Assembly: GCA_963575745.1 (NCBI GenBank)
Contig: CAUYUJ010000078.1
Location: 62,001-118,649 of the forward strand
Length of the DNA: 56,649 nucleotides
Direction of reading: 5' to 3'
Source: Prorocentrum cordatum
Lineage: Eukaryota
Notes under the pieces: model-generated
Seen by the model: only the letters and a program-made list of their open reading frames with translations
The model's database searches: none
What the model was told of the DNA's origin: nothing
Program-made: the position numbers and the translations under genes
In this document: positions 1 through 56,649 of the stretch, piece by piece
How the letters are laid out: each line of letters begins with the position of its first letter
Position numbering within the stretch: the first letter of the stretch is position 1

Positions 1-852
1 TAGACAGGACTCACATGATTTCGGCTCGTCTCCGAGCATATCTGATGATATAATATCATCTTCGTCCACAAATGCTGAAACCAAAACACACTGGTCGGGC
101 AGCATAGTTGTTGGGACGCAATAAAGATAATCATCGGTAATCGTCGTAGGATGAAGGTCCATACGTAGCTCGTCGTACCACTCTTCCAGCATCATAGCTT
201 CAATATTGTGTTCCTCATTTTCCTCATAGATTGTCGACAGACGGCCTTCGCTCGGCGATGAAGCGTCTGGTGTGTCTGGAGAAGGCCTGTTTCCAGGCGA
301 CTCGTGTTCTCCAGACGTGTTGCTTGGATGCTGATATTTAGCCAAATCGTCGTGAAATCCTAAGGAAGGGACACGTGAAGTCAAGCATTGAATAAGTCTG
401 GAGTGAGTGCTACCAGTGATCTGAGAAATGTTTAAGCCAGTGCCCACGCATTCGTAATAGTGGAACGCCGGGCTGATGTCGTTGTCATAGTGGATCAGCG
501 TAGACCCGGTGGCGTACTTTACTGCAGGTAGGCTTGGCACACTCTTAGCCAATCGAACTGCTACTACATGTTCTACTCGGAAGTAATTCCGTACGAGATA
601 CTGTAGTGCTAAGTGTACGCGCGGGTGAAACTTGCTGTCGTCTGACAGATTAAGGTTTCCCTTGTAGTCGGGGATATACCCGAAAACTTTGGCAGGTTTC
701 CCTGCGCTGAGGTGTGCCACATAAGCAAGGACGGTTTGCATGGCCATGTTATCCATGCCAAGTTCCCGTGTGAGGAGACATTCGATGTATAGTGTGTGAC
801 GAGCATCAGGATACATCACAATTACCCCACGAGATCCTGCCTTGACAACAAT
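1..852 (-). CDS. Pol continuation after integrase (open to window edge)
   Basis: Manual translation shows a stop-free frame from ~852 (IVVKAGSRGVIVMYPDARHTLYIE...) to base 1. It is missing from the ORF track, probably because it has no stop in the window. Confidence 0.75.
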   Translation of the reverse strand, partial: MVVKAGSRGVIVMYPDARHTLYIECLLTRELGMDNMAMQTVLAYVAHLSAGKPAKVFGYIPDYKGNLNLSDDSKFHPRVHLALQYLVRNYFRVEHVVAVRLAKSVPSLPAVKYATGSTLIHYDNDISPAFHYYECVGTGLNISQITGSTHSRLIQCLTSRVPSLGFHDDLAKYQHPSNTSGEHESPGNRPSPDTPDASSPSEGRLSTIYEENEEHNIEAMMLEEWYDELRMDLHPTTITDDYLYCVPTTMLPDQCVLVSAFVDEDDIISSDMLGDEPKSCESCL

Positions 853-1534
853 GTCCTCTTTCAGGCACGTTTCGGATCACCGGGAATGGGCCGTTCCAGC
901 CTCCATGGTCGTCCTTGGTGGCAGTAGGTCGGTGGTAGTCGACCAAATCCCCTGATGAGTAGAGGCGAGCACCATCAGGAGTCGTCTTAGCCCTAAGAGC
1001 CCGATTTGTCTTGGCTACAGCAGTAGCCTGAGTTATGGCTTCGAGGCTGACTTCCCTTACACGACGTTCTCGTTCGTGTCCTGAAGTCTCGGGTCCCTTG
1101 GGAAAGTCAAGGGTATCGAGATCAGGAAGGAAGGAGGGCTGACGTCCTGTGTGTGCCTGATATGGCGATACTCCGTTATAAAACGTAAACGCATTAGTAA
1201 CGAAGATGCCTTCCGCCAATACTCTAGTGAATACAACAGGGATGTTGTGTCTATTCAATTCTTCCTCAATCATGTGGAGGACGCCTCTGAGAATGCCGTT
1301 TCGTGACTCAATTGAAGTCGCGTGTTGGCCAGGTGCACGGATACGAAGTTCCGTGCCCTTATTGGCCATCATGGTTTTAGCGGCATCGTTATTCAGGGCG
1401 CCTTCTCCGTCTGAGTATAAAACTTTGAAGGGTCCGTGATAGGCAATCCAGCAATAGTGGTAGGCGTCGATGATAGTGTCGCGTTCTCTGTCGGAAATCT
1501 CTAGGCCTGCTGCCAGGCGAATACAACGGTCCAT
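806..1534 (-). CDS. Integrase catalytic core (rve-like), separated from the upstream ORF by a 1-nt frameshift
   Basis: LYSDGEGAL (second D) to HATSIESRN (E), with 33 residues between them; N....GVSPYQ..TGR; GDLVDY.R...GWNGP C-terminal motif. Adding one T in a T-run at ~1541 restores IFHIMD. Confidence 0.88.
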   Translation of the reverse strand: MDRCIRLAAGLEISDRERDTIIDAYHYCWIAYHGPFKVLYSDGEGALNNDAAKTMMANKGTELRIRAPGQHATSIESRNGILRGVLHMIEEELNRHNIPVVFTRVLAEGIFVTNAFTFYNGVSPYQAHTGRQPSFLPDLDTLDFPKGPETSGHERERRVREVSLEAITQATAVAKTNRALRAKTTPDGARLYSSGDLVDYHRPTATKDDHGGWNGPFPVIRNVPERGHCCQGRISWGNCDVS

Positions 1535-4149
1535 AATATGAAAATGGTCCGTTTCTTGTAAAACATGAGGTCCATTTCCCCTTCATCGAGCCAGTTACCA
1601 GGGAGGCTTACCGATGGTAATGTCGAGTTTCCTGGACGTTCCCATGCTCTACATTCCCGACAGGTATCGCAGATTTCCTTGATCATGTTCAGTCGAACGT
1701 TATCAAGCCCCACCTTTTCGAGGATTCGCCTCATCTTTGGCTCCTTCGCATGACACCATCGCAGATGCAGTTTTCGGAGTTCCTTTGTCACAACATGGGG
1801 TTCGTGACTACGGAGACCCTGTAGACTGTGTTGGATGTCAAATCTCGCCCAGTCGGGTAGTCGTGGAGCCCCAGAGCCGGTGGAGGCAAGAGGGTTCCTT
1901 GTAGCTCTACGTAGTTGATCCCCTGTGTTGACTGCGTCTGGAGGTGGTGGTACGCCTTGTAGACGTCCGCGGCGGGCCGCTACCTGTGGCGCATCGCTAG
2001 AAGACGCAGAAGGCGTGTTTCCACGCTCGGGGGCGTCTCGTAGCAGGTCGTAGCTGCTGGTACCAGATGTCGGATCGACGTTACCGAAGGAACGTGGTCG
2101 TGGTGGCCTGGCGTGTGCGCCTTGGCGGCCACCTGAAGCTGAAGCTTGGCCCTCACCAGGTTTAGGTAGGGGTTTCCACCAAGCTGGCACGGTTTTGCCT
2201 TCGGGGTCGTGGTCGTCTGGTAGTTTAAATGGTTCAGCAAAACGACATTTACCAGGTTCGGTATCAAGGTGATTCTTAACACCCTTGCTTCTCGTAAGAT
2301 CCCTCTGACATGCTGGACATGGCCAGTATACAGAGATAGAGTCATGATATTTGCACTGCGTAGGGTCTCTGTTATGGCTAGGACTGTCCTTTCGGACGTT
2401 GTCGATGCATGCCGGGCACGTAGCCACCTTTGGGATGATACGATCACCGATGCGTCTCATACCTTCACCTGGTTCAGCTTGCTCAGGAAGGTCGGCAGGA
2501 TAAGCATGTGCAGTATTTATAGGCGCGTTTCCGCGCGTGGTGTCAATGGCTTTCGCCAAGTAGACGGCTTCCACGAAGGCAGACTGCAGTCGTCGAGTGT
2601 ATTTTTGTGCCAGTGAAAGCTCGGTGTTGCACGGTTGTGCGTGCACATGCTGACCGTTGCACTTGAGTCGCTCAAAGGGTTTAAGAATTGTCTTGTCGTT
2701 GCTGGTGATATTTGTCGGCTTCTTAATATAGTCACCAGTCGTATCTTTAAGTCCAGTAGCGCATTGATCAATGCGCACGGTCGCGATGTGTGGTCGGTTG
2801 GCAAGCTTCGTCCATGGAGAGATATCGCCCACCCATGTTCCTGTCGGTTGTTCGCGTATAAACAACCTCTGAGCGTCATCTTGGGCAACAGCAATTTTAC
2901 CACAATAGATTATGTGTGGTAAGTCTTCTCTGTGGTGCTGTTCCCAAGTGTTATAGTTGACTTTGTAGTTATAGTAAGATGGTGGTCCTGTGGTGCGGCA
3001 GCTGGGTTGCAGTATGGCAACTCGTACGTAGCATATCTTAAAGTAATGATCTATAACCTGCTGCACCGAGGGGTCTCCCAGGTCGACATATGTAGTCTTG
3101 TCCAAGTTGCCGCCTGAGGAAAGTCCCCTTGAGAAGGCAAGTTCTGAGATGCCACCCTCACCACCACAAAGCTCCAACATATCCACGCAATTGTTATGGC
3201 CGTAGCATAGCGTAGCAACTATGCTGTATATGTTAGCGTGTGTGTCGGGCATAGATGTGGGAAGGGTAAGGAACAGGTCATCGTCCTCGTCGGAGCTTAT
3301 CAGCTCAACAGGGGCGCCAGTACTCCAGGTTGCCATAAGATCCTGTCCGAGTCCTGACAAGTCATCGCCGCAATCGTCATTTCCGTCTTCGACGTGCTTT
3401 TTAATGCGGCGAGGCTTGATGCCTGCTTCCTTTTCGGCTTTGAGCCTTTCCTTCTGCTTTATACGCGATTCAGTGGGTAAAGCTTGCTCGTTTTGTTCGT
3501 CGGTCTGTGTACTCATTGTCGTGGTGGAATGGGTACATGCGTCAATCGCCAGAGTCGGGAGGGGGAGAGAACAGTCATCTATGATGACGCGTCTATGTTT
3601 CTGTGGTGATTGAGTAGGCTCGTTTCCGAGCAAGACCGGTTCCTCGGGTTGCCAATACAACCGAGTACTGATGTTGGCAACCCCTGCAGGTAATGGTGCA
3701 TGCCAATCATACCCTGTTGGTTGATCGGTAACTGAGATATCTTGAATAACCGCGTTGGTATCCAGGTTGATTGTTACACGTCGGATGACTTCAGACCATT
3801 TTGGTCCTCCCTTATGAGTCGTCACGTAGTGACGGGTATTATGGTCTGTACGTGTATACGTATTTAAGTATACGGGCACGTTTCCGTGCGTGGTGGTACT
3901 CCCCAGGATTTTGTCGTTTAAGTAACGGATGAGTGTAGTGCGTGTCTGAGCCCGCCATTCAGCATGTCGTACCGTATGGCCGTACCAGTCCAACACATGT
4001 TGTGGTATGGCCTGCTTACAGGTACATGTCCACAGCTTCGAGCTAATCGGTATCGATGATGCTACCTGCATATATGTACCACTTGGTGTACTGTCTTGCA
4101 TATTGAACCGAATACCGAAATGACACAAACGCATCCGTATTACTGACAA
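1501..4149 (-). CDS. pol: Pol part: C5-methyltransferase-like domain, two CxxC-H-C zinc motifs, integrase HHCC domain and first catalytic Asp
   Basis: HLRWCH...CDTCREC (HHCC, ~1650-1770); EMDLMF (first D); CPAC...H...C twice (~2185-2420); methyltransferase-like motifs (see separate feature). Confidence 0.85.
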   Translation of the reverse strand: MSVIRMRLCHFGIRFNMQDSTPSGTYMQVASSIPISSKLWTCTCKQAIPQHVLDWYGHTVRHAEWRAQTRTTLIRYLNDKILGSTTTHGNVPVYLNTYTRTDHNTRHYVTTHKGGPKWSEVIRRVTINLDTNAVIQDISVTDQPTGYDWHAPLPAGVANISTRLYWQPEEPVLLGNEPTQSPQKHRRVIIDDCSLPLPTLAIDACTHSTTTMSTQTDEQNEQALPTESRIKQKERLKAEKEAGIKPRRIKKHVEDGNDDCGDDLSGLGQDLMATWSTGAPVELISSDEDDDLFLTLPTSMPDTHANIYSIVATLCYGHNNCVDMLELCGGEGGISELAFSRGLSSGGNLDKTTYVDLGDPSVQQVIDHYFKICYVRVAILQPSCRTTGPPSYYNYKVNYNTWEQHHREDLPHIIYCGKIAVAQDDAQRLFIREQPTGTWVGDISPWTKLANRPHIATVRIDQCATGLKDTTGDYIKKPTNITSNDKTILKPFERLKCNGQHVHAQPCNTELSLAQKYTRRLQSAFVEAVYLAKAIDTTRGNAPINTAHAYPADLPEQAEPGEGMRRIGDRIIPKVATCPACIDNVRKDSPSHNRDPTQCKYHDSISVYWPCPACQRDLTRSKGVKNHLDTEPGKCRFAEPFKLPDDHDPEGKTVPAWWKPLPKPGEGQASASGGRQGAHARPPRPRSFGNVDPTSGTSSYDLLRDAPERGNTPSASSSDAPQVAARRGRLQGVPPPPDAVNTGDQLRRATRNPLASTGSGAPRLPDWARFDIQHSLQGLRSHEPHVVTKELRKLHLRWCHAKEPKMRRILEKVGLDNVRLNMIKEICDTCRECRAWERPGNSTLPSVSLPGNWLDEGEMDLMFYKKRTIFILWTVVFAWQQA
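2563..3183 (-). other. C5 cytosine methyltransferase-like domain
   Basis: Motif I-like MLELCGGEGG, motif IV-like LQPSC (Cys retained), motif VI-like IREQP, then DQC..G...KKPT, C..H.H and AQKY, in C5-MTase order. Confidence 0.65.
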
Positions 4150-4151
4150 CT

Positions 4152-4573
4152 TTAGATCTTCCAGAGTATCACGTACTGGAGATAACTTCCAAACATATCC
4201 TGGGGGACCGAATATGATGATTTCATGCGGAGTTTCTTGGCTTTTATCAACAGGTTCTGGATACGTGACCAGTGTGGGGCCACTCTCTTTCCTGGAGTTC
4301 GTATATACCAGTCACCCGGAGTACTGATCCATATGAGAGTGTAATCTCCACTGATCACCGCACCTAGATAGTTTGTGCCCACGCTTGTCATAAGTTCGTG
4401 TGGGAAATACGGTCACAAATATAACCTCGTGTGCGGAGGTCGGCGCATGCCTCCCTCGTATCTTCAATGACAAAAGCCCTCTTACTAAGGCAGGTTGCCC
4501 CGCTGTCCTTGTTACCCCCCGGCTTTTCAGCCATCAGGCAAGACGACGAGGGGGCGACGTCGCCCTGCCATCT
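4152..4573 (-). pseudogene. Interrupted polyprotein linker
   Basis: After the TGA at 4574-4576 the same frame continues (RWQGDV...AFVIEDTREACADLRTRGYICDRISH), then shifts frame near 4395 and 4220 to join the 1501-4149 ORF. Confidence 0.6.
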
Positions 4574-7500
4574 TCAAGATGAAGAAGATGTGCCTACAAT
4601 ATCTGCCAGCATCTGGGCTTCCCTCAGATGCTGGAGCTCAGCACTGCAGCGCGCCGTGGCCTCAGAGGCGGATTGCTCCGCAAATGCTGTCAGCATCGAT
4701 GGATTATCCATCAGCTGTTTCAGCACGCCTTTGGACCTAGCGTCGCTGACCGTATGCAATTCACGATTAGTGTATCCCATCACTATTTTACGGCGGGACT
4801 GCACAGCGTCCATGGGTACACTACCACCATGCAGGGCCAGTGTCCTGGCAACAAAACAATCGAACGTCTCGAGATCGTCGATGTTGTCGCCTCGCATGGT
4901 GGCCTTGGCGAGCGTCTCCATCAACCCCTGGGGCAGGTTTCCCTGCAATTGATTGCGCTCCTGCGCTGGGGTCGGCTCGCCTGTCAGCACTGTCTGGAAG
5001 GACGTGCTGCTTGAGCTCGAGGCGGGTTGCCCCGCAGCTCCAAAACAATCACACCTGATCGACAGATGCCCTGACGGCAACTTTGTCGTCGGCATGATTT
5101 TGGAGCCTTCTGGGAGCTCCATTTTGACCTGCCCCTTACCAGGGAATATCAGCTTTTCCTGGCCTCGTTCAAGCACGATGATCGTGCGTTTGTCCTGCAT
5201 ACTGTCGAGACCTAGGATGGCTGGCAGGTCCTTTCCACAGCCTGACACAATGTTCGTCTTGTATGAATCGTGTTGGGCTGACCCCTGGTACTCGCAGGCA
5301 ATGCTAAATGTGCCTACGGTATCCGCTGGGGCCGAACCCTCTCCCACTCCGTTGATATGCAAACGAGAGCGGGGCTCGAACGTACAAGCACGACCATGTG
5401 ACTCAGCAGCCTGGACGAACTTACGGCTCGTGTTCTCGCCCATGATGTTGATCTTCGAACCGACGTCGATGAGTATGGAATTTCCACCGTCATCCAAGAA
5501 CGTCTTACTCGGCTGCTTGATGTGCACAGTTTCTGAAGTGTCGGCTGTGTCGGTAGGCGGGTTTCCCCGCGGCACATTCGTACTCCCTGGCGGGTTACCC
5601 CGCACGACACTGGCATGCGACTCGCTCTCGGCCATGCGTGCCAGGTCAATGTACTGGAAGTACGACACGTGCTGGGCGTGATCACCACGCTCCTCCCGCC
5701 AGTTGGCATACTCATCACGTATGCTCATATACTGCTCGCGGGTAGTGCGCCTTATCAGCGTTAGGTACGAGTGAAGGGCGATGTCTTGCAGCCCCTCGTT
5801 CGTGACGTGATCCCGGTACCGCAACCACTCCTCGAACTCCTCATTCGTCGCTGGGATGTTGACGGCCCTGGCTGCTGTTGCTGCTGACGCCGCTGAGGAT
5901 TCTGATAGGTCTAACGACGGACTATCAGTTTCAGGATTATTGGCATCTAGCATAAGCGTTGTGTGTGTATTACCCATCTGATTCTGGAAATGTCGTACAC
6001 GCAACTCGCGCAGCTGATCAGGGCCCAGTGACATCTCAGCCTCGCCTCCACTCTGGGGAGACATCTGAGGAGTATCATGCAGGTTTCCCTGCTGAGGCGC
6101 CGTCATCGGGATAAGCTGATCGAAATATCCCGTTGCCAAAGGCGGCCTTACCTCTTCAGGCAGGTGTCCCTGCTGGTGTGACGAAACTGTCTGCAAAGCT
6201 AGCATCCTGGTCGTCATCTCCTCCACCATACTCCTCAGCTCCCGCAGCTCCCTCGCTGACTGCTCGGGAGTCTGACTAAGGGAGCCAGTCCATGGGAAGG
6301 ACGATGTTATAATGCCAGGTGCACGACAGATCGCGCATGGTGGCTGCTGGGGATCTCCCCCACGCTGGTTTGTCACGTGGCCCACCACGTTAGAATTCCA
6401 GCATCCCTCGTGGAATAGGTGATTGCACCTCAGGCGGTACACACTATCCCTGGGCTGAAATTCTTCGAGGCATACAGCACAGGTGTCCTCCATCCCAGTA
6501 AAGACTTCTACGTCTGCTACCCTGGGATATACCCGCCGCTGCCTCTCCAATACCGTCTCGGAGGGCATGAAGGCTGATGGGGGTGTCCCCGCTGGATTCA
6601 GCACTTCCTGCACTTCGACATTTGGCATGGAAGTGGTAGGAGTCACGGCAGGCGAGTTTCCTCGCAAAGGTGAGCCCCTATTCCGCACCACGTCGAGTGC
6701 AGCTGCACGTGACTGGTCCCGTACACTTTGCACCGCCTGCCTCCTCCTGAAACATGCCTGCTGAGTGTGGTGCGTCTGCCTGATGTAGTCAGGCACGCCC
6801 CTACTGCCAGACGATATTGAATGGGCAGTGGGTTGCACAACCACCTCTGGTGATGTTGGAGAAGGCATGAAGGCCATGTGCGGGTACATGGAGTGGTCAC
6901 TGCAGCGCACATTGGTGAGGTTATGCATCTGATCCGCCAATTCCCGAACAAATTTGTTCGGGACCCTTGTACCGTCAGGGTATAATGGCGGATTCATCTG
7001 CGTGGGTGGTGGCCTCTGGCCCTGAGACATGCTCGGATGGGCGTTGAACGCCGGGATAAAGGCTCGTTGCCGAGCGGGGTCCCGTGGGTTGGGACCCTCC
7101 GGTTCCCAGGACCAGGCTGGCCTCCACCTCTGTCCACTTGGGTGAGGCAGATTATGGTTCTGCACCTGCTGTACCGCGGCCGCCACTCTTGAGCGATAGT
7201 CGTCGGGTATACCCGCCCTGTGGTGGCTTGGTGTACCAGGCAGGTTTCCCTGCTGACTCGTTGGCGTGCCGGGCGGCATCATGTTGAGGAGGGCTGTGCT
7301 GTGATCAGCCCTAGCCGCAGCTAACCTCTCCATGAGTGTGCCGTTTACGGCAGGGCGGACAGGTGTCCCAAATGGGGATTGTGCTGGCGGAGTGCCCGAT
7401 GGAGTCATGCCCCTTGGAGTGTGCATGCTCTGTGTGGGGCTTGCGTGCATTGGCTCGAACCGAGCAGGTCCGCTTGTAGGCAGGTTTCCCTGCATGGCTT

Positions 7501-10500
7501 GACGATTTCTCGTGGCCATAGCGGACATTGCTCCCTGGCCTGCGGCCCAGGGATCCTGCTGGTACAGCCTGTCCGCCAGCTGTTCTACCTGGTCAGGGTT
7601 CAGCGAAGCTGCAATCTGATGCAGGTCTGAAGTACTTATGGCCTGCCAAGACACGGCGCTCGGCCCTTGGCTTGGGGCACGGCTTGGAGCCGCGCTCCCG
7701 GCCTCACTCTCGGTGATCATAAAGATCCGAAAGATCTCAGGCTGGTTTCCCAGCTGGGTGGGGCTGTAGTGGTCCCCAACGTCCCTGTGGAGGTAGATCA
7801 TGGCTGGATCAGCGCCCTCTTGGTCTCGGGACCACTGGTACTTAATGCTGGAATTACCAACATCAGCCCACCTATCTGAGGCAGTCATCGTACTGACAGA
7901 GACTCGCACACGGCGGCTCCCCAAATATTCTGGGTTGCGCCATTGCCTTCCAGTGGTCAGGTCCTCTACATGGGAAATGTAATACGGTTCAATGATACCG
8001 TTATCTCCCTCGGACAAGAGGACTCCGTTATCGGACCAACAGAACTTCATACCATCTTGTATGGCCTTGCGCCAATCTACAAAGATGACGAGGTCTGAAT
8101 CTGGGTCCCACCCACTGTTCACGGCACGGCGGCGCACTGTCGGCACGAAATGGATGTGTGAACGGCCTGTCCCCCTTTCCTTCGTGTTGTGCTCAGGTCT
8201 ACAGGACAGGCCGTACCACATGATACCTTCGAAAGCGTGCCATCGAGTGCCATGCATGGCGACTTCAGGGTATGGGGCCGGTCTCCCGGCGGGTTCGTCG
8301 CACAGTACAATGTAACTGTACAGCGACCATGGAGCTTTCAATGTCCATGAATGCCCCTGAGAGGCGCGGACGAAGATAGCGGGCTCGCCGGAGTCCCGCA
8401 TTAGCACCTTGAATTGAAGGCGCTGTTTTTCTTCTCCGTCTGGTTCACGAACATGAACAACTTCCATCATGATGGCTGCGAGTTGGTCAACCGAGCGACC
8501 ATACAACTGCTCGCTAATGACTTTGGCCTCGTCATATTTTGGGTTATGTCCAGCGTGCCTCGAGTGACCTGTGTTCCACGGAAAGTCAGCCACGAGTTCC
8601 ACGAGGTTAATCCAACCATCATGATCATCACAGGATCTCAGGCGCCACACAGGATTATGTGACTTATCTGGCGCATGTCTACATATCCTGCTGAGAGCTT
8701 TGCTTAACTTTTTAAGAGCATCATTGGATGTGGGAAGAATTCCGGCCTTCCTGCATTCCTTCATGAATGACTCATCCACCGAACGTATCGGTGGGAGCTT
8801 CCGAAGTGCCAGTCTACCCCTAATCAGATCTGGAGTCCCACTAGTAAAGGATGTGTCTGATGGGTGGTGCAGCTGAACTACTGGCGGGTTTCCCCGCATC
8901 GGAGCCTCTGTTGCCGAAGAGGCTGCGGCCCCAGAAGAGGAGGAAGCTGCGGCAGCAGCGCCTGGCGGGTTTCCCCGCGGAGATGCGCGACTGGCGCTGC
9001 CCCTGATCTTCGGCACCCAGTTACCCCTCGACATAGCACCTTCATCGGACCTCCTGGAACGAGCCGCCACAGGCGAAGCTGGCGCGGGTGCATACCCACT
9101 GCGCTCGAAAGCTGCCGCCCTTTTCGCAATGGACTTGCTGCGACTAAGCGGGCGTCTTCGTTCCTCCATAGGGTCCTGAGGTTGCTGCTTGGGCACAAAC
9201 GCTTGTGGAGGAGTTGCGCCAATTGGCGGCCTCGGCGTCGCAGATCGAGGCACCTCCATATGCACGTCTGGCCCAAGGCTCTGAGAGCTCGCCTTCGGTT
9301 TCGGCTCCGGAGACGGCTTAGGTGTCGGGGGTTCACTCTTAGCCTTCGAAGTTAGTGGGAGTGGGGGCTTCCTAGCCCCCTTCATGTAGATCGTGCTGGA
9401 ATCCTCCAACATCTTGCGAGTTGCCTCGCGCGTGCGTTCTTCTACTGTCCGAATACGCTCCTCATCCTCCGCCACACGTTGAGCCTTTGTCTCGTCCTTG
9501 ATGATCGGCTCTGGTTGTTGGGACTGGCTAGAGACGCCAGGCGAGTTTCCTCGCATACCAGGAAGACTAAAGAGCGCGTCTTTCTCTTCCTGGGTCATGG
9601 CTACCATTCCCCTTGGAGCCGGAGTAGGTTTCTCTTCTTCTTTCGGATCCAAGTGGCCCGAGATCCCGAGACGACTATTCACTACTGCGATCTCTTCCGG
9701 TGTCATCGGGTCAAGTGGCGGATGGCCCTCTTTAGGAGGGGTTTTGCCCCTGTTAGGGCTCAGGCCTTCGTTGTTTCCAACGGGGCATCCTGGCCTGTGA
9801 TTCTGGAACGGCTGGGAACAAGGACCGCATGCAGCGTGAGGCCTATACTGCTTGCGAGCCGCGATAATATCTCGCAACTGGGTCCGCGCTTCTTGAATTT
9901 CAGGGCGGCGGATGTTTGTTGCAAGCTGATAGCCTCCACGGATGGGCCTGCCATCGCCGTCCCTATAGGCAGGATTGCCCTGGCCGAAGGCCGAGTGTTC
10001 CCCTTTTCGGCGTCGTGGGTCGTTGTGCGGAAGTAGCTGGCCACCTCTTCTGAGAGCGTGTTCCTTTGGGCCAGCCTGTCTCCACTCACGAGGAAGTCGA
10101 GCCTGGGGATGTGGCTCTTCTCTGACGCGCGTATGGGAACGAGATCTTCTGGTGTTCTCATCAGAAGAAGCTGCCGATGCAGCAGGAGCGGCACCCGTTG
10201 GAGGTGCTTGAGGAGGCTCCTCTGCGATCCCAGATGGATCGCTCGATGGAGGCAGGTCTCCCTGCTGGGTGGAGCTCGGCGCAAGTGGCTCTTGTGCCGA
10301 TGGTGATGATGATTCAGACTCATCAGGGTCGAAATCGACCTCTTCCTCACCAGTCACGTCCATCATGAGGATGGTGACGTCATCCTCATCTAACCCACAA
10401 CCATCGCCTTCTACTTCTTCTGATGTCGAACTACCAATTATGATGGCCATTGGCGCATCTGGTAAAAGCAGGTTTCCCTGCATGGCCGGCGTCTGGGCGT

Positions 10501-10738
10501 CGCTCGGCTGTCCTGGAGTAGGAGGCGCAGTCGTCGGCTCAGGGTCATCGACGAGCATAGGCTGCCTAGCAATGTTACGCATGGCCGTATGGTTTGGCCT
10601 CATCCCCAGCTCCTGGAGATTCCATCCTGGCGGGGGAAAATCATGACCACGCATAGCCATGGCCATTTCCAGGGCACGACGCCATCTACCATGGGAGTAT
10701 ATCAAGTGTCTCTGCACTTCCTGAGGATTTACTGTCAA
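4574..10738 (-). CDS. Polyprotein middle part (2054 aa): low-complexity linkers, Tpt1/KptA domain, RING-H2 finger, retropepsin-like protease
   Basis: Long ORF overlapping the gag ORF end with a +1 frame offset (~10686-10745); the domain motifs are listed as separate features. Confidence 0.85.
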   Translation of the reverse strand: MTVNPQEVQRHLIYSHGRWRRALEMAMAMRGHDFPPPGWNLQELGMRPNHTAMRNIARQPMLVDDPEPTTAPPTPGQPSDAQTPAMQGNLLLPDAPMAIIIGSSTSEEVEGDGCGLDEDDVTILMMDVTGEEEVDFDPDESESSSPSAQEPLAPSSTQQGDLPPSSDPSGIAEEPPQAPPTGAAPAASAASSDENTRRSRSHTRVREEPHPQARLPREWRQAGPKEHALRRGGQLLPHNDPRRRKGEHSAFGQGNPAYRDGDGRPIRGGYQLATNIRRPEIQEARTQLRDIIAARKQYRPHAACGPCSQPFQNHRPGCPVGNNEGLSPNRGKTPPKEGHPPLDPMTPEEIAVVNSRLGISGHLDPKEEEKPTPAPRGMVAMTQEEKDALFSLPGMRGNSPGVSSQSQQPEPIIKDETKAQRVAEDEERIRTVEERTREATRKMLEDSSTIYMKGARKPPLPLTSKAKSEPPTPKPSPEPKPKASSQSLGPDVHMEVPRSATPRPPIGATPPQAFVPKQQPQDPMEERRRPLSRSKSIAKRAAAFERSGYAPAPASPVAARSRRSDEGAMSRGNWVPKIRGSASRASPRGNPPGAAAAASSSSGAAASSATEAPMRGNPPVVQLHHPSDTSFTSGTPDLIRGRLALRKLPPIRSVDESFMKECRKAGILPTSNDALKKLSKALSRICRHAPDKSHNPVWRLRSCDDHDGWINLVELVADFPWNTGHSRHAGHNPKYDEAKVISEQLYGRSVDQLAAIMMEVVHVREPDGEEKQRLQFKVLMRDSGEPAIFVRASQGHSWTLKAPWSLYSYIVLCDEPAGRPAPYPEVAMHGTRWHAFEGIMWYGLSCRPEHNTKERGTGRSHIHFVPTVRRRAVNSGWDPDSDLVIFVDWRKAIQDGMKFCWSDNGVLLSEGDNGIIEPYYISHVEDLTTGRQWRNPEYLGSRRVRVSVSTMTASDRWADVGNSSIKYQWSRDQEGADPAMIYLHRDVGDHYSPTQLGNQPEIFRIFMITESEAGSAAPSRAPSQGPSAVSWQAISTSDLHQIAASLNPDQVEQLADRLYQQDPWAAGQGAMSAMATRNRQAMQGNLPTSGPARFEPMHASPTQSMHTPRGMTPSGTPPAQSPFGTPVRPAVNGTLMERLAAARADHSTALLNMMPPGTPTSQQGNLPGTPSHHRAGIPDDYRSRVAAAVQQVQNHNLPHPSGQRWRPAWSWEPEGPNPRDPARQRAFIPAFNAHPSMSQGQRPPPTQMNPPLYPDGTRVPNKFVRELADQMHNLTNVRCSDHSMYPHMAFMPSPTSPEVVVQPTAHSISSGSRGVPDYIRQTHHTQQACFRRRQAVQSVRDQSRAAALDVVRNRGSPLRGNSPAVTPTTSMPNVEVQEVLNPAGTPPSAFMPSETVLERQRRVYPRVADVEVFTGMEDTCAVCLEEFQPRDSVYRLRCNHLFHEGCWNSNVVGHVTNQRGGDPQQPPCAICRAPGIITSSFPWTGSLSQTPEQSARELRELRSMVEEMTTRMLALQTVSSHQQGHLPEEVRPPLATGYFDQLIPMTAPQQGNLHDTPQMSPQSGGEAEMSLGPDQLRELRVRHFQNQMGNTHTTLMLDANNPETDSPSLDLSESSAASAATAARAVNIPATNEEFEEWLRYRDHVTNEGLQDIALHSYLTLIRRTTREQYMSIRDEYANWREERGDHAQHVSYFQYIDLARMAESESHASVVRGNPPGSTNVPRGNPPTDTADTSETVHIKQPSKTFLDDGGNSILIDVGSKINIMGENTSRKFVQAAESHGRACTFEPRSRLHINGVGEGSAPADTVGTFSIACEYQGSAQHDSYKTNIVSGCGKDLPAILGLDSMQDKRTIIVLERGQEKLIFPGKGQVKMELPEGSKIMPTTKLPSGHLSIRCDCFGAAGQPASSSSSTSFQTVLTGEPTPAQERNQLQGNLPQGLMETLAKATMRGDNIDDLETFDCFVARTLALHGGSVPMDAVQSRRKIVMGYTNRELHTVSDARSKGVLKQLMDNPSMLTAFAEQSASEATARCSAELQHLREAQMLADIVGTSSSS
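5180..5480 (-). other. Retropepsin-like aspartic protease domain
   Basis: ILIDVGSKINIMG active-site-like motif (DVG instead of D[ST]G), flap-like INGVGEG, C-terminal LPAILGLD. Confidence 0.75.
6321..6483 (-). other. RING-H2 (C3H2C3) zinc finger
   Basis: CAVCLEEF...LRCNHLFHEGCW...CAICR, i.e. C-x2-C...C-x-H-x2-H-x2-C...C-x2-C. Confidence 0.88.
7960..8715 (-). other. TPT1: Tpt1/KptA (PTS_2-RNA) NAD+-dependent RNA 2'-phosphotransferase domain inside the polyprotein
   Basis: Family motifs in the correct order: LSKALSRICRH, DGWINL, KQRLQF, RASQGHS, HGT, GL, RSHIHF, SG, VIFVD, GMKF, SDNGVLL, GII. Confidence 0.9.
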
Positions 10739-13304
10739 TGAGAGTCAAAGCTGCCAAGAGTAGCTCTGAGCTACCGCAAGCATCATTATCTTGTTCTGTC
10801 ATAATACCAGCTTCAAATTGTTCTTGACTCTCAGGATATGCAATTGCAAGTATCTCATGCATCCACATGAGGGTCTGCAAAAGTGCACGCGGTCCATATT
10901 CGCCTGGAGCAAGCGAACCAGGAGGTATGAACGGAGAACCTGGTTCGCCTGCAATGAAGGCCTGAACAAATGCTTGAGACTCCATTTCAATGAAGTCTTC
11001 AGTGGTCTGGGGATATTCCCCCATCAAAGAAGGCCTGTTTCCAGGCGGGATTTCGGGCGGATGTTCGAGGTTCCGTTGAACCTCGGAAGGCGAAGCCTCT
11101 ATAATGGTGTCCTCGTCGTCGCTCTCGTAGGCCATGATGTTGCCTGGGTTCCCGAACATCCAGTCGAGGAAGGAAAGAGGCTCGTTTCCGAGCGTACCGT
11201 GTTCCACGGGAGTGAGTTCATTACTGCCCGTGACGAACCGGCGGACGTACTCGAGGTAATACGCGTATAATCCATGACCATACCCCTCGAGCTCGTCAAT
11301 GTTGTCCACGCCAACGACCCATGTGAAAAATATCTGTTCCATAGCCTCAAAGTCCTGGAGGCTCAGATACTCAATGGATGGTGTGCTTGAGCCGAAATGG
11401 ACTTCGGACGACATGCCCTTTCCATTTCCCTTCGCTGGACAATCTCGCACAAGATGATCGGCACTACCACATTCATGGCATTTGAGAACCTGGCCGTCTC
11501 TAACTCGCGGGTTTCCCCGCCTACCTTTACCTTTACCTGAGGTCTCTCTACGGCCTTTACCACGGCCTTTTCCCCCAAAGAATATCTCATCATGTTGTTC
11601 ATCGGAGAGCCTCTGGAGAAATGCCGCGATACCTCGCCCGTTCAACCTCCGACGACCACGCTTGCCTTTGCCCTTTCCTTTAAAACTCCTACGTATCCTC
11701 CTTCTGACACGACGCACTGGTTTTCGTGTGAACCTCCTCCACCTTCGTTTAGCCTGTTGTAACAGCCAGAATAAATGCTCAGCACGCTGATTGTCATTAT
11801 CCAGATTCATGATATCTGACCAATCTAGAGCTTCAACACCATCTGATGATATAGTGTCTGTATCGGTGCCGGAGTCGAAATCTTCGTCTCCTAAATAGGT
11901 GGATACACCGTCGGTTAGGGGATTTGATTCCCCCCATAACGAGCGGTGTGGTTGTGGTTCTCTAGAGGGAGGGCTGGTTGCCCAGCTTGGTTGTGATCGA
12001 TCCCCTGCTAGTAAAGCAGTGGCTTCTCCTGAATCGTCGGCCCATATGTTTGAGGGCCCGTTTCCAGGCTGGGCTTCAGTGGTCAAGGTAGTGTAGAAAT
12101 TTCCACTACCAGATCCTCTTCCTCTTCCAAACACGGATCCTATGTTACCAGGAGATCGTTCGGATAGGTGGCCTACCGAACGCATTCTCTCCAGCAACTC
12201 ATCATACTGTTGTTGTGTTCGAGGCATTTGGTGATTGAGTGGCTGTAAGAGTTGCATGGCCTTCTGGTTGCCGACGCCTAGGGCGCGGAATAGGATAGTA
12301 GTTAACAGTTGGAAGTTGGGAAGGTCGAATCCCACCGACTGTGCCTCAAGTCGGGCCATTTCGAATCGGGTAAGAGTAACATCGATTCGTTCCCCGTGAG
12401 GCACATGGAAGTCAATAAGTTGTGTGCCGGAAGTGAGCTGTCGCTCATCTTCCAGGCGTTCGAATTTCATGCTGAGGAGAAACATAATATAAGTTACTGG
12501 GTCTGTGTGGACCCCGTCGATATCAGCGCCATAGTTTATGATGTCAGGCGGTACCCTCATGGCGAGTGTCCTCGCTAGGCCTCCCAGGCCGCGTTGTATT
12601 GCGGCCGCTTGGGCCTGTGGCGTCATACGTCCGCTTGTAACGTTGGGCCACGCGTTGACCTCGTAAATGTACTCACGAAAAGGTACATTACCCTGAGGGT
12701 CCCAATATGGGCCATGTGTTTGCCCATCGGTGCTGTTATCTCCCCGACGCATGCGTGCGATTGCTGCCCCCAGCGCGAACCATATGATAGCGAAAACGAT
12801 TAGCCCGAGAATGTGTAACGAAGGACGGTTATGATGAGCGGTGTCGCGCTGGGGTAGCGCCTTGTCGAGTCTTCGAGGCGCTCTGTCTGGCGGGTTTCCC
12901 CGCCCTTGCTTCAGGTATTGCGTTATTGGCTCGTTGCCGAGCGGTTGATAGTAACGCAATGATGAAGCGTATATGGTACCAATCTGGTCGTCTAGACGTC
13001 GTACCTCTCGTGTAGCTTCTTGCTCTTGAATAGATCCTCGTAAATGTACTGGGAGTGGTGGCGCAGGGTAGTAGGTGGTCACGAAGATCGTGCCGAAGAA
13101 TGTGAGGCTGAGAAGAGCAAGAGCTGACCACACGAGAGTGCGGCCAGCTCCGCTACCAAGTCGAAAGTGAGCCTGGTAACTCAAATAAGGCATATAGCCT
13201 GGCAAATAGCATCCATCGCTCTGCTGTGAGGGTACAGTATGAGGGGTGGATGGGTAAGATAGGATAAGATCGATGTAATGATCTTTCCAGCACATAGCGA
13301 ACAC
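10686..13304 (-). CDS. gag: Gag-like polyprotein N-terminal part, with CCHC zinc knuckle
   Basis: Capsid-like segment GPYWDPQGNVPFREYIYEVNAW...QAAAIQRGLGGLARTLA; basic KGKGK/RR tract; knuckle CHECGSADHLVRDC (~11439-11480). The true start may be the internal Met of MRRGD (~12753). Confidence 0.85.
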   Translation of the reverse strand: MFAMCWKDHYIDLILSYPSTPHTVPSQQSDGCYLPGYMPYLSYQAHFRLGSGAGRTLVWSALALLSLTFFGTIFVTTYYPAPPLPVHLRGSIQEQEATREVRRLDDQIGTIYASSLRYYQPLGNEPITQYLKQGRGNPPDRAPRRLDKALPQRDTAHHNRPSLHILGLIVFAIIWFALGAAIARMRRGDNSTDGQTHGPYWDPQGNVPFREYIYEVNAWPNVTSGRMTPQAQAAAIQRGLGGLARTLAMRVPPDIINYGADIDGVHTDPVTYIMFLLSMKFERLEDERQLTSGTQLIDFHVPHGERIDVTLTRFEMARLEAQSVGFDLPNFQLLTTILFRALGVGNQKAMQLLQPLNHQMPRTQQQYDELLERMRSVGHLSERSPGNIGSVFGRGRGSGSGNFYTTLTTEAQPGNGPSNIWADDSGEATALLAGDRSQPSWATSPPSREPQPHRSLWGESNPLTDGVSTYLGDEDFDSGTDTDTISSDGVEALDWSDIMNLDNDNQRAEHLFWLLQQAKRRWRRFTRKPVRRVRRRIRRSFKGKGKGKRGRRRLNGRGIAAFLQRLSDEQHDEIFFGGKGRGKGRRETSGKGKGRRGNPRVRDGQVLKCHECGSADHLVRDCPAKGNGKGMSSEVHFGSSTPSIEYLSLQDFEAMEQIFFTWVVGVDNIDELEGYGHGLYAYYLEYVRRFVTGSNELTPVEHGTLGNEPLSFLDWMFGNPGNIMAYESDDEDTIIEASPSEVQRNLEHPPEIPPGNRPSLMGEYPQTTEDFIEMESQAFVQAFIAGEPGSPFIPPGSLAPGEYGPRALLQTLMWMHEILAIAYPESQEQFEAGIMTEQDNDACGSSELLLAALTLIDSKSSGSAETLDILPW
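11386..11408 (-). other. Relic dinoflagellate spliced leader inside the gag ORF
   Basis: TCCGAAGTCCATTTCGGCTCAAG versus DinoSL TCCGTAGCCATTTTGGCTCAAG: 2 substitutions plus 1 insertion; translates as EVHFGSS. Confidence 0.65.
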
Positions 13305-13385
13305 AAGCAGTGTCCGGGCAAATAGGACGCGCGTGCCTTGAGCCCAAGGCAGCGGCGCGCGAGCTATGCTCCCGATACTGTAACA
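13274..13385 (-). repeat. Candidate short 5' LTR (~112 bp)
   Basis: On the minus strand it starts TGTTA (13385) at the element/satellite boundary and ends TTACA (13274), and contains a TGCCTTG-GGCT-CAAGGCA hairpin. The second LTR is not in the window and no canonical TGG primer-binding site follows, so the inner boundary is uncertain. Confidence 0.4.
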
Positions 13386-13399
13386 TATCCCAAAGAGCT

Positions 13400-13835
13400 A
13401 CCCTTAAAGTCCTGAGAGGCCCCCAAGATGCGTCCCAAGACGGTCCCTGGACGCAGACATGTACGTATTCCCGTCGTGAAACGTACAATGTTCACACATC
13501 CGCCTTCTGGGCTTTCCGACGCTCCTAGACGGCCCAAGAGGCCCCGAAAACCGCCCCAAGACGGCCCAAGAGGCCCCCAAGACGGCCCCGCGACGGTCCA
13601 ATATGGCCCCAAGACGGCCCAAGAGGTCCCCAAAACGGCCCAAGAAGGCTCCAAGACGGCACCAAGAGGGGCCCAAGAGGGCAACCAACAATTCAAAAAT
13701 CTAGTTTTCCGCCCCCACGAGCCCCAGGGGGCCCCAAGAGCGCCCCAACAGGCCGCCAACGGCCCTCAAGAAACCGCCAAGACGCCCCAAGGAGCCCACA
13801 AGAGGCCCCCAGGAGGCCCCCAAAAGACCCCCAGA
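13400..13835. repeat. Degenerate GGCCC(C)AAGA satellite (related tracts at ~17400-17520, 18985-19190, 26480-26690)
   Basis: Repeated ggcccaaga/gccccaaga/cccaagacgg units of about 10-21 bp. Confidence 0.8.
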
Positions 13836-14954
13836 CGCTTCCGTATTGCGAGCCGTCACGCCAACTGCAATGCACTCCGCGCATACAACCTTACTCTTCC
13901 TCGCGACGTGCTCACTATCTTGCTCGGCGCTAATGTGCTGCTGCCGCGCGAACTGTTTCGTGCGCGCTGCGAACGTCAACAGCCTCTTCACCCGTTTCGA
14001 TTCATCTGCCACATTTTTCGCTGTGATGCTTCGCTGATCACAGCTTCCACACACTACTCTTGCTCCTTTCGTCTTCCAGTGCTCCTCCACTTGGTTGCGG
14101 GTCGAAAGGCCGACCTCCCAGAAGGACACCCCGCACCCGGGTGCACAGCACGCAAAGCGCTCGCAAAACACGCCCCAGACCACCGGCATCACGCAAACAT
14201 TTGGACCCCCTACGTATCTGCCACCACCCGCGCGCGACACCGCACCCTCACACAAGACGCCGATGGCCAGAAACTCCTGGCCTCGCAACACTCACAGAAG
14301 GGGTCGGCGGATGTGGCGTAAGCCTGTAGAGTCAATCGAAGTAACCGAAGAGGACGCGACGACGCAGGGACTCCACAACAACCGAACCGACCGAACCGAT
14401 CGATTCCAACCGACACCGACGCAACCGAACCGACCGGTTCGCGGCCGTCCATGTTATCACTCCTCCTCCACCTCCTCCTCCTCCTCCTCCCCCTCCTCCT
14501 CCTCGCCCCCTGTGACGACGACGACAGCGGCGACGACGACGACGACGACGATCGAGGCGACGACGTCTACGGCGACGCCCACAGGAACGGCGGCGGCGGC
14601 GACAACGATGGTGGCGACAACGACGGGGGCCCAACCGAAGCCAAAGGCTGGCGCCTTCCGCAGCAGCTGCTCCCCAGCGGCGGTGGGGCCGGCGGCGACG
14701 GGGGCCGCCTGGGGCAACCCTCCATGACATAGGCTCAACATCCTCCTCCTCCACTCCTCCTCCTCCTCCTCCTCCTCCTCCTCCTCCTCCTCCTCCTCCT
14801 CCTCTCCTCCTCCTCCCTCCTCCTCCCTCCTCCTCCTCCTCTCTCCTCCTCCCTCCTCCTCCTCCTCCTCCTCCTCCTCCTCCTCCTCCTCCTCCTCCTC
14901 CTCCTCCTCCTCCTACTTATTCCTCCTCCACTACCAGGAAAATTGTGTTTTGAA

Positions 14955-15210
14955 AGGATTCAAGATGACGCGGGCGCAACAGTTACGTTGATTCGCAATG
15001 GTGAAATAAGTCCCAGGCATGGCGTTCTGGCACGAATCAGGATCGTCAACCCGAAACAGTCCCGAGAACAATGCTCTGGCATGCTTCAGGGTCTTCAAAC
15101 CGTTGACTTCCAACGAAGCAGTTCCCTCAATGGAAATGAACCGTTGTAGGGGCCTATGACGAGGGGACAAAGCTTGGAGGGATGGTGAATTCCAACATCG
15201 TTGATGACTC
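14955..15210. repeat. Dispersed ~250-bp repeat, second copy at ~16160-16430
   Basis: Shared blocks acgcgggcgcaacagtta, ggcgttctggcacga, tcccgagaaca, ggcatgcttcagg, atggaaatgaaccgttgt, gtgaattccaacatcgttgatgac. Confidence 0.85.
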
Positions 15211-15754
15211 TCGGGTTTCCGCTGGTCCTCCTCCTCCTCCTCCTCCTCATCTTCCTCCTCCTCCTTCTCCTCCTCCTCCTACGCCTCCGCCTCCGCCTCC
15301 TCCTCCTCCTCCTCCTCCTCCTCCTCCTCCTCCTCCTCTTCCTCCTCCACCTCCTCCTCCGCCTCCTCCTCCTCCATCTCCTCCTCCTCCACCTCCTCCT
15401 TCCTCCTCTCCTCCTCCTCCTCCATCCTCCCTCCTCCTCCTCCTCCTCATCATCCTCCCTCCTCATCATCTCCTCTCCTCCTCCTCTCCTCCTCCTCCTC
15501 CTCCTTCCCCCCCTCCTCCTCCTTCCTCCTCCCTTCCCCTCCTCCTCCTGCTCCTGCTCCTGCTCCTTCTCCTCCTCCCCCCCCTGCTCCCCTCCTCCTC
15601 CTCCTCCTCCCCCTCCTCCTTCTCCTCTCCCCTCTTCCTCCTCCTTCTCCTCCTCCTCCTCCTCCTCCTCCTGCTCCTCCTCTTCCTTCTCCTCCCCCTA
15701 CTCCTCCTCCTCCTCCTCCCACTTTTCCACCGCCTACCCCTTCTTTAAACGAAT

Positions 15755-16127
15755 GTGCGCGGCGCACATTCGTTGTAAGAATCTGCAGGAGCTTCACGGA
15801 TTGAGGGCGGGTGGTGTTCAACATGTGGCTCTCGCCTTAGCGCCGCGCACATTCGTTTTAAATAGTTGCAAGAGCTCCACGGATTGAGGGCGGGTCGTCT
15901 TCAACATGTGGCTCTCACCTTAGCGCCGCGCACTTCCGCTTAACCGTTGCAAGAGTTTCATGGGTTGAGGGCGGTTCCTTCTCAAAATGTAGCTCTCGCC
16001 TTAGCGCGGCGCACATGGTTTTCAAAATGTGCAAGAGCTTCACGGATTGAGGGCGGGTCATTTTCAAGATGTGGCTCTCGCCTTAGCGCCGCATTCGCTT
16101 TAAACATTTGCAAGAGTTTCACGGATT
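15755..16127. repeat. Tandem repeat, ~82-bp unit, ~4.5 copies
   Basis: Unit tgcaagagcttcacggattgagggcgg...atgtggctctcgccttagcgccgc recurs near 15785, 15867, 15948, 16030, 16110. Confidence 0.9.
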
Positions 16128-17163
16128 CCCACGATCAACGTACCAGTAATGGTGCTGTGGACGGATTCAGGATTACGCGGGCGCAACAGTTATGTTGATT
16201 CGCGGTGTCGAAATCCCAAAAACGGCGTTCTGGCACGATTCTGGATCGTCAAGACGCAGCAGTCAGGTTGATACGTGGCGTTGAAATCCCGAGAACAGTG
16301 TTTCGGCATGCTTCAGGATCTTCAAACGGTTGTCTTCCAACGAGGCAGTTTCCTCGATGGAAATGAACCGTTGTGGTGGCCTATGAAGAGGGAGCGTGGA
16401 GGAAGGGTGAATTCCAACATCGTTGATGACTTTGATGATTCTTGGTTTTACACTGGTCCGGTCCTCCTCCTCCTCCTCATCCTCCTCCTCTTCGTCCTCC
16501 TCCTCCTCCTCCTACACCTCTTCCTCCCCCTCCTCCCCCTCCTCCCCCCTTGCCCTTCCCAGCTCCCCGGCCTCCCCCCCAAGCGAGGGCCTTCACCGGG
16601 GGCTCGCCGCCCGCCACGCCCGGGGGGGGCGCCTTCTTCAGCAACGGGCCGCCCGCCGACGGGGGCGCGGCCTACCGGGCCGCCGCGGCCGTCGCCGACG
16701 TCGCCAAAGCCGCCGCCGCTGCTCGGCTGCGCTTCGGAGGTCTTCGAACGGCTTGCGGCGCGTCGTGCGCACAGTCAAGCCTTAGAATAAGAATGACGCA
16801 GGATTAAGGATGTACCAGGACCTTGGAAGGCCATGACCAGGGCCTTGGAAGGCCATGCCTCCTCCTCCCCCTCCTCGTCCCTCCTCTCCTCTCCGCCTCC
16901 TCCCTCTCCTCCCCCTCCTCCTCCTCCTCCCCCCCTCCTCCTCCTCCCCCTCCTCCTCCCCTCCTCCTCCTCCTCCTCCTCCTCTCTCCTCCTCCTCCGC
17001 CTCCGCCTCCCTCCGCCTCCCTCCTCCTCCCTCCTCTCCCCCTCCCCCTCCTCCTCCTCCTCCTCCCTCCTCCTCCTCCTCCTCTCCTCCTCCTCCTCCT
17101 CCTCCTCCTCCTCCTCCTCCTCCTCCTCCTCCTCCTCCTCCTTCCTCCTCCTCCTCCTCCTCC

Positions 17164-17195
<32 letters not shown>

Positions 17196-17721
17196 TCCTC
17201 CTCCTCCTCCTCCTCCCTCCTCCTCCTCTCCTCCTCTCTCTCTCCTCCTCCTCCTCTCTCTGCTCTGCTGCTCCTGCTCTCCTCTCCTCCTCCTCCTCCC
17301 TCCTCCTCCTCCTCCTCCTCCTCCTCCTCCTCCTCCCCATAGTTCAAGATGCGGGTAGCTAAAACAAATCCCCCCCGTCGGAGGTTCAACAATAGCGTAT
17401 TGGGGCGCTCTTGGGGCGCTCCTGGGCGCCTGTTGGGCGTTTTGGGGGCCGTCTTGAAGCCTTGTGGGGCCCCTCTCGGAGCTCTCTTGGACCATCATCG
17501 GGCCGTCTTGCGGCCTCAAAAAGGCAATCGGAAGCGACAAGGCGAGAAGGTAAACAACATATATTGTCTTTAGGCTTTTGAAGGATGTTGGCATCTTGGG
17601 AGGATCCTGATGCCTGAGGGGGTTCCGAGAGAACATGGGGCCGTCTTCGAACAGCTTTGGGGCCTCTTGCAAGTCCGTCGGAGACGCCGATCAGCCGACG
17701 ATACACTACCGATCGGCCGGT

Positions 17722-17857
17722 CAGCCGATCAGCCGATCAGCGGCCGAGCAGCCGATCAGCCGATAAGACTTATCGGCTGATCGGCTGATCGGCTGCTCGG
17801 CCACTGATCGGCTGATCGGCTGATCGGCTGATCGGCTATTCGGCTGATCGGCTGATG
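17722..17857. repeat. Foldback palindrome built from GCCGATCA units
   Basis: Centre ccgataag-a-cttatcgg; the arms mirror each other, including the ggccgagca/tgctcggcc variant. Confidence 0.85.
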
Positions 17858-17967
17858 GGCTGGGCTTGAATACCACCCCGGGGTGCCGTCGCCCTGAATC
17901 GTTAGAAAACAGTCTGCGGACGATTTTCTGACAATTTTTGATGATTTTGGTGGCAATGGGGGGATTT

Positions 17968-18652
17968 TTTATTTTTCGCCCAAAATCACCCTGTATAGGG
18001 GGACAGGCCCGACCCAAGCCCGTCTTACAGATAGAGATAAGCTCGAGGCCGGGTTTATTTTTCGCCCAAAATCACCCTGTATAGGGGGACAGGCCCGACC
18101 CAAGCCCGTCTTACAGATAGAGATAAGCTCGAGGCCGGTTCTGGACGCCCCCCCTCGGACGCACGACCTCCCGATCTGCTCAGCGCCGCCGCCCGCGCCC
18201 TCGTTGCGCCTGCCGCGCCCTGGTGCCGAGACGCTCGTGCAGCGCTCCCTCCCGCAGGTGCCGCCGCGCATCGCGCGGGCGGTCCTCCGCGGCCTGGAGG
18301 CGCTGCTTGTACAGTCAGTGCGCCCAGTAAGGACGCGCGCCTTCATCTGGGGCACCCTTGTGTCCTCTGCCTCTGCGGCCCGTCCTTTGCTGTTTTCGCT
18401 GGCCTCTCCCTGGGTCAAGCTTCCCTTGCGTCCCTGTTTTTTTGTTTTTTCTCAGCCGCCGCCCAGCAAATCCCCGCTTCGGCTTCGGCCTCCAGGGGCC
18501 TTGCGTCCTTCCCACCCGTCCTCAACGCACATCTGGACCGTCCGGCTCCTATCCCACGGAGGGGGGCCTGAGATCCTGGCGACTCGATTTTCTCGAGCCG
18601 GGTGTCTTCGTTAAGTAGGGCCTGTCCCCCTACAGGGGGATTTTCGACGAAA
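17968..18652. mobile_element. MITE-like element with ~45-bp imperfect inverted ends; left end tandemly duplicated (86 bp)
   Basis: tttcgcccaaaatcaccctgtatagggggacaggcccgac occurs twice (~17974, ~18060); the inverted counterpart gtagggcctgtccccctacagggggattttcgacgaaat is at ~18615-18653. Confidence 0.55.
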
Positions 18653-19204
18653 TGTAAAGACCCTTCCCGCTTAACCTCGGGAAGTCGATCATCCTTACTG
18701 TGCGGGTTGACTGTACCTCCGCTGCTCGGCGACCGAGCACCGAGAGCGAGGCGCCGAGGGCGAGGACGCCGAAGCGCTGGCTCTGACCTCCTCCGAGGGC
18801 GGCCGCCGTCGAGGAGGCTCGGCGGCGCCTCGGGGGTCGTCGGGCGGCCTGCGGCGCGCAGCTCTACAGTCAGCGCGTGCATCGAAAAACGGGTGGCAGT
18901 GACGCAGGACCCTTGGGGGCCCAAAGTGGGGTGGTTTGGGCGGCCGGCGACCAATGCAAACGGCAAGGGACGGGCCGCGCCCGGGATGACCCAAGACGGC
19001 CCCAAGACGGATTCGAGCCTTCCGCCCCAAGAGGTCCTCAGGAGGCCCCAAGAGGCCCCCAAGAGGCCCCAAGAGGTCCCCAAGAGACCCCCAAGCGGCC
19101 CCAAGAGGCAACCAAGAGGCCCAGAATAGGCCCCAAGGCCCCCAGGAGCCCCCAAATAGGCCCCCAAGGCTCCCAAGAGGCCCCAAAACTACCCCCGTCG
19201 GCCA

Positions 19205-19495
<291 letters not shown>

Positions 19496-20682
19496 TCAAC
19501 TTCAGGGTCGGCGGCACCGGCCGTAAGGCCTTCATAATCGCAACAAACAAGTGCGCAAAACTGAAAGCATAAGGAATCAGTAGGGCTGGAATTGTTGGGA
19601 TGGGCCCTCCTGGGGCCCAGAATCCACCTACCCTTTATGTGACCGTCTTGCGCGGCAACGTGTTGTGATGCAAGTGTTTGTTGCTGCTATGTGCTGCTCT
19701 CGTCGTACCAGATGTTGTACCTGCTGTTGTGCCAACTATTGTCTGGCATGTTGTTGATGTTTTTGCGCCGAGCCTATGGGACCCATCGGGGCTCGAGGGA
19801 TCGTCTTCCCGTCATTCCACAACCAACACATCACGCGGAGGCTGGGTCCCACTTGGCGATGCCCCATGCTCAAGGTCTCTTTATTGAATACCCTGGGGTC
19901 GGCTGTCCTTTGCATGACAGCGATCGGGAGCCTGATGGGCCTTCCATGCGCCGTGTCGAGAAATCACTCCGATTATGGGGTTTCCCGTGCCGCTCATGAT
20001 GCTCAAGTACACCCGTGACAATCATGCTAGGGTAATGCGTCTTCGCCTGTCCGCCAGCAGACGAGCGACTACACTTGTTTGGCAGAATTCGCGAGGGGGT
20101 ACGGACGTTGCTGAGATGCATGAGTTCTCATGCTGGCATTGCTACGCACTATACTTGCACTGTAGCGCAGAGCGGGAGGCCAAGTAAATACTGAGAATAG
20201 CAATGCTAATGGCTAATATGGTAATGACGATGACGATGAATATGATGATGCAACCTGCCAGCAGTACGGCGATGGTGGTGCGGACGATGCTGGTCGCCAG
20301 CAAAACCCAAAACCACCGCTGACCCTTCAGAACCTGCGTTGGACGGACGTACGGGTTGCCCTGGAAAGCCGTACCTTGGTTGCTAACGAGGGCACCGCGA
20401 GGCAGAGCCGAGCCCAAGAGCGCCCAACAAAGGGCCGCCCTCGAGGAGCCCGATGGCCCCGGGAGGGCCCCGAGAGACGCCCGAGAGAGCCGGAGAGAAA
20501 AAGCCCTTGGAAGGCATCTCAAGACCCACCCCTCCGCGGAGCGTTTTGCAACCATTTTGGGCGCCCCCAGGATTGCGCCAGAGGGCCACCGACGGCGCCC
20601 TCTGAGAGATTTGAGGGGGCCCTGGAGGTCCCCAGCATGGCTGCGAGCGGGCCCCCCAAAAGGACCCAAGGAAGTCCCCGGG

Positions 20683-20862
20683 TACAGTCGAGGCGTTGAC
20701 CTAAGGAACCCTGCATAAGGAACGAGGCCCCTGATTTTCAGAAGTTAAACTTCTACTTGCCATCGAAAACTTCAGGAAGACCTTAGGCAAGGTGTGGAAC
20801 AATTAAGGAACACCGAGCCCCTCCCCAACGGAAAGGGTTCCTTCTTCAGGGCCCCGACTGTA
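20683..20862. mobile_element. Tc1/mariner-pogo-type MITE, copy 1
   Basis: TA-CAGTCGAGGC...GCCCCGACTG-TA; subterminal aaggaaccct/agggttcctt inverted pair; homologous to 52251-52431. Confidence 0.8.
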
Positions 20863-23574
20863 ATCCCGAAAGGATCCTGGGGGGGGCCTTCGAGGCAGTC
20901 TTTTGGTGGTGGCTCAATATACAAGCTTGGCAGGACCCTCACGGGGCCCTCGTGGGGCCCTCTTGGGGAGCTCCTGGAACTCCCAAAGATGGCAATGGAC
21001 AGCCCCTCGCGACCCCAAGAGGGACCCTGTGAGTGCCCCAAGAGAGCACCAGCAAATCTCCTAGAGAGCCTCATGAAAGCCTAGGAGAGTAACACGTCAA
21101 GCGGGGGTCCAAAAACTACCCTCCAAAATTCCCTTGAAACACGATCGGCAATCACGGGGCCCGTCTGGGGCCCTCGCCGGCGAAAGATCCAGCAACCGAC
21201 AATCAACAGTCCGTCCCGCCAGTCATCCGACCCGCCAACAAACGAGCCAGCCGCCCAATCAGCCAGCCAGCCAACCTACGACCCAGCCAGTCAGCCAGCC
21301 AGCCAGTCATCCAGTCGAACAGCCAGCCTGCTGACATAAGTGGGACGCCCGATCGCCGGACGATCTGGTCACTAATCAGCCAGCCAGGCATGCAAAAACG
21401 AAAGACAAAAACAACGACAGACCCCATGCCATATGACCCATGTCAAGCTAGACATGAACTGCGCGAGTTGCAACGGGGGAGCCAAACATTTGCCTCATTC
21501 AGAGGGTCTTGCCTTGTCGCATCATTATCCTCCGCCTCCATTCTCGCTGGAAGCGCAAGACACATAATCATCACGCTTCTTCCCCACTCGTACACGTGGT
21601 ATATCACGCCCACCGTGCGCACCAATCTTGGCACCGTTAACCCACAGTAGCATACTGTGTCCCTTCTCTCTACTCTGTGTATTGAAACTTGTCGGATTTC
21701 GAATCTCGAAAATGGGATGTACTCGAATGTTTCTAGTTGGTGTCAGCGTCGTTGTTGTCCGTGATGCGCGAGCGGATGTGACAAAGCTTCGGGGGTCTGG
21801 TAGGACGGGTCGGCTCCACACGTGGCTCCCGAACCCAGACCAGCCAGGGCGGTACTGGATGCGTCTGGCCACTGAGGAGGGGGGCCCTTCCGGGGAAGGA
21901 AGACGACGTGGGCACCCAGAGGCCTCGACCCCTTCCGCGGAGAGGCTTATCGTCCCGAGTCGTTTCTCGGCGGTCCTGGGGCCTTTTCAGAGATCCCGGA
22001 CGCTGGAAAAAGCACAACAACCAACCTTCTGCCGATACTTTCTCACGACGCGAAAAAGGTCTGCGCAGGGAAGCCCCGGAGTTCAAACATCGCAGACTGG
22101 GCCTGTCCATGGGATGAGTAAGCAGTAGAATTTCGGAGCACACCCAGCGAGAAGCTTCAAATTCGGCCCAAACATGGCGAAAATGGCTACTAACCTCGAT
22201 GCTGGGCTCGGTAAACCTGGACGCTGGCGCACCCGAAGCGAACTGCAGGGGTGGGTAGAACCACTCTCCGTTCTTTCTTTGCCCCCGCTGGATCAGGCAA
22301 GGTCCTGGCTTCCGCAGCCCAGATTGATCCTCGGTCCTCGAAAACCTCGGTCCACGAGCACTTCAAAACCTCGGTGCTCCAAAACGCTCGTCTGGGCAAG
22401 GATGAGGAAGGAGGAGGAGGAGGAGGAGGAGGAGGAGGACGATGACGACGACGAGATCGAACGCCAGGGGGGGCGCCGGCTCAGGGGGGAAAAACATCGA
22501 CCTAGAATATCGGCGATACGTCGCCGATAGATCGGCGACAGGCCCCCGAACCGCACGCTCCTGGGCGGGAAAACCCAAAAAATACCCACCAAAAAAAAAG
22601 AAGTCAAAACATCGTCCCCTGACTATTACTTGACTACTTTTGAATATTCCTCCTTCAGAGGGACAGGCCCGACTTAAGCCTACCAGCGATCCATGGGCGA
22701 TTGGGAGTCGATGCGTCCCCCCCTGGGACCATACCCGTCCCCAATGGCCTTCGGGACTCTGGCGGCCGCTCGGTTCGGAAGATCCGGGCACACCTGGAAC
22801 GCTGCCGGCGAGGCTCGGCTGCTGGAGAGCACCTCGAGGCTGGAAAATCGCAGATAAACCAACGCAAAACGCCAAAGAAAACGCCAAACAAAAACAAAAC
22901 AAAAACCCGAGCTTGCTCCTCCCTGACGTTGCGGGGCCCCCAAAACCGTGTGGTGACCGACCCTGTGGCGGCTGCGGACACCCCAGCGGCACCGCCGCGC
23001 GGTCCGTCCAAGGAAGGTTCGGGACCCTGGAGGCCCTGGTCGCCCGAGATGTCCTCGGAGAGCGGCCCGAATCACAAAACCGTGCGGTGACCCCGAATCC
23101 CCTACGACTCACCACACGGTGTGGTCACCGCACCGCTCGGGGAACCCCTGAGATCCGACGTTGCGAACAGAACGGAAGCATCGCAAAGAGAGACCACGAC
23201 CACCGCCCCGGGCCCCCTTTTGCCTGCCTCGTTCCTCGAGCCGGGCCGACGCGTGAAGCAACCGCGGCCCGACGGAACGAGGCGAAAGCCCCCGCTGGGA
23301 AAAAAATGTTGCAACGCCAGGCTCCGAGGGTCCCCGAAACGTTGCCAGACTGACCCTCGCGCAGAGACTTGAGCAGGGACCGACCGTCTCGGCATTCCTG
23401 TAGGCCTACCACGAAATTGTCTTAGCTTAGAACCCGAGGATAATATAAGAACCAACATATGCTTACAACACACATCCGATGTGTTAAAACAAGACAAGTC
23501 CCAGCAAGAAATGTAATAAGAACATGTCGTACAAACTGCGCAAAATTCTTAAAACATCATGTGGTGGGCCTATA

Positions 23575-23730
23575 TGGGGAAACCAAAAGGAACCGATACC
23601 GTTACTCCACGGACCTCTCCCAGGCTGCGTTCTGACCAGGATTTCGAGGCGACTCCAGCGGTGGCGACGCCGGAGGCCCAGGGGGCCCAAAACGGGGAAA
23701 ACGAGGGGAGGGTAGAGGTATGGGTACCTC
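23575..23730. repeat. Dispersed ~155-bp repeat; second copy at ~56225-56375, partial copy at ~53440-53480
   Basis: Shared ggacctctccc, tgcgttctgacca, tccagcggtggcgac, ggggaaaacg, gtatgggtacct. Confidence 0.85.
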
Positions 23731-23974
23731 TCCCTCCTCTGACTATAGGCAAGCCAGGACGCTTCGCCACTGCTCGAGCAGAAGCGGCGGCGCCACCGGC
23801 GCCCGGCCGCGGCGCGCGAGCGAGCGGCGAGGGGCCGCCTTCACCGGCGGGGCGCCCGCCGCGGGGGGCGCCTTGGCGGGGGGCGCGGCCTCGGTCGGGA
23901 GGCGCGGGCGTCGTCGCCGCCGCCGCCGCCGCCGTCGTCGTCGTCAGCGTCGTCGCCGCCGTCCTCCTCCTCCC

Positions 23975-24800
23975 CCTCTTCTTCTTCTTCTTCTTATTCT
24001 TCTTCTTCTTATTATTATTCTTCTTCTTATTATTCGGATTATTCTTATTAGTATTATTCTTCTTCTTCTTCTTATTCTTCTTCTTATTATTATTATTATT
24101 ATTCTTATTATTCTCATTTGTCTTCTTATTATTATTATTCTTATTATTCTTAGTATTCGTATTATTCTTCTTTTTCTTATTATTATGATTATTATTAGTA
24201 TTCTTATTCTTCGTACTATTCTCATTATACGTATTATTCTTCTTATTCTTATTCATATCAGTATTATCAATAGTAGTAATAGTATTATTAATATTATTAT
24301 GTTTCTTCTTATTTGTCTTATATTATCATTATTATTAGTAGTAGTATGATTATTCGTTATATTAGTACTATTCGTATCATTCGTGTTATTAGTCATATAA
24401 TTATTGTGTTCACGTTGTTATTCTTATTATTATTATTCGCAGTACTGATATTATTATTCTTAATAAAGGTGTTCTTCTTAATATTATGATCATTCGAGCT
24501 CTTATTAAAAGTTGTTATGGGTATCATTATGTTTCTTCTTAGTGCTGTGATTTTTTCTTACTATCCTTCTCCGTAATAGTATTCGTCTTTTTTATGAGTA
24601 TTCTGATTATTCGAATGCTTCTTCATATTATTATGAATCGTATTATTATGATTATGTTCACTACTCATGTATATTATCATTCGTACTATTATTCGCCTTC
24701 TGCTTATTCCTAGTTGTATTGTTACTAGTATTAATAGTACTTGTAGTACTATTATTGAACTTATTCTTATGAATAATAAGAATAGATTCGTTTTCCTCCT
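23975..24800. repeat. AT-rich degenerate (TTA/TTC)n low-complexity tract
   Basis: Directly visible. Confidence 0.9.
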
Positions 24801-27729
24801 CATCGTCCTCCTCCTCCTCCTCCTACTCCTCCTCTTCCTCCTCCCTTCGCACGGGCAAGGATCGTTGCAGGTGCATGTTTCCGCTGGCACTTCCACACCA
24901 TTGGGGGGGGCAGGCCGGTCAAAGGATGCTGGAGTTAATGCGGCTGGAATATCCCGGCGCACCGCCAACGCATCGGCGATGGACGCATCAACGGCATGAG
25001 GATGGAACAAATCGTCGCCGATGCTGCATCGGCGATGCGGCGCGATCCCCCGAACTCATCCGCTCTGACTCCCGTCTGGGCAGCCTTCTCCTCCTCCTCC
25101 TCCTCCTCCTCCCCTCCTCCTCCTTTTAGACGATGCGCGGACTTAGGGCCGATGCCTGAAGCGTTAGAAAAGGCGGAAAATAAGACAATCGCCGACTTAA
25201 TTTTTAGTCAGCGGCCTCTGGCGAACGCGCCGGCGGCGAGTCAGGTCAAAGCGAGCTACGCAGCGCCGAATTAAGCGAAGGCAGCGGGGGCAGGCCACGT
25301 CAAACGCAGCTAGCCGAGGCCTCAGGCGGCGGCCCAGCGGCGGGCGGGTGGCAGGGGTGACTGAGACTGAGTCGAACTGCCAGCGTGCAAGTATGCAGGA
25401 CGTCGGAAGCACCAGGATGTCGGGACAAACGACGACCAGGGTCGGAAGCCGTAGAATTAATGCATGAGCCCGGACCCCGGACAACTGCGTAAGCACCAGG
25501 GTGGCCGAAGCCAAAGAACCGTCGGTCAAGGTGGAATTGAGAATTGCCAAGGCGAAGCCCCGGACGTCGGCCGCGGACGGGTGCAAAGGCAGCAATGCTG
25601 AAAGACCTGGCAAAGAATAGTGGCCCGCAAAAGGGAGTAACCCATTCCGCGGCGACATCTGAAGGGAGGTACAAGAAAAACCGTAACACCATGATAACCA
25701 GCATCTAAGGAGGATACCAAACAAGGGGAGGCGGAGACACGCGCGCATTGCAATTAACGTGAAAAGAGACAGGCGAAGCAGAGTGTAAAGTAGCGATCAA
25801 AGATCGAGTGTCATGCGTAAAATCTGAGAGAGAGAGAGAGAGCGCGTTCGCGGCCCACTTCTCACTAAAAAGAAGGGCCCCAGCTTCAAACTACCGCCCC
25901 CCTTCCCTTGGAAAGGGCGGGGGGCGCTTCCGAAGCTACCCCCCCTCCCCGCCTGTCGGCATGTTTAGCTGGGGGGGGCCCTGCCTTAAGGGGGTGGGGC
26001 TTGGAAGCTACCCCCCTCCCCCTCCCCCCTTTTCGGGGCCCGGGGTCAGCCCGGGCTTCCCTTTCAAAGTGGTGGGGGCTAACCAACGAAGCTGTCCCCC
26101 CCCCTACCTTCCTTTTATCTGGATTTTGAAGCTAGGGGGTCCCTGGCTAAGGGGGGGGGCTTGGGAAGCAAACCCCCCCCTCCTTTTCGAGGCCCAGGGT
26201 AAACCCGTGCTCCCCTTTCCAAGGGGGGGGGCGTCCGAAGCTAAATCCCCCTCCCCTCCTTCTGCTAACTTTCCAGCTGGAGGGCCCTGGCTGAAGGGGG
26301 GCTTCAAAGCTACTTGTCTTGTTTGGGTTCTCGGCACCCCTTGGGTGTTCGGCGCTCCTTTGGTTTTCGGCGCCCTTTTGGCTTTCGGCGCCCTCTTTGC
26401 TGTCGGCGCCCCTCTGGTTTCTGGTGTCATTTTGCATTACGGCGCCCTTTTGGTTTTCGGCGCATATTTGGTTGTCGGTGTCTCTCGAGACGGCCCAGAA
26501 AGCCCTCACGACGGGAACAAAGACCCGCAAGAGGCCCCAAGAGGGCTCCAGGAGAGGCCTAAAGGGGGAACCTGACCCCCCAACATGACTCTAAGAGGCC
26601 CCAAGAGGGGTCCAAGAGAGGCCTAGAAGGGGAACCTGCTCCCCCAAGATGACTCCGAGAGGCACCCCAGAAGCCCGCAGAGAGGTCTAGAAAACCTGGG
26701 GAGCGTTGAACAAGCTCCACAAGGCCAACCCCGAAGACCCCAGGAAGCCCGCAGCAGACGCGGAGGAAAAGGAGGATGAATCAAAAACAATTACGCGCAG
26801 GCAAGCTGGCAAACGCCACACACGAATCCGAAGCCGCTCATATCTTATTCTGGAGGTCGGCAGGGTGGAAGCCTCGTGAATAAGAAAGGCCAATAGCGAT
26901 CGAGCGAACGAACAGAGCTGCCATCGCCGGGAAGGGACGGCGCCCTTGCAAAGGAGGCGGGCGAGCGTGTGGCGCGCTGGCCCCCCAGGAGGACCGGGAG
27001 CAGGCCGCAACATACGAATGGTGATTCAGCACACGCGCAAGGTTGGAAGACTATTAACGACACCAGACCACCCCAACCCAACCCGAAGACCCGAATTTCG
27101 GGTTGGGGGGGGCAAGGGTTCCACATGTGTTTTTTCGATGTTTCCCGACCCCCCCCACTGGAAATCGAGGGTAAATCTGAGCCTTCGGGTTGGGTTGGGG
27201 TGGTTTGGTGGGTGGTGAACTATGGGGAGGCAAGAGGGAGGCAGACGGATCAACAGTTAGGAAAAATGACGGTGCGACTCATCACCTGCAGGAGAATGGC
27301 GCGCACGTGTTCTCGGATTCAGAAGGATCGAGGAAGGACTCAAGACACATTGAACGCCGAATGTTTGCCACCTCTCCGAGCACCGCAAGCCAGGAATCAG
27401 AAGAGAAAGGGAGCCCGAAGCCGACGCCCCGTGCCTTATACCCAAACGGGAAGAACACAGGAGGTACTGATGGCCTCCGCTCTGACGAGACGCAGCGACA
27501 AAAGGGGCGAGGACGAAGGCAGGGACGCAGGGTGGCAGGTCAGGGGGAGCTGAAGCTTCACACCGTTTCGCCCAACATGGCCAAAACTGTGCCGCACATG
27601 ATCCTGGCTTTCCCAACTTCCCCGAATGCACCGATGACTTCCAGTGGCTTCCCCAATTGGCGATAAACGAGGGCTTCTGTGAAAAGAACAACTCCCACTG
27701 CTCATAGACTACTTCGGCTACACCTCCCT

Positions 27730-28500
27730 CTTACCGCATCCGGCGCAGCCTTCGCAGGCGTGGGGGCGTCCGTGACACCAGGCGGCACTGCCTTGGCGGG
27801 CGGCTGGCTACCGCAGACTCCCGGCGGCATCGCCTTCGCCGGAGGCTCCTGGCCACCAGCGCTGGGGGGCGGCGCCTTCGCCGGCGGCTCCGAGCTGCTC
27901 ACTCCCGGAGGCGGCGCCTTCGCTGGAGGCTCCTGGCCACTGGCGCTGGGGGGCGGCGCCTTCGCCGGCGGCTCCGAGCTGTCGACGCCTGGGGGCGGCG
28001 CCTTCGCCTGAGGCTCCTGGAAGCCAGCGCTGGGAGGCGGAGCCTTCGCCGGCGGCTCGCATCTGCCCGCGCCCGGAGGCGGCGCCCTCGCCTGCGGTTC
28101 CTGGACGGTGGCGCCGGGGGGAGGCGCCTTCGCTGGCGGCCCCGAGCCGCAGTGTCCGGGGGGCGCCGCCTTCCCGGGGGGCTGCGCACCCCCAATGCTT
28201 GGCGGCGGCGCCTTCGTTGGCGGGTCCAGGCCGCTCGCGCCGTCCTGCGGCGGAGCCTGCGCGGAACGCTCCGGGGGCGGTGCCTTCGCCAAGGGGGCTG
28301 CGTCGGTCGCGCTCGGCGGCGGCGCCTTCGCTGGCGGCTGCGTGCCGTCGGCGCTCGGCGGCGGCGCCTTCGCCGGGGGCTGCATGCTGACCGCACTCGG
28401 CGGCGGCGCTTTCGCGGGCGGCGGCGGGCCGTCGGCACTCTGCGGCGGTGCCTTCGCAGGCGGCGGCGCCTTCGCCGGGGGCTCCAGGCTGCAGGCGCCG
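27730..28500 (-). repeat. ~42-bp tandem repeat encoding (E/Q)PPAKAPPP units; possible exon of a Pro-rich protein
   Basis: About 17 copies of ggcggcgccttcgc; the 14-codon period is preserved and the minus-strand frame 27702-28385 is open and extends upstream. Confidence 0.7.
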
Positions 28501-29789
28501 AGGGGCGTCGCCTCGGCATCACGATCCTCATCCTCCCGAGATCCCCTCTTCGAGAAGATGCGAGCGGCCAGAGGACGCAGGACGCCTCGTGCAGTTCGTA
28601 CGATCTGCCTCGATCGAGGTCAGGCCGCGTCGCCTGTGGGTCAGTCCGATCGGAACCCGTCTGGAAAATGGCTCGATCGGCGTGCCCTGAGAAATTCCTG
28701 CGTTTTTGTTACGGCGTGGCTCCCAGACCTCTCGACCCCACCCCTGGGGGCCCAAAGGCTCAATCCTGAGTCGTCGTTCGACCTTCATCCTGGTGCCCAC
28801 GAAAGGACTTCGGGCGTGGCCAAATGCAAGGAACCTCCCACACGACATTTATATTCGAGTGGCCCGGCTCTGGAGAGGGCTGATTGTGCGGACCAGAGCT
28901 GCGCAGCACGAAGCCGTGGGCGAAAACCCTAAATCCGCATCCGCAGCGAAGTGGGCCGGGCCCCAGAGGCCGCGACCCCGAGGATCTGGGGCGCTTTTTC
29001 ACGGATGCCCCACGCAGAGCGCACCCTCTTATTTTGGACGTGGCTTGGAGTCGAGCGCTGGCTCCCATGGCAGCACGAGGCCGAGCGAGGGCCCAAAAGA
29101 GACGAGCGAACGAGGGCGGCGGAGGGACGGAGGGACGGAGGCCGAACGAGAGCCGAGGCCCGAAGCCCGCAGGGACAGCCGAGCAAGGCAGACTAAAGCA
29201 GGCACAGCCGCCTGCTTCGAGAGACCTGCGGTGGAGGCCAATCCACCAGAAACCTCCCACAAGAAACCCATGCCTGGGGACGCGGAGACGGACATCCAGG
29301 ACAACACCGCCAAGCCCCACCACCTCCCAACCAGGACCCCCACTTCCGACCCGGTGATCCAGGTTGAGACAAGGGGTCCTGGCTGTGGGTGGGGGTAGGT
29401 TGTGCTGCCCCCCGACCCCCGACGTCATGATTTCGTCACGATGCCGACCCCAACGGTCTGGACCCATTCCCCAGGATCGGCCTGTCGTCAAAAAGTGTGT
29501 CCTGACAGACCCTGGGCGCTTGGAGGGCCCCCAAAAGCCGAACATGGAGAATAACCTCCCGCCCTGTTTTTCCCGAACTGGGGGGACATGGGTGCTCGGA
29601 CATGCTCCTGGCGGCGACCACGCAGGGGTGAGAGGGGGGAGGGGATATGATTTCCTAAAAGGAGGCTGCTTCTTAGAAGGCACTGGCCTTCCTTCGATTA
29701 CCGAGCGCGGGCGACAACAGTACCCCAGGGAAAATAAAGTTCGGGGCAATGCCGGGATGGTAGAGGATATTCCCGGGGATACGGATATT

Positions 29790-29810
29790 GTTGATGATGA
29801 TGATGATGAA

Positions 29811-29856
<46 letters not shown>

Positions 29857-29950
29857 TAAATGATGACGATGACGATGCTTATGATGGTGATGATGATGAT
29901 GATGACGATGACGATGATGATGATGATGATGATGATGTTAATGATGATGG
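29790..29950. repeat. (GAT)n microsatellite
   Basis: Directly visible. Confidence 0.95.
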
Positions 29951-29959
29951 TGATCCTGG

Positions 29960-30432
29960 GCGCTCGGCACAAGGCTGACTCGAGAGATCTCGAGGCTCGT
30001 GGCTATACAACTTGCCAGCAGACGCTCGGCACAAGGCTGACTCGAGAGATCTCGAGGCTCGTGGCTATACAACTTGCCAGCAAGCACTCGGCACAAGGCT
30101 GACTCGAGAGATCTCGAGGCTCGCGGCTATACAACTTGCCAGCAGGCACTCGGCACAAGGCTGACTCGAGAGATATCGAGGCTCGTGGCTATACAAACTG
30201 CCAGCAGGCGCTCGGCACAAGGTTGGCTCGAGAGATCTCGAGGCTCGCGGCTATACAACTTGCCAGCAGGCACTCGGCACAAGGCTGACTCGAGAGATGT
30301 CGAAGCTCGTGGCTATGCATCTTGCCAGCAGGCCATCGGCACAAGGCTGACTCGAGAGATATCGAGGCTCGTGGATAGACGACTTGCCAGCAGGCGCTCG
30401 GCACAAGGCTGACTCGAGAGATCTCGAGGCCC
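29960..30432. repeat. 62-bp tandem repeat, ~7.5 copies
   Basis: cacaaggctgactcgagagatctcgaggctcgtggctatacaacttgccagca at 29968, 30030, 30092 and onward. Confidence 0.95.
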
Positions 30433-31899
30433 GTGCCTACATTTTGCCAGCGCAAGAGAGGCCCCTGGCCGATCTGGCCAAGAAACCTCTCTCGCGCTGG
30501 CCTTCGAACCAATCTCCCACGCAAGCGCGGCGTCTTCTGGAGCCGCCCCTGCATGGGCGACACTCGGTGCAAAGCTGGGCGGCATCGCTTGCCTCCTCGA
30601 AAGTGGCGCACGTCGGCTCGGCCGCAGCGGGGCCCTTGCAGGGGTTGGGCTTGCGCTTAGCCTCGGCCTCGGCTTTGTCCTAGGCCTCGGCCGTCGCCAA
30701 GTCGTTTTCGCTGGCCCCCTTGAGTTGATTGATAAACTCGTCGTTGCCTCGAGCGACCATAGCGTTGAGGCTCGCTGGTATTTGGCGGCCCTCGCCTCAG
30801 ATCTCGCGCGGGGCGCGCTCAATCCAGCGACTCGCCCACAGGCCGCAGCTCCAACCGTCCACTCGGCACCGTTTGTTGCTCGGTGCTGGGCAATTCTCGC
30901 CAAGGCCAATGGCGCCGAGCTTGCAGGGGATCCTCGCGGCGGCCTTGGAAGGCCACGCGCGGGGCGTTCTCGGGCGGCTGCTCGAGGGCGTCGCGGTACT
31001 CCACCGCGACGCCGACCCCGCCGAGCCTCGAGGCCTGGTGGGAATTGCCACAAATCCCCCCTGCCCAGGGCGCCTCCAGGATTCGCCTCAAACCGGAGCG
31101 AAACGCTGGAGGCACCTTGGGGGGGGAGGCAATTGCAGCATCCGCCGACCTCGAGGCGCGCGTGGCGCGCGGGCGCCTCGGGATGCACGGAGACCAGCAC
31201 GTCCTGGGCCTTGTCGACCCTCTCGGCCCAGCGCTTCTGCTCCTCGGGCTGCCCGGCGGCGGGCACGTCCTCGCCCTGGCCCTCTCGAGCCCAGGCGACG
31301 GCCACCGTGGGCTCGACCGCCAGGGCGGTCTCGGGGGCGCCCGCGCGCTCCTCGATCTCGCCCAGCAGCGCGCGCACTGCGCCCGGCTCGAGGGCGTCGC
31401 CCTTGACGATCTGCTCGCAGTTCATGATCGCGCACTCCTTGGCGAGCTCGGTGCGGCGAGTCTGTCTGGTCTGGCGCCAGTCGAGCTTGTGCGGCCCGGG
31501 GAACTGGTAGCCCTGCTCGATCGCGACCTGTGGCGCTCGGGATTCGCAGGTACTCGTTAGCTTCCGTCAGCTTCCGCTTGGCGTTGCTTCCGCCGTCGTT
31601 TCTTCCCGTTCCCGTTGGCCCCCGCTTGCTTCCGCCGCCGCGGGCAGCAGCGGGCGGAAGCTAAAGAGTGCCCGTGGCCCCCCCAGCCTCACCGCCCACG
31701 ATCTGGAGGGCCGCCGCGGCCCCCGCCTCGAGGGCGCGCAGGCGGCGCTCGCCCTCGGCGCCCGGGACTGGCCAGACGCCCTGCGCTCTGCTGAGCCTGC
31801 CCTCGCGGACACCCTCCTCGGCGACGCGCGCCACCTTGCCGTGCCAGGGGGGGGGGGGGGGGGCCGCAAGCCTCGAGGCAGTTTGTTCTGCTTGGCCTC

Positions 31900-36050
<4,151 letters not shown>

Positions 36051-37284
36051 GGGACGCGCGGTAAAAGTGCAAGGCCCAGGCAAGGCCCAGAGATGGGCCG
36101 AAGTGGCAAGAACGTGAGGGCAACAAGATTGCCCATCCTTACCACGCGGGCCGACTGAAACATCACGAGCAGGAGCACGAGCAGGAAGAGAGGAAGAATA
36201 ATGGTGGGAGACGGAAGAGAAGAGGATGGGCCCAGGATCTACTTTAACAACAATATGTTGAATTCGGCGCCTTATGTTGCTTCAATTCTATTCATTTAAA
36301 TCGTTTCCAACCTCGCGCGCAGGAGCCCGCGGCGGGGCCCCGCGGGGGCGAGACAAAAAAAGGGATTAAAAAAAGTTCGGCCCCGGGGGGGGGGGCTGAA
36401 GGAGGAGGAAGAGAAGGAGGGGAAGGAGAGGACAAGAAGAAGGAAGAGAAGACAAAACATGTCTGATGCAGTTGCTAGGCAACGCGAAGCGACAGCAACT
36501 TCGTTCCGATATATAAAAGAAGAGGAACATAAGAAGAATAAACACGAGAAAAGCTGAAGAAAGATGAGGAAGAGGAATCCCGCTCGGCCGTCTCCGCCTC
36601 GAGCCTCGTGGCCTCGAATTGCTTGTAGACACTCGCAGCAGAGTCGGCCGTCTCGTAAAGCGAGGCTGTCAGCTTCTCGCGCGAGCTCGGGGCCGCGGGC
36701 GGCGAGGTCTGCAGGCCCCAGAGGCTCGACGGGCTCGTCTGCTTCGTCGGCGCGGACATCGGAGCCTCGCTGCAAAGCTGCAGTAGCTCGAAATAGAAAA
36801 CCTCGAGCCAACGTGGCTACGGAAGGCTGCAGGCTTCTGGCTGCTGTTGGTGCGTCCTTGATTGCTGCTCGCTGTTACCCGCGTTTTGTCAGCGTTATGT
36901 TGTTAACTTGCCGTTGGAGCTCCTGAGTGTTGGCTTGTTGTTATTGCTTGTGGTGTTGCTGTTGTGGCTTGCTGTTGCGTCGGTTGCTGGTGTCGCTGTT
37001 GTGCGTACTGTTGCTTCTCCCGTTGTTGGTGGTGCCGTTATTGCGCTGGTTGCTGTTGCTGTCGTTTGTGTGACCGCTGCTGTTGGTCGCGCGCGTTGTG
37101 CTGATTGCGCGTGCGATTGTTTTCTGTACCGTTGGTCTTGTTGCTCTCGCACCTGTCTCTCGTTGTCGCTGTTTTTCTCTGGCGCCCTCTAAGCCGGGGG
37201 CCACCTCGCTGAGAGCCCCCAGCGCCTCGCCCCCACTCTGCCCGAAAACACCTCGCCCAGAGCCCCCAGCGGCTCGCGCGGCGC

Positions 37285-37739
37285 CTCAGGGCTGAGTCAG
37301 GACTCGGGGCCGAGGCTGGAAGCGAAGCAGGGCTCGGCGCCGGGCGCAAGGCATCGCGCTGCCTCGTCGTTGCGGGCTTGCAGAGGCGCCTGCGCTTCTC
37401 CTCAGGGCCGAGCTTGACCTCCAGCTTGTTCTTCTTGTCCTCGAGCTTGCAGGAGCCCCTCCTGTCCTCCAGCTTGACCTTCGCGTCATCCGGCTTGACA
37501 TCGAGCTTGACCTTCTTGCCCTCGAGCTTCTTGTCCTCGAGGCTCCTGTCCGCGGGTTTGCTGGCGCCCTCCCCCAGCGTGGTGGCCTCCGTCTCCCTCG
37601 CCCACTCGTCGCCCTTCGCCCACTCGCCGACGCTCTCGTCGTCCGACCGCTCGGTGACAGGCCGACGATCGTCGCTGTCGGACTCGGACACGGGGCGCTG
37701 CGTCCTCAGCTGCCTTAGAATGCTTGAGCCTAAATTGGC
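37285..37739 (-). pseudogene. Possible retrocopy fragment headed by a relic spliced leader
   Basis: GCCAATTTAGGCTCAAG at 37739-37723 resembles the SL 3' part GCCATTTTGGCTCAAG. It is followed by a charged, coding-like frame (SESDSDD...KKLEGKKVKLDVK...KLEDKKNKLEVKL). Confidence 0.45.
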
Positions 37740-38124
37740 CACTGTTGTTGTTATTGGTGGTTGTATTGTTGCTGTTCTTGTCTGTCGTTACTTTTGCCAT
37801 TAGTGTTTATCGTGTTGCTGTTTGTTGTTTGCGCAGCTGTTGTTTGTTATGCTGTTGTTTGTCTTGGTGCTGTTGTGCCCTGCTGTTCCTGCTGTGCTTC
37901 TGGTGGATGTTGCTGTCGTGGCTGCGGTTGGTTGCGTTTGTGTTGTTGTGCGTGTATGTGCGTGCGTGTGAGTGTGTGTTAGTGCGTGTGGGGGAGTGCG
38001 TGGGTGTGTCTGCGAATGTGTGTGAGGGTGTGGGTGCGCGGGAGTGCGCGCGTCCGTGCGTGCGCGCGCGCACGCGCGCGCGGCGGCGCGCTTGCGCGCG
38101 CGTTCGCGCGCGCGCGGCCGCCAG

Positions 38125-39210
38125 GCGTCGAGGCTCAACCCTCGATCCCCGGATCGAGGACCCAGGATCCTGGAGCCCAAGCTCGGCGATCCTCGAATCT
38201 AGGATCCGAAGTGCTCGCAGATGCTCAAGACCATGATCCCGGACCCTCGATCCGAGGATGTAGGGTCGAGCCTGCTCGATGGCAGCGTGGGCCCGAGGAC
38301 GGCGACGGGGGGAACCGACAATCGCCGAGGCTCGATCCTCGAGCCTCGGATGCCGAACCCAAGACCTCCGAGCCCAAGCGCTGCGATCCTCGGGTCTAGG
38401 ATCAAAGGCGTTCAGAGACGCATGGCACCGAGATCTCGGATCCTCGATCCGACAATGGAGGATCGAGCCTGCTCGGCGGCGGCTTGAGCGCCCGAAGACG
38501 GCGAGAGGGGCGATCTACGATCGCCGAGGCTCGGCCCTCGAGCCTCGGATGTCAAACCCGAGATCTTCGAATCCAAGCTTGGCGACCCTCGGATCTAGGA
38601 TCCAAGGTGCTCGCAGATGCTCAAGACCAAGATCTCAGATCCTCGATCCGAGGATGGAGGGTCGAGCCTGCTCGGCGGCGGCGCGGGCCCGAGGGCGGCG
38701 AGAGGGGCGATCTACCATCGCCGAGGCTCGGCCCCCGAGCCTCGGATGTCGAGCCCGAGATCTCCGAGTCCAAACTTGGCGACCCTCGGATCTAGGAACC
38801 AAGGTGCTCGCAGATGCTCAAGACCTAGATGCCAGATCCTCGATCCGAGGATGAAGGGTCGAGCCTGCCTGGCGGCAGCGTGGGCCCGTGGACGGCGACG
38901 AGGGCGATCGACCATCGCCGAGGCTCGATCCTCGACCCTCGGATCGCGACCCCGAGATCTTCGAGTCCAAGCTCGACGATCCTCGGATCTTGGATCCAAG
39001 GCGCTCGAGGATGCTCGGAGCCAAGATCTCGGATCTTCGGTCCGAAGATATAGCCTCCTTGATGGCGGCCTCGGCCTGGCGACGGCGACGGCGCCGATCG
39101 AGCATCGCCGAGACCCGACCCTCGATCCTCGGATCGCGGACCCGAGATCACGTCGGAGCATCGATCCGAGGATGGAGGATCGAGCCCCCTTGATTCATGC
39201 TTGATCGAGG
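38125..39210. repeat. Degenerate ~195-bp tandem repeat rich in CTCGA/GGATC, ~5 copies
   Basis: cctcgatccga at ~38245, 38442, 38641, 38838; tgctcgcagatgctcaagacc occurs three times. Confidence 0.85.
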
Positions 39211-39399
39211 ATCACTCGGCGAGAGGGGGGGAGTAGTGCCCCGCAGCTCGAGACACCACTCGCGCGTGCTCGAACGCTCTCTTGGAGCTTAAAAAAGCAG
39301 ATGGGGCTCGAGTGCGCGCCTCGAGACGGCGCCCTCGTAGCGAGAACCACGGGGGCGCTTGGCTCGGGGCGCTCGTGCGCCAGGCTCTCAGGCGTCCGC

Positions 39400-40420
39400 A
39401 AGCATGAACGAGGCGGCCTCTGGCTCGGCCTTCGCGTCGGCCTGGCCCCCCCCGCCCTCGCGCTTGTTCATGGCGAGCTGGTCGATCGGCGTGGCCGCTG
39501 GCAAGCGTCTGGGAATTCACCTTGATGCGCACGTCGAGAAGCTTGGTCTCGAACTCCTGCTGCTTGACGGTTTTCGAGTAGCCCAGCTTGGCGCGCTCGC
39601 CCTGGTAGCCCCGCTCCTGGACTTCGAAATTCACGTCGGCTGTCGTCTTGGCGGCCCAGCACCGCTCGACGATCGCTTGCGCGGTGGCCTCGGCGACCCC
39701 GTCACTGCTCGAGACTAGGGCGCGCTCGAGGCACTGCTTGACGCACTGCCTGGCCTTGCTCGGAGTCAACTCGAAGAGCTGCTCGGCATTGCCGGCGGGC
39801 CCCTCGCCCCGCTGCTCGACGGGCTCGAACATCTCGTTGGTCGGCAACACAAGGTCGTGGAGGTGGAGGAGCTCGGCGGGGATGTCTGGGAGGGCATGGC
39901 CGACGCGCTCGGCGTAGGAGCCGTGGATGAGGCCCTCGACGCTCTCGGCGCCGAGCTCCACGTCCTTCTTCTTGGCAAGCTCCTGCTTCTCGGCCTTGAA
40001 GCTCGGCATGGGCCAGGGGGTCCTCGGGCGGCCCCCCGCGGTTCTCGAACACGTCGTAAACGCGCTCGTCATTCTCGCAGCATGTCTGATAGAACGCCGC
40101 CACGGCCAGCTCGATGCGCCTCTTGTCCTTCTCGTTGAAGACGTGGCCGTACTCGATGCTCTTGAAGGGCCCGCCGTTGTAGACCACCTCGAGGACGGTT
40201 TGCTGGGCGCTGCTTGACCACGAGGCGCTCGCGGCCTTGAAAAAGCAGGCCGCCGTCCTCGCTGCCTCCGCGCCTTGCGCGCTCGATTGGCACTGGCGCG
40301 TCTCGGCGATCGCGATCTCGTTCGCGATGAAGCGCAGCATGTCGAGGATCTTCTCGTTCTGCTTGGCCATGCGCTCGAGAATCTCGTTCGAGCTCGGGCT
40401 CGGGGTCGCGACGTTCCTGA
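39400..40420 (-). pseudogene. Frameshifted coding relic of unknown function
   Basis: Two overlapping frames read as globular protein (ILERMAKQNEKILDMLRF...YNGGPFKSIEYGHVF...; FKAEKQELAKK...QEFETKLLDVRIKVN). No family recognised. Confidence 0.45.
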
Positions 40421-41674
40421 GGGACTCGACGGGGCGGCTCGCCGCCGCGGCGCGCTCCGCGGGCTGGGACATCGCCGGGGCTCGCGACGCACTCAGGGGC
40501 AACGATGCGGGGGGATAGGCATTGGGGGGGGACATCGACCTGGAATCGGCGATACATCGCCGATGCATCGGCGATGCACGCCCGATCGTGAATCCGCACG
40601 TTTCCGGGCAGGTTCGGCATGCCTATCCCCCCCTATCGCTGCCCCTGGGGCGAAGAGGCTCTGCGCCTCGAAGAGGCTCGGGAGCTTGGAGTCTCAGAAA
40701 CTCGGGGACGCTCGGGCCTGGACAGCTGCGGGGGCAGAGGAGGAGGAGGAGGAGGAGGAGGAGGAGGAGGAAGAGGAGGGGGAGGGGGAGGGCCACGACC
40801 CGTGTGAGGGGTGCGCTAAAAAAAACATTAACTCCAATGCTCTGCCTGGTCGAAAAACGCATGCACACTCAAAATCCAATCGGTCCCTATGGCCCTGCCA
40901 CACGTTCCTGCCTCGGGAACGGCTACGAAAATGAGAATCCCATGGCCCTGCCGCACATTCGTAACGTGGGCAAACTGAACTGGTGAGAATCCCAACCCTG
41001 CCACACGCTCGTGACTGTGGACGCTGGTGTGGTGAGACCACCATGGCCATGCTCAGCGTTTTTGATGCTGCTGCTGCTCAACATGAGATGATAGCAACTT
41101 CGATTCGCAACTTTCCCCGTGGATTATAAAGTTCGGCCCCCGCGCCCCTCTCCACTATTTAATCCGATTGGACGGGGGTTATAAAAAAGAGGGGGAAAGG
41201 GGGGGCTACATTATTATCGCCCGTGCTCGGTTAGCCTAGGCCCGCGCCTTCTAAGAAGTCGAAGGGTGCTTCTTGGAAGACTTCCCCCCTCCCCCTGGCC
41301 CTTCTGCGCGTGGCTGATGTTTCGGAAGCCTCAGAGGAGGACCCACCATTTGAGCCAGCTTGGGGTCTGAGGTGGCCCAACACTGGTTGTGGCCAACAAA
41401 AGATTCCAGACTCTGAGTTCGGGAAGGTTTTTGGTATTCCCCTGCCTTCAAAGGCCGTTGTCGGGCCCCGAGACCATCAGAAACGGGTGCGAGAGAATCG
41501 ACTAAATGGAACCCGCCAGGAGGGTCCTGTTACCTGTTTTGATCGGATTTGGCCTTCTCCCCCCCGCCTGACCGATTTCCTCGGGCCCCAACCAGCTCAA
41601 AACCTCCAGCTGCCTCCAACCGCAATTAGCTTTACAACGCTCGCGCGGACCGTTGCTCCTGTAGAGGGACGTTG

Positions 41675-41845
41675 AAGGGGCCCTGGGACACACTAATAAA
41701 TAGGCACAAATAAAAAGATTCCCCATAGTTTCCCATATGTTCTGGCTTTTCGTCTCCCCCCCACCTCGCATACTTTCCCATATTTGCTGGGGAGTCGACG
41801 ATTCATTGTGTCAGTGTGCTTCTTTCCCTCCTGGGACGTGCCCGA
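41675..41845. repeat. Dispersed ~170-bp repeat; further copies at ~54705-54870 and ~54968-55140
   Basis: Shared ggggccc..ggacacac, ccatat.ttctgg, ctggggaatcgacga, attgtgtc. Confidence 0.8.
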
Positions 41846-41863
41846 CGTACTGCAAGGCTTAGT

Positions 41864-42098
41864 GGGCCCTGGAAACGACAAGGCCGTTTTTTACCGGTTC
41901 CGTTTTGCCGTTTTTCTGCCGGTTCCGACGCCGTTTTTTTACCGGTTCCGTCGCCGTGTTTTGACCGGTTCCGGCTCCGGCTCCGATCACGGAGCCGTTT
42001 TTGTTGCCGTTTCCGGTCGCCGTTTTTTTGCCGCTTCCATTTTCAATGGACATTGTCTTGGAAACGGTGAGAAAACGGCCCTGCCGTTTCCGGGGCCC
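41864..42098. mobile_element. MITE-like element with ~27-bp imperfect TIRs and internal accggtt/ccgtttt repeats
   Basis: Left end gggccctggaaacgacaaggccgtttt versus reverse complement of right end gggccccggaaacggcagggccgtttt. Confidence 0.7.
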
Positions 42099-42732
42099 AA
42101 ACCCAGAGGCTCTTCACTGCTACTTTTTAACGTTGCGCTCGCGTCGGCCTGTTTACCGGTGGATGTTGGTTTTACCGGTGGATGTCCGCCATTTACCGGT
42201 GCACGAGCTTTAATGAGGAAAAACGCATTCACTGTTAAACATGAATACTGGTGGATCCCACAAAGCTCCAAGGGTCCCGTCCTCCTCCGCCCCCCCGCGG
42301 GCCCCGAGGCGGGCCCCCGCAGGCCCGACCTTCGGAGCAGGCCGACCGCCGCGACCCTCCCCCCCCTTTGCGAGGCCCAGCGGCCCAGGAGGCCCCCCGG
42401 GGGGGCGAGGCGGCGGCCGCGGCGGCAGGAACGGGGGTGCGAGGCAGGGATTGTTGTCCAGATCCGCCGCCTGGGAACCGACGTCACGGTGCCCCGGCGG
42501 GCGGCGGATGTGGATGCATTTGGGCCCCCAGGGGCCCGAATGATGCCATATCCACCGCCTGCCGAGGCTCCGAAGACTGACCCTCCAGGCGGTGGTCATG
42601 GATAAATTCCCGCCTCGGAAGGGGAGATGCCGACCCCCCATCCTTGGGAAGAAAATCCTGGAGGCCTTGCGCGGCACCTTGAGGCACGATTTGCGTCGGA
42701 TCCCAGTCGGTGTCGCGTCGGATTCACGTCGG

Positions 42733-43480
42733 CCTCCTCCTCCTCCTCCTCCTCCTCCTCCTCCTCCTCCTCCTCCCTCCTCCTCCTCATCCTGCTCCTC
42801 CTCCTCCCCCCCTCCTCCACCTCCCCTCCTCCTCCTCCCCTATTCCTGCTCCTCCTCCTCCTCCTGCTCCTCCTGCTCCTCCTGCTGCTTCCTGCTCCTC
42901 TCCTGCTCCTCCCTCTCCTCCTCCTCCTCCTCCTCCTCCTCCTCCTCCTCCTCCTCCTCCTCCTTTCTATTCCTGCTCCTCCTCCTGCTCCTGCTCCTCC
43001 ACCTCCTCCTCCTCCTCCTGCTCCTCCTCCTCCTCCTCCTCCGCCTCCTCCTTCTCCTCCTCCTCCTCCTCCTCCTCCTCCTCCTCCTCCTCCTCCTCCT
43101 CCTCCTCCTCCTCCTCCTCCTCCTCCTCCTCCTCCTCCTCCTCCTCCTCCTCCGCCTCCTCCTCCTCCCTCCTCCTCCTCCTCCTCCTCCTGCTCCTATT
43201 CCTGCTCCTCCTCCTGCTCCTGCTCCTCCACCTCCTCCCTCTCCTCCTCCTCCTCCTCCTCCTCCTCCTCCCCTCCTCCTCCTCCTCCTCCCTCCTCCTC
43301 CTCCCCCTCCTCCCCCTCCCCCCCCTCCCCCTCCCCCTCCCCCTCCCCCTCCCCCTCCCCCTCCCCCTCCCCCCCCCTCCCCCTCCCCCTCCCCCCCCCT
43401 CCCCCTCCCCTCCTCCCCCCTCCTCCTCCTCCTCCTCCTCCTCCTCCTCCTCCTCCTCCTCCTCCTCCTCCTCCTCCCCC
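42733..43480. repeat. (CCT)n microsatellite, left flank of the LINE (resumes at 49931-50110)
   Basis: Directly visible on both sides of the LINE. Confidence 0.95.
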
Positions 43481-43502
43481 TCCGTAGCCATTTTGGCTCA
43501 AG
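43481..43502 (+). other. Perfect dinoflagellate spliced leader (DinoSL) exon copy
   Basis: TCCGTAGCCATTTTGGCTCAAG matches DCCGTAGCCATTTTGGCTCAAG at 22/22. Confidence 0.97.
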
Positions 43503-43673
43503 GCTCTTTTAGAACCCGCTTGGGCTCTAAGGGGGCTGAGAGCCCCGCAGCTTGGGCTCAAAGCCCCCGTGCTCTTCAGCAATCATTTCACGTCCGCCTG
43601 GGTCAGCCTGCCAAGGCGTCCCAGGCTTGTGCGCTCGTCCTACGGAGCCCTGCGAGGGCCATTAGTGCCCGCC

Positions 43674-44873
43674 ATGGCGCCAGCTCCGTGGTGGAAGCAG
43701 CCTCCCCAGTCCGCAGGTGGTCCAGATTGGGGGGGTCGGGCAGACTCCTGGTCTGTCGCGGCAGCGGGTAACAAGGCGGGCAAATCTAAGAAGAAGAACT
43801 CCTCCTACACAGTGTGCGCTTGCGGCCATTGGACTTATGACCGTCTTCTTGCACGTCGCCTCTACTGTGTTGGGTGTGGTGAGCCTTTGCAGCCAGGCTC
43901 GGGCGCGCGAGGCGCTGCCGCTGGCGGACCCGGCGGAGTCGGCAATGGTCAAGGATCTCCTGTGGTCGTCGTCGAGGACGCCAGCGCGGTGGCCATCAGG
44001 AAGGCTGCTGGTCTCCTCCCCCCAGACGAAGCTACTGCGCTGCTCAAGGATACTGGAGTCGAGTTGGTTCCTCCGAAGGCGCCCGAGTTGCCGGCCTTGC
44101 CGGAGTCGGAGATCACGGCTGCGGAGGCTGCCAAGCGCTGGGCCAACAAGGCGCTCGACAAGGCCTTGCACGAGCAGCTCAAGGCGGAGCAGTACCTCCA
44201 GGAGGCCCAGCAGAAGGTCGACGAATGTCTCCGCAAGGAGCGGCAGGCTCAGCGTGACCTGGAGGAGGCCACCAAGCGCCACGCCAAGAAGGTGCTCCCT
44301 GCAGGCTTTGAGGAGAAGGCGCCTACCGCCTCGAGCAAGTCGGTGGTCCACATCGAAGCCTTGCTCGCTGACCCCGAGTCCTTGGAGCTCGATGTTGGGG
44401 AGGCGGTGGACCTCTCTGGCCCAGAGTTCTCGGACCATGATCGCGAGCAGTTCGAGAGTTGGGTCACCTCGCACAAGCAGAACTGCGCCAAACTCCTCAA
44501 GCAGGCCTTCGAGAGCATCCAAGAGGAGGCCAGGAAGGCCCAAGCAGAATATAAGAAGCAGACTGAGATGTTATCTAAGAAGCGTAAGGTCGGAGAGGCA
44601 GGCGAGGCTGCCCCACCGGCTGCCCCTGCTGCGCCAGCCTCCTCTGGGCAGGCTGCGGCAGGCGGCGGACGCGCCCCTGCGGCGGGCGCCCCAGCGGCGT
44701 CGCAGGAGAGTGCGGGCGAGGTGCGCAGAGTGCCGGTGCCAGCCTCTGGTGATGAGGACCTTGACGAGATGCAGAAGCGCAAGGCCGCTGCACTTGAGGC
44801 TGCCAAGGCCAGGGCGGCCAGTGCTGAGGCCAAGGTCGAAGGAGCTGCTGCTGCCAAAGGGGCCTGTTCCTGA
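43674..44873 (+). CDS. LINE ORF1 protein (zinc-ribbon-like motif plus coiled coil)
   Basis: First in-frame ATG at 43674; CACGHW...CVGCG; A/E/K/Q-rich helical heptad regions; directly precedes ORF2. Confidence 0.8.
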   Translation: MAPAPWWKQPPQSAGGPDWGGRADSWSVAAAGNKAGKSKKKNSSYTVCACGHWTYDRLLARRLYCVGCGEPLQPGSGARGAAAGGPGGVGNGQGSPVVVVEDASAVAIRKAAGLLPPDEATALLKDTGVELVPPKAPELPALPESEITAAEAAKRWANKALDKALHEQLKAEQYLQEAQQKVDECLRKERQAQRDLEEATKRHAKKVLPAGFEEKAPTASSKSVVHIEALLADPESLELDVGEAVDLSGPEFSDHDREQFESWVTSHKQNCAKLLKQAFESIQEEARKAQAEYKKQTEMLSKKRKVGEAGEAAPPAAPAAPASSGQAAAGGGRAPAAGAPAASQESAGEVRRVPVPASGDEDLDEMQKRKAAALEAAKARAASAEAKVEGAAAAKGACS

Positions 44874-47800
44874 CGGGCTTGCCCTCGTCTATGGCAACAT
44901 CAGTGCTTGGGGCCCCCAGGCTGAGAAGTGGTTGAAGGAATGTCGAGCGGACATCGTGGTGTTCGTGGAGACGCGCACTCGTGACTCCAAATTTCGTGAC
45001 ATGCTCAAGTGCGTGGGCAAACTAGGCTGGTGCTCGGTTGGCGGAGAGGCCGACGCCACGGAAGCTGACGACTCCAGTGCAGGAGTTCTGATTTTGGCCA
45101 AGAAGAACCTTGGACTGTCTTCTCTGTTCTTGGAGGCCTCGGGCCGTTGGCACTCCAGCAAGTGTGCGAGGTGGTGTGTCGCCACGGTCAGGCTCAAGCA
45201 TGTGACCCTGACGGTCGTCCCCATCTACTTGATCTCAGGTGTGAGGTCTACATGTGTGTCCCGCAACCTTAGCCTCTTGTCCGAGATTGGCTCCAGGCTC
45301 TCGCAGGTTGCTGGGCCGCTTCTGCTGGTGGGCGACTGGCAGATGGAAATTTCCGACCTCGCGTCCACGGGCTTCATGAAGGAGCTCGGGTTGGTCGAGG
45401 TGCCCAGCCCAGACGTCTCTGTAACTTGCACTGGGGGGCGAGGAGCCGCGAGTAAGATCGACTATTCCCTCGTGAATGCGGGCTTCGCCCAGGCTGTCAA
45501 GTTCGTCGGCGTGGACCTGAGTGCTCCTTAGGGCACGCACTTGGCGCTGCAGTATTGGATTGCGTCGCGTCCTCGATCCATTCATGGCTGGAAGCTGGTT
45601 GCCCCCCGTGCCCTGGACGTCGCGGCCAAGCCTGACAGTATTATCGACTTGGGCTGGGACGACGCGCGGGAGCAGGCCAGGCTTCTGCGGTGTGAGAGGC
45701 CGGCCCGTTTTCAGTCAAATTTTAATGCTGCCAGAGATGCCCTGGCACAGCACGATACTCCGAAGGTATCCTTGCAGCTCGGCCAAGAGCTCAGCGAATG
45801 GGCCTTGGCGCTTGAGCTAGTGCATTGTGGGAAAAAGGGCATCCCAGGCGCTGATTGGGAACGGTACCTCGGCCGTTGTCAACAGCCTCGCATCCGTTGG
45901 GTGCCGATCGTTCCCAAGAGTTCCGAAGGGCCCCCTCTGGCCGACCGGCATGCACGTTTCTGGGCGGCTGTTTCAGCCCAGCTTCTTCATTTAATGCGGC
46001 TGATCGATCCCGATTGTGATCCCAATGAAGCGGCTGCCCCCCTTCAGAAGCATTCTGGCCAGTTTTGGGCTCTGGTGAGAGGGCTTCGTGACCTGACCCC
46101 CCCGAGGCTCTCGATCCGGGGGACGCTGGGGAGGCGGCCGCCTTGGGAAGGTGGGCCTCATGGCTCACATCTATCTCTACCCTGGACCCTCCGAGTTTTC
46201 AGCAACTCCAGGAGGACGCCCAGGAGCGGGCCAATAAGGCGGCCAGGCGAGCCGCTTCGGAAGCGCGGGCCCGTTGGAAAGTCTGGCTGTCTGAGGCCCT
46301 TGCGGGGTCAGCGTCGGCGGCGCATAGGCTGCTCAAGCCCAACGTGGGCCCCGAGGTGCCGAAAACAGAACCCATTTTTCAAGGTCACCCGGCTACCACG
46401 GCCAGCGAGATGCTGGAAGTCGAGTCGGAGGCCTGGGGCAAGATTTGGAGTAGGCACTCTCGGAAGGAGGCTGTGGAAGCTCTGGCTACCTGGAGGGTAG
46501 CGGCTCGAGCGTCTCCTTTGTCCGACCCCATTTCGTCCCAGCAGGTGCTAGCAGCTCTTAAGACGATGCCTGACCGTCGCGGCAAGGGAGCTGATGGGAT
46601 GCCACCGCGTCTGGTCAAGGATGCGCCTCCTGAGGCTATTGCTGCCTTGGCCAGCCTTCTGACTAGAATCGAGCATGAAGTGACTTTACCTTTTCAGGAA
46701 CTGTTTAATCTTATTGCCCTCCTGGACAAGGAGGACGGAGGCCTGCGCCCTATTGCCCTCCTTAATTGTTGTTACGTGATTCTGTGTAGGATTCGCAAGC
46801 CTGTGATTGGAGCTTGGGATCACGAAGCCCACGGGTCCTGGGACAAGACTGTGGGCTCGTCGGCCGAACATGCGGGCTGGCTCGATGAACTGGAGACCGA
46901 GTTGGCTCTCCTAGGAGGTTTCTGTCTTGCCGGGGGCTTGCTTGATATGCGCAAGTTCTATGACCTGGTCTGTTTGCCTGACCTCGCCCAAGCTTCTCAC
47001 GACCTCCACTATCCTCTCCGCCTCCTCGTCCTGGCCCTGGATGTGTATCTTGGGCCCAGGATGTTGACGCTCCAGCAGCAGGTCCACCCAGGACTTCTTC
47101 CTGGGGGTGGGATCTTGGCGGGGTGTGGCCAGGCGGTCTCCCAGGCCCGGTCGTATTTATATGAGCCTTTGGAGGCTACTAACAATTCGGCTCCAGGGCT
47201 CAGGCTTCGGGAATGGGTGGACGACATCTCTTTCCGCCTCCCTGGTTCGGAATATTCCATTGGCATTTCTTTTCCGATAGTCTTGCGTGCTCTTCTTCAG
47301 GGCCTTCGCAGACGTAAGTGTGTGCTAGCGCTCCCGAAGTGTTATTTGATGGCCTCCTCGGCCAGCCTCCGCCGCAAGCTAGCCGGCTGGGCGGAGGAAG
47401 CTGGGGGAGAAGCTCCTCAGCTAGGCCAGGCCACCGCGGCCCGAGATTTGGGCCACGACACGACCATGGGCGCCTCCAGGTCGGTCAAGGTTAGGAAAGC
47501 CCGATTTTTGAAGGGCAGGCGTGCGGCTCACAAGATTGCTGGTCTAGTTAGGACCTCTCCTAAGTCCTCGAAGCTGTACCTTTCCAACGCTTTTCCGAAA
47601 GCTGTCTGGGCCCCTGAAGTCCACGGGCTGGCCCCCAGCATGGTCAAGCAGCTCCGTGGACAGGCGCGGCTGAGCAGTAAGTGCCCGCAGAGAGGCTCTT
47701 GCGCCACCACGGCTATTCGAATCAGTCTGGGCTCTAGCCGTGACCCTGCTATAATGTACATCAGGCGTCTCGTCGGAGCTTGGTTCGCTAGAGTTTTTCG

Positions 47801-49856
47801 GTCCCCTGAGCTAGTTGCACGTATCGATGCGGTGTGGTCGGAATCTCTCGAGCGTGTGAAAAAAGGCTGGAATTTAGTTCGGGGGCCCCTAGGTGCTTTT
47901 CAAGCCTCAATTTTGGACCTCGGCTGGAGCTGCCCGTCGATCACGAGCTTGGTGGAGCCCAACGGTGACGAATGGGCCCTTCAAGATGCCGGCCTTGCTC
48001 CCCCCTCCTGCCTTCTTGATGCTTTCGAGGCCTCTGTGGAGGCTTCGATTTGGGAGCGAGCGGCGAAGCACCTTGATGGAGCTGGCTCTGAAGCTGGGGT
48101 CTGGTGGCAGCATGTAGTCTCCCTTGCCTCCAGGCTGGAAGCCGATGATAACCGCGCGATGGCGAGTATGGTCCGTCTCATTGCCTGTGGAGGCTATTGG
48201 ACTGAGCAGCGTAGGTTCGAGGCAGGCTACCGCTCGGATCCGGACTGCCAGAGGTGCAAGGCGGCTCCGGAGACCAGCTCCCATAGATTTTGGAGCTGCC
48301 AGTGCAACACGTATGAGGAGGCTTGGGCTCTCCAAGTAGGCAGTCAGCCCCCCCCGCCCGAAGTCGTGGCCACCAACCAGCTGATCCCCGAAGCCCTCCA
48401 GGAGGTTGGTAGCTGCCCAGTGTTCTGGTGCCGTGGACTGGTCCCCCTTGCTTGGTTGGAGCTCCCTCCTCCTCCCTCGTCCAAGGACCATGTCTGGATT
48501 CGACGGCCTGAGGGCACGCACCTCCCTGGGGGCATTTATGGGGTCGATGGCTCAGGGGGCATTTGGTCAAAGAGCTCACTTCTTCGGCGGGTGTCTTGGG
48601 CCTTTGCACGCCTGGATCCTGAAGGTCTTGATGGCCTAGGTTGGGACTCGGGGTGCACCGGTGTGGTCGACAGCCCTAAGCAGTCTGTGCCGAGGGCCGA
48701 GTTGTGTGCTATTGTCGAGTGCGTTAGGGCTGTCGACCATTCAGCGGATCTTTTTATCTGGTGTGATCACATCAATCATGTTCGATCCCTCAGCAAAGGG
48801 AGACACCACTGTTTTAAATTAGAGCACGCGGATTTGTGGCATGAGCTGTATGCTCTCCTGCACGTGCGTTCAGGCAGTTTTGAGCTGCAGCATGTACCGT
48901 CCCACTTGGCCGAAGATGAGACTAAGTTTCAGAGGCTGGCTGCAGGTGCCCCCCCTGGGGCTATCTTCATCAACTCAGTAGCGGACGGCCTTGCGGACTC
49001 TAGGTGCGAGCTTTGCCAGATCGCCCCTGATGTTTGCAAGAGAGCTCTCGACCTCGTCGCCAAGGCTGAGTCGGTTCTTCTCCGCAATGCGAGTTTGTCA
49101 ATTGCTGCTGCCTCATGTCCTCGTGTGCCGCTCCGAGAGGTCAAGCCCGTGCCAGTCCCTCCCGATGAGAGGCAGACTAAGAGGCGCGAGGCGGCAGCGG
49201 CAGCCTCCTCCCACCGTTTTCAGGCCATAGGTGCGGGCTGGCGTTGTCTCAGGTGTGGCAAGCTGGTCCTCTCCAGCAGCTCATCCGTCATGGCCTACCT
49301 GAGGACTGCCTGCCCCGCCCGCCCCCCCGGTCCCGCCCAAGAGCCTCCTGATGCAGAAGCTGGGGTTGAAGGCCAGGCCCCCTTTTTTCACCAGGGGGGG
49401 CGTGGCAAAAAGGCGGGGGGGTCTGGTGGAGGTGGAGGAAGGAGGCCAGGAGCTGTTGTGCTCTCGGATAAGTTTTTTAGGCTTCCGCCCATAGATGAGG
49501 CTCTTTTCAGGACTGTCTGTGGATCGCACCCGCCGAGGCGTCTTGAAGGCAGGGGATTTCTTGGCAAGATGCTTCACACCTCCCACGACTTGTGGGAGAA
49601 AGGCTCATATTGTTTTTGTAGTAAATGCGGACGGTACACGTCCTCTGCGAATCCTGGTTTTCTAACAGGTTTGTGTGAAGTCGACCAATATGGTCGACAT
49701 GATCTTGTCAAGGCGCAGTACACTTCGCTGCAGCGCCTCAGGAAGGGATTGCCTCCCAGGTGCGGAATCAGCTCCTGGGGTGAAGGGTACAGTGGGCACA
49801 GTGCCCCTACACCCTCAACCTCCTCTTGCAGTGGGGGTGGTCGGATCTCTTCGTGA
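44752..49856 (+). pseudogene. LINE ORF2: APE endonuclease, reverse transcriptase, CCHC finger, RNase H (one in-frame TAG, one frameshift)
   Basis: APE: YGNI, FVETR, AGVLIL, IYL, VGDWQ, KIDY, THL. TAG at 45529; frameshift at ~46100-46145. RT: GADG, KEDGGLRPIALL, LDMRKFYD, GILAGC, WVDD (47214-47225). CQRC...H..W.C finger. RNase H: VDGS, RAEL, WCD, HVPSH, NSVADGLA (~48535-48995). Start codon is uncertain. Confidence 0.9.
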
Positions 49857-51214
49857 TCCGTGTCTGTTTCACCAGGCGTTCAATCTCAGGTTTCCTGATG
49901 CTTGTGCTGCCTGCAGCTCCTAGCAAAAAATTCTCCTCCTCCTCCTCCTCCTCCTCCTCCTGCTCCTCCTCTTCCTCCTGCTCTCCTCCTCCTCCTCCTC
50001 CTCCCTCCTCCTCCTCCTCCTCCTCCTCCTCCTCCCCCTCCTCTCCTCCTCCTCATCCTATTCCTCCTCCTCCTCCTCCTCCTCCTCCTCCTCCTCCTCC
50101 TCCTCCTCCTACATCAGAGTTGAATGGATCTGCGTCGGACCGACGCCGGAGCATCGCATCGCGAAGGTCGACAGCACAACTACAGCGCGCGCCGCGCGAG
50201 GCCTCCAGGATTTGTTTCGTCAGAACTGTCCCAGCCCTCGTGGGGTTCGCGACTGGACCAGAAGTTGGGGGCCCGACCCTGGGAAGCACGACGGGGGGGG
50301 CGCCCATTCTCGATAGGGGTGCGCCCGAACAGCCCCCCTTGGGGGTTATCCTCATGTTGTTCCCAACGTACTTGAGGACCACAAGCCAAAAATAACCCCG
50401 AGCACCCCGAAAAGTATCCTGACAGCGTCTGCTCGACACGCTGGCAAAGCGCCGAACGAATATCGCCTCCCGGGGCCACACGCGTAAAAACCTGCAAAGT
50501 CGATACTTCCTTGCTGCTCGACGTCCTGTCTGGCGATCAAAACTACAGTGGATTGGAAGATCACAGCCCTTGGGGTGCATCCCAGTCTTCTGAGCGGCCA
50601 AACTTTTCGGGCGGAATTTGGGGATCGGGAGGGGAAAACCGGTTGCGAGAGAGAGTGCCGCGCGCCACGAGGACACGTCGGTGACAGAAGCTCGTCTGGA
50701 GCTCCGAACCCTTCGCAAAGAACGAAACATCCTGCGCCTCCAAATATCCTAGAAACGCTGGTGTCAGGTGTCTGGAACAGAACTGCCCCTGAAGCACTCT
50801 GCGTCTCGAAACCATCGGGACGGATGTTCTCCCTCCTGCCTCTCGGGGCCCTGGCCAGGCATCGGGACCATCTTGGAGGGTGAAAGAAGGGGTCTGCAAC
50901 AGGGGGTCTTCAATGGGGGCTGAATGGCCCATGTATGCTCAATGTATCCCTCATGTATGTGATCGGGTACGATTGGCATCCAATGTTGGCGGTCATGGAG
51001 GGCCAGTCGTTCGTGCCCGCGCGTTGCCCGCGCGGGCGCACGCGCCGTCCATCCATTATCATTCATGCGTGCGGGCGTTCTTGCATATTGCGCGTGGGGC
51101 GGCGAAGTGGAGTGCAAGTGTGTCTTGATTGTGCGATTGATGATCGCGTATGTTCCTAACAGATGACGTATCGACCCCCAAGACTGACTCGGAATGGGTC
51201 CCGCGATTTTCTCA

Positions 51215-51435
51215 AAATGTGAAGCCACATTTTCCTTTTTCCATCATGTGAAACCGCAATTCCTTTTTCCCAAAATGTGGATTCACATGGCCCCTTTTAA
51301 TAAAGATTCCTATACAAAACTCCTAAATGTGAATTCATATTTGCAATTTTTCCTAACTGTGAATTCACATTTTCCTATTTCCCAAAATGTGAATTCACAT
51401 CTTGCTTTTCCCTACAATGTGAATTCACATTTTGC
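51215..51435. repeat. ~30-bp tandem repeat with palindromic core ATGTGAATTCACAT
   Basis: Cores at 51327, 51357, 51387, 51417, with more degenerate copies upstream. Confidence 0.85.
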
Positions 51436-52250
51436 CCTGGCCTTCAAGATCCCCAAAACTGAGGTGCAGTGTTCCGCATGTAAGATTGGCTGGGCAGATT
51501 TTGACACTCACCTCACCGCTTTCGCTTATTCCAACCTTTCCTTTTTGCGCCCTCAGCATACGTTGCCTTCGTCGACTTTCCCGAGCCCCCCGCCCCCTTG
51601 CTTCGTTTCGCCTCAAGTCTCGCGCATGGGTGCAGGCGGGGAGCTTCAAGTGGTTCCCCCGCCGAACACAGCAAACGAAGATGTATCGCCCATTCATGGC
51701 CCAGAAAGACACCATGGCCGGGACCCTGCGCCCAACCCCCACTTCCACCCTCTGAATCACAACAGACGACTCGGGATGACAGACCGGTCCCAGGGAAGCG
51801 GTCGAGAGATCGAGGGCCCGCGTCTCGAAAAACTCGGAACGCCGGATGTTTGGGTATGTGGCAACTCATCGGAGCCTCCCATATAAAACAGGGCTAGGAT
51901 CGGGATAAATCGCTCCAGAGCGTTCCGGAGCGCTCTCAGAGCGTTCCGGAACGCTCTGGAGCGGCCGCGGCGCCCAACACATCCTCCAAACCCGCCGATT
52001 CTCAGAGATTTCGAGCTATCCCGATCCGATTTTGCCCCGATCTTCGCGTCGTTTTATGTTTGGGTATGTGGCAACTCATCGGAGCCTCCCATCCCGGGCG
52101 CCCGAGGACCGGGCCGCTCCCTTCTGGGGCCGGCCTCTCGTCCCGAGGCCTTCTTTAAGACGCTCCACAGGCCCGGCGAGGAGGGCCCCCGGAAGGCCGC
52201 GAACGTACAAAAGAGCCGCCCGCTCCAACATGTTCGGGGCGTCGGGTCTC

Positions 52251-52431
52251 TACAGTCGGGGCGTTGGCCTAAGGAACCCTAAAGAAGGAACGAGGCCCAT
52301 TTTTTCCATAAGCTGAACTTCGATTTCCCATCGAAAACATAAGGGAAAGCCTGAGGCAAGCTGCGAAGCACGTAAGGAACGCGGAGCCCCTCCCCAACGA
52401 AAAGGGTTCCTTCTTCAGCGCCCCGACTGTA
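52251..52431. mobile_element. Tc1/mariner-pogo-type MITE, copy 2
   Basis: Perfect TACAGTCGGGGCG...CGCCCCGACTGTA ends, i.e. TA target duplication plus a CAGT-starting TIR. Confidence 0.85.
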
Positions 52432-53860
52432 GGGTGCCTCCCAGCTGAGCAGCGATCAAACACGGGGCTTACGCGAGGTATCGTGGGGACCTCACGCGGT
52501 GGCTCACGCGGGCCGTCGGCGCGGTGCGCCACAGTAAAAACGGGGGCGCTCACGCGCGGCCTTGCGCGAGCAGCTTGCGCGCCAATGTCGGCGCAGACGA
52601 CCCCGTTTTGTGCCACACTGACACTCAGCTGGTTCCAGGGTCTGAGACTCCCCCAGCGCGAGGCGGCGCGAGGCGGCGGTGGGCAGCTCATGAGCATCGT
52701 TTATCCGACCCCCATCCCCAGCGGCGTGGCCTTGGGCCCACTGGCCGATTTACTCCCCTGGATGGGGAGATGGGCCGTCCCCTTCGGGCCTCGAGGGGTG
52801 CATCCCCAACTGGGGTGGTAATTTGGTGGGGGTCTCGGAGGGGCTGAGGGTGGGGATGGGGGTCGGCTAAACGATGCTGAGCGTAGGCGGCGGGCAGCTG
52901 ACGCGCCAATGCTGGCGCAGCCGAACCCGTGTTCGTTCCTTGCTCAGCTGGCTCGATCGATCCCCAGCAAAGGTCTCAACCCTTCCCCCGGGGACCGCAC
53001 TTTTCCATCCGGAGTCGATCTCTTAGACACGCGCGCTCCACGACTCGCAAAGTAACTCCTCGCAAATGGCCTGGATCCGCCAGTTTGCGAGCAGGCACTT
53101 TGCGAGCAGTGGAACGCGCTCGGTGATTTTCGACGGTCCCGAGGCCCGGCAAGGACCCCTGGAGGCCGAAGATAGTGAAAAACCTCGCGCTGTGTTTGTT
53201 TCGACTCGAGGGGGTCTGAGCAGCTGGAGCATGTTTTTTGTAGACTCTGGCAAATTTACTTGCATGGACGGGGGGGGGCTGAACCTGAAGCAAGCCGCCA
53301 ACGACCTGCGCGCGCGGAAATCACGCAAGTCGAAAGGCATCTGCACGCCTGTACTCGTTTGAATAGGGTCCAGGGAGGAGTGGGGGCGGGGGGGGGGGGG
53401 GGGCGAACGCCATGCAAGTAAACTCGCCCGAATCAGGGGAAACCAAAATCGAACCAATACCGCTACTCCCCGGACCTCTCTCCCAGTCGGCGGTGGACAA
53501 ACCTCCCTTTGGTAAACCTCCCCTTAGTGAAAGCGGCCTGGGACCGAAACCGACGGACCTAGACCCCCAAAAATGACGGCCGCGACGCCCTCTCGCGAAC
53601 CGAAAACGGCCAATTTCTTAATCGAAGTGTCAGGGTAATTAGGAGGTCTATCCACCTCCGACCCAAGATGCGTTTGGACCGGGGCCCGAGACTCCCCCGC
53701 AACACCGTGGCGAAACGGGCGGCATGCTGGGGGCCCAGCCTTCGGCGGGGCCGGCGCGCCGCCGGCCCCCGGCGGCGGCACCTCCCCCCGGGGGGGCCAC
53801 TTCGCCGCCCCGCCTCTGGCCTCCCGCTGCAGCGGCACTGGGTTTAACGGGCGAAGAACA

Positions 53861-54017
53861 GTATAAAATAAACTTTTTCGCTGTCAGGGGGCGCCTGTCC
53901 TTGGGCGGCTGGAAAGTTTATACCCTTACGGTGGCACCGTAGGGGCACCGTAGGGGTATAAACTTTCCAGCCGCCCAGGGACAGGCGCCCCCGACAGCGA
54001 AAAAGTTTATTTCATAC
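53861..54017. repeat. Long near-perfect hairpin (~70-bp arms)
   Basis: aaataaactttttcgctgtc...ggaaagtttatacccttacggtg pairs with caccgtaggggtataaactttcc...gacagcgaaaaagtttattt. Confidence 0.9.
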
Positions 54018-55229
54018 CGTGCGCTCGCTGATGGGTGGGCTTGTTTTCCACCACCACCGCTCCAGACAGGATGGCGTCGTGACAAAATCAGCACGGGCGG
54101 TAGTTCGCTGTTTCCGGTCCCTGAGGGCCCTCGCCGGTCACCGGGACCGTCCAAAACGGTTCACGATGAAAAACCGGCCCCGGGGAAAGGGTCTGGACTT
54201 CCAGGGACGCCGTCCTGAAAGAATCAGGACGTCGTATGTCTGGGACCACAAGTAGGAGGGGCACGGGGACTTCCTTCTCATTCTCTTCTTCTTCCTCCTC
54301 CTCCTCCTCCTTCCCCCCTCCAACTTAGGGTGGTGGTGGTGGAAAACAGGCCCATCAGCACTGGCTGCAATGAGCCTGTCTTTTCTAGATTCAGGCAAGT
54401 TTAGTCGCATGGCGTTCGCCCCCCCTCCGCTCTCGCCCCTCTTTAAACGAGTACTGGCGTGTGCAATTGTCTTTCGATTTGAGTGATTTTCGCACGCGCA
54501 AGTCGTTTGCGGCGTGCTTCAGGTTCAGGCCCCCCCGTCCATGCAAGTAAACGTGCCGGAGTCAAAAAAGCAAGCTCAATGCTACGTGCTCGACCAGGGG
54601 CAGAAGAACATCCCTGAGAGCAGGAGACCCTCCGCTGGCCAAAAGCACACCAGGCCAGAAGAACACCGAGGGTACCCTTCCCCAGGGTGCACAAGAACAT
54701 ACTTAAGGGGCCCAAGGACACACAGAGAAATACACACAAATACCAGGACTCCCAATATTGTTCCATATTTTCTGGATGTTTGTCTTCTCCCCCACTTCCC
54801 ATATTTTCCTATATTTCCTGGGGAATCGACGATTGATTGTGTCTCTGTTTTTTCCCTCCTGACATACGACAAGCACGAAGAACACGAAGCCCCCTGAGAT
54901 CTCGGCGTCTCAAATTTTCGAGCCGGGCGTCTTTACATGGCCTCGGGCCCTGGGACCCTCACATATTAAGGGGCCCCAGGACACACAAATACATACACAC
55001 ACAAATATCAGGATTCCCCATATCGTCCCATATGTTCTGGGTTCCTATCTCCCCCCCCCACTTCCCATGGTTTCCTCTATTTCCTGGGGAATCGACGATG
55101 AATTGTGTCTGTGTGCTTCTTCCCCTACTGGACATGTCGAGCCGGCTCGAGAAAGGGCGCAGAGAGAGGTCGGGTCTGGGGCTCCGGCCGTGACTTCCTA
55201 TGATTCGGGGACGGGCAGACCCCCCTTTA

Positions 55230-55350
55230 GTAAAACGAAGGATTGCAAAAAAACCAAGGATTGCAAAAAAAACAAGGGTTGTAAAAAAACCAAGGGTTTT
55301 TGTTGCAATCCTTCGTTGCAATCCTGGGTTTTTTTGCAATCTTTGGTTTA
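55230..55350. repeat. Foldback of GGATTGCAAAAAAA units
   Basis: aaggattgcaaaaaaacc repeats followed by inverted ttgcaatcc repeats. Confidence 0.75.
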
Positions 55351-55609
55351 GTGAAAACGACCTGAGGCCCAAACCTGGCGGGCGCAAGCCTGGAAAATGA
55401 CGGCCGCGGCGCCCTCTCGAGAACCGAAAACGGACAATTCACTAGACGACGTGTCACTGTTGGGGGTTCTGTCCACCCCCGAATGATGTTTCGATTCTTG
55501 GTCGCGCCGTCGGATCTCAGGGCTTGCGTGTTCGACCATGGACCCCGGGCTACCCCTCGCTCCCGGGCCGTCTTCGGCGTTTTTCGGCGGTCTTCGGACG
55601 GTTCAGCCA

Positions 55610-55750
55610 GGCCTTGCAGAATCCTGCAAGATCCTGCAAGACCCTGCACCCAAACCCGGGCTCACGCGAAGGACCCTGCAAGATCCTGCAGGATCCTGCG
55701 CCCAAACCCGGGTCAATGGGAGCCTGGCTCTGCAGGATCCTGCAAGATCT
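55610..55750. repeat. GATCCTGCA short tandem/palindromic repeats
   Basis: Directly visible. Confidence 0.75.
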
Positions 55751-56649
55751 GGCGCTCTGGCTGACCCCCGTTTGCATTGACCCCCGTCTCAAGGCTCCCG
55801 AACGGTGTTCGGCGGTTTCCGCCGGTTTGGCTGTTTCCAAACGTCCTTCGGCGCGAAAGCTTGATGGCTGCGTTCAAAAGGTGGTCCATGAGCGAACACC
55901 TCAGCACTGTGAAGCCCAGACATGCTCGCGTCGTGACAAACATCACGCATCACGGCGCGAAAATCTTGCCCGTTTTCGGCTTGGGGAAGCCCTGTCTGGG
56001 CTCACGGGACCGTCAAAACACGACTCGGGATGAGAAGCTGGTCCCGAAAACTGGTCTAGAACTCAAGGGGTCTGCGGGAGCACAGAAAACACGCGGTTGC
56101 ACACTCGAACCGCTCAAGCGGGGACCCCCATCCAGCAACAAACGCCCTTATAGTCCCCGAGGAACTCCAGCCCGAGAAGTCTAAGAAATCTAAGGGCCGC
56201 ATAAACATGCATGGGTGCTAGTTGTGGGGAAGCTGAAAAGCACCGATGCCGCTACTCCTAGGACCTCTCCCGGGGTGCGTTCTGACCAAGATCTCGAGGT
56301 GAATCCAGCGGTGGCGACCAGGGCCTGGGGGCCGAAAAAGGGGGAAAACGGGCGAGGGGCAGCGTATGGGTACCTTTTCCTCCTGTGAATTGCTAGTTAT
56401 CAGCTCGTGGCTGGTGGCGCTGTGAAGCGTGTCGGCCCGACCTCCTCTCGTTGTGGAAAAATACGACGCGACGTCTTCGGCAACTTCCTCGGCCTCCGGG
56501 AACCCTGGCTGGACCCAAAGGACCATCAAACAACGGCGCAGGAAGAGAAAAGCCTGCCCCAGGGAAGGAGGAGCAGGGGGAGGAGGCCGAGGAGGAGGAG
56601 GAGGAGGAGGAGGAGGAGGAGGAGGAAGGAGGAGGAGGAGGAGGAGGCC

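What the first reader, a model, noticed from the sequence alone, without database searches (positions are those of the whole stretch)
286..12942. More than 25 covarying GNRA-tetraloop mini-hairpins spread along the retrotransposon sense strand
Seen: the minus (RNA-sense) strand repeatedly carries a 14-nt motif GCNNG-GNRA-CNNGC. The stem varies but stays paired: GCCTG/CAGGC (~286, 11033), GCAGG/CCTGC (692, 4933, 6079, 7240, 7480, 10252, 10468), GCGTG/CACGC (2013), GCGCG/CGCGC (2523), GCTCG/CGAGC (3618, 7062, 11180, 12929), GCACG/CGTGC (3876), GCGGG/CCCGC (5022, 5557, 5590, 8884, 8965, 11507, 12890), GCGAG/CTCGC (6652, 9541), GCTGG/CCAGC (7741, 11973), CGTTG/CAACG (9770), plus G-U variants (4490, 12056). 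Loops are GAAA, GCAA, GUAA or GAGA. Most fall in a frame reading Gly-Asn (hence the many GNP/GNL/GNE peptides), but some are in other frames (AGKPA, GQP, WATS), so protein sequence alone does not explain them. They also occur within the cargo region. I did not notice them outside the element. Established: GNRA loops stabilise RNA hairpins, and dispersed stem-loops act as packaging signals in some RNA viruses. Inference: a distributed cis code, such as Gag packaging/condensation signals or marks on the single-stranded cDNA, written over a >13-kb coding region.
Basis: partly seen in the sequence, partly recalled or inferred. Interest (0 to 1): 0.9.

Follow-up and report, generated by a model that had tools for sequence, protein, structure and literature searches.

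The report
GNRA hairpin array in dinoflagellate retrotransposon
A very long copia-like retrotransposon of a dinoflagellate has one tiny RNA hairpin written about 37 times over its protein-coding sequence, most likely a distributed signal read by one of its own proteins, and nothing like it turned up in my literature searches on retrotransposons.

Summary
The sense (minus) strand at window 24-12942 holds 37 copies of a 14-nt hairpin, 5' GC-NN-G / G-N-R-A / C-N'N'-GC, usually followed by C. The other 43 kb holds no family-type copy, and the antisense strand holds none.

- **Above chance:** synonymous-codon shuffles give a mean of 1.9 copies (maximum 7 of 1000) against 31 observed.
- **Covariation:** selecting on the constant bases alone, 33 of 36 sites have complementary NN/N'N'. 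These use 11 different dinucleotides, and two more sites are G.U.
- **Fixed geometry:** the stem is exactly 5 bp and the loop exactly 4 nt.
- **Placement:** copies sit in three reading frames, mostly in linkers between protein domains and inside captured host-like genes.
- **Relatives:** two elements from metagenomes (40-64% amino-acid identity) carry the motif on the sense strand only, above shuffles. One orthologous site has three different compensated stems in three lineages.

It is therefore a selected single-strand structure, most likely in the genomic RNA. Its function is inferred, not shown. I favour multivalent binding sites for the element's Gag, which has an Arg-rich tract and a CCHC knuckle, serving packaging or condensation (about 0.4). 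Five literature searches found no retrotransposon precedent.

The parts
24..37 (-). hairpin GCTCG.GAGA.CGAGC; orthologous hairpins with other stems in L001 and L002
285..298 (-). hairpin GCCTG.GAAA.CAGGC
692..705 (-). hairpin GCAGG.GAAA.CCTGC, frame 0 (AGKPA); kept with one G.U in L001, broken in L002
2013..2026 (-). hairpin GCGTG.GAAA.CACGC; aligned to L002 TCGTG.GAGA.CACGA
2523..2536 (-). hairpin GCGCG.GAAA.CGCGC
3618..3631 (-). hairpin GCTCG.GAAA.CGAGC
3876..3889 (-). hairpin GCACG.GAAA.CGTGC
4490..4503 (-). hairpin GCGGG.GCAA.CCTGC with one G.U pair
4668..4681 (-). hairpin GCGGA.GCAA.TCCGC (A-U closing pair), frame 0
4836..4849 (-). hairpin GCCAG.GACA.CTGGC (GACA loop)
4933..4946 (-). hairpin GCAGG.GAAA.CCTGC
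5022..5035 (-). hairpin GCGGG.GCAA.CCCGC, frame 0
5557..5570 (-). hairpin GCGGG.GAAA.CCCGC; half of a double hairpin spaced 33 nt
5590..5603 (-). hairpin GCGGG.GUAA.CCCGC; at one edge of the 3.3-kb piece missing in some copies
6079..6092 (-). hairpin GCAGG.GAAA.CCTGC
6160..6173 (-). hairpin GCAGG.GACA.CCTGC (GACA loop)
6652..6665 (-). hairpin GCGAG.GAAA.CTCGC
7062..7075 (-). hairpin GCTCG.GCAA.CGAGC, frame 0
7240..7253 (-). hairpin GCAGG.GAAA.CCTGC
7480..7493 (-). hairpin GCAGG.GAAA.CCTGC
7741..7754 (-). hairpin GCTGG.GAAA.CCAGC
8277..8290 (-). hairpin GCCGG.GAGA.CCGGC, frame 0, in the inter-lobe linker of the Tpt1-like domain
8884..8897 (-). hairpin GCGGG.GAAA.CCCGC; at the other edge of the 3.3-kb piece missing in some copies
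8965..8978 (-). hairpin GCGGG.GAAA.CCCGC
9416..9429 (-). hairpin GCGAG.GCAA.CTCGC, frame 1
9541..9554 (-). hairpin GCGAG.GAAA.CTCGC
9769..9782 (-). hairpin CGTTG.GAAA.CAACG (only copy without GC..GC ends)
10252..10265 (-). hairpin GCAGG.GAGA.CCTGC
10468..10481 (-). hairpin GCAGG.GAAA.CCTGC
11033..11046 (-). hairpin GCCTG.GAAA.CAGGC
11180..11193 (-). hairpin GCTCG.GAAA.CGAGC
11507..11520 (-). hairpin GCGGG.GAAA.CCCGC, just upstream of the CCHC knuckle codons
11973..11986 (-). hairpin GCTGG.GCAA.CCAGC, frame 1
12056..12069 (-). hairpin GCCTG.GAAA.CGGGC with one U.G pair
12562..12575 (-). hairpin GCGAG.GACA.CTCGC (GACA loop)
12890..12903 (-). hairpin GCGGG.GAAA.CCCGC (the only copy whose stem can extend to 6 bp)
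12929..12942 (-). hairpin GCTCG.GCAA.CGAGC, tip of a longer 5'-proximal stem-loop
12908..12968 (-). long predicted stem-loop capped by the 12929 hairpin (151-nt fold, z -4.95)
10686..13397 (-). ORF1, Gag-like: CCHC knuckle and Arg-rich tract
11646..11750 (-). Arg/Lys-rich tract (35 aa, 63% R+K), candidate hairpin-binding peptide (inferred)
11439..11480 (-). C-X2-C-X4-H-X4-C zinc knuckle (Pfam zf-CCHC E 0.0014, below cut-off)
4574..10744 (-). ORF2, 2056 aa: linkers, Tpt1-like and RING cargo, protease-like motif by eye near 5456-5473
8006..8713 (-). Tpt1/KptA RNA 2'-phosphotransferase-like domain (PF01885 E 6e-22)
6323..6487 (-). RING finger (PF17123 E 1e-8)
1501..4311 (-). ORF3: C5-cytosine-methyltransferase-like domain and integrase N-terminal HHCC-like region
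2530..3189 (-). C5 cytosine methyltransferase-like fold (VIA Z 10.5 to M.HhaI, DNMT3, DNMT1)
806..1582 (-). ORF4: integrase catalytic core, divergent (no Pfam hit itself; relatives carry rve and RVT_2); no hairpin
1..876 (-). ORF5, open at the window edge: integrase C-terminal / pre-RT region, conserved in L001 and L002

Best explanation
The transcript of a very long Ty1/copia-like LTR retrotransposon folds locally into at least 37 mini-hairpins of identical geometry. The host is a dinoflagellate, probably Prorocentrum cordatum or a close relative. Each hairpin has a 5-bp stem with fixed G-C and C-G pairs at the base, two free but complementary middle pairs, and a G-C closing pair. The loop is GNRA, mostly GAAA, followed by an unpaired C, and the flanks are single-stranded.

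Because only shape and the constant bases are kept, selection has written the hairpins wherever the polyprotein tolerates them. That means inter-domain linkers, three reading frames, and captured host-like genes.

I propose that the array is a multivalent set of binding sites for an element-encoded protein. The most likely partner is the nucleocapsid part of Gag (Arg-rich tract plus CCHC knuckle). Many weak, identical contacts would select the very long genomic RNA and condense it into the particle, as dispersed packaging signals do in some RNA viruses.

Shown here: the motif, its strand, covariation, excess over codon-preserving shuffles, predicted local folding, and conservation with compensation in relatives.

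Inferred: that the active form is RNA and not sense-strand DNA, the protein partner, and the packaging role.

My confidence that this is a selected single-strand structural signal is about 0.9. My confidence in the Gag-packaging role is about 0.4, and that is the figure given.
For: 1. Strand and place. 32 perfect copies lie on the sense strand of the element. There is 1 (in a CG run) in the other 43 kb and 3 on the plus strand. A covariance model built from the 37 copies finds nothing above 14.7 bits in the other 43 kb on either strand, while training copies score 17.6-27.8 bits.

2. Not explained by the protein. Synonymous shuffles give 1.87 +/- 1.23, maximum 7 of 1000, against 31 observed. 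7 of 32 copies are in other reading frames. The flanking residues pair as Q-L, R-P, L-E, R-S, P-R, H-V, R-A, R-T and L-Q, which follows base complementarity and not protein chemistry.

3. Covariation without circular selection. 33 of 36 GCNNGGNNACNNGC sites have complementary NN/N'N', using 11 dinucleotide types, and 2 more are G.U.

4. Fixed geometry. Only 1 of 32 stems extends to 6 bp. GC-ended 5-bp hairpins with loops of 3 to 8 nt number 1, 39, 3, 2, 3 and 2.

5. Folding. The median pair probability in +/-100 nt of context is 0.99, and 29 of 34 copies exceed 0.5. Arms are 0.92-0.98 paired, the adjacent 4-5 nt are 0.25-0.48 paired, and the element mean is 0.60.

6. Sense-strand polarity. Near-perfect copies carry G.U pairs (2 in the window, 3 in L001, 2 in L002) and no A.C pairs.

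7. Relatives. L001 has 6 on the sense strand and 1 on the antisense strand; shuffles give 0.97 and 0 of 1000 reach 6. L002 has 4 sense and 0 antisense; shuffles give 0.49 and 0 of 1000 reach 4. Four L001 copies score 17.8-20.8 bits with the window-trained model.

8. Orthologous compensation. At one alignment column the window has GCTCG/CGAGC, L001 has GCGAG/CTCGC and L002 has TCGTG/CATGA. Window 2013 against L002 changes the outer pair from G-C to U-A.

9. A distributed role. Copies lie inside the Tpt1/RING cargo, so they arose after capture. Only 1 of 37 lies inside the 2478 nt that code recognised domains (P 0.004). Spacing is somewhat more even than random (CV 0.76 against 0.96, P 0.059).

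10. A candidate reader. ORF1 has a 35-aa tract that is 63% R+K and a C-X2-C-X4-H-X4-C knuckle.
Against: No binding, packaging or structure-probing data exist, and no tool here can model a protein with RNA.

The Gag identity of ORF1 rests on a sub-threshold zinc-knuckle hit (E 0.0014, 19.1 bits against a cut-off of 20.8) and on composition.

In retroviruses and in Ty1, packaging signals are, as far as I recall, concentrated in the 5' region and not spread over the genome.

Relatives carry far fewer copies: 0.7-1.2 per kb against 2.6 per kb. 150 more distant relatives of the integrase show the protein-level trace of the motif only 2 times in 162 xGNx sites. A dense array is therefore not needed for this superfamily to replicate.

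The spacing test is only marginal (P 0.059).

Three loops are GACA, which is not GNRA.

I could not measure conservation of the hairpins across the thousands of copies, because one search lists only 40 of 1558 variable places. None of those 40 lies in a hairpin, against about 1.5 expected, which is uninformative.
Confidence: 0.4

Rival explanations
1. The hairpins recruit a host factor or shield the RNA. The array would bind a cellular RNA-binding protein for nuclear export. Alternatively it would protect a very long unspliced transcript against internal spliced-leader trans-splicing, premature 3' end formation, decay or silencing.
For: The evidence fits any reader of the hairpin as well as it fits Gag: sense-strand specificity, distribution along the whole transcript including the cargo, and presentation with unpaired flanks. 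Dinoflagellate messages are trans-spliced (review passages), so a transcript longer than 13 kb has many chances to be cut.
Against: No candidate host protein is known. The constant bases differ between relatives: GC..GC ends in the window and L001, U..A ends in L002. Co-evolution with an element-encoded partner explains that more easily than a conserved host factor does.
Confidence: 0.2
2. The hairpins are substrates of the element's own enzymes. The C5-cytosine-methyltransferase-like domain of ORF3 would mark an invariant cytosine of each hairpin, in the RNA or in single-stranded DNA, as a self-label.
For: ORF3 holds a domain whose model (pLDDT 73.8) matches only C5 cytosine methyltransferases at the top of the list. 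Foldseek gives DNMT3, DNMT1 and Dnmt2 at E about 1e-3; VIA gives Z 10.5 to M.HhaI. It has conserved ELCGG, QPxCR and REQP motifs. L002 has both the domain and the hairpins. Every hairpin offers invariant cytosines, including an unpaired C just 3' of the stem in 32 of 37 copies.
Against: There is no evidence that the domain is active or acts on RNA or hairpins. The structural match is moderate and the sequence matches no Pfam model. The best structural matches are enzymes that act on double-stranded DNA. Whether L001 has the domain is unknown, because the contig starts downstream of it.
Confidence: 0.12
3. The hairpins act during reverse transcription. They would be pause and strand-transfer sites that promote recombination between co-packaged RNAs, or internal start sites for second-strand synthesis on a very long template.
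For: Contigs from 3 of the 4 runs laid (X1, X2, X5) join the sequence left of 5547 to the sequence right of 8881 through about 39 nt that hold another hairpin copy. About 3.3 kb (in frame, with Tpt1 and RING) is therefore absent in some copies, and both edges lie at copies of the same hairpin. One contig shows the reverse join, 8901 to 5629 (tables 5 and 5c). The 5' arm is purine-rich: 20 of 34 variable dinucleotides are RR.
Against: Any 15-17-nt direct repeat would give such deletions, so the joins may be a by-product. The variants are rare: word depth 5-65 against hundreds to thousands. A primer or pause role does not explain the need for a GNRA loop, an exact 5-bp stem or G.U tolerance. The purine run is only about 7 nt.
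Confidence: 0.12
4. The motif is a neutral by-product. It would be either a small mobile or duplicated 15-nt in-frame insert, or a repeated peptide (xGNxP, for example a protease cleavage site) that happens to be palindromic.
For: 25 of 32 copies share one frame and read x-G-N/D-x-P. The unit with its trailing C is 15 nt, which is five codons. Relative to L001 the window has extra residues at two hairpin sites: 9 aa at 2013 and 4 aa at 285. The copies sit in linkers, where cleavage sites would sit.
Against: Synonymous shuffles that keep every peptide give 1.9 copies, not 31. 7 of 32 copies are in other frames, and 6 of those 7 still have the trailing C. There are 11 stem types with complementary changes. 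Self-comparison finds no homology beyond 19-27 nt around the copies. The copy in the Tpt1 linker aligns with no 5-residue gap at the motif itself, though small gaps lie just upstream. The copy at 692 lies in a conserved AGKP motif. Orthologous sites carry different compensated stems.
Confidence: 0.05

Closest known systems
Dispersed packaging signals of single-stranded RNA viruses and hepatitis B virus: human parechovirus 1 (PMC5431903), enterovirus-E (PMC7793301), HBV RGAG loops (PMC7612645, PMC8677749), STNV (PMC3593212, PMC5699041), and a 2026 SARS-CoV-2 preprint (10.64898/2026.06.18.733228). For all of these I saw only the search listing and the start of the abstract.
   Same: Many stem-loops are spread over the genome, including coding regions. 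They share a short loop motif while the stems vary. The proposed role is multivalent contact with the coat protein.
   Different: In those systems the motifs are degenerate and were found by SELEX or cryo-EM. Here the unit is almost invariant in size (5 bp plus 4 nt), with fixed base pairs at three stem positions. The host is an LTR retrotransposon, not a virus. Binding has not been tested.
Retroviral and Ty1 packaging / dimerisation stem-loops bound by nucleocapsid zinc knuckles (recalled from memory; the Ty1 papers PMC6844567, PMC8396678 and PMC3592414 were seen only in the listing).
   Same: Both involve a retroelement genomic RNA, a Gag with a basic region and a CCHC knuckle, and small stem-loops with purine-rich tetraloops.
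   Different: As I recall, the known signals are a few distinct structures clustered in the 5' region. Here about 37 near-identical units run along more than 12.9 kb of coding sequence.
Phage lambda/P22 boxB hairpin bound by the arginine-rich N peptide
   Same: A 5-bp stem carries a GNRA-type loop fold and is read by an arginine-rich peptide. ORF1 here has a 35-aa tract that is 63% R+K.
   Different: boxB has a five-base loop, occurs once or twice per operon, and acts in transcription antitermination. There is no sequence relation.
Alphavirus packaging signal, a cluster of stem-loops with GGG in the loops inside the nsP coding region
   Same: Repeated stem-loops with a shared loop motif are overlaid on coding sequence.
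   Different: It is a local cluster of a few hairpins, not an array over the whole genome.

Membership tests
Dispersed packaging signals (PS-mediated assembly) | Many stem-loops dispersed over the genome, including coding regions | tested here: met
   37 copies lie between 24 and 12942, with a mean gap of 358 nt.
Dispersed packaging signals (PS-mediated assembly) | Shared loop recognition motif on variable stems | tested here: met
   Loops are GAAA 23, GCAA 7, GAGA 3, GACA 3 and GUAA 1. There are 11 middle-stem types.
Dispersed packaging signals (PS-mediated assembly) | Sequence-specific binding by the cognate coat protein | not testable with these tools
   No protein-RNA modelling or binding assay is available.
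Dispersed packaging signals (PS-mediated assembly) | Disruption impairs assembly or packaging | not testable with these tools
   This needs an experiment.
Dispersed packaging signals (PS-mediated assembly) | Conservation of sites across related genomes | tested here: met
   Three orthologous sites are shared with L001 and/or L002, two with compensatory changes. The motif is enriched on the sense strand in both relatives. Only two informative relatives were available.
GNRA tetraloop hairpin (structural class) | Four-base loop G-N-R-A closed by a Watson-Crick pair | tested here: met
   34 of 37 loops are GNRA and 3 are GACA. The closing pair is G-C in 36 of 37. The three-dimensional fold itself is not testable here.
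Retroviral-type psi (localised 5' packaging signal) | A few distinct structures confined to the 5' leader / start of gag | tested here: not met
   The copies run along the whole 12.9 kb. A larger 5'-proximal stem-loop capped by one copy does exist.
boxB / N-peptide type hairpin | Five-base GNRA-like loop on a 5-bp stem | tested here: not met
   The loop length is 4 in 39 of the 50 GC-ended 5-bp hairpins found with loops of 3 to 8 nt. Five-base loops occur 3 times, with unrelated sequences.
Ty1/copia-type LTR retrotransposon (the carrier element) | Integrase upstream of an RVT_2-type reverse transcriptase in one polyprotein | tested here: inconclusive
   The window ends before the RT. The relative L001 (64% identical in the integrase core) has RVT_2 at aa 951-1209, after the integrase-like region at 336-570. 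P0083 and P0050 show the same order.
Ty1/copia-type LTR retrotransposon (the carrier element) | Long terminal repeats, primer binding site, polypurine tract | not tested
   Only one end of the element is in the window, and I did not map its boundary. Contigs of other copies diverge near 13114-13187 (table 7).
Small palindromic mobile inserts (REP / RPE / MITE-like) | A longer conserved unit, target duplications, copies on both strands or outside one element | tested here: not met
   There is no homology beyond 19-27 nt. The motif is on one strand only and is absent from the other 43 kb.

The most novel reading that the evidence does not exclude
The hairpins are more than packaging knobs. They would be the standard joints of a modular retroelement. 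Identical hairpin copies would bound in-frame cargo cassettes, letting reverse transcriptase gain, lose or duplicate whole protein modules by strand transfer at the hairpins. Each new module would then be equipped with its own hairpins.

The 3294-nt Tpt1 + RING segment lies between the copies at 5590 and 8884 and is absent or duplicated in some genomic copies. A further bold variant is that the element's own C5-methyltransferase-like enzyme writes a chemical self-mark on the same hairpins.
Probability: 0.12. Interest if true: 0.92.

Novelty: new variant of a known kind. Interest (0 to 1): 0.8.

Why it matters
If the array is a packaging or condensation code, it is the first case of virus-like dispersed packaging signals in a retrotransposon. 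It is also an unusually clean one: a single 14-nt unit with fixed geometry, about 37 times, overlaid on coding sequence in three frames.

That makes a long-standing question directly testable with defined oligonucleotides and synonymous mutants. The question is how a capsid protein selects and compacts a very long RNA, and how such signals coexist with protein coding.

It also shows how an element that captures host genes retrofits them with its own cis signals. And it gives a simple sequence signature for finding this very abundant element family in dinoflagellate genomes and marine metagenomes.

Tried and rejected
**Searches that returned nothing useful**
- No whole genome is held for the window.
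- There are no earlier notes on this genome, and word searches gave only unrelated phage hairpins.
- Protein searches with ORF2 gave only 1 + 3 short hits.
- A metagenome scan with ORF2 found no relative.
- Viral-contig scans with ORF3 and with alignment A2 found none.
- A scan of prokaryote genome contigs with ORF4 found none.
- The wider alignment A1 and, for genome contigs, A2 were too divergent to search with.
- Pfam and PDB sequence searches did not recognise ORF3, ORF4 or ORF5.
- Rfam gave no match in 1-14500 at E up to 1.
- No RNA holder was listed among the sequencing runs.

**Analyses that gave no usable answer**
- A single-sequence fold of the putative capsid part of ORF1 had pLDDT 38 and was not used.
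- One search prints only 40 of 1558 variable places, so conservation of hairpins across genomic copies could not be measured.
- The element has no copy or fragment elsewhere in the window by blastn or tblastx.

**Ideas rejected**
- Canonical tetraloop-receptor compaction: the CCTAAG receptor half occurs once against 3.3 expected.
- A double-stranded DNA protein-binding site: it would not require NN/N'N' complementarity.
- Minus-strand cDNA hairpins: the G.U pairs would become A.C mismatches.
- A link to 5-hydroxymethyluracil: the published motif is TG-rich repeats (passages of 10.1101/2023.11.30.569493).
- A clean 15-nt insertion in the Tpt1 domain: the alignment has no 5-residue gap at the motif itself, though small gaps lie just upstream.

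**Literature.** Five searches and a term search in a dinoflagellate genomics review (0 occurrences of hairpin, palindrom or stem-loop) found no description of such an array. Only two papers hold both 'GNRA tetraloop' and 'LTR retrotransposon', and both are on other subjects.

Full report
**Observation.** A direct scan for a perfect 5-bp stem closing a GNRA loop finds 32 copies on the minus strand between 24 and 12942. It finds one on the minus strand in the remaining 43 kb, inside a (CG)n run at 38087, and three on the plus strand of the whole window.

Relaxing the loop to G-N-N-A and allowing G.U adds three GACA-loop copies (4836, 6160, 12562) and confirms the two G.U copies (4490, 12056).

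The consensus is [not G]-GC-NN-G-GAAA-C-N'N'-GC-C-[U/A]. The base after the stem is C in 32 of 37 copies and the base before it is G in only 2 of 37.

**More than chance, and not explained by the protein.**
- Shuffling synonymous codons within the five minus-strand ORFs keeps every peptide and the codon usage. It gives 1.87 +/- 1.23 hairpins, with a maximum of 7 in 1000 shuffles, against 31 observed. Shuffling codon order gives 0.15.
- Of 67 GGNRAC cores on the sense strand, 31 are flanked by four or more further base pairs and 34 by none or one. The distribution is bimodal. None of 18 antisense cores and none of 176 cores in the rest of the window reaches four.
- Selecting sites on the constant bases only (GCNNGGNNACNNGC) gives 36 sites on the sense strand. 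Of these, 33 have complementary variable dinucleotides, against 2.25 expected. Eleven different dinucleotides are used. Two of the three exceptions are G.U.
- On the alignment of the 37 copies, the two middle pairs show G-C, C-G, A-U, U-A and G.U. That alignment was chosen for pairing, so only the pattern-based count is free of circularity.
- The geometry is fixed. One of 32 stems can extend to 6 bp. GC-ended 5-bp hairpins with loops of 3, 4, 5, 6, 7 and 8 nt number 1, 39, 3, 2, 3 and 2.
- Twenty-five of 32 copies lie in the frame that reads x-G-N/D-x-P, five in frame 0 and two in frame 1. Six of the seven out-of-frame copies keep the trailing C, so that base is a nucleic-acid feature and not a proline codon.
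- The residue pairs on either side of G-N (Q/L, R/P, L/E, R/S, P/R, H/V, R/A, R/T, L/Q) follow base complementarity.

**The carrier.** The minus strand carries five long open frames that overlap or abut at 10686-10744, 1501-1582 and 806-876.
- ORF1 has a C-X2-C-X4-H-X4-C knuckle (Pfam zf-CCHC E 0.0014, below the cut-off). It also has a 35-residue tract that is 63% Arg+Lys.
- ORF2 holds a Tpt1/KptA-like RNA 2'-phosphotransferase domain (E 6e-22) and a RING finger.
- ORF4 matches no Pfam model but has 1038 relatives in the representative library. Long relatives carry a copia-type RVT_2 reverse transcriptase 430-650 residues downstream, and one carries a weak rve hit.
- Two metagenome contigs are closer relatives. 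L001 is 64% identical in the integrase core and 51% downstream. L002 is 61% and 40%. In L001 the same ORF continues into RVT_2 (E 1e-11).

The element is therefore copia-like in gene order, and its reverse transcriptase must lie beyond the left edge of the window. LTRs were not mapped.

The only near-identical database protein is named as coming from Prorocentrum cordatum. The element is very abundant: 21,327 contigs of one run lie on it, and 20 runs from 14 studies, many of them marine metagenomes, hold part of it. Most copies carry 1-2-nt insertions exactly at the ORF junctions (850, 1543, 4220/4398, 10729-10731). This copy is therefore frameshifted, and the family probably encodes one long polyprotein (table 4).

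**Where the hairpins sit.**
- Only 1 of 37 lies fully inside the 2478 nt that code recognised domains: Tpt1, RING, the methyltransferase-like fold, the integrase core and N-terminus, and the knuckle. Seven would be expected (P 0.004).
- The one exception, at 8277, is in the inter-lobe linker of the Tpt1 domain. There the alignment to solved Tpt1 structures has no 5-residue gap at the motif itself, though small gaps lie just upstream.
- Copies inside cargo of host origin must have arisen after capture. That argues for selection for coverage of the whole molecule.
- Spacing is somewhat more even than random (CV 0.76 against 0.96, P 0.059).
- Self-comparison finds only 19-27-nt matches centred on hairpins, so these are not copies of a longer repeat.

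**Folding.** In +/-100 nt of context the median probability of the five pairs is 0.99, and 29 of 34 copies exceed 0.5. Other 5-bp/4-nt hairpins of the element have a median of 0.79. The same sites read as antisense RNA have a median of 0.81. The arms are 0.92-0.98 paired, the four to five bases on either side 0.25-0.48, and the element average is 0.60. The units are therefore predicted to stand alone on single-stranded flanks. The first copy (12929) caps a longer stem-loop near the start of ORF1 (151-nt fold, z -4.95).

**Relatives.**
- With a relaxed definition (4 bp, G-C closing pair, GNRA, at most one G.U), L001 has 6 sense and 1 antisense copies. L002 has 4 and 0. The window element has 35 and 1. 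The other 43 kb has 4 and 5.
- Synonymous shuffles of the L001 and L002 ORFs give 0.97 and 0.49. None of 1000 shuffles reaches the observed counts.
- A covariance model trained on the window copies finds four L001 sites at 17.8-20.8 bits on the sense strand. It finds nothing above 14.7 bits in the unrelated 43 kb.
- L002 uses U..A instead of G..C at the outer pair, and so scores low with that model.
- At one column of the three-way protein alignment, all three lineages have a hairpin with a different stem. The window has GCTCG/CGAGC (L-G-D-E), L001 has GCGAG/CTCGC (R-G-N-S) and L002 has TCGTG/CATGA with one G.U (R-G-N-M).
- The copy at 692 lies in a conserved AGKP motif. It is kept with a G.U in L001 and lost in L002.
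- The copy at 2013 aligns with an L002 copy that has the same core but a U-A outer pair. That alignment runs through a poorly conserved linker.
- L002 also has two copies 33 nt apart, as at window 5557/5590.
- In 150 more distant relatives of the integrase, the protein-level trace of the motif is absent: 2 permitted pairs among 162 xGNx sites. This test sees only the commonest frame. The dense array appears to be a feature of this family and its near relatives.

**Which strand and which molecule.** GNRA loops are on the sense strand. Near-perfect copies carry seven G.U pairs and no A.C pairs. This rules against the minus-strand cDNA and against a double-stranded DNA site, which would not need NN/N'N' complementarity. 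It does not separate RNA from sense-strand DNA. I take RNA as far more likely, because the sense strand exists mainly as the transcript.

**Mechanism.** The facts call for a reader that recognises shape plus a few constant bases, many times along one molecule. I favour the element's own Gag/nucleocapsid, giving a dispersed packaging or condensation code like those described for several RNA viruses and HBV (abstracts seen). This is inference; see the evidence against. The rivals are:
- a host factor (export, or protection of a long un-trans-spliced RNA);
- the element's own C5-methyltransferase-like enzyme;
- a role in reverse transcription;
- a neutral by-product, which the controls largely exclude.

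**Two side observations bear on the rivals.**
- The middle of ORF3, aligned with 21 relatives, folds (pLDDT 73.8) into a structure whose best matches are all C5 cytosine methyltransferases. Foldseek gives E about 1e-3, and VIA gives Z 10.5, rmsd 4.2 over 188 residues to M.HhaI. ELCGG, QPxCR and REQP are conserved. Methyltransferases in dinoflagellate retrotransposons have been reported before. I saw this only as a citation of de Mendoza et al. 2018 in passages of two other papers, and did not read that paper.
- Contigs from three of the four runs laid join the sequence left of 5547 to the sequence right of 8881 through about 39 nt that contain another copy of the hairpin. One contig joins 8901 back to 5629 (tables 5 and 5c). 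Read against the window, a 3294-nt in-frame segment with Tpt1 and RING is missing in some copies and duplicated in others. Its edges lie at direct copies of the same hairpin (5590 and 8884). The depths are low, 5-65 against hundreds to thousands. Any 15-17-nt repeat could cause this, so I treat it as a lead and not as evidence of function.

**Novelty.** Rfam has no match. Five literature searches and a term search of a recent dinoflagellate genomics review found no description of such an array. The closest known kind is the dispersed packaging signal. The differences are the carrier (an LTR retrotransposon), the near-crystalline regularity of the unit, and its spread into captured genes.

Noticed in passing
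window 850, 1543, 4220, 4398, 10729-10731: Most other copies in four sequencing runs carry 1-2-nt insertions exactly at the junctions of the five minus-strand ORFs. This copy is therefore frameshifted, and the family probably encodes one continuous polyprotein (table 4).
   Followed up: partly
window 2530-3189 (-): A C5-cytosine-methyltransferase-like domain in ORF3 matches no Pfam model. It is recognisable by fold (VIA Z 10.5 to M.HhaI, DNMT3, DNMT1) and by conserved ELCGG / QPxCR / REQP motifs. It is also present in L002 and in 35 database proteins.
   Followed up: yes
window 8006-8713 and 6323-6487 (-): Tpt1/KptA-like RNA 2'-phosphotransferase and RING finger domains are carried as cargo inside the polyprotein. 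RING fingers recur in the relatives P0083 and L002. Why a retroelement carries a 2'-phosphotransferase is unexplained.
   Followed up: partly
window 5547-5629 and 8881-8901: Rare copies lack, and others duplicate, an in-frame segment of about 3.3 kb with Tpt1 and RING. Both edges lie at copies of the GCGGG/CCCGC hairpin (tables 5 and 5c).
   Followed up: partly
window 12860-13010 (-): A strongly predicted structure (-51.7 kcal/mol, z -4.95) lies near the start of ORF1. It is a long interrupted stem capped by the 12929 hairpin, followed by the 12890 hairpin. It is a candidate primary packaging or dimerisation element.
   Followed up: partly
window 13500-13830 and 19014-19180: Similar 10-11-nt tandem repeats (CCCCAAGAGGC-like on the plus strand) lie just upstream of the element and again 5.3 kb away. 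Long TCC/CCT and GTC/GCC triplet runs lie between them at 14440-15700 and 19190-19520. Their relation to the element's end or LTR was not examined.
   Followed up: no
window 15757-16085 and 17968-18138: Four tandem copies of an 83-nt unit (67-87% alike) and two perfect tandem copies of an 85-nt unit.
   Followed up: no
L002 3696-3742: Two identical TCGTG.GAGA.CACGA hairpins lie 33 nt apart. This is the same spacing as the double hairpin at window 5557/5590 and as in the cargo-less variant.
   Followed up: partly
L001 2493-2524: A second GC-ended 5-bp hairpin with a UCAC loop lies 4 nt upstream of the orthologous GAAA hairpin. Its complement reads as a GUGA loop on the other strand.
   Followed up: no
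window 1-13500: The element is extremely abundant and widespread. 21,327 contigs of one run lie on it, and 20 runs from 14 studies, many labelled marine metagenomes, hold part of it. Differences between copies are dominated by transitions.
   Followed up: partly

What the first reader, a model, noticed from the sequence alone, without database searches (positions are those of the whole stretch)
1..13385. Giant cargo-laden copia-order element: Gag - Tpt1 - RING - PR - MTase-like - Zn fingers - IN
Seen: more than 13 kb (about 4,400 codons) of collinear coding sequence before RT is even reached, far longer than typical copia elements. Its three accessory modules would act on RNA ends, on proteins (ubiquitin) and on DNA (methylation). 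Inference: a retroelement lineage carrying a host-manipulation or anti-silencing toolkit.
Basis: partly seen in the sequence, partly recalled or inferred. Interest (0 to 1): 0.8.

Follow-up and report, generated by a model that had tools for sequence, protein, structure and literature searches.

The report
Giant hairpin-studded dinoflagellate copia-type retrotransposon
This is a slightly broken copy of a very abundant, unusually large copia-type retrotransposon of a dinoflagellate that carries three extra enzyme modules (an RNA 2'-phosphotransferase, a RING finger and a DNA-methyltransferase-like domain) and whose RNA strand is studded with about 30 small, conserved GNRA hairpins written in frame into the coding sequence.

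Summary
Window 1-13385 (minus strand) is the 5' four-fifths of a Ty1/copia-order LTR retrotransposon. Its order is short LTR, conserved PBS, leader, Gag (Arg-rich + CCHC), Tpt1, RING, retropepsin, in-frame stop, unknown domain X, C5-methyltransferase-fold domain, Zn modules, integrase. RT lies off the window, but relatives (66% identical downwards) carry RVT_2 there. Laid contigs show a high-copy family. In three of four runs most other copies have extra bases at each of this copy's frame breaks, so this copy is lightly decayed. RING and the MTase-like domain are shared by a clade of over 1,500 database proteins. Tpt1 was not found in the five collinear relatives.

Two features are new here:
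- 32 perfect 5-bp hairpins, 30 of them GCNNG-GNRA-CNNGC, on the sense strand only (0.4 expected). Most share one codon phase and lie mostly between domains. They recur at orthologous sites in relatives with different, compensating stems.
- An in-frame stop just after the protease, conserved in 5 of 5 relatives examined, which suggests readthrough.

The cargo's "anti-silencing toolkit" role remains inference. I read the hairpins as cis RNA signals for an element-encoded reader, most likely the Arg-rich/CCHC part of Gag. That reading is untested.

The parts
13163..13385 (-). Putative 5' LTR (about 220 bp). The 3' end is set by the conserved block CTCACTTTCR just before the PBS.
   Evidence: a 27-nt block spanning the LTR end and the PBS is 26/27 identical to L005 inside otherwise poorly aligned non-coding DNA; satellite-like units stop at 13386. 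No second LTR lies in the window, so this is not proven.
13145..13158 (-). Primer-binding site, TGGTAGCGGAGCTG.
   Evidence: the first 12 nt are identical in L002 (8135-8146) and L005 (8590-8601). Both lie after the pol stop and before gag. The site begins with TGG, the complement of a tRNA CCA end.
12753..13144 (-). Leader between the PBS and the gag ATG. It holds two GNRA hairpins (12929-12942, 12890-12903).
12750..12752 (-). Likely start codon of ORF1 (Met216 of the open frame).
   Evidence: Homology to relatives begins here: P0001 aa 216-319 matches L005 8663-8974 at 52%. In L005 the matching ATG is preceded by stops.
11430..12752 (-). Gag. It has a conserved N-terminal part, an Arg/Lys-rich stretch (11631-11759: 23 of 43 residues R/K; 11493-11576) and a CCHC knuckle (11439-11480).
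10729..10731 (-). Frame break 1. This copy lacks 2 bases that other copies have.
   Evidence: table 4. With TA or CG present: X2 780.3 of 780.3, X3 57.5 of 57.5, X1 76.2 of 110.2. X8 has no cover.
8006..8713 (-). Tpt1/KptA RNA 2'-phosphotransferase domain. The motifs RH (8669-8707), RASQGHS (8348-8374), HGT (8240-8260) and RSHIH (8144-8167) are kept.
   Evidence: PF01885, 6e-22; aligned to TRPT1 chains 7yw3 and 7yw2, E 3e-11 and 1e-9.
6317..6487 (-). RING-H2-type zinc finger.
   Evidence: zf-RING_11, 1.1e-8. A RING at the same relative place in L002, L003 and L005 and in P0041.
4991..5575 (-). Retropepsin-like protease (ILIDVGS 5453-5476; LPAILGLDS 5201-5227).
   Evidence: model core pLDDT 67-88; the ten best Foldseek hits are all retropepsins, best E 4.5e-3, so the support is weak.
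4574..4576 (-). In-frame TGA that ends ORF1 (Gag-Tpt1-RING-PR). The same frame stays open and conserved behind it.
   Evidence: TAG at the equivalent place in 5 of 5 relatives examined. The N-terminus of P0158 matches the sequence just behind the stop.
3877..4573 (-). Start of ORF2 and conserved domain X of unknown fold. In this copy it is broken by two single-base deficits, near 4397/4398 and 4220/4221.
   Evidence: table 4; the path runs through frames 1, 2 and 0. P0158 reads through the same path. X is conserved in L002-L013; no named look-alike.
2530..3198 (-). C5-cytosine-methyltransferase-fold domain without a recognisable target-recognition domain (ELCGGEGG 3145-3174; QPSCR 2986-3012; REQP 2839-2862; DQC 2752-2772).
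   Evidence: Cys99 at 90% or more, Glu148 invariant in 38 sequences; mean pLDDT 83.8; all listed Foldseek hits are C5 MTases, best E 1.1e-3. Z 9.2-10.4, about 190 residues aligned, rmsd about 4.
2245..2418 (-). Two Cys/His (zinc-binding-type) modules.
   Evidence: conserved C..C....H....C columns; pLDDT 85-92.
1651..1767 (-). HHCC zinc finger of the integrase N-terminus.
   Evidence: Read from the sequence.
875..1581 (-). Integrase catalytic core (D in GEMDLMF, D in LYSDGEG, E in SIESRNG). Frame break at about 1543, where this copy lacks 1 base.
   Evidence: P0004 aa 8-236 matches P0124 1000-1233 at 4e-33. P0124 scores rve at 989-1073; 54-62% identity to L002-L006. table 4, at 1543. The window sequence itself has no direct Pfam or PDB hit.
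1..876 (-). Conserved region between IN and RT. It runs off the window. Frame break at about 850, where this copy lacks 2 bases.
   Evidence: 36-41% identity to L002-L006. table 4, at 850.
12929..12942 (-). Hairpin GCTCG-GCAA-CGAGC (leader).
12890..12903 (-). Hairpin GCGGG-GAAA-CCCGC (leader).
11973..11986 (-). Hairpin GCTGG-GCAA-CCAGC, codon phase 2.
11507..11520 (-). Hairpin GCGGG-GAAA-CCCGC, phase 3 (RGNPR), between the Arg-rich stretch and CCHC.
11180..11193 (-). Hairpin GCTCG-GAAA-CGAGC, phase 3.
11033..11046 (-). Hairpin GCCTG-GAAA-CAGGC, phase 3.
10468..10481 (-). Hairpin GCAGG-GAAA-CCTGC, phase 3.
10252..10265 (-). Hairpin GCAGG-GAGA-CCTGC, phase 3.
9769..9782 (-). Hairpin CGTTG-GAAA-CAACG, phase 3 (no GC clamp).
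9541..9554 (-). Hairpin GCGAG-GAAA-CTCGC, phase 3.
9416..9429 (-). Hairpin GCGAG-GCAA-CTCGC, phase 2.
8965..8978 (-). Hairpin GCGGG-GAAA-CCCGC, phase 3.
8884..8897 (-). Hairpin GCGGG-GAAA-CCCGC, phase 3.
8277..8290 (-). Hairpin GCCGG-GAGA-CCGGC, phase 1. It is the only one inside a recognised domain, in a loop of Tpt1 that aligns with gaps to TRPT1.
7741..7754 (-). Hairpin GCTGG-GAAA-CCAGC, phase 3.
7480..7493 (-). Hairpin GCAGG-GAAA-CCTGC, phase 3.
7240..7253 (-). Hairpin GCAGG-GAAA-CCTGC, phase 3.
7062..7075 (-). Hairpin GCTCG-GCAA-CGAGC, phase 1.
6652..6665 (-). Hairpin GCGAG-GAAA-CTCGC, phase 3.
6079..6092 (-). Hairpin GCAGG-GAAA-CCTGC, phase 3.
5590..5603 (-). Hairpin GCGGG-GTAA-CCCGC, phase 3.
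   Evidence: not in the local MFE; lowest pair probability 0.62.
5557..5570 (-). Hairpin GCGGG-GAAA-CCCGC, phase 3, at the N-edge of PR.
5022..5035 (-). Hairpin GCGGG-GCAA-CCCGC, phase 1, at the C-edge of PR.
   Evidence: not in the local MFE; lowest pair probability 0.04.
4933..4946 (-). Hairpin GCAGG-GAAA-CCTGC, phase 3.
4668..4681 (-). Hairpin GCGGA-GCAA-TCCGC, phase 1.
   Evidence: not in the local MFE; lowest pair probability 0.06.
3876..3889 (-). Hairpin GCACG-GAAA-CGTGC, phase 3, at the end of domain X. L002 has a hairpin in the same alignment column.
3618..3631 (-). Hairpin GCTCG-GAAA-CGAGC, phase 3.
2523..2536 (-). Hairpin GCGCG-GAAA-CGCGC, phase 3, at the boundary between the MTase core and the Zn modules.
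2013..2026 (-). Hairpin GCGTG-GAAA-CACGC, phase 3. L006 has TCGTG-GAGA-CACGA in the same alignment column.
692..705 (-). Hairpin GCAGG-GAAA-CCTGC, phase 1.
285..298 (-). Hairpin GCCTG-GAAA-CAGGC, phase 3. L002 has a one-mismatch hairpin in the same alignment column.
24..37 (-). Hairpin GCTCG-GAGA-CGAGC, phase 3.

Best explanation
Window 1-13385 (minus strand) is the 5' four-fifths of one copy of a high-copy Ty1/copia-order LTR retrotransposon of a dinoflagellate. The only named near-identical protein is labelled Prorocentrum cordatum.

SHOWN
- The layout is: short LTR, a PBS beginning TGG, a 390-nt leader, ORF1, an in-frame stop, then ORF2. RT and RNase H lie beyond base 1.
- ORF1 holds Gag with an Arg-rich stretch and a CCHC knuckle, then Tpt1, RING and a retropepsin-like protease.
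- ORF2 holds domain X, a C5-MTase-fold domain, Cys/His modules, HHCC and the integrase core.
- This copy has small deletions at each of its frame breaks. In three of the four runs laid, most other copies do not have them.
- RING and the MTase-like domain are shared by a large clade. Tpt1 was found only in this lineage.
- The sense strand carries 32 perfect 5-bp GNRA hairpins. Thirty have the form GCNNG-GNRA-CNNGC, usually followed by C. Twenty-five of 32 share one codon phase, and most lie between domains. Relatives have hairpins at the same alignment columns with different, still complementary stems.

INFERRED
- The genomic RNA, about 15-16 kb, is translated to abundant Gag-Tpt1-RING-PR. Stop-codon readthrough would then give a rarer full polyprotein that the protease cuts.
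- The hairpins are cis-acting RNA signals read by an element-encoded RNA binder. My first choice is the Arg-rich/CCHC nucleocapsid part of Gag, which would mark and condense the very long RNA for packaging.
- Their codon phase (x-Gly-Asn-x-Pro) is the reading that harms a linker least.
- Tpt1, RING and the MTase-like domain act on the element's own RNA or cDNA and on host proteins. How they do so is unknown.
For: Identity as a copia-order LTR retrotransposon
- IN is supported through P0124.
- RVT_2 lies downstream of the homologous region in 12 of 16 long phmmer hits. It is precomputed in 18 of 23 longer homologues. In the 66%-identical P0158 it lies at residues 1616-1811 of 2159.
- The LTR-end/PBS block is conserved: 26 of 27 nt with L005, and the 12-nt PBS core recurs in L002 and L005.

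Family and decay of this copy
- Summed contig depth over 1-13041 is 587-4360 in X1 and 1878-7460 in X2. At 14176-14742 it is 488 and 436.
- Other copies carry extra bases at 850, 1543, 4220/1, 4397/8 and 10729/31.

ORF1/ORF2 stop
- TGA lies at 4576-4574. TAG followed by G and similar downstream codons occurs in L002-L006, 5 of 5 examined and all in frame.
- Eight further homologues of 1977-2043 aa with 98-99% query cover are of ORF2 length, as ORFs beginning near the same point would be. Only P0158's N-terminus was read.

Hairpins
- 32 lie on the sense strand. The antisense strand of the element has 2 unclamped ones. The remaining 43 kb has 1 on each strand.
- 200 codon-block shuffles give a mean of 0.385 and a maximum of 3.
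- Of 32 GC..G-GNRA-C..GC frames, 30 have both free middle pairs complementary and 2 have one mismatch. Chance is 1/16 each.
- The base after the hairpin is C in 26 of 30. The base before it is G in only 2 of 30.
- 25 of 32 share one codon phase, P = 2.7e-7.
- 29 of 32 are in the local MFE, with energies of -4.5 to -9.3 kcal/mol.
- Relatives hold 10 on the sense strand and 0 on the antisense strand in 60.3 kb. Shuffles give 0.04.
- Orthologous columns carry different stems, and G.U wobbles occur on the sense strand only.
- All 7 motifs of P0158 read G-D where the window mostly reads G-N. That implies a GAGA loop in place of GAAA, a lineage-wide switch that suggests a common reader.
- Two hairpins sit in the leader between the PBS and gag.
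- 23 of 43 residues in the Gag stretch 11631-11759 are Arg or Lys.
Against: - RT, RNase H, PPT, the 3' LTR and the target-site duplication of this copy are not in the window, and no genome was available.
- PR, the MTase-like domain and IN have no Pfam hit of their own. The fold matches are weak by Foldseek E-value: 1.1e-3 for the MTase-like domain and 4.5e-3 for PR. The PR model has mean pLDDT 57.8.
- The protease has D-V-G-S, and D-L-G-S in relatives. From memory, the usual motif is D-T/S-G.
- Nothing shows that the hairpins are bound by Gag, that they form in vivo, or that the element is transcribed.
- The strong codon-phase bias and the coordinated N-to-D change fit a peptide-level role (linker or cleavage motif) as well.
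- In some relatives every hairpin has the same stem: P0164 has PGNRI/PGDRI at most sites, and P0165 has HG[ND]V. A loop-reading protein does not explain that. It could mean copy-and-paste spread or gene conversion.
- The orthology evidence from P0158-P0166 rests on peptides, not DNA.
- Readthrough is inferred only from frame and sequence conservation. The window's stop is TGA-A while relatives have TAG-G.
- In run X1 the forms with the extra bases are a minority at 3 of the 5 break places.
Confidence: 0.72

Rival explanations
1. The 15-nt hairpin units are selfish or mechanistic by-products. They would be small palindromic insertions, or products of reverse-transcriptase template switching or gene conversion. 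They would survive only where five extra codons are tolerated (linkers, and the phase giving Gly-Asn-x-Pro). They would have no function for the element.
For: - The unit is exactly 15 nt, or 5 codons: GCNNG-GNRA-CNNGC plus C in 26 of 30.
- Stems are uniform within some lineages (P0164, P0165, L006), as copy-and-paste spread would give.
- Density differs greatly between lineages: 32 in 13.4 kb here against 10 in 60.3 kb of relatives.
- One contig in run X2 joins 12883 to 5547, close behind two identical hairpins (table 5c). This hints that the hairpins are template-switch sites.
Against: - 12 different stems here are all perfectly paired: 30 of 32 frames against 1/16 by chance. That needs either selection for pairing or a mechanism that makes new perfect palindromes with a fixed GC clamp and a GNRA loop. 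I know of none (recalled).
- Relatives of 39-66% identity have hairpins in the same alignment columns with changed stems.
- The loop orientation is strictly that of the sense strand.
Confidence: 0.18
2. The unit that matters is the encoded pentapeptide x-G-(N/D)-x-P. It would be a flexible linker or the protease's cleavage motif between the modules of the polyprotein. The RNA pairing would be secondary.
For: - 25 of 32 share one codon phase.
- Most sites lie between recognised domains. One of 32 lies inside a domain, in Tpt1, and four sit within a few codons of a domain edge.
- The coordinated N-to-D change in P0158 could track the specificity of a co-evolving protease.
- From memory, retroviral type-1 cleavage sites have Asn at P2 and Pro at P1'.
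Against: - A peptide role cannot explain why the codon before Gly and the codon after Asn are reverse complements of each other in 30 of 32 frames.
- It does not explain the 7 out-of-phase hairpins, or the two in the non-coding leader.
- The residue that would be P1 is Pro, Leu, Glu, Ser, Ala, Val, Thr, Gln or Arg. That is no consistent protease site.
Confidence: 0.12
3. The hairpins are substrates of the element's own enzymes, not of Gag. In one version they are marked with m5C by the Dnmt2-like MTase-fold domain. In the other they are sites of RNA cleavage and re-ligation whose 2'-phosphate junctions the Tpt1 domain must remove before reverse transcription can pass.
For: - The best Foldseek hit of the MTase-like model is Dnmt2 (6fdf). 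From memory, Dnmt2 is a tRNA stem-loop methyltransferase.
- The domain lacks a recognisable DNA target-recognition domain.
- The motifs I take, from memory, to hold Tpt1's four catalytic residues are kept. From memory, its only established substrate is an internal RNA 2'-phosphate left by tRNA-ligase-type joining.
- The lineage with Tpt1 has by far the highest hairpin density.
Against: - This is pure inference. No RNA data are available.
- Relatives without Tpt1 also have the hairpins.
- The fold match covers DNA and RNA C5-methyltransferases alike, with Z values tied within 1.
Confidence: 0.1
4. The locus is not one element. Either it is a chimera (host Tpt1/RING genes or other insertions nested in a smaller copia element), or it is an integrase-bearing DNA transposon.
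For: - The size is unusual.
- RT is not seen in the window.
- Tpt1 is absent from relatives L002-L006.
- Contig depth over 5671-11340 is about half that of the flanking element parts in X1 and X2. Some copies may therefore lack, or differ in, the central part.
Against: - Tpt1 and RING lie in one 2,056-codon stop-free frame with PR, and that frame carries the same hairpins throughout.
- The whole stretch is multi-copy.
- RING is at the same place in relatives.
- RVT_2 follows IN in relatives.
- A PBS-like block follows the LTR.
Confidence: 0.04

Closest known systems
Ty1/copia-type LTR retrotransposons of dinoflagellates (SmTCL1-4 of Symbiodinium microadriaticum; Chen et al. 2018, PMC5776459; part 1 of 2 of the text read, which covers the main text)
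   Same: - Integrase lies upstream of RT, RNase H is present, and LTRs flank the element.
- Many recent copies exist in a dinoflagellate genome.
- Here, relatives carry RVT_2 after IN, and a PBS follows a short LTR.
   Different: - The paper describes elements of about 10 kb and names only IN, RT, RNase H and LTRs.
- This family has about 12.75 kb of coding sequence before RT. By analogy with L005 and P0158 I estimate about 14.7 kb of coding sequence in all.
- It also carries Tpt1, RING, domain X and an MTase-fold domain, a conserved in-frame stop after PR, and the hairpin array.
- I did not compare sequences with the SmTCLs.
DNMT-carrying retrotransposons: SymbioLINE-Dnmt, SymbioDIRS-Dnmt3, KnitGypsy-Dnmt3 (de Mendoza et al. 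2018, PMC5890265; abstract and sections 6 and 9 read)
   Same: A C5-cytosine-methyltransferase-fold domain sits inside the polyprotein of a retrotransposon, in a dinoflagellate. The catalytic-type Cys and Glu are conserved.
   Different: - Those elements are LINE, DIRS and Gypsy types whose domains match Pfam PF00145.
- This one is in copia order. Its domain has no PF00145 hit at E <= 0.1, and no target-recognition domain was aligned.
- It is shared by over 1,500 database proteins.
- Whether it descends from Dnmt3, Dnmt2 or neither was not tested.
Tpt1/KptA RNA 2'-phosphotransferase (PF01885; TRPT1 structures 7yw3 and 7yw2)
   Same: The domain scores 79 bits against a cut-off of 26. The RH, R-x-x-Q-G-H-S, HGT and R-x-H-I-H motifs align.
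   Different: - It is embedded in a retrotransposon polyprotein between Gag and RING.
- It has insertions relative to TRPT1, and one of them encodes a hairpin.
- A search of the held papers for retrotransposon + Tpt1 + phosphotransferase gave 5 papers. None was about an element-encoded Tpt1, judged by title and the start of the abstract only.
Hairpin-protein recognition systems: phage lambda N with boxB, retroviral nucleocapsid with psi stem-loops, and dispersed packaging signals of ssRNA viruses (all recalled, not looked up)
   Same: Small stem-loops with purine-rich, GNRA-like loops are read by Arg-rich or zinc-knuckle peptides of the same genetic element. Multiple copies lie along the RNA, and some lie in the leader.
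   Different: - Here there are about 30 copies, nearly all inside coding sequence and mostly in one codon phase.
- They have a fixed GC clamp and free, covarying middle pairs.
- No binding has been shown. Membership of any of these systems is not claimed.
Gag-pol stop-codon readthrough of gammaretroviruses (recalled)
   Same: An in-frame stop lies between an upstream, abundant product and the downstream enzymes. The frame and the downstream codons are conserved.
   Different: - The stop lies after the protease, not between gag and the protease. The abundant product would be Gag-Tpt1-RING-PR.
- The stop contexts (TAG-G, TGA-A) match no readthrough motif known to me.
- No pseudoknot was sought or found.

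Membership tests
LTR retrotransposon, Ty1/copia order (Pseudoviridae-like) | Two long terminal repeats and a target-site duplication | not testable with these tools
   The 3' end lies beyond window base 1. No genome is held and the window holds no second copy of 12700-13520. A short LTR of about 220 bp is inferred only from the block conserved with L005.
LTR retrotransposon, Ty1/copia order (Pseudoviridae-like) | Primer-binding site next to the 5' LTR, complementary to a tRNA 3' end | tested here: met
   TGGTAGCGGAGCTG at 13158-13145. Its 12-nt core is also present after the pol stop in L002 and L005. The cognate tRNA was not identified: the window holds no tRNA gene. The likeness to initiator-Met-type sites is recalled only.
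LTR retrotransposon, Ty1/copia order (Pseudoviridae-like) | Gag with a nucleocapsid zinc knuckle | tested here: met
   C-x2-C-x4-H-x4-C at 11439-11480. Pfam zf-CCHC gives E 0.0014, 19.1 bits, just below the 20.8 cut-off. The segment is conserved in L003.
LTR retrotransposon, Ty1/copia order (Pseudoviridae-like) | Retropepsin-type aspartic protease | tested here: inconclusive
   No Pfam hit. D-x-G-S, NGVG and LPAILG are invariant in 7 sequences. The ten best Foldseek hits are all retropepsins, but the best E is 4.5e-3 and the model's mean pLDDT is 57.8.
LTR retrotransposon, Ty1/copia order (Pseudoviridae-like) | DDE integrase (rve) upstream of RT | tested here: met
   Met only through a relative. 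P0004 matches P0124 at 4e-33 over the segment where P0124 scores rve at 34.1 bits against a 32.6 cut-off. The window sequence and five relatives have no direct Pfam or PDB hit.
LTR retrotransposon, Ty1/copia order (Pseudoviridae-like) | RVT_2-type reverse transcriptase and RNase H downstream of the integrase | not testable with these tools
   Not in the window. In relatives, RVT_2 is present in 12 of 16 long hits and in 18 of 23 longer homologues. In P0158, 66% identical, it lies at 1616-1811. L003 and L005 also have it.
C5 cytosine methyltransferase (DNMT, PF00145) | Match to the family profile | tested here: not met
   No PF00145 hit at E <= 0.1 for P0003.
C5 cytosine methyltransferase (DNMT, PF00145) | Catalytic-domain fold with a motif-I glycine loop, a catalytic Cys and a motif-VI Glu | tested here: met
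   VIA Z 9.2-10.4 to M.HhaI, DNMT1, DNMT3A/B, DIM2 and DNMT5, with about 190 residues aligned and rmsd about 4. All 50 rows are C5 MTases. Cys99 is kept in 90% or more and Glu148 is invariant in 38 sequences. Assigning these residues to motifs I, IV and VI is my reading by eye.
C5 cytosine methyltransferase (DNMT, PF00145) | Target-recognition domain and methyl-transfer activity | not testable with these tools
   No target-recognition domain was aligned. Activity needs an assay.
Tpt1/KptA (PF01885) | Profile match above the curated cut-off, with the Arg-His-Arg-Arg catalytic residues | tested here: met
   79 bits against 26. RH, R in RASQGHS and R in RSHIH align to TRPT1. That these four residues are the catalytic tetrad is recalled.
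RING-type E3 zinc finger | Profile match above the cut-off with C3H2C3-type spacing | tested here: met
   zf-RING_11 scores 35.1 against 27. zf-RING_2 scores 26.9 against 27.3, just under. Relatives score 30.9-41.3 on zf-RING_2.
Known RNA families (Rfam 15) | Match of any part of 1-14000 at gathering score | tested here: not met
   0 matches.

The most novel reading that the evidence does not exclude
The GCNNG-GNRA-CNNGC units form a new kind of dispersed, in-frame RNA code. A giant retroelement would use it to mark its own roughly 15-kb genomic RNA for an element-encoded reader or writer that co-evolves with it. Candidates are Arg-rich/CCHC Gag for packaging, the Dnmt2-like domain for m5C marking, or a cleavage, ligation and Tpt1 repair cycle. 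The lineage-wide switches of loop (GAAA to GAGA) and of stem would be changes of 'address' that keep related families from packaging or marking each other's RNA.
Probability: 0.3. Interest if true: 0.85.

Novelty: new variant of a known kind. Interest (0 to 1): 0.74.

Why it matters
Dinoflagellate genomes are huge and repeat-rich, and their mobile elements are barely described. This family matters for four reasons.

1. A copia-type element can carry about 2.5 times the usual coding load. It can also keep a RING finger and a methyltransferase-fold domain across a clade of more than 1,500 database proteins.
2. It adds a fourth retrotransposon class (copia order) to those known to carry a DNMT-like domain. 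Profile searches with PF00145 would miss this domain.
3. It is, as far as my searches of the held papers go, the first retroelement seen with a Tpt1 RNA 2'-phosphotransferase. That points to an unrecognised step involving RNA 2'-phosphates or ADP-ribosylated ends in its replication.
4. The hairpin array gives a clean, testable case of RNA structure selected inside a coding sequence, with covariation between related families. Copy number is high enough to measure selection directly from one genome.

Tried and rejected
- Whole genome: none is held, so the leftward extension, the 3' LTR and the target-site duplication could not be sought.
- Earlier notes of this scan: nothing by place, words or sequence.
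- First metagenome scan, with P0005: 93 pattern matches, none a relative.
- Alignment A1 was too divergent for a locus scan. The narrower A2 gave 13 loci.
- RNA evidence: no RNA holder is listed among the 24 runs. Only contig runs were laid, so expression, RNA ends and any processing at the hairpins remain untested.
- Pfam gave nothing for PR, the MTase-like domain, the IN core, domain X or the post-IN region of the window.
- PDB sequence searches for IN gave nothing, with the single sequence and with a 6-sequence profile.
- Protein atlas for domain X: only unnamed clusters (0.91-0.92). The nearest named cluster scored 0.82, a fragmentary viral C5-MTase cluster. That is a lead only.
- Tpt1 origin: one word-based hit of 70% identity, with a green-alga label in EukProt. 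It is uninformative.
- Rfam: no family at gathering score in 1-14000.
- GAAA-tetraloop 11-nt receptor halves are not enriched: CCTAAG 1 against about 3.3 expected, TATGG 16 against about 13. A tetraloop-receptor compaction model gets no support from that.
- tRNA genes in the window: none.
- A second copy of the LTR or of the element in the remaining 43 kb: none.
- The depth peak at 13042-13608 could be the LTR or the neighbouring 10/11-bp satellite. The 567-nt bins cannot separate them.
- The open frame upstream of Met216 (13397-12753) is rejected as coding. It contains the LTR end and the PBS, and the matching stretch of L005 has stops.
- Literature:
  - GNRA + retrotransposon + packaging + hairpins: 0 papers.
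  - "GNRA tetraloop" + retrotransposon: 17 papers, 12 listed, none on such an array by title and start of abstract.
  - Dinoflagellate + retrotransposon + RING finger + polyprotein: 2 papers, 1 listed, on viral insertions.
  - Copia, methyltransferase domain, RING, marine: none relevant among the 12 listed.
  - Passages on retrotransposons in PMC11453091 and PMC10449503 do not mention this family.
  - Repbase/Dfam and subscription journals could not be searched. 'Not described' holds only for these searches.

Full report
**What is in the sequence**

On the minus strand of window 1-13397, five stop-free frames follow one another:
- 13397-10686 (903 codons)
- 10744-4574 (2,056 codons)
- 4311-1501 (936 codons)
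- 1582-806 (258 codons)
- 876-1 (292 codons, running off the window)

These were translated. Pfam finds three things in them:
- a CCHC knuckle just under its cut-off (19.1 against 20.8 bits);
- a strong Tpt1/KptA domain (PF01885, 6e-22, residues 678-913 of the second frame);
- a RING finger (zf-RING_11, 1.1e-8).

No genome is held for the window. The only near hit of the 2,056-residue frame is a gene model labelled Prorocentrum cordatum. It has swallowed two pieces of another copy, 95% and 82% identical. A distant homologue carries a Symbiodinium kawagutii label. The host is therefore a dinoflagellate.

**The modules without a Pfam hit**

*MTase-like domain.* A phmmer search of the third frame against 1.84 billion representatives gave 1,544 hits at E <= 1e-3, of which 127 were at or below 1e-30. 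The long hits align over residues about 270-930. A 38-sequence alignment keeps a Cys (QPSCR) in 90% or more of the sequences and a Glu (REQP) in all. The AlphaFold model has mean pLDDT 83.8. By Foldseek it matches only C5 cytosine methyltransferases, best Dnmt2 at E 1.1e-3. By VIA-align it gives Z 9.2-10.4, about 190 residues aligned and rmsd about 4, to M.HhaI, DNMT1, DNMT3A/B, DIM2 and DNMT5. No target-recognition domain was aligned. It is not a PF00145 member by profile.

*Protease.* D-x-G-S, NGVG and LPAILG are invariant in 7 sequences. The model is middling, with mean pLDDT 57.8 and a core of 67-88. Its ten best fold matches are all retropepsins: XMRV, FIV and EIAV proteases and DDI1. The best E is 4.5e-3.

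*Integrase.* The core has no hit of its own. Residues 8-236 of the fourth frame align at 4e-33 to P0124, over the segment where P0124 scores rve above threshold. An HHCC finger and D, D, E residues can be read directly.

*Tpt1.* The domain aligns to TRPT1 structures and keeps RH, R-A-S-Q-G-H-S, HGT and R-S-H-I-H.

**Copia order, LTR and PBS**

RT is not in the window. Relatives show where it would be:
- 12 of 16 long phmmer hits carry RVT_2 about 650-750 residues after rve. Four had no family.
- 18 of 23 longer homologues have PF07727 precomputed.
- P0158, 66% identical over the query region, has 2,159 residues with RVT_2 at 1616-1811.

By that yardstick RT starts a few hundred bases left of window base 1, and the coding part of the element is about 14.7 kb.

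Thirteen metagenome loci were fetched. L002-L006 are collinear with the window from RING to the region after IN.

In L005, homology to Gag begins at residue 216 of the first window frame. It starts 320 nt after the pol stop, at an ATG preceded by stops. The window's polyprotein therefore most likely starts at 12752-12750.

Aligning the non-coding stretches shows one conserved block, CTCACTTTC(G/A)ACTTGGTAGCGGAGCTG, with 26 of 27 positions identical. Its core TGGTAGCGGAGC occurs once in the window (13158-13147). It also occurs behind the pol stop in L002 and L005, in 2 of 13 loci; the other eleven have no match. I read this as the LTR end plus a primer-binding site. That gives a short LTR of about 220 bp (13163-13385) and a 390-nt leader. 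The 5' limit at 13385 fits the end of satellite-like units. The target-site duplication and the LTR pair cannot be tested.

**One family, many copies, and this copy is lightly broken**

Contigs of four runs were laid at 88% likeness or more.
- They cover 1-13041 at summed depths of 587-4360 (X1), 1878-7460 (X2), 7-35 (X8) and 138-335 (X3).
- At 14176-14742 the depths are 488, 436, 3 and 22.
- Most laid contigs are 90-99% alike.

At each of the window's frame changes, other copies have extra bases:

| Place | Extra bases | X1 | X2 | X3 | X8 |
|---|---|---|---|---|---|
| after 850 | AT | 321 of 1703 | 1224 of 1413 | 82 of 121 | 11.1 of 13.1 |
| after 1543 | T | 325 of 635 | 1606 of 1980 | 96 of 103 | 5.25 of 5.25 |
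| after 4220/4221 | T or C | about 22% | about 35% | about 95% | all |
| after 4397/4398 | A or T | 76 of 674 | all | all | all |
| after 10729/10731 | TA or CG | 76 of 110 | all | all | no cover |

The numbers of extra bases are exactly those that put the five frames into one. The N-terminus of P0158 follows the same path through window frames 1, 2 and 0 between 4573 and 4220. The prevailing form of the family is thus one long reading frame with a single in-frame stop. The window holds a young, dead copy.

Depth over 5671-11340 is about half that of the rest in X1 and X2. Some copies may therefore lack, or differ in, the central part. One X2 contig joins 12883 to 5547 (table 5c).

**Which cargo is old**

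- RING is at the same place in L002, L003 and L005 and in P0041.
- Domain X and the MTase-like domain are in all collinear relatives.
- None of these relatives shows Tpt1.
- In L003 the distance from CCHC to RING is about 728 residues, against about 1,650 here.
- Two distant relatives carry a DnaJ domain instead.

The clade tends to collect modules. RING and the MTase fold are ancestral to it. Tpt1 is an addition of this lineage, but a multi-copy one.

**A conserved in-frame stop after the protease**

ORF1 ends at TGA 4576-4574, and the same frame stays open behind it. In L002, L003, L004, L005 and L006 the frame that holds PR is interrupted 6 to 56 codons after the PR homology. The stop is TAG followed by G and similar codons, and the frame then continues. 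That is 5 of 5 loci examined. L012 and L013 have many stops in every frame there and were left out.

Eight further homologues of 1977-2043 residues have 98-99% query cover. They are of ORF2 length, as ORFs that begin near the same point would be. Only P0158's N-terminus was read.

Conservation of the frame and of the codons right behind the stop points to readthrough. Reinitiation is not excluded. The abundant product would be Gag-Tpt1-RING-PR.

**The hairpins**

The translations contained a recurring x-G-N-x-P, and this led to the DNA.

*Count and strand.* The sense strand of the element holds 32 perfect 5-bp stems closed by a GNRA loop. The loops are 22 GAAA, 6 GCAA, 3 GAGA and 1 GTAA. The antisense strand of the element has 2, neither with a GC clamp. 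The remaining 43 kb has 1 on each strand. Two hundred codon-block shuffles give a mean of 0.385 and a maximum of 3.

*Form.* Thirty have the form GCNNG-GNRA-CNNGC. Of the 32 places that fit GC..G-GNRA-C..GC, with the middle left free, 30 have both middle pairs complementary and 2 have one mismatch. Chance would give 1 in 16. Twelve different stems occur. The next base is C in 26 of 30. The preceding base is G in only 2 of 30, so the stem is kept at 5 bp and the unit is 15 nt.

*Codon phase.* Twenty-five of 32 start on a third codon position (P = 2.7e-7). Six of the seven exceptions have GCAA or GAGA loops.

*Folding.* In +/-40-nt contexts, 29 of 32 are in the minimum-energy fold and 30 have every pair at probability 0.5 or more.

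*Position.* Two lie in the leader. One lies inside a recognised domain, in a loop of Tpt1. Several sit exactly at domain edges.

*Relatives.* Distant relatives of about 30% identity lack the motif. In the phmmer hit set as a whole (P0007-P0156) it occurs at 0.28 per 1,000 residues, against about 6 here. Relatives of 39-66% identity have it. The 13 loci hold 10 GC-clamped hairpins on the sense strand and 0 on the antisense strand in 60.3 kb, where shuffles give 0.04.

*Orthologous sites.* In an alignment of ORF2 proteins the encoded motifs fall into the same columns with lineage-specific stems. One cluster holds 9 of 10 lineages: RGNTP here, and HGDVP, RGDAT, PGDRI or HGNVA elsewhere. At the DNA level the same columns carry, for example:
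- GCGTG-GAAA-CACGC here and TCGTG-GAGA-CACGA in L006;
- GCACG-GAAA-CGTGC here and GCGCG-GAAA-CGTGC in L002, the latter with a G.U wobble that pairs only on the sense strand.

All seven motifs of P0158 read G-D where the window mostly reads G-N. That means GAGA for GAAA throughout.

**How I read the hairpins**

Strand specificity, GNRA loops, a fixed clamp, free but complementary middle pairs, wobble pairs and changed stems at orthologous sites are the marks of a selected RNA structure. The codon phase is most simply the reading that does least harm, since Gly, Asn and Pro suit linkers.

Lineage-wide switches of loop and stem suggest a common trans-acting reader that co-evolves. My first candidate is the Arg-rich/CCHC part of Gag. 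It has 23 basic residues in 43 at 11631-11759. From memory, Arg-rich peptides and zinc knuckles read such loops in phage lambda and in retroviruses. Two hairpins also sit where packaging signals usually lie.

This reading is inferred, not shown. The rivals listed above are not excluded:
- a selfish or mechanistic 15-nt unit;
- a peptide-level linker or cleavage motif;
- a substrate for the element's own MTase-like or Tpt1 domains.

Uniform stems within some lineages remain unexplained.

**Comparison with what is known, and verdict**

Copia-type elements of about 10 kb with IN, RT, RNase H and LTRs are known in Symbiodinium (PMC5776459; part 1 of 2 read, which covers the main text). DNMT domains are known in LINE, DIRS and Gypsy retrotransposons (PMC5890265; abstract and sections 6 and 9 read), not in copia order.

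My searches of the held papers found no element-encoded Tpt1. They found no such hairpin array and no description of this family. Repbase, Dfam and subscription journals were not searchable.

The finding is real. It is a new variant of a known kind of element.

Noticed in passing
window 13500-13850, 19000-19200, 26490-26630: Arrays of a 10/11-bp unit (GGCCCCAAGAG-like). The element abuts one of them. Laid contigs show very high depth and many loose ends there.
   Followed up: partly
window 14400-17350, 19130-19520, 23900-24800, 33630-35180, 42700-43500: Long runs of trinucleotide microsatellites (CCT, CGT/CGC, CTT/ATT, GTA). One is a 160-175-nt near-palindrome of (GTA)n/(TAC)n at 34040-34402. 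They explain the strong GC and AT skews of these stretches.
   Followed up: no
window 26313-26474, 27739-28506, 29897-30501: Tandem repeats of 18, 42 and 62 bp (families D20, D11 and D14).
   Followed up: no
window 43666-49856 (+): Three long stop-free stretches of 621, 322 and 1,254 codons. The first two are in one frame. None has a Pfam hit at E <= 1e-3. This may be another unclassified element or gene.
   Followed up: partly
window 5547 and 12883 (table 5c): One contig of run X2 joins 12883 to 5547, skipping 7.3 kb. Both ends lie a few bases behind two identical hairpins (12890-12903 and 5557-5570). This may be a deletion derivative made by template switching at hairpins.
   Followed up: no
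window 5671-11340: Summed contig depth is about half that of the rest of the element in runs X1 and X2. Part of the family may lack, or differ in, the region from the Gag C-terminus through Tpt1 to RING.
   Followed up: no
L002 7695-8146; L005 8360-8664: In both contigs the pol stop is followed within 230-440 nt by the same PBS, and in L005 then by a gag start. The elements are either in tandem sharing one LTR, or the assemblies collapsed the two LTRs.
   Followed up: partly
P0168 residues 2106-2149; P0171 residues 2116-2166: Two distant relatives (30-31% identity) carry a DnaJ domain in the C-terminal part, residues about 2106-2166 of 2512-2554 aa. No RVT_2 hit was seen in them. This is another cargo module in the same clade.
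   Followed up: no
P0006 (database protein labelled Prorocentrum cordatum): An annotated 1,207-residue gene model ends in two pieces of this family's protease region. They are joined by a predicted intron whose donor falls at the hairpin with the GTAA loop (window 5590-5603). This is probably an annotation artefact.
   Followed up: partly
window 4490-4503; L002 about 1612-1625; the first alignment columns: A hairpin site recurs about 60-75 nt behind the ORF1 stop. It is imperfect in the window and in L002, perfect in L003, and shows as a peptide motif at residues 13-21 of P0160, P0164 and P0165. It might belong to the stop-codon context.
   Followed up: no
window sense strand: Four further perfect 5-bp stems have GACA loops, which are not GNRA. 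Their places were not examined.
   Followed up: no

What the first reader, a model, noticed from the sequence alone, without database searches (positions are those of the whole stretch)
7960..8715. Tpt1/KptA RNA 2'-phosphotransferase domain fused into an LTR-retrotransposon polyprotein
Seen: a complete Tpt1 domain, in the same frame as the protease, lying between Gag and protease. It retains the Arg-His (CRH), KQR, HGT and R-x-HIH motifs. Established: Tpt1 uses an Arg-His-Arg-Arg tetrad and NAD+ to remove the 2'-phosphate left by tRNA ligation, and some family members ADP-ribosylate 5'-phosphate RNA/DNA ends. It is not a standard LTR-element domain, and I do not know of it being described in a copia polyprotein. 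Inference: protease-released Tpt1 could cap or protect element RNA/cDNA ends, or process a tRNA-fragment primer. It could equally be a passive passenger.
Basis: partly seen in the sequence, partly recalled or inferred. Interest (0 to 1): 0.88.

Follow-up and report, generated by a model that had tools for sequence, protein, structure and literature searches.

The report
Tpt1 RNA-repair enzyme inside giant retroelement
A complete, apparently working copy of the RNA 2'-phosphotransferase Tpt1 sits inside the giant polyprotein of a high-copy, integrase-bearing mobile element of planktonic algae, an accessory enzyme I could not find described for any retrotransposon.

Summary
The domain lies on the minus strand at 8006-8713, inside an open 2,056-codon frame (4574-10744).

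- **Domain identity:** it matches the Pfam Tpt1 family PF01885 over the whole profile (79 bits, cut-off 26).
- **Fold:** the predicted structure is confident (pLDDT 87.8). Its 19 listed matches at ranks 1-22 among solved structures are all Tpt1/KptA.
- **Catalytic residues:** the Arg-His-Arg-Arg tetrad is kept, as are 33 of 37 columns strongly conserved in other Tpt1 proteins.
- **Not a chimera:** contigs from four independent public runs cover the whole element at high copy and bridge both domain borders.
- **Relatives:** proteins 46-71% identical keep the motifs.

The element class is only partly shown. A retroviral-type integrase is supported and a CCHC knuckle is borderline. The "protease" is a motif reading only. 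No reverse transcriptase or LTR lies in the window.

The closest named relatives carry the label Pyramimonas sp., a green alga, not a dinoflagellate.

The function is inferred: NAD+-dependent clean-up of 2'-phosphates, or ADP-ribose capping of 5'-phosphate ends, on the element's own RNA or cDNA.

Unexpectedly, the element also carries 32 sense-strand GNRA hairpins, 25 of them in one codon phase.

The parts
1..13450 (-). Visible part of the mobile element. It runs off the window at position 1, and its upstream end near 13.4-13.5 kb is not defined.
   Evidence: Contigs of 4 public runs cover all 30 bins of 1-13450 at high summed depth. All element features are on the minus strand.
10686..13397 (-). 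Gag-like ORF (903 codons) with an arginine-rich stretch (11646-11747) and one C-x2-C-x4-H-x4-C knuckle (11439-11480).
   Evidence: zf-CCHC at E 0.0014 and 19.1 bits, just under the 20.8 cut-off. Weak, non-significant likeness to HIV nucleocapsid, E about 1. Coordinates.
4574..10744 (-). 2,056-codon open frame carrying Tpt1, a RING finger and the protease-like motif.
8006..8713 (-). Tpt1/KptA domain (Pfam envelope, residues 678-913). The conserved module is about 7820-8764.
   Evidence: PF01885 at 79 bits. PDB matches 7yw3 and 7yw2. AF2 pLDDT 87.8 and pTM 0.82. The 19 listed Foldseek PDB matches at ranks 1-22 are all Tpt1/KptA. 33 of 37 strongly conserved family columns are kept.
8669..8683 (-). 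C-R-H-A-P: the Arg-His of the catalytic tetrad.
   Evidence: Aligned to LRH of human TRPT1. These are R27/H28 of the strongly conserved columns. The tetrad is defined in PMC12678800 (passages read).
8411..8431 (-). E-K-Q-R-L-Q-F: the conserved Lys and the third tetrad residue (Arg).
8147..8167 (-). G-R-S-H-I-H-F: the fourth tetrad Arg and two conserved His.
6323..6481 (-). RING-H2-type zinc finger in the same frame.
   Evidence: zf-RING_11 at 35.1 bits (cut-off 27). zf-RING_2 at 26.9 bits (cut-off 27.3). Coordinates.
5198..5476 (-). Protease-like motifs (ILIDVGS ... AILGLDSM). This is a reading by eye only.
   Evidence: Seen in the translation. No Pfam family at E up to 10 and no relevant PDB sequence match.
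1501..4311 (-). 936-codon ORF of unknown function. It ends in an H-x4-H ... C-x2-C finger (1642-1767) and the first integrase-core strand (1558-1581).
   Evidence: gag_pre-integrs only at E 0.35. No PDB or NCBIfam match.
806..1582 (-). Integrase core (rve-type), cut off from its N-terminal part by a 1-base deletion particular to this copy.
   Evidence: 88 relatives. 3 of 48 hit Pfam rve, best 6.5e-07. All 44 listed Foldseek matches (ranks 1-50) are retroviral or Ty3 integrases, E 5.5e-03 and weaker. Relatives read straight through 1543. Most contigs have an extra T behind 1543.
1..876 (-). Continuation of the polyprotein after the integrase (292 codons, open at the window edge).
   Evidence: Relatives align continuously across about 851-861 into this frame. 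An extra AT behind 850 is present in most contigs.
24..12942 (-). Array of 32 hairpins: a 5-bp stem, a GNRA loop and mostly a 3' C. The core form is GCNNG-GAAA-CNNGC-C. Those nearest the Tpt1 module are at 8965-8978, 8884-8897, 8277-8290 (inside the domain) and 7741-7754.

Best explanation
A complete and probably active Tpt1/KptA-type NAD+-dependent phosphotransferase domain is a fixed module of a very large, high-copy element with the copia-like order Gag, Tpt1, RING, protease-like motif, unknown 840 residues, integrase. The likely host is planktonic green algae. The domain is translated as part of the polyprotein. Inferred: it travels with Gag and integrase into the particle or replication complex and works on the element's own nucleic acid. 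The role I think most likely is removal of internal 2'-phosphates. In organisms with plant- or fungal-type tRNA ligase, a broken RNA that is healed and sealed keeps a 2'-phosphate at the junction. A genomic RNA of more than 13 kb must be both translated and copied end to end, so it would profit from carrying the enzyme that removes this mark. The second possible role uses the same active site: capping 5'-phosphate ends of RNA or cDNA with ADP-ribose to shield them from 5' exonucleases or end-joining. Shown: the domain's identity, fold, catalytic residues, presence in many copies and conservation in diverged relatives. Inferred: release from the polyprotein, packaging, substrate and benefit.
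For: Identity: PF01885 over the full profile at 79 bits. Human and mouse TRPT1 are the best PDB sequence matches. The AF2 model has pLDDT 87.8. All 19 listed PDB Foldseek matches at ranks 1-22 are Tpt1/KptA, with target-normalised TM 0.72-0.76 for 7yw3 and 7yw2. Active site: Arg-His, Lys-x-Arg, His-Gly-Thr and Gly-Arg-x-His-x-His are all present. 33 of 37 columns that are at least 80% conserved in 83 other Tpt1 proteins are kept, against 28 of 117 weakly conserved columns. The tetrad is essential in characterised enzymes (PMC12678800, passages read). Part of the element, not a chimera: in 4 runs from 4 studies all 30 bins of 1-13450 are covered. The three Tpt1 bins have summed depth 754-1023 (X1) and 1901-3876 (X2). 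Contig pieces bridge both domain borders: X2 record 15 at 8663-8803 and X9 record 31 at 7400-8134. Constraint over time: relatives at 71%, 69% and 46% identity keep 25 of 32, 13 of 16 and 30 of 33 strong columns. The frame is open for 2,056 codons. GC3 of the module (0.557) lies within the range of the other segments, 0.539-0.636. Precedent: KptA domains embedded in polyproteins of a picorna-like virus and a nidovirus (PMC9503650, passages read). The nidovirus polyprotein is the third-best viral structural match, E 8.4e-11. A residual 2'-phosphate harms a ligated mRNA and blocks Xrn1 (PMC6456296, passages read).
Against: No activity, expression or processing data exist, and no RNA run was listed. 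dN/dS across copies could not be computed. The only variants shown are private to this copy, 15 synonymous and 25 non-synonymous of 40, close to neutral decay. This copy is itself broken by frameshifts. The middle of the element, including Tpt1, has 2-5 times lower summed depth than its ends, so many copies may lack it or be more diverged. For the 46-71% relatives, linkage to the element is not shown, because they are short fragments. One, P0007, joins element sequence to a partial Tpt1 in a different order. One residue conserved in at least 80% of the other Tpt1 proteins, R218 of the 266-residue query, is replaced in all three relatives that cover it, which may mean altered specificity. The host should already have its own Tpt1. 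No ribozyme or other source of 2',3'-cyclic ends was found in the element.
Confidence: 0.5

Rival explanations
1. Passenger: a cellular Tpt1 coding sequence was captured in frame between linkers and is carried along without benefit to the element. It looks intact only because capture was recent or because loss is slow.
For: The domain sits between long low-complexity linkers and could be deleted without touching other domains. A rare variant joins 5547 to 8881 and so lacks it (1 contig, depth 27.7). The middle of the element has lower depth than its ends. No dN/dS is available.
Against: The domain is far from any cellular Tpt1. The best hit outside the family group has E 2.1e-16 at 38% identity. 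The Pfam score is only 79 bits, against 105-510 bits for the 13 cellular-type proteins of the 15 scanned. Yet 33 of 37 strong columns persist, also in relatives at 46-71% identity. That is the pattern of long evolution under constraint, not recent capture. Its composition is like the rest of the frame.
Confidence: 0.15
2. Conflict enzyme aimed at the host: the domain acts as an ADP-ribosyltransferase on host RNA, DNA or tRNA, or undoes a host RNase- or NAD-based defence. It would not serve the element's own RNA.
For: The Tpt1 fold belongs to the ADP-ribosyltransferase superfamily, widely used in virus-host conflicts (PMC9503650, passages). There is a family-specific insertion in the N lobe (residues 31-75 of the query, pLDDT 52-87). 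R218 is lost. A RING finger, a typical host-manipulating domain, lies in the same frame.
Against: The full RNA-binding N lobe and the phosphate-binding tetrad are kept, which points to a nucleic-acid phosphate as substrate. Nothing in the data identifies a host target.
Confidence: 0.15
3. The carrier is not an LTR retrotransposon but another integrase-bearing element or an endogenous virus, so 'retrotransposon polyprotein' is the wrong frame for the finding.
For: No reverse transcriptase, RNase H, LTR pair or primer-binding site lies in 13.4 kb. The protease is not detectable. About 840 unexplained residues separate the protease-like motif from the integrase. Near-identical sequence occurs in 20 runs of 14 studies from marine, freshwater, estuary and urban samples.
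Against: The order CCHC knuckle, D-x-G/ILG-x-D motif, HHCC finger, rve core is that of Ty1/copia. In that order the reverse transcriptase lies after the integrase, beyond the window edge. The frame is still open at position 1. High copy number with many diverged copies fits a retrotransposon.
Confidence: 0.15
4. Artefact: a chimeric assembly, or an element inserted next to a host Tpt1 gene so that the frames merge by accident.
For: None found.
Against: Four independent runs hold the Tpt1 region at repeat-level depth, with contig pieces crossing both borders. The frame is open for 2,056 codons.
Confidence: 0.02

Closest known systems
Cellular Tpt1 / KptA / TRPT1 (Pfam PF01885; PDB 7yw3, 7yw2, 6e3a, 8tg4, 9ld6)
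   Same: Same two-lobe fold, full-length profile match, Arg-His-Arg-Arg tetrad, and conserved Lys and His.
   Different: Embedded in a polyprotein of more than 2,000 residues rather than standing alone at about 180-260 residues. Low family score (79 bits). An insertion of about 45 residues in the N lobe, and a conserved extension of about 60 residues after the domain. R218 is replaced.
KptA domains inside polyproteins of positive-strand RNA viruses (Botrylloides leachii nidovirus, Beihai picorna-like virus)
   Same: A Tpt1 domain made as part of a replicative polyprotein of an RNA-based genetic element (PMC9503650). The nidovirus polyprotein is a strong structural match, E 8.4e-11 at 28% identity.
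   Different: Those are RNA viruses of animals, with no integrase or Gag. Here the carrier is a genome-integrated, high-copy element with a retroviral-type integrase.
LTR and DIRS retrotransposons with captured accessory enzymes (DNMT in KnitGypsy-Dnmt3 and SymbioDIRS-Dnmt3; chromodomain; DnaQ-like exonuclease)
   Same: A cellular enzyme domain fixed in frame in a retroelement polyprotein and kept with its key residues (PMC5890265 passages; PMC6338049 passages).
   Different: The enzyme is different, and it lies between Gag and protease rather than in Pol. Neither paper mentions Tpt1: 0 occurrences of 'phosphotransferase' in either and of 'Tpt1' in PMC5890265.
Ty1/copia (Pseudoviridae) architecture
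   Same: The order Gag knuckle, protease-like motif, HHCC finger and integrase core, with the frame continuing past the integrase.
   Different: Much larger: more than 13.4 kb before any reverse transcriptase. It has extra Tpt1, RING and an unexplained 840-residue segment. RT, RNase H and LTRs were not seen.
tRNA ligase-Tpt1 fusion proteins (P0044: SPRY, DUF7920, AAA_33, tRNA_lig_CPD, Tpt1)
   Same: Tpt1 fused to other proteins of the RNA healing and sealing pathway exists in nature.
   Different: That is a cellular-type repair fusion with a high Tpt1 score (163 bits). It has no mobile-element domains.

Membership tests
Tpt1/KptA RNA 2'-phosphotransferase (PF01885) | Significant full-length match to the family profile. 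| tested here: met
   E 6e-22, 79 bits against a cut-off of 26, profile 4-177 of 177. The NCBIfam equivalog NF002014 scores only 24 bits against a cut-off of 239, so this is not an orthologue of the bacterial enzyme.
Tpt1/KptA RNA 2'-phosphotransferase (PF01885) | Two-lobe fold: an N-terminal nucleic-acid lobe and a C-terminal NAD+ lobe of ADP-ribosyltransferase type. | tested here: met
   AF2 pLDDT 87.8 and pTM 0.82. The 19 listed Foldseek PDB matches at ranks 1-22 are all Tpt1/KptA, with 249-258 alignment columns for the 18 full-length ones.
Tpt1/KptA RNA 2'-phosphotransferase (PF01885) | Arg-His-Arg-Arg catalytic tetrad, plus the conserved Lys and His. | tested here: met
   R27, H28, K111, R113, H169 and R199 of the 266-residue query fall in columns at least 80% conserved among 83 other family members. 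They align with the human enzyme. The tetrad is as defined in PMC12678800.
Tpt1/KptA RNA 2'-phosphotransferase (PF01885) | NAD+-dependent removal of an internal RNA 2'-phosphate, or 5'-phosphate ADP-ribosylation. | not testable with these tools
   Needs enzyme assays or yeast tpt1 complementation.
Ty1/copia-type LTR retrotransposon | Retroviral-type (rve) integrase with an HHCC finger. | tested here: met
   The window sequence itself has no Pfam hit. However, 3 of 48 aligned relatives hit rve (best 6.5e-07), and all 44 listed fold matches are retroviral or Ty3 integrases at E 5.5e-03 and weaker. The HHCC motif is at 1642-1767.
Ty1/copia-type LTR retrotransposon | Gag with a nucleocapsid CCHC knuckle. 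| tested here: inconclusive
   zf-CCHC at 19.1-19.2 bits, under the 20.8 cut-off. No capsid family was found.
Ty1/copia-type LTR retrotransposon | Aspartic (retropepsin-type) protease. | tested here: inconclusive
   Only the motifs ILIDVGS and AILGLDSM, read by eye. No Pfam family at E up to 10 and no relevant PDB match.
Ty1/copia-type LTR retrotransposon | Reverse transcriptase and RNase H downstream of the integrase. | not testable with these tools
   No RT family in any ORF of the window. The frame runs off the window at position 1. No genome is held, and no related contig is in the JGI or IMG/VR collections.
Ty1/copia-type LTR retrotransposon | Long terminal repeats and a tRNA primer-binding site. 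| tested here: inconclusive
   Only one end can lie in the window. No long direct repeat pair was found. A recalled initiator-tRNA-type 12-mer gave 1 match with 2 mismatches, against 3.79 expected by chance.
Ty1/copia-type LTR retrotransposon | Dispersed high copy number with diverged copies. | tested here: met
   20,947 contig pieces laid in X1 and 6,484 in X2, spread over identity classes from at least 99% down to under 90%.

The most novel reading that the evidence does not exclude
The element is a self-sufficient retroelement that carries its own NAD+-dependent nucleic-acid repair or capping enzyme, and transposition needs it. Tpt1 is released from the polyprotein inside the particle. The genomic RNA is recruited to the particle through about 32 defined GNRA hairpins, bound by the arginine-rich and CCHC part of Gag. 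Inside, Tpt1 clears 2'-phosphates, or caps 5'-phosphate ends, so that a very long RNA can be copied and the cDNA survives. This would be the first natural setting in which the non-tRNA activity of Tpt1 has a clear client.
Probability: 0.25. Interest if true: 0.8.

Novelty: new variant of a known kind. Interest (0 to 1): 0.64.

Why it matters
Tpt1 homologues occur in many organisms that lack the ligase that makes 2'-phosphate junctions. Their ability to cap 5'-phosphate ends with ADP-ribose has no settled biological purpose.

A mobile element that has kept an intact Tpt1 through long divergence offers a natural test. Its only plausible clients are its own RNA, primer or cDNA, or the host's defences.

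The finding also adds a new kind of accessory enzyme to retroelement polyproteins. It links them to the rare RNA-virus polyproteins that carry the same domain.

The element is abundant in plankton data from many studies, so material to test this should be easy to obtain.

Tried and rejected
**Databases and collections that gave nothing**
- Own genome: not held.
- Longer fused homologues: none among 874 candidates.
- Cluster look-up for sources of the fragments: switched off.
- Related DNA loci: none in JGI metagenome contigs or IMG/VR.
- As a result, dN/dS across copies, copies without Tpt1, RT and LTRs could not be examined.
- Earlier findings of this scan: nothing for this genome or these sequences.

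**Expression**
- No RNA holder was listed by the look-up of sequencing runs.

**Features searched for and not found**
- Rfam at E up to 1 over 1-15000: only a chance-level mir-598 match outside the element. No ribozyme was found.
- Primer-binding-site motif: chance level.
- LTR pair: none in the window.
- Protease region: no Pfam or PDB support.
- The 936-residue ORF: no Pfam, NCBIfam or PDB match. By eye its middle recalls methyltransferase motifs, but no tool supports that, so I do not claim it.
- The remaining ORFs of the window: 0 families in 8 ORFs scanned (6 of them outside the element) and 0 in the 46 of 99 listed ORFs that I scanned.

**Ideas considered and rejected**
- That the relatives' M starts show a stand-alone Tpt1 gene. 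The fragment proteins begin with M even where the window has V, F or I, so the starts come from ORF calling. P0004 also continues about 50 conserved residues past the point where P0154 stops.

**Literature**
- Searches for Tpt1/KptA or PF01885 together with retrotransposon or polyprotein found no report of the fusion.
- I recalled that a 2'-phosphate blocks reverse transcriptase, but found no passage stating it. I therefore do not use it as evidence.
Full report
**What is there**

Read on the + strand, the reported interval is full of stops. On the minus strand it lies inside a stop-free frame of 2,056 codons, 4574-10744.

Pfam places a complete Tpt1/KptA domain at residues 678-913 of that frame, which is window 8006-8713. 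The match to PF01885 has E 6e-22 and 79 bits against a cut-off of 26, and covers profile positions 4-177 of 177. A sequence search of solved structures finds only tRNA 2'-phosphotransferases: human 7yw3 at 3.8e-11 and mouse 7yw2 at 1.7e-09.

I built an alignment of the domain with 86 relatives and predicted the structure from it. The model is confident, with pLDDT 87.8 and pTM 0.82. Its 19 listed matches at ranks 1-22 in the PDB are all Tpt1/KptA enzymes from human, mouse, bacteria, archaea and yeast. PARP catalytic domains follow only at E above 0.02.

Among 83 other family members, 38 columns are at least 80% conserved. The window protein has a residue in 37 of them and keeps the consensus in 33. 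It matches the consensus in only 28 of 117 weakly conserved columns. The kept columns include:
- the Arg-His pair;
- the Lys-x-Arg;
- His-Gly-Thr;
- Gly-Arg-x-His-x-His.

The first, second and last of these motifs hold the Arg-His-Arg-Arg tetrad and the Lys described as functionally important in PMC12678800; His-Gly-Thr may hold that paper's conserved His, a match I did not check (passages read).

**Is it really part of a mobile element?**

No genome is held for this window, so I turned to public sequencing runs. Near-identical words of the 6.2-kb frame occur in 20 runs from 14 studies. These include three differently labelled organisms and marine, freshwater, estuary and urban metagenomes.

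I laid the contigs of four of these runs, from four studies, on 1-13450. The results:
- All 30 bins are covered in all four runs.
- There are 20,947 pieces in X1 and 6,484 in X2, in identity classes from at least 99% to under 90%. This is a high-copy family with old and young members.
- The three bins holding Tpt1 have summed depth 754-1023 in X1 and 1901-3876 in X2. That is repeat level, although 2-5 times below the element's ends.
- Among the 32 pieces shown of 28,643, X2 record 15 (8663-8803) crosses the upstream border of the domain.
- X9 record 31 (7400-8134, about 91% identical) crosses the downstream border.

A chimeric assembly or a chance merger with a host gene is thus excluded.

**The copy in the window is slightly decayed**

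Most contigs of other copies carry extra bases relative to the window:
- 2 bases at 10729-10731;
- 1 base behind 4398;
- 1 base at 4220 or 4221;
- 1 base behind 1543;
- 2 bases behind 850.

These are the changes needed to bring the five minus-strand ORFs into one frame. Protein relatives read straight through the two downstream sites. The state of the stop at 4574-4576 in other copies was not shown.

The 40 best-supported differences between this copy and the majority are 15 synonymous and 25 non-synonymous. That is what a dead copy accumulates, and it says nothing about selection on the family.

**What kind of element?**

Reading 5' to 3' on the minus strand, the element contains:
1. A 903-codon ORF with an arginine-rich stretch and one CCHC knuckle. 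The knuckle scores 19.1 bits, just under the 20.8 cut-off.
2. The 2,056-codon frame, holding in order:
   - long low-complexity linkers;
   - Tpt1;
   - a RING-H2 finger (zf-RING_11 at 35.1 bits);
   - a pair of motifs, ILIDVGS and AILGLDSM, spaced as in retropepsins.
3. A 936-codon ORF of unknown content, ending in an HHCC finger.
4. An integrase-core ORF.
5. A further 292 codons, open at the window edge.

The integrase core has no Pfam hit of its own. It does have 88 relatives at 42-89% identity. Of 48 that I aligned, 3 hit Pfam rve, best 6.5e-07. Its model is mediocre (pLDDT 67.3). Even so, all 44 listed matches at ranks 1-50 are retroviral, foamy-virus or Ty3 integrases, though none is better than E 5.5e-03.

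The protease-like region found nothing, even at E 10. No reverse transcriptase, RNase H, LTR pair or convincing primer-binding site is in the window. In a copia-type order the reverse transcriptase would lie beyond position 1. So "copia-like retroelement" is the best reading, but only the integrase is firmly shown.

**Relatives and host**

An exhaustive search of 1.84 billion representative proteins gave 765 Tpt1 hits at E up to 0.001. Only a small group is close:
- one 239-residue protein at 46% identity;
- short fragments at 53-83% identity in local BLASTP alignments.

All other hits are ordinary Tpt1 proteins at 29-45% identity.

The word-based search added two fragments, at 71% and 69% identity. 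Both carry the label Pyramimonas sp. in EukProt, and together they span the domain with every motif kept. The relatives keep 25 of 32, 13 of 16 and 30 of 33 strongly conserved columns.

29 of the 88 integrase relatives bear the same label, the best at 88-89% identity. Nothing I saw points to a dinoflagellate.

Two cautions apply:
- The diverged Tpt1 relatives are short fragments, so their linkage to the element is not shown.
- One fragment, P0007, joins the region downstream of the integrase to a partial Tpt1. It is a rearranged or chimeric piece.

**How it most likely works**

Shown: an intact catalytic domain of the Tpt1 type, fixed in a high-copy element and conserved in diverged relatives. 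Everything else is inference from the known chemistry of the family.

Tpt1 removes the 2'-phosphate that plant- and fungal-type tRNA ligase leaves at a sealed junction. The same active site caps 5'-phosphate RNA or DNA ends with ADP-ribose (PMC12678800, passages). A leftover 2'-phosphate on a ligated mRNA triggers further cleavage and blocks Xrn1 (PMC6456296, passages).

My best guess has two parts:
- The element carries the enzyme to keep its very long genomic RNA, or its primer, free of such marks after healing of breaks.
- Alternatively, it caps the 5'-phosphate ends of cDNA or RNA.

The nearest precedents are KptA domains in the polyproteins of a nidovirus and a picorna-like virus. The authors of PMC9503650 also propose RNA-end processing for those. 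The nidovirus protein is the third-best viral structural match.

Passenger status is less likely. The domain is very diverged from cellular Tpt1 yet keeps the catalytic columns.

**Novelty**

Three full-text searches found no description of Tpt1 in a retroelement. The searches covered Tpt1/KptA or PF01885 together with retrotransposon or polyprotein, and I read passages from the hits. Passages of a review of retrotransposon accessory domains and of the DNMT-retrotransposon paper do not mention it either. Supplements were not examined.

I rate it a new variant of a known kind: a retroelement polyprotein with a new accessory enzyme.

**An unexpected second feature**

The sense strand of the element carries 32 perfect hairpins with a 5-bp stem and a GNRA loop:
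- 22 with a GAAA loop;
- 6 with GCAA;
- 3 with GAGA;
- 1 with GTAA.

By comparison, there are 2 on its antisense strand and 2 in the other 43 kb, both strands together.

The core form GCNNG-GAAA-CNNGC occurs 21 times, against a mean of 0.006 in 500 dinucleotide shuffles. Other properties:
- The inner stem pairs covary.
- 31 of 32 stems do not extend beyond 5 bp.
- 27 of 32 are followed by C.
- The mean folding energy of the 14-mers is -7.9 kcal/mol.
- 25 of 32 lie in one codon phase, including 21 of 22 GAAA hairpins, and there encode x-Gly-Asn-x-Pro.
- In 14 cases this places G_GGA_AAC in the phase of a -1 slippery site. That this heptamer is a known slippery site is recalled, not tested.
- All but one lie outside the Tpt1, RING and protease-like regions; the exception (8277-8290) is inside the Tpt1 domain. 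Two others sit just upstream of the Tpt1 module and one about 25 codons downstream.
- Rare contigs join 5547 to 8881 or to 12883, or go back from 12903 to 8882. Both ends of each joint lie within about 10 bases of one of three identical hairpins, so the hairpins are recombination points.
- Relatives at 40-55% identity lack the Gly-Asn-x-Pro peptide at the homologous places. It occurs once in 18,998 residues.

Rfam has no match, and one literature search found nothing similar. I could not link the hairpins to Tpt1. Binding sites for the arginine-rich and CCHC part of Gag are my best guess.

Noticed in passing
window 24-12942, minus strand (for example 8884-8897, 7741-7754, 5557-5570): 32 sense-strand hairpins with a 5-bp stem and a GNRA loop. 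The core form is GCNNG-GAAA-CNNGC-C, seen 21 times against 0.006 expected. The stems covary and are exactly 5 bp long. 25 of 32 are in one codon phase, encoding x-G-N-x-P. There is no Rfam match and the function is unknown. My guesses are Gag-binding packaging sites or in-phase G_GGA_AAC slip sites.
   Followed up: partly
window 5547, 8881, 12883, 12903: Rare contigs in public runs join these places, skipping 3,333 or 7,335 bases or going back. Each join lies within about 10 bases of one of three identical GCGGG-GAAA-CCCGC hairpins. This suggests hairpin-mediated recombination or template switching that deletes or shuffles modules, Tpt1 included.
   Followed up: partly
window 6323-6481, minus strand: A RING-H2-type zinc finger in the same polyprotein frame as Tpt1 (zf-RING_11 at 35.1 bits). 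This is a second unusual accessory domain for a copia-like element.
   Followed up: no
window 1768-4311, minus strand: About 840 residues between the protease-like motif and the integrase finger have no Pfam, NCBIfam or PDB match. By eye, the stretch around residues 370-520 recalls methyltransferase motifs. That is a recalled likeness with no tool support.
   Followed up: partly
window 850, 1543, 4220-4221, 4398, 10729-10731: This copy lacks 1 or 2 bases that most other copies have at these places. The master element probably encodes one polyprotein of more than 4,400 residues. A stop at 4574-4576 remains unexplained.
   Followed up: partly
whole element, runs X1-X20: Near-identical sequence occurs in 20 runs of 14 studies. 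These include three differently labelled organisms and marine, freshwater, estuary and urban metagenomes. The cause is either a cosmopolitan host or recent spread between hosts.
   Followed up: no
protein P0007, against window about 640-760 and 8430-8610: A 102-residue database fragment joins the region downstream of the integrase directly to the middle of the Tpt1 N lobe. The join is beside an imperfect hairpin at window 664. It is a rearranged copy or a chimeric contig.
   Followed up: no
window 8101-8103 (residue 218 of the 266-residue query): An Arg conserved in at least 80% of 83 other Tpt1 proteins (the SGMR motif) is Asp here and in P0154, and Val in P0004. This family-specific change might alter specificity.
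   Followed up: no
proteins P0044, P0012, P0011: Among distant Tpt1 hits, P0044 is a 1,700-residue protein fusing SPRY, DUF7920, a kinase-like domain, the tRNA-ligase phosphodiesterase domain and Tpt1. P0012 has four tandem Tpt1 domains and P0011 has two.
   Followed up: no
window 13500-56649: The rest of the window is rich in trinucleotide and short satellite arrays, such as (TCC)n at 14741-17336, (CGT)n at 19211-19497, (TAG)n at 33744-34803, and 11-bp CCCCAAGAGGC-type repeats at 13527-13682 and 19025-19184. None of the 52 long ORFs scanned there has a Pfam family.
   Followed up: partly

What the first reader, a model, noticed from the sequence alone, without database searches (positions are those of the whole stretch)
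11386..11408. Relic spliced leader just downstream of the Gag knuckle, where the cargo region begins
Seen: a near-complete DinoSL (20 of 22 positions plus one inserted base) lies about 30 nt after the CCHC knuckle, in sense orientation, and is read through as HFGSS. In ordinary copia elements the protease follows the knuckle closely; here about 5.9 kb containing Tpt1 and RING intervenes. Established: relic SLs mark reverse-transcribed, trans-spliced mRNAs in dinoflagellate genomes. Inference: the cargo was captured as a full-length host mRNA, probably by RT template switching, leaving a footprint of the capture mechanism.
Basis: partly seen in the sequence, partly recalled or inferred. Interest (0 to 1): 0.78.

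Follow-up and report, generated by a model that had tools for sequence, protein, structure and literature searches.

The report
Relic spliced leader inside copia retrotransposon
A near-perfect copy of the 22-base leader that dinoflagellates splice onto every mRNA sits in frame just after the Gag zinc knuckle of a high-copy copia-type retrotransposon; this fossil shows the element once recombined with a trans-spliced RNA, possibly while acquiring extra coding sequence.

Summary
Window 11386-11408 (minus strand) matches DinoSL at 20 of 22 positions with one extra base. It lies 30 nt after the CCHC knuckle and is read as SSEVHFGSS. Chance gives about 0.005 such matches per window. Only 0.1% of synonymous recodings of the peptide look this SL-like.

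The element family is multi-copy in three public runs. There the majority letter restores the exact DinoSL 3' 15-mer, so the family consensus is nearer the leader than this copy is. This is a genuine, family-wide relic SL.

RING is not cargo: 28 of 36 long relatives carry it upstream of the protease, with knuckle-to-RING linkers of 125-817 aa. Tpt1 is family-specific (0 of 36).

A weakly significant clade motif (DPW, window 7547-7555) suggests a family-specific block of about 3.8 kb, from 11408 to about 7600. The SL sits at its 5' edge, six bases after the clade-typical GKG linker. Loss of homology after the knuckle is normal in this clade, so it does not prove a breakpoint.

I found no host parent gene, no poly(A) and no flanking duplication. 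Capture of a foreign SL-capped RNA is my best reading (0.5). Re-incorporation of the element's own trans-spliced RNA is the main rival.

The parts
11386..11408 (-). Relic DinoSL: 23 nt, 20 of 22 positions plus one inserted base in this copy; 21 of 22 plus one base in the family majority
11439..11480 (-). Gag CCHC zinc knuckle (CHECGSADHLVRDC, P0001 609-622)
   Evidence: Pfam zf-CCHC E 0.0014; clade NC profile 161 bits, E 7e-51; coordinates
11409..11438 (-). Clade-typical P-A-K-G-N-G-K-G linker, then 6 nt (ATGTCG) of unassigned origin directly before the SL
   Evidence: relatives show CP-x-KGKGKG after the knuckle
10686..13304 (-). ORF1: Gag (homology P0001 163-625), the SL-derived peptide and a family-specific tail, ending at a TAG stop
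10689..11385 (-). Family-specific ORF1 tail directly downstream of the SL. An in-frame ATG lies at 11340-11342, with 218 codons to the stop. Homologues are known only as fragments of family members.
10686..10744 (-). ORF1/ORF2 overlap; ORF2 is in the +1 frame. ORF1 ends at about the same place in the 45%-identical relatives P0061/P0155.
4574..10738 (-). ORF2: low-complexity N-terminal part, Tpt1, DPW motif, RING, protease
8006..8713 (-). Tpt1/KptA RNA 2'-phosphotransferase domain (ORF2 676-911), the family-specific extra domain
   Evidence: PF01885 E 6e-22, profile 4-177 of 177; PDB 7yw3_A E 3e-11; 0 of 36 relatives; family fragment P0159 at 71% identity
7547..7576 (-). ADRLYQQDPW: probable clade-conserved post-knuckle motif, and the suggested 3' limit of the family-specific block
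   Evidence: motif in 47 of 87 relatives, mostly 43-172 aa after the knuckle; best six-frame hit 5.0 bits, E 0.008, with 1 of 300 shuffles as good
6323..6487 (-). RING finger (ORF2 1418-1472), ancestral to the clade and not cargo
5042..5509 (-). Aspartic-protease homology region (ORF2 1744-1899)
   Evidence: 36 BLASTP HSPs to relatives
806..4311 (-). ORF3 and ORF4: conserved unknown domain, integrase zinc finger and integrase core. They are collinear with P0090, whose RVT_2 domain follows. The element runs off the window start before the RT.

Best explanation
The 23-mer is a genuine relic DinoSL that was present in the founder of a high-copy Ty1/copia-type family. It is now simply translated as part of the linker after the nucleocapsid knuckle.

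Most likely origin. During minus-strand DNA synthesis the element's reverse transcriptase was copying an SL-capped (trans-spliced) RNA that was not the element's own genomic RNA. It ran to that RNA's 5' end, copied the leader, and switched non-homologously into element RNA six bases after the clade-typical GKG linker. The SL therefore marks the 5' joint of foreign sequence. It stands at the start of a family-specific block of about 3.8 kb (11408 to about 7600). That block holds the ORF1 tail, a stop and +1 frame change, low-complexity sequence and the Tpt1 domain.

Shown: the SL identity, its age (family-wide) and its position at the edge of unshared sequence.

Inferred: template switching, the foreign origin of the downstream sequence, and whether the block arrived in one event (my odds: about 0.3 for one event including Tpt1, about 0.2 for the ORF1 tail only). 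I assign no present function to the relic.
For: (1) Not chance. 2 hits at distance <=3 and 0 at distance <=2 in 400 shuffled windows. 0.1% and 0.006% of synonymous recodings reach distance 3 and 2.

(2) The family consensus is closer to the leader than this copy. At 11394 the majority letter is A (X1 277 of 457, X3 1130 of 1439, X9 23 of 30 depth units). This gives the exact DinoSL 3' 15-mer CCATTTTGGCTCAAG. The change at 11408 falls on the leader's degenerate first position. A diverged copy in X9 keeps CCATTTAGGCTCAAG (table 7).

(3) Protein fragments of family members at 70-75% identity read S[STA]EV[HQ][FSL]GSS at the site.

(4) Typical relic SLs stand upstream of host genes in the same window (43482-43502 exact; 36802-36822), so retroposition of SL-capped RNA is active in this genome.

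(5) Native clade sequence runs to the GKG linker, and the SL starts 6 nt later. Of 112 alignments to non-family proteins, 95 end at or before residue 640.

(6) The downstream sequence is family-specific. ORF2 matches relatives only at RING and PR. A profile of the ORF1 tail finds no non-family relative below E 0.2. The clade's GPL motif (33 of 87) is absent. The DPW motif, mostly 43-172 aa after the knuckle in relatives, is 1311 aa after it here.

(7) Tpt1 is in 0 of 36 long relatives.

(8) The layout SL, 43 nt, in-frame ATG, 218 codons, stop resembles an mRNA 5' end. The ORF also ends at about this place in 45%-identical relatives, while 33 clade relatives have knuckle and RING in one protein.
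Against: No parent gene or any homologue of the ORF1 tail was found outside the family. Only the best 150 of 1199 hits were visible, and rely on shared words, so this is a weak negative.

There is no poly(A) remnant anywhere on the sense strand, no duplicated nucleocapsid segment after the block and no further SL relic.

Linkers are unalignable between most clade members anyway: 4 of 315 pairs at 30-40% Gag identity keep an HSP. So 'homology stops here' carries little weight.

The DPW anchor is only marginal (5.0 bits, E 0.008).

The block carries the element's own GNRA-hairpin signature at full density (11 of 32 hairpins in 3.8 kb), which the rest of the window lacks. So it is either old or not foreign.

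The ATG at 11342 is V or L in 3 of 6 family sequences.

Tpt1 begins 2.7 kb from the SL, while the solved TRPT1 chain is 253 aa.
Confidence: 0.5

Rival explanations
1. The element's own RNA was the donor. The element's transcript (or a sibling copy's) was SL-trans-spliced at an internal acceptor after gag. The truncated SL-capped RNA was co-packaged, and reverse transcriptase copied its leader and then jumped into full-length RNA. Only about 23 nt were inserted. The long family-specific linker and Tpt1 have separate histories.
For: Dinoflagellate nuclear mRNAs receive the SL (abstracts of PMC6050394 and PMC6027434 in the listing). This route needs one non-homologous switch and a 7-8 codon insertion in a linker that tolerates lengths of 125-817 aa. 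No host homologue of the downstream sequence was found. The downstream sequence carries the element's hairpin signature, with a compensatory change at 11190/11183 among family copies. There is no poly(A) and no flanking duplication.
Against: It does not explain why the clade's GPL and DPW motifs are missing or displaced by about 1150 aa exactly from this point. It also does not explain why ORF1 now ends in a stop at a shared position where 33 relatives read on. A homologous switch before the leader would be the usual outcome and leaves no trace (inference from retroviral copy-choice, recalled).
Confidence: 0.27
2. One reading: the whole 5.9 kb between knuckle and protease, including Tpt1 and RING, is one captured full-length host mRNA.
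For: The SL is at the upstream end of that interval. Tpt1 is foreign to the clade.
Against: RING upstream of the protease is present in 28 of 36 long relatives and gives 35 HSPs. The RING-to-PR arrangement is collinear with P0090. A DPW motif typical of the native linker lies between Tpt1 and RING. There is no poly(A).
Confidence: 0.03
3. Chance or peptide-driven resemblance: a conserved linker peptide (VHFGSS-like; compare LHFATS in P0046/P0047/P0067) happens to be encoded by SL-like DNA.
For: Several distant relatives have an F/H-containing motif 15-45 aa after the knuckle, such as SLHFATS and GLHFAAF. The spacing from knuckle to SIEY/SIQY is similar in P0006 and P0005.
Against: Given the peptide, only 0.1% of recodings are within distance 3 and 0.006% within distance 2. 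The random expectation is 0.0006 for the element strand. The match extends 5' of the HFGSS codons. The family majority is closer to the SL than this copy.
Confidence: 0.03
4. Functional internal leader (compatible with either origin). The relic keeps an AG (CCGAAG) and, in most copies, the leader's ATTTTGG. It is re-used as a trans-splice acceptor or Sm-type site to make an SL-capped subgenomic mRNA starting at the ORF1 tail/Pol.
For: AG within relic SLs is discussed as a splice site in PMC6616646 section 4.5. An in-frame ATG lies 43 nt downstream. The relic is kept across diverged copies.
Against: No RNA evidence could be obtained. The variant density in the 23-mer (at least 2 listed sites) is not visibly lower than in the flanks: 40 listed plus 77 unlisted in 1001 nt. 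This copy has lost the ATTTTGG.
Confidence: 0.1

Closest known systems
Relic DinoSL of dinoflagellate retrogenes (DNA-encoded leader left by retroposition of trans-spliced mRNA). Sources: abstracts of PMC6050394 and PMC5585692 in the listing; passages of PMC6616646; Slamovits and Keeling 2008 recalled, not seen.
   Same: The same 22-nt leader, DNA-encoded, in the sense of the downstream reading frame. It is followed at 43 nt by an ATG and an ORF ending in a stop. Canonical examples lie in the same window (43482-43502, 36802-36822).
   Different: It lies inside a retrotransposon polyprotein ORF and is translated. It is fused in frame to Gag. It is propagated as part of a multi-copy element rather than marking one retrogene. 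No parent gene is known and there are no tandem truncated relics.
Host-gene capture by LTR retrotransposons and retroviral transduction. Examples: arthropod Copia elements with a captured MBD (PMC6673714, abstract start in the listing); captured genes in rice and sorghum LTR elements (PMC3726574, abstract start in the listing); DNMT-bearing SymbioLINE/SymbioDIRS (PMC5890265, passages).
   Same: A host-type enzyme domain (Tpt1) sits in frame inside the polyprotein of an otherwise conventional element and is absent from relatives.
   Different: Here a leader sequence would mark the 5' end of the captured RNA, a footprint those systems cannot leave. PMC5890265 states that Symbiodinium Copia elements lack a DNMT domain. 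No Tpt1-bearing retrotransposon appeared in the 12 listed papers.
Symbiodiniaceae Ty1-copia-like elements (SmTCL1-4; PMC5776459, main text read)
   Same: Dinoflagellate copia-order LTR elements of about 10 kb, at high copy number.
   Different: That paper describes RT, integrase, RNase H and LTRs only. It mentions no RING, Tpt1 or internal SL. Relatedness to this family was not tested.

Membership tests
Relic DinoSL (retroposition footprint) | Close match to the 22-nt DinoSL, beyond chance | tested here: met
   20 of 22 plus 1 insertion in this copy; family majority 21 of 22 plus 1. 0.005 expected per window. Codon-aware null 0.1%.
Relic DinoSL (retroposition footprint) | DNA-encoded and in sense orientation to the downstream transcribed or coding sequence | tested here: met
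   On the minus strand, the same strand and frame as ORF1. Present in contigs of three runs, two flagged 'DNA?' and one of unknown kind.
Relic DinoSL (retroposition footprint) | Sits at the 5' end of a retro-copied mRNA (5'UTR, start codon, intron-less ORF) | tested here: inconclusive
   ATG 43 nt downstream, then 218 codons to a stop shared in position with 45%-identical relatives. The ATG is V or L in 3 of 6 family sequences, and everything is read through from Gag.
Relic DinoSL (retroposition footprint) | An identifiable parent gene or homologue of the retro-copied sequence | tested here: not met
   Only family fragments were found. The Atlas gave no lead. The searches have limited reach.
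Ty1/copia LTR retrotransposon | Gag with a CCHC nucleocapsid knuckle | tested here: met
   1199 homologues at E<=0.001.
Ty1/copia LTR retrotransposon | Domain order PR - INT - RT (RVT_2) | tested here: inconclusive
   PR and then integrase are in order and collinear with P0090, which carries RVT_2 at 3058-3288. The RT itself lies beyond the window start.
Ty1/copia LTR retrotransposon | Flanking long terminal repeats | not testable with these tools
   The 3' end is outside the window. There is no second copy in the window and no genome is held.
Gene transduction by RT template switching | A foreign domain absent from close relatives | tested here: met
   Tpt1 PF01885 in 0 of 36 long relatives. 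RING fails this test (28 of 36).
Gene transduction by RT template switching | Junction of native and foreign sequence coincides with the SL | tested here: inconclusive
   Native GKG linker ends 6 nt before the SL. However, linkers are unalignable in 311 of 315 comparable pairs.
Gene transduction by RT template switching | 3' signature of the captured RNA (poly(A) or 3'UTR) or a flanking duplication | tested here: not met
   No run of six or more A and no A-rich 20-mer. No second NC-like segment.

The most novel reading that the evidence does not exclude
The internal leader is not only a fossil. Dinoflagellate copia elements of this family would use it, through its retained AG and Sm-like ATTTTGG, as a built-in SL trans-splice acceptor. 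That would make a capped subgenomic mRNA for the ORF1 tail and Pol, the trans-splicing counterpart of retroviral cis-spliced subgenomic RNAs. The relic itself would have arisen by recombination with that very RNA.
Probability: 0.1. Interest if true: 0.8.

Novelty: new variant of a known kind. Interest (0 to 1): 0.55.

Why it matters
Every dinoflagellate mRNA carries the same 22-nt 5' tag, so a DNA-encoded copy marks exactly where an RNA molecule began. An in-frame, family-wide relic SL inside a retrotransposon polyprotein shows that the element's reverse transcriptase copied an SL-capped RNA to its end and joined it to element RNA. Other eukaryotes cannot leave that footprint.

If the downstream block proves host-derived, the family gives a dated, base-resolved example of mRNA transduction by an LTR element, with a Tpt1 RNA 2'-phosphotransferase as cargo. 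It would also tie the retrogene flood of dinoflagellates to a specific class of elements.

If the donor was the element's own RNA, the relic shows that retrotransposon transcripts are internally trans-spliced.

Either outcome can be tested from full-length copies and stranded RNA data. Papers holding DinoSL or spliced leader together with retrotransposon, LTR or template-switching terms showed no such case in their listings. I did not read those papers beyond listings, apart from the ones cited.

Tried and rejected
- Whole genome and earlier findings: neither is held or open.
- Other copies in the window: none. Only microsatellite matches outside 1-13500.
- Metagenome scan with the knuckle-to-tail peptide: one locus, L001. 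Its ORFs look phage-like to me (no family search was run), and its match is forced by the search pattern YAYYLEYV. It is not a relative.
- Exact-pattern scans for the family's SL junction in genome contigs and viral contigs: 0 matches each.
- Protein searches for the ORF1 tail: 'near' found one family fragment, 'longer' found none. Tpt1 'near' found one family fragment, so the source of Tpt1 could not be placed.
- ESM Atlas on the tail: recognition 1183, best hits unnamed at 0.90, no lead.
- AlphaFold2 of the knuckle-to-tail segment with 11 sequences: mean pLDDT 35, unusable, so no fold search was run.
- GPL-motif profile against the window's post-knuckle proteins: nothing. My candidate 'GPRALL' is not supported.
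- Second nucleocapsid copy after the block (my reading of GNPAYRDG...CGPC in ORF2): no profile hit.
- Poly(A) remnant: none.
- Further or truncated SL relics in the element: none.
- Base composition by region: no sharp step, and two regions were out of frame in my script. Not used.
- RNA run X20: no contig laid, which says nothing about expression.
- Summed word depth is about twofold higher on the knuckle side than on the tail side, with a step near 11410 in X1, X3 and X9. Contig depth cannot rank parts and the knuckle is more conserved, so I did not use it.
- Rfam at gathering threshold on the whole window: 0 matches.
Full report
**What is there.** The element lies on the minus strand, from about 13304 to the window start.
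- ORF1 (10686-13304) is Gag with a CCHC knuckle (CHECGSADHLVRDC, 11439-11480).
- Thirty bases after the last Cys codon the strand reads TCCGAAGTCCATTTCGGCTCAAG (11408-11386).
The 21-nt core CCGTAGCCATTTTGGCTCAAG is printed in PMC6616646 section 2.2; the degenerate first letter is recalled.
- It is in the sense of the element and is translated as SSEVHFGSS (P0001 632-640).

**Is it more than chance?** Yes, on three counts.
- A gapless search misses the site because of the extra base, but it finds two ordinary relic SLs in the window: 43482-43502, exact, and 36802-36822, three mismatches. The expectation was 0.01.
- An edit-distance scan finds the site as one of three hits at distance <=3. In 400 dinucleotide-preserving shuffles of the window there were 2 hits at distance 3, 64 at distance 4 and none closer. 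That is about 0.005 per window and about 0.0006 for one strand of the 13.3-kb element.
- If the peptide rather than the DNA were what matters, only 0.1% of synonymous recodings, weighted by the element's codon usage, would be within distance 3 and 0.006% within distance 2.

The two canonical relics stand upstream of ATGs of host genes. So this is a genome in which SL-capped RNAs are retro-copied.

**The family.** The window holds no second copy and no genome is held. However, 20 of the 24 listed public runs hold part of a 2-kb stretch around the site. I laid the contigs of X1, X3, X9 and one RNA run on 10900-11900 at 80% likeness or more. 1412, 570 and 39 contigs were laid for X1, X3 and X9, at summed word depths in the hundreds to thousands for X1 and X3. 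The family is therefore multi-copy.

At the site:
- 11394 is A rather than G in most of the depth (X1 277 of 457, X3 1130 of 1439, X9 23 of 30). On the minus strand this restores the exact DinoSL 3' 15-mer.
- 11408 is mostly T (X1 703 of 1169, X3 1894 of 1962, X9 25 of 32). This changes only the leader's degenerate first position.
- The three bases just after the SL (11383-11385) are mostly TCA, giving GSSEP as in fragment P0066.
- A more diverged X9 contig keeps CCATTTAGGCTCAAG.
- 77 lower-supported variant rows were not shown, so rarer variants in the 23-mer cannot be excluded.

The family majority is therefore one substitution and one extra base from the leader, closer than this copy. That is what descent from a real SL predicts. 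X3 contigs 11 and 12 bridge the site. Protein fragments of family members at 70-75% identity read S[STA]EV[HQ][FSL]GSS through it.

**What is normal for this clade.** A full HMMER search with Gag plus tail gave 1199 proteins at E<=0.001, of which I saw the best 150.
- Most are 33-47% identical in Gag.
- Where they are long enough, they continue from the knuckle through a low-complexity linker into a RING finger and then the protease, all in one protein.
- In 33 relatives with both knuckle and RING, the linker is 125-817 aa.
- Pfam finds a RING family in 28 of 36 relatives of 1000 aa or more, and Tpt1 in none. P0090 also carries RVT_2.
- The window is collinear with P0090 through Gag, RING, PR, an unknown conserved domain and integrase.

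Here the knuckle-to-RING distance is 1667 aa, so about 850-1540 aa are extra. Tpt1 is the one recognisable extra domain: PF01885, E 6e-22, full profile; best solved relative 7yw3_A, tRNA 2'-phosphotransferase 1, E 3e-11.

**Does a breakpoint coincide with the SL?** Native sequence can be followed through the knuckle into P-A-K-G-N-G-K-G, a linker type seen in many relatives. The SL starts six bases later.

Of 112 phmmer alignments to non-family proteins across residues 561-720, 95 end at or before residue 640. The other 17 run on to 641-665 with only scattered identities. ORF2 matches relatives only at RING (35 HSPs) and PR (36 HSPs). A profile of the ORF1 tail finds no non-family protein below E 0.2.

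This fits a breakpoint, but a control shows it proves little. Among the relatives themselves, only 4 of 315 pairs at 30-40% Gag identity and 5 of 35 at 40-50% keep any linker HSP.

Two short clade motifs help somewhat more:
- GPLxxLL occurs within 130 aa of the knuckle in 33 of 87 relatives and is absent here.
- D[PA]x?W, often as DPLxxxDPW, occurs in 47 of 87, mostly 43-172 aa after the knuckle.
- The best six-frame match of the element to a profile of the DPW motif is ADRLYQQDPW in ORF2 (7547-7576), in the right frame and order. It scores 5.0 bits, E 0.008, and 1 of 300 shuffles does as well. It lies 1311 aa after the knuckle.

I read this as a family-specific block from 11408 to about 7600. 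The block contains the SL, the ORF1 tail, the ORF1 stop with a +1 frame change, about 675 aa of low-complexity sequence, Tpt1, and about 430 nt more. The 3' limit is only suggestive.

**What came in with the SL?** The layout just after the leader resembles an mRNA 5' end: 43 nt, an in-frame ATG (11340-11342), 218 codons and a stop (10686-10688). The 45%-identical fragments P0061, P0154 and P0155 end within 4-15 residues of the same place, whereas clade relatives read on. That favours an inserted cassette with its own stop.

Several points weigh against a simple 'full-length host mRNA':
- No homologue of the tail was found outside the family.
- There is no poly(A).
- There is no duplicated nucleocapsid segment and no second relic.
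- The ATG is V or L in 3 of 6 family sequences.
- Tpt1 starts 2.7 kb from the SL, although the solved TRPT1 chain is 253 aa and homology begins near its residue 22.
- The block carries the element's own hairpin signature (described below).

A canonical 22-nt leader would put the downstream frame out of register with Gag. The extra base may therefore be a later frame-fusing change (inference only).

**Mechanism and odds.**
- The stretch is SL-derived: about 0.9.
- It marks the joint made when reverse transcriptase copied a foreign SL-capped RNA to its 5' end and switched into element RNA: 0.5. Of this, about 0.3 is one event including Tpt1 and about 0.2 is the tail only.
- The donor was the element's own internally trans-spliced RNA, so that only the leader was inserted: 0.27.
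- Chance or peptide-driven resemblance: 0.03.
- The literal 5.9-kb version including RING: 0.03.
- A present function as a trans-splice acceptor or Sm-type site is not excluded (0.1) and could not be tested. The one RNA run gave no contigs.

**Comparison with known systems.** As a sequence, it is a relic DinoSL. As a setting, inside a translated polyprotein ORF of a propagating element, I found no precedent in the listings. Domain capture by retrotransposons is known: DNMT in SymbioLINE/SymbioDIRS (PMC5890265, passages) and MBD in arthropod Copia (PMC6673714, listing). PMC5890265 says Symbiodinium Copia elements lack DNMT. No Tpt1-bearing element appeared. This copy itself looks degenerate, with at least four frame breaks over 13 kb.

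**The hairpins, seen in passing.** The sense strand of the element carries 32 perfect hairpins of the form GCNNG-GNRA-CNNGC. The antisense strand carries 2, each strand of the other 43 kb carries 1, and shuffles give 0.45. The 12 distinct stems are all complementary. Among family copies the paired positions 11190 and 11183 change together (C-G to G-C) at matching depth in three runs. This looks like a selected RNA structure and may deserve its own report.

Noticed in passing
window 24-12942, minus strand (e.g. 11507-11520, 11180-11193, 11033-11046, 8965-8978, 8884-8897): There are 32 perfect 14-nt hairpins of the form GCNNG-GNRA-CNNGC (loops GAAA 22, GCAA 6, GAGA 3, GTAA 1) on the element's sense strand. 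The antisense strand has 2, each strand of the remaining 43 kb has 1, and dinucleotide shuffles give 0.45 (max 4 in 300). There are 12 different stems, all complementary, and stems almost never extend to 6 bp. Most are translated as xGNxP, and a few lie in another frame. In family copies 11190 and 11183 change together (C-G to G-C) at equal depth in X1, X3 and X9. GN is 1.5-fold enriched in the relatives' proteins. One literature search found nothing. These may be dispersed RNA signals, for example for packaging..
   Followed up: partly
window 43482-43502 (+); 36802-36822 (-); 37723-37737 (-): Three other relic DinoSLs were seen. The first is an exact 21-mer directly after a long CT/CCT microsatellite, about 170 nt upstream of an ATG at 43675. 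The second has 3 mismatches and lies about 40 nt upstream of an ATG. The third is a weaker relic at distance 4. They look like ordinary retrogene footprints.
   Followed up: partly
window 8006-8713 (-): A complete Tpt1/KptA RNA 2'-phosphotransferase domain sits inside a copia polyprotein. It is absent from 36 long relatives and present in the family fragment P0159 (71% identity). Why a retroelement would carry an enzyme that removes RNA 2'-phosphates is unexplained. I did not check the catalytic residues.
   Followed up: partly
window 6323-6487 (-) and relatives P0005, P0015, P0027 and others: A RING-H2 finger between Gag and the protease is a clade-wide feature of these copia-type elements (28 of 36 long relatives). 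This is unusual for Ty1/copia and may point to a ubiquitin-ligase activity of the polyprotein.
   Followed up: partly
window about 2290-3480 (-), ORF3 residues 277-675: A conserved domain between protease and integrase is shared with P0090 residues 1747-2178 (27% identity, E 1e-36) and has no Pfam hit. It contains ELCGGEGG and PSC motifs. From memory these resemble motifs I and IV of SAM-dependent cytosine methyltransferases; this is a recalled resemblance and was not tested.
   Followed up: no
window 10686-10744 (-): ORF1 and ORF2 overlap by 56 nt, with ORF2 in the +1 frame. The overlap contains CTT-GAT-A, which resembles (from memory) the Ty1 CUU-AGG-C +1 shift site. ORF1 also ends here in the 45%-identical relatives, so this may be a true gag/pol junction rather than decay.
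   Followed up: partly
window 1-13304 (-): This copy has further frame breaks: between 4574 and 4311, near 1501-1582 and near 806-876. It runs off the window before the RT, so it is probably a decayed copy.
   Followed up: no
proteins P0003, P0048, P0056, P0066, P0116, P0143, P0153, P0159: The closest protein fragments (70-91% identity) are filed by their source under a green-alga label (a Pyramimonas sp. data set in EukProt). Yet the window carries dinoflagellate leaders. That data set may hold dinoflagellate-type sequence, or the family may be wider than thought.
   Followed up: no
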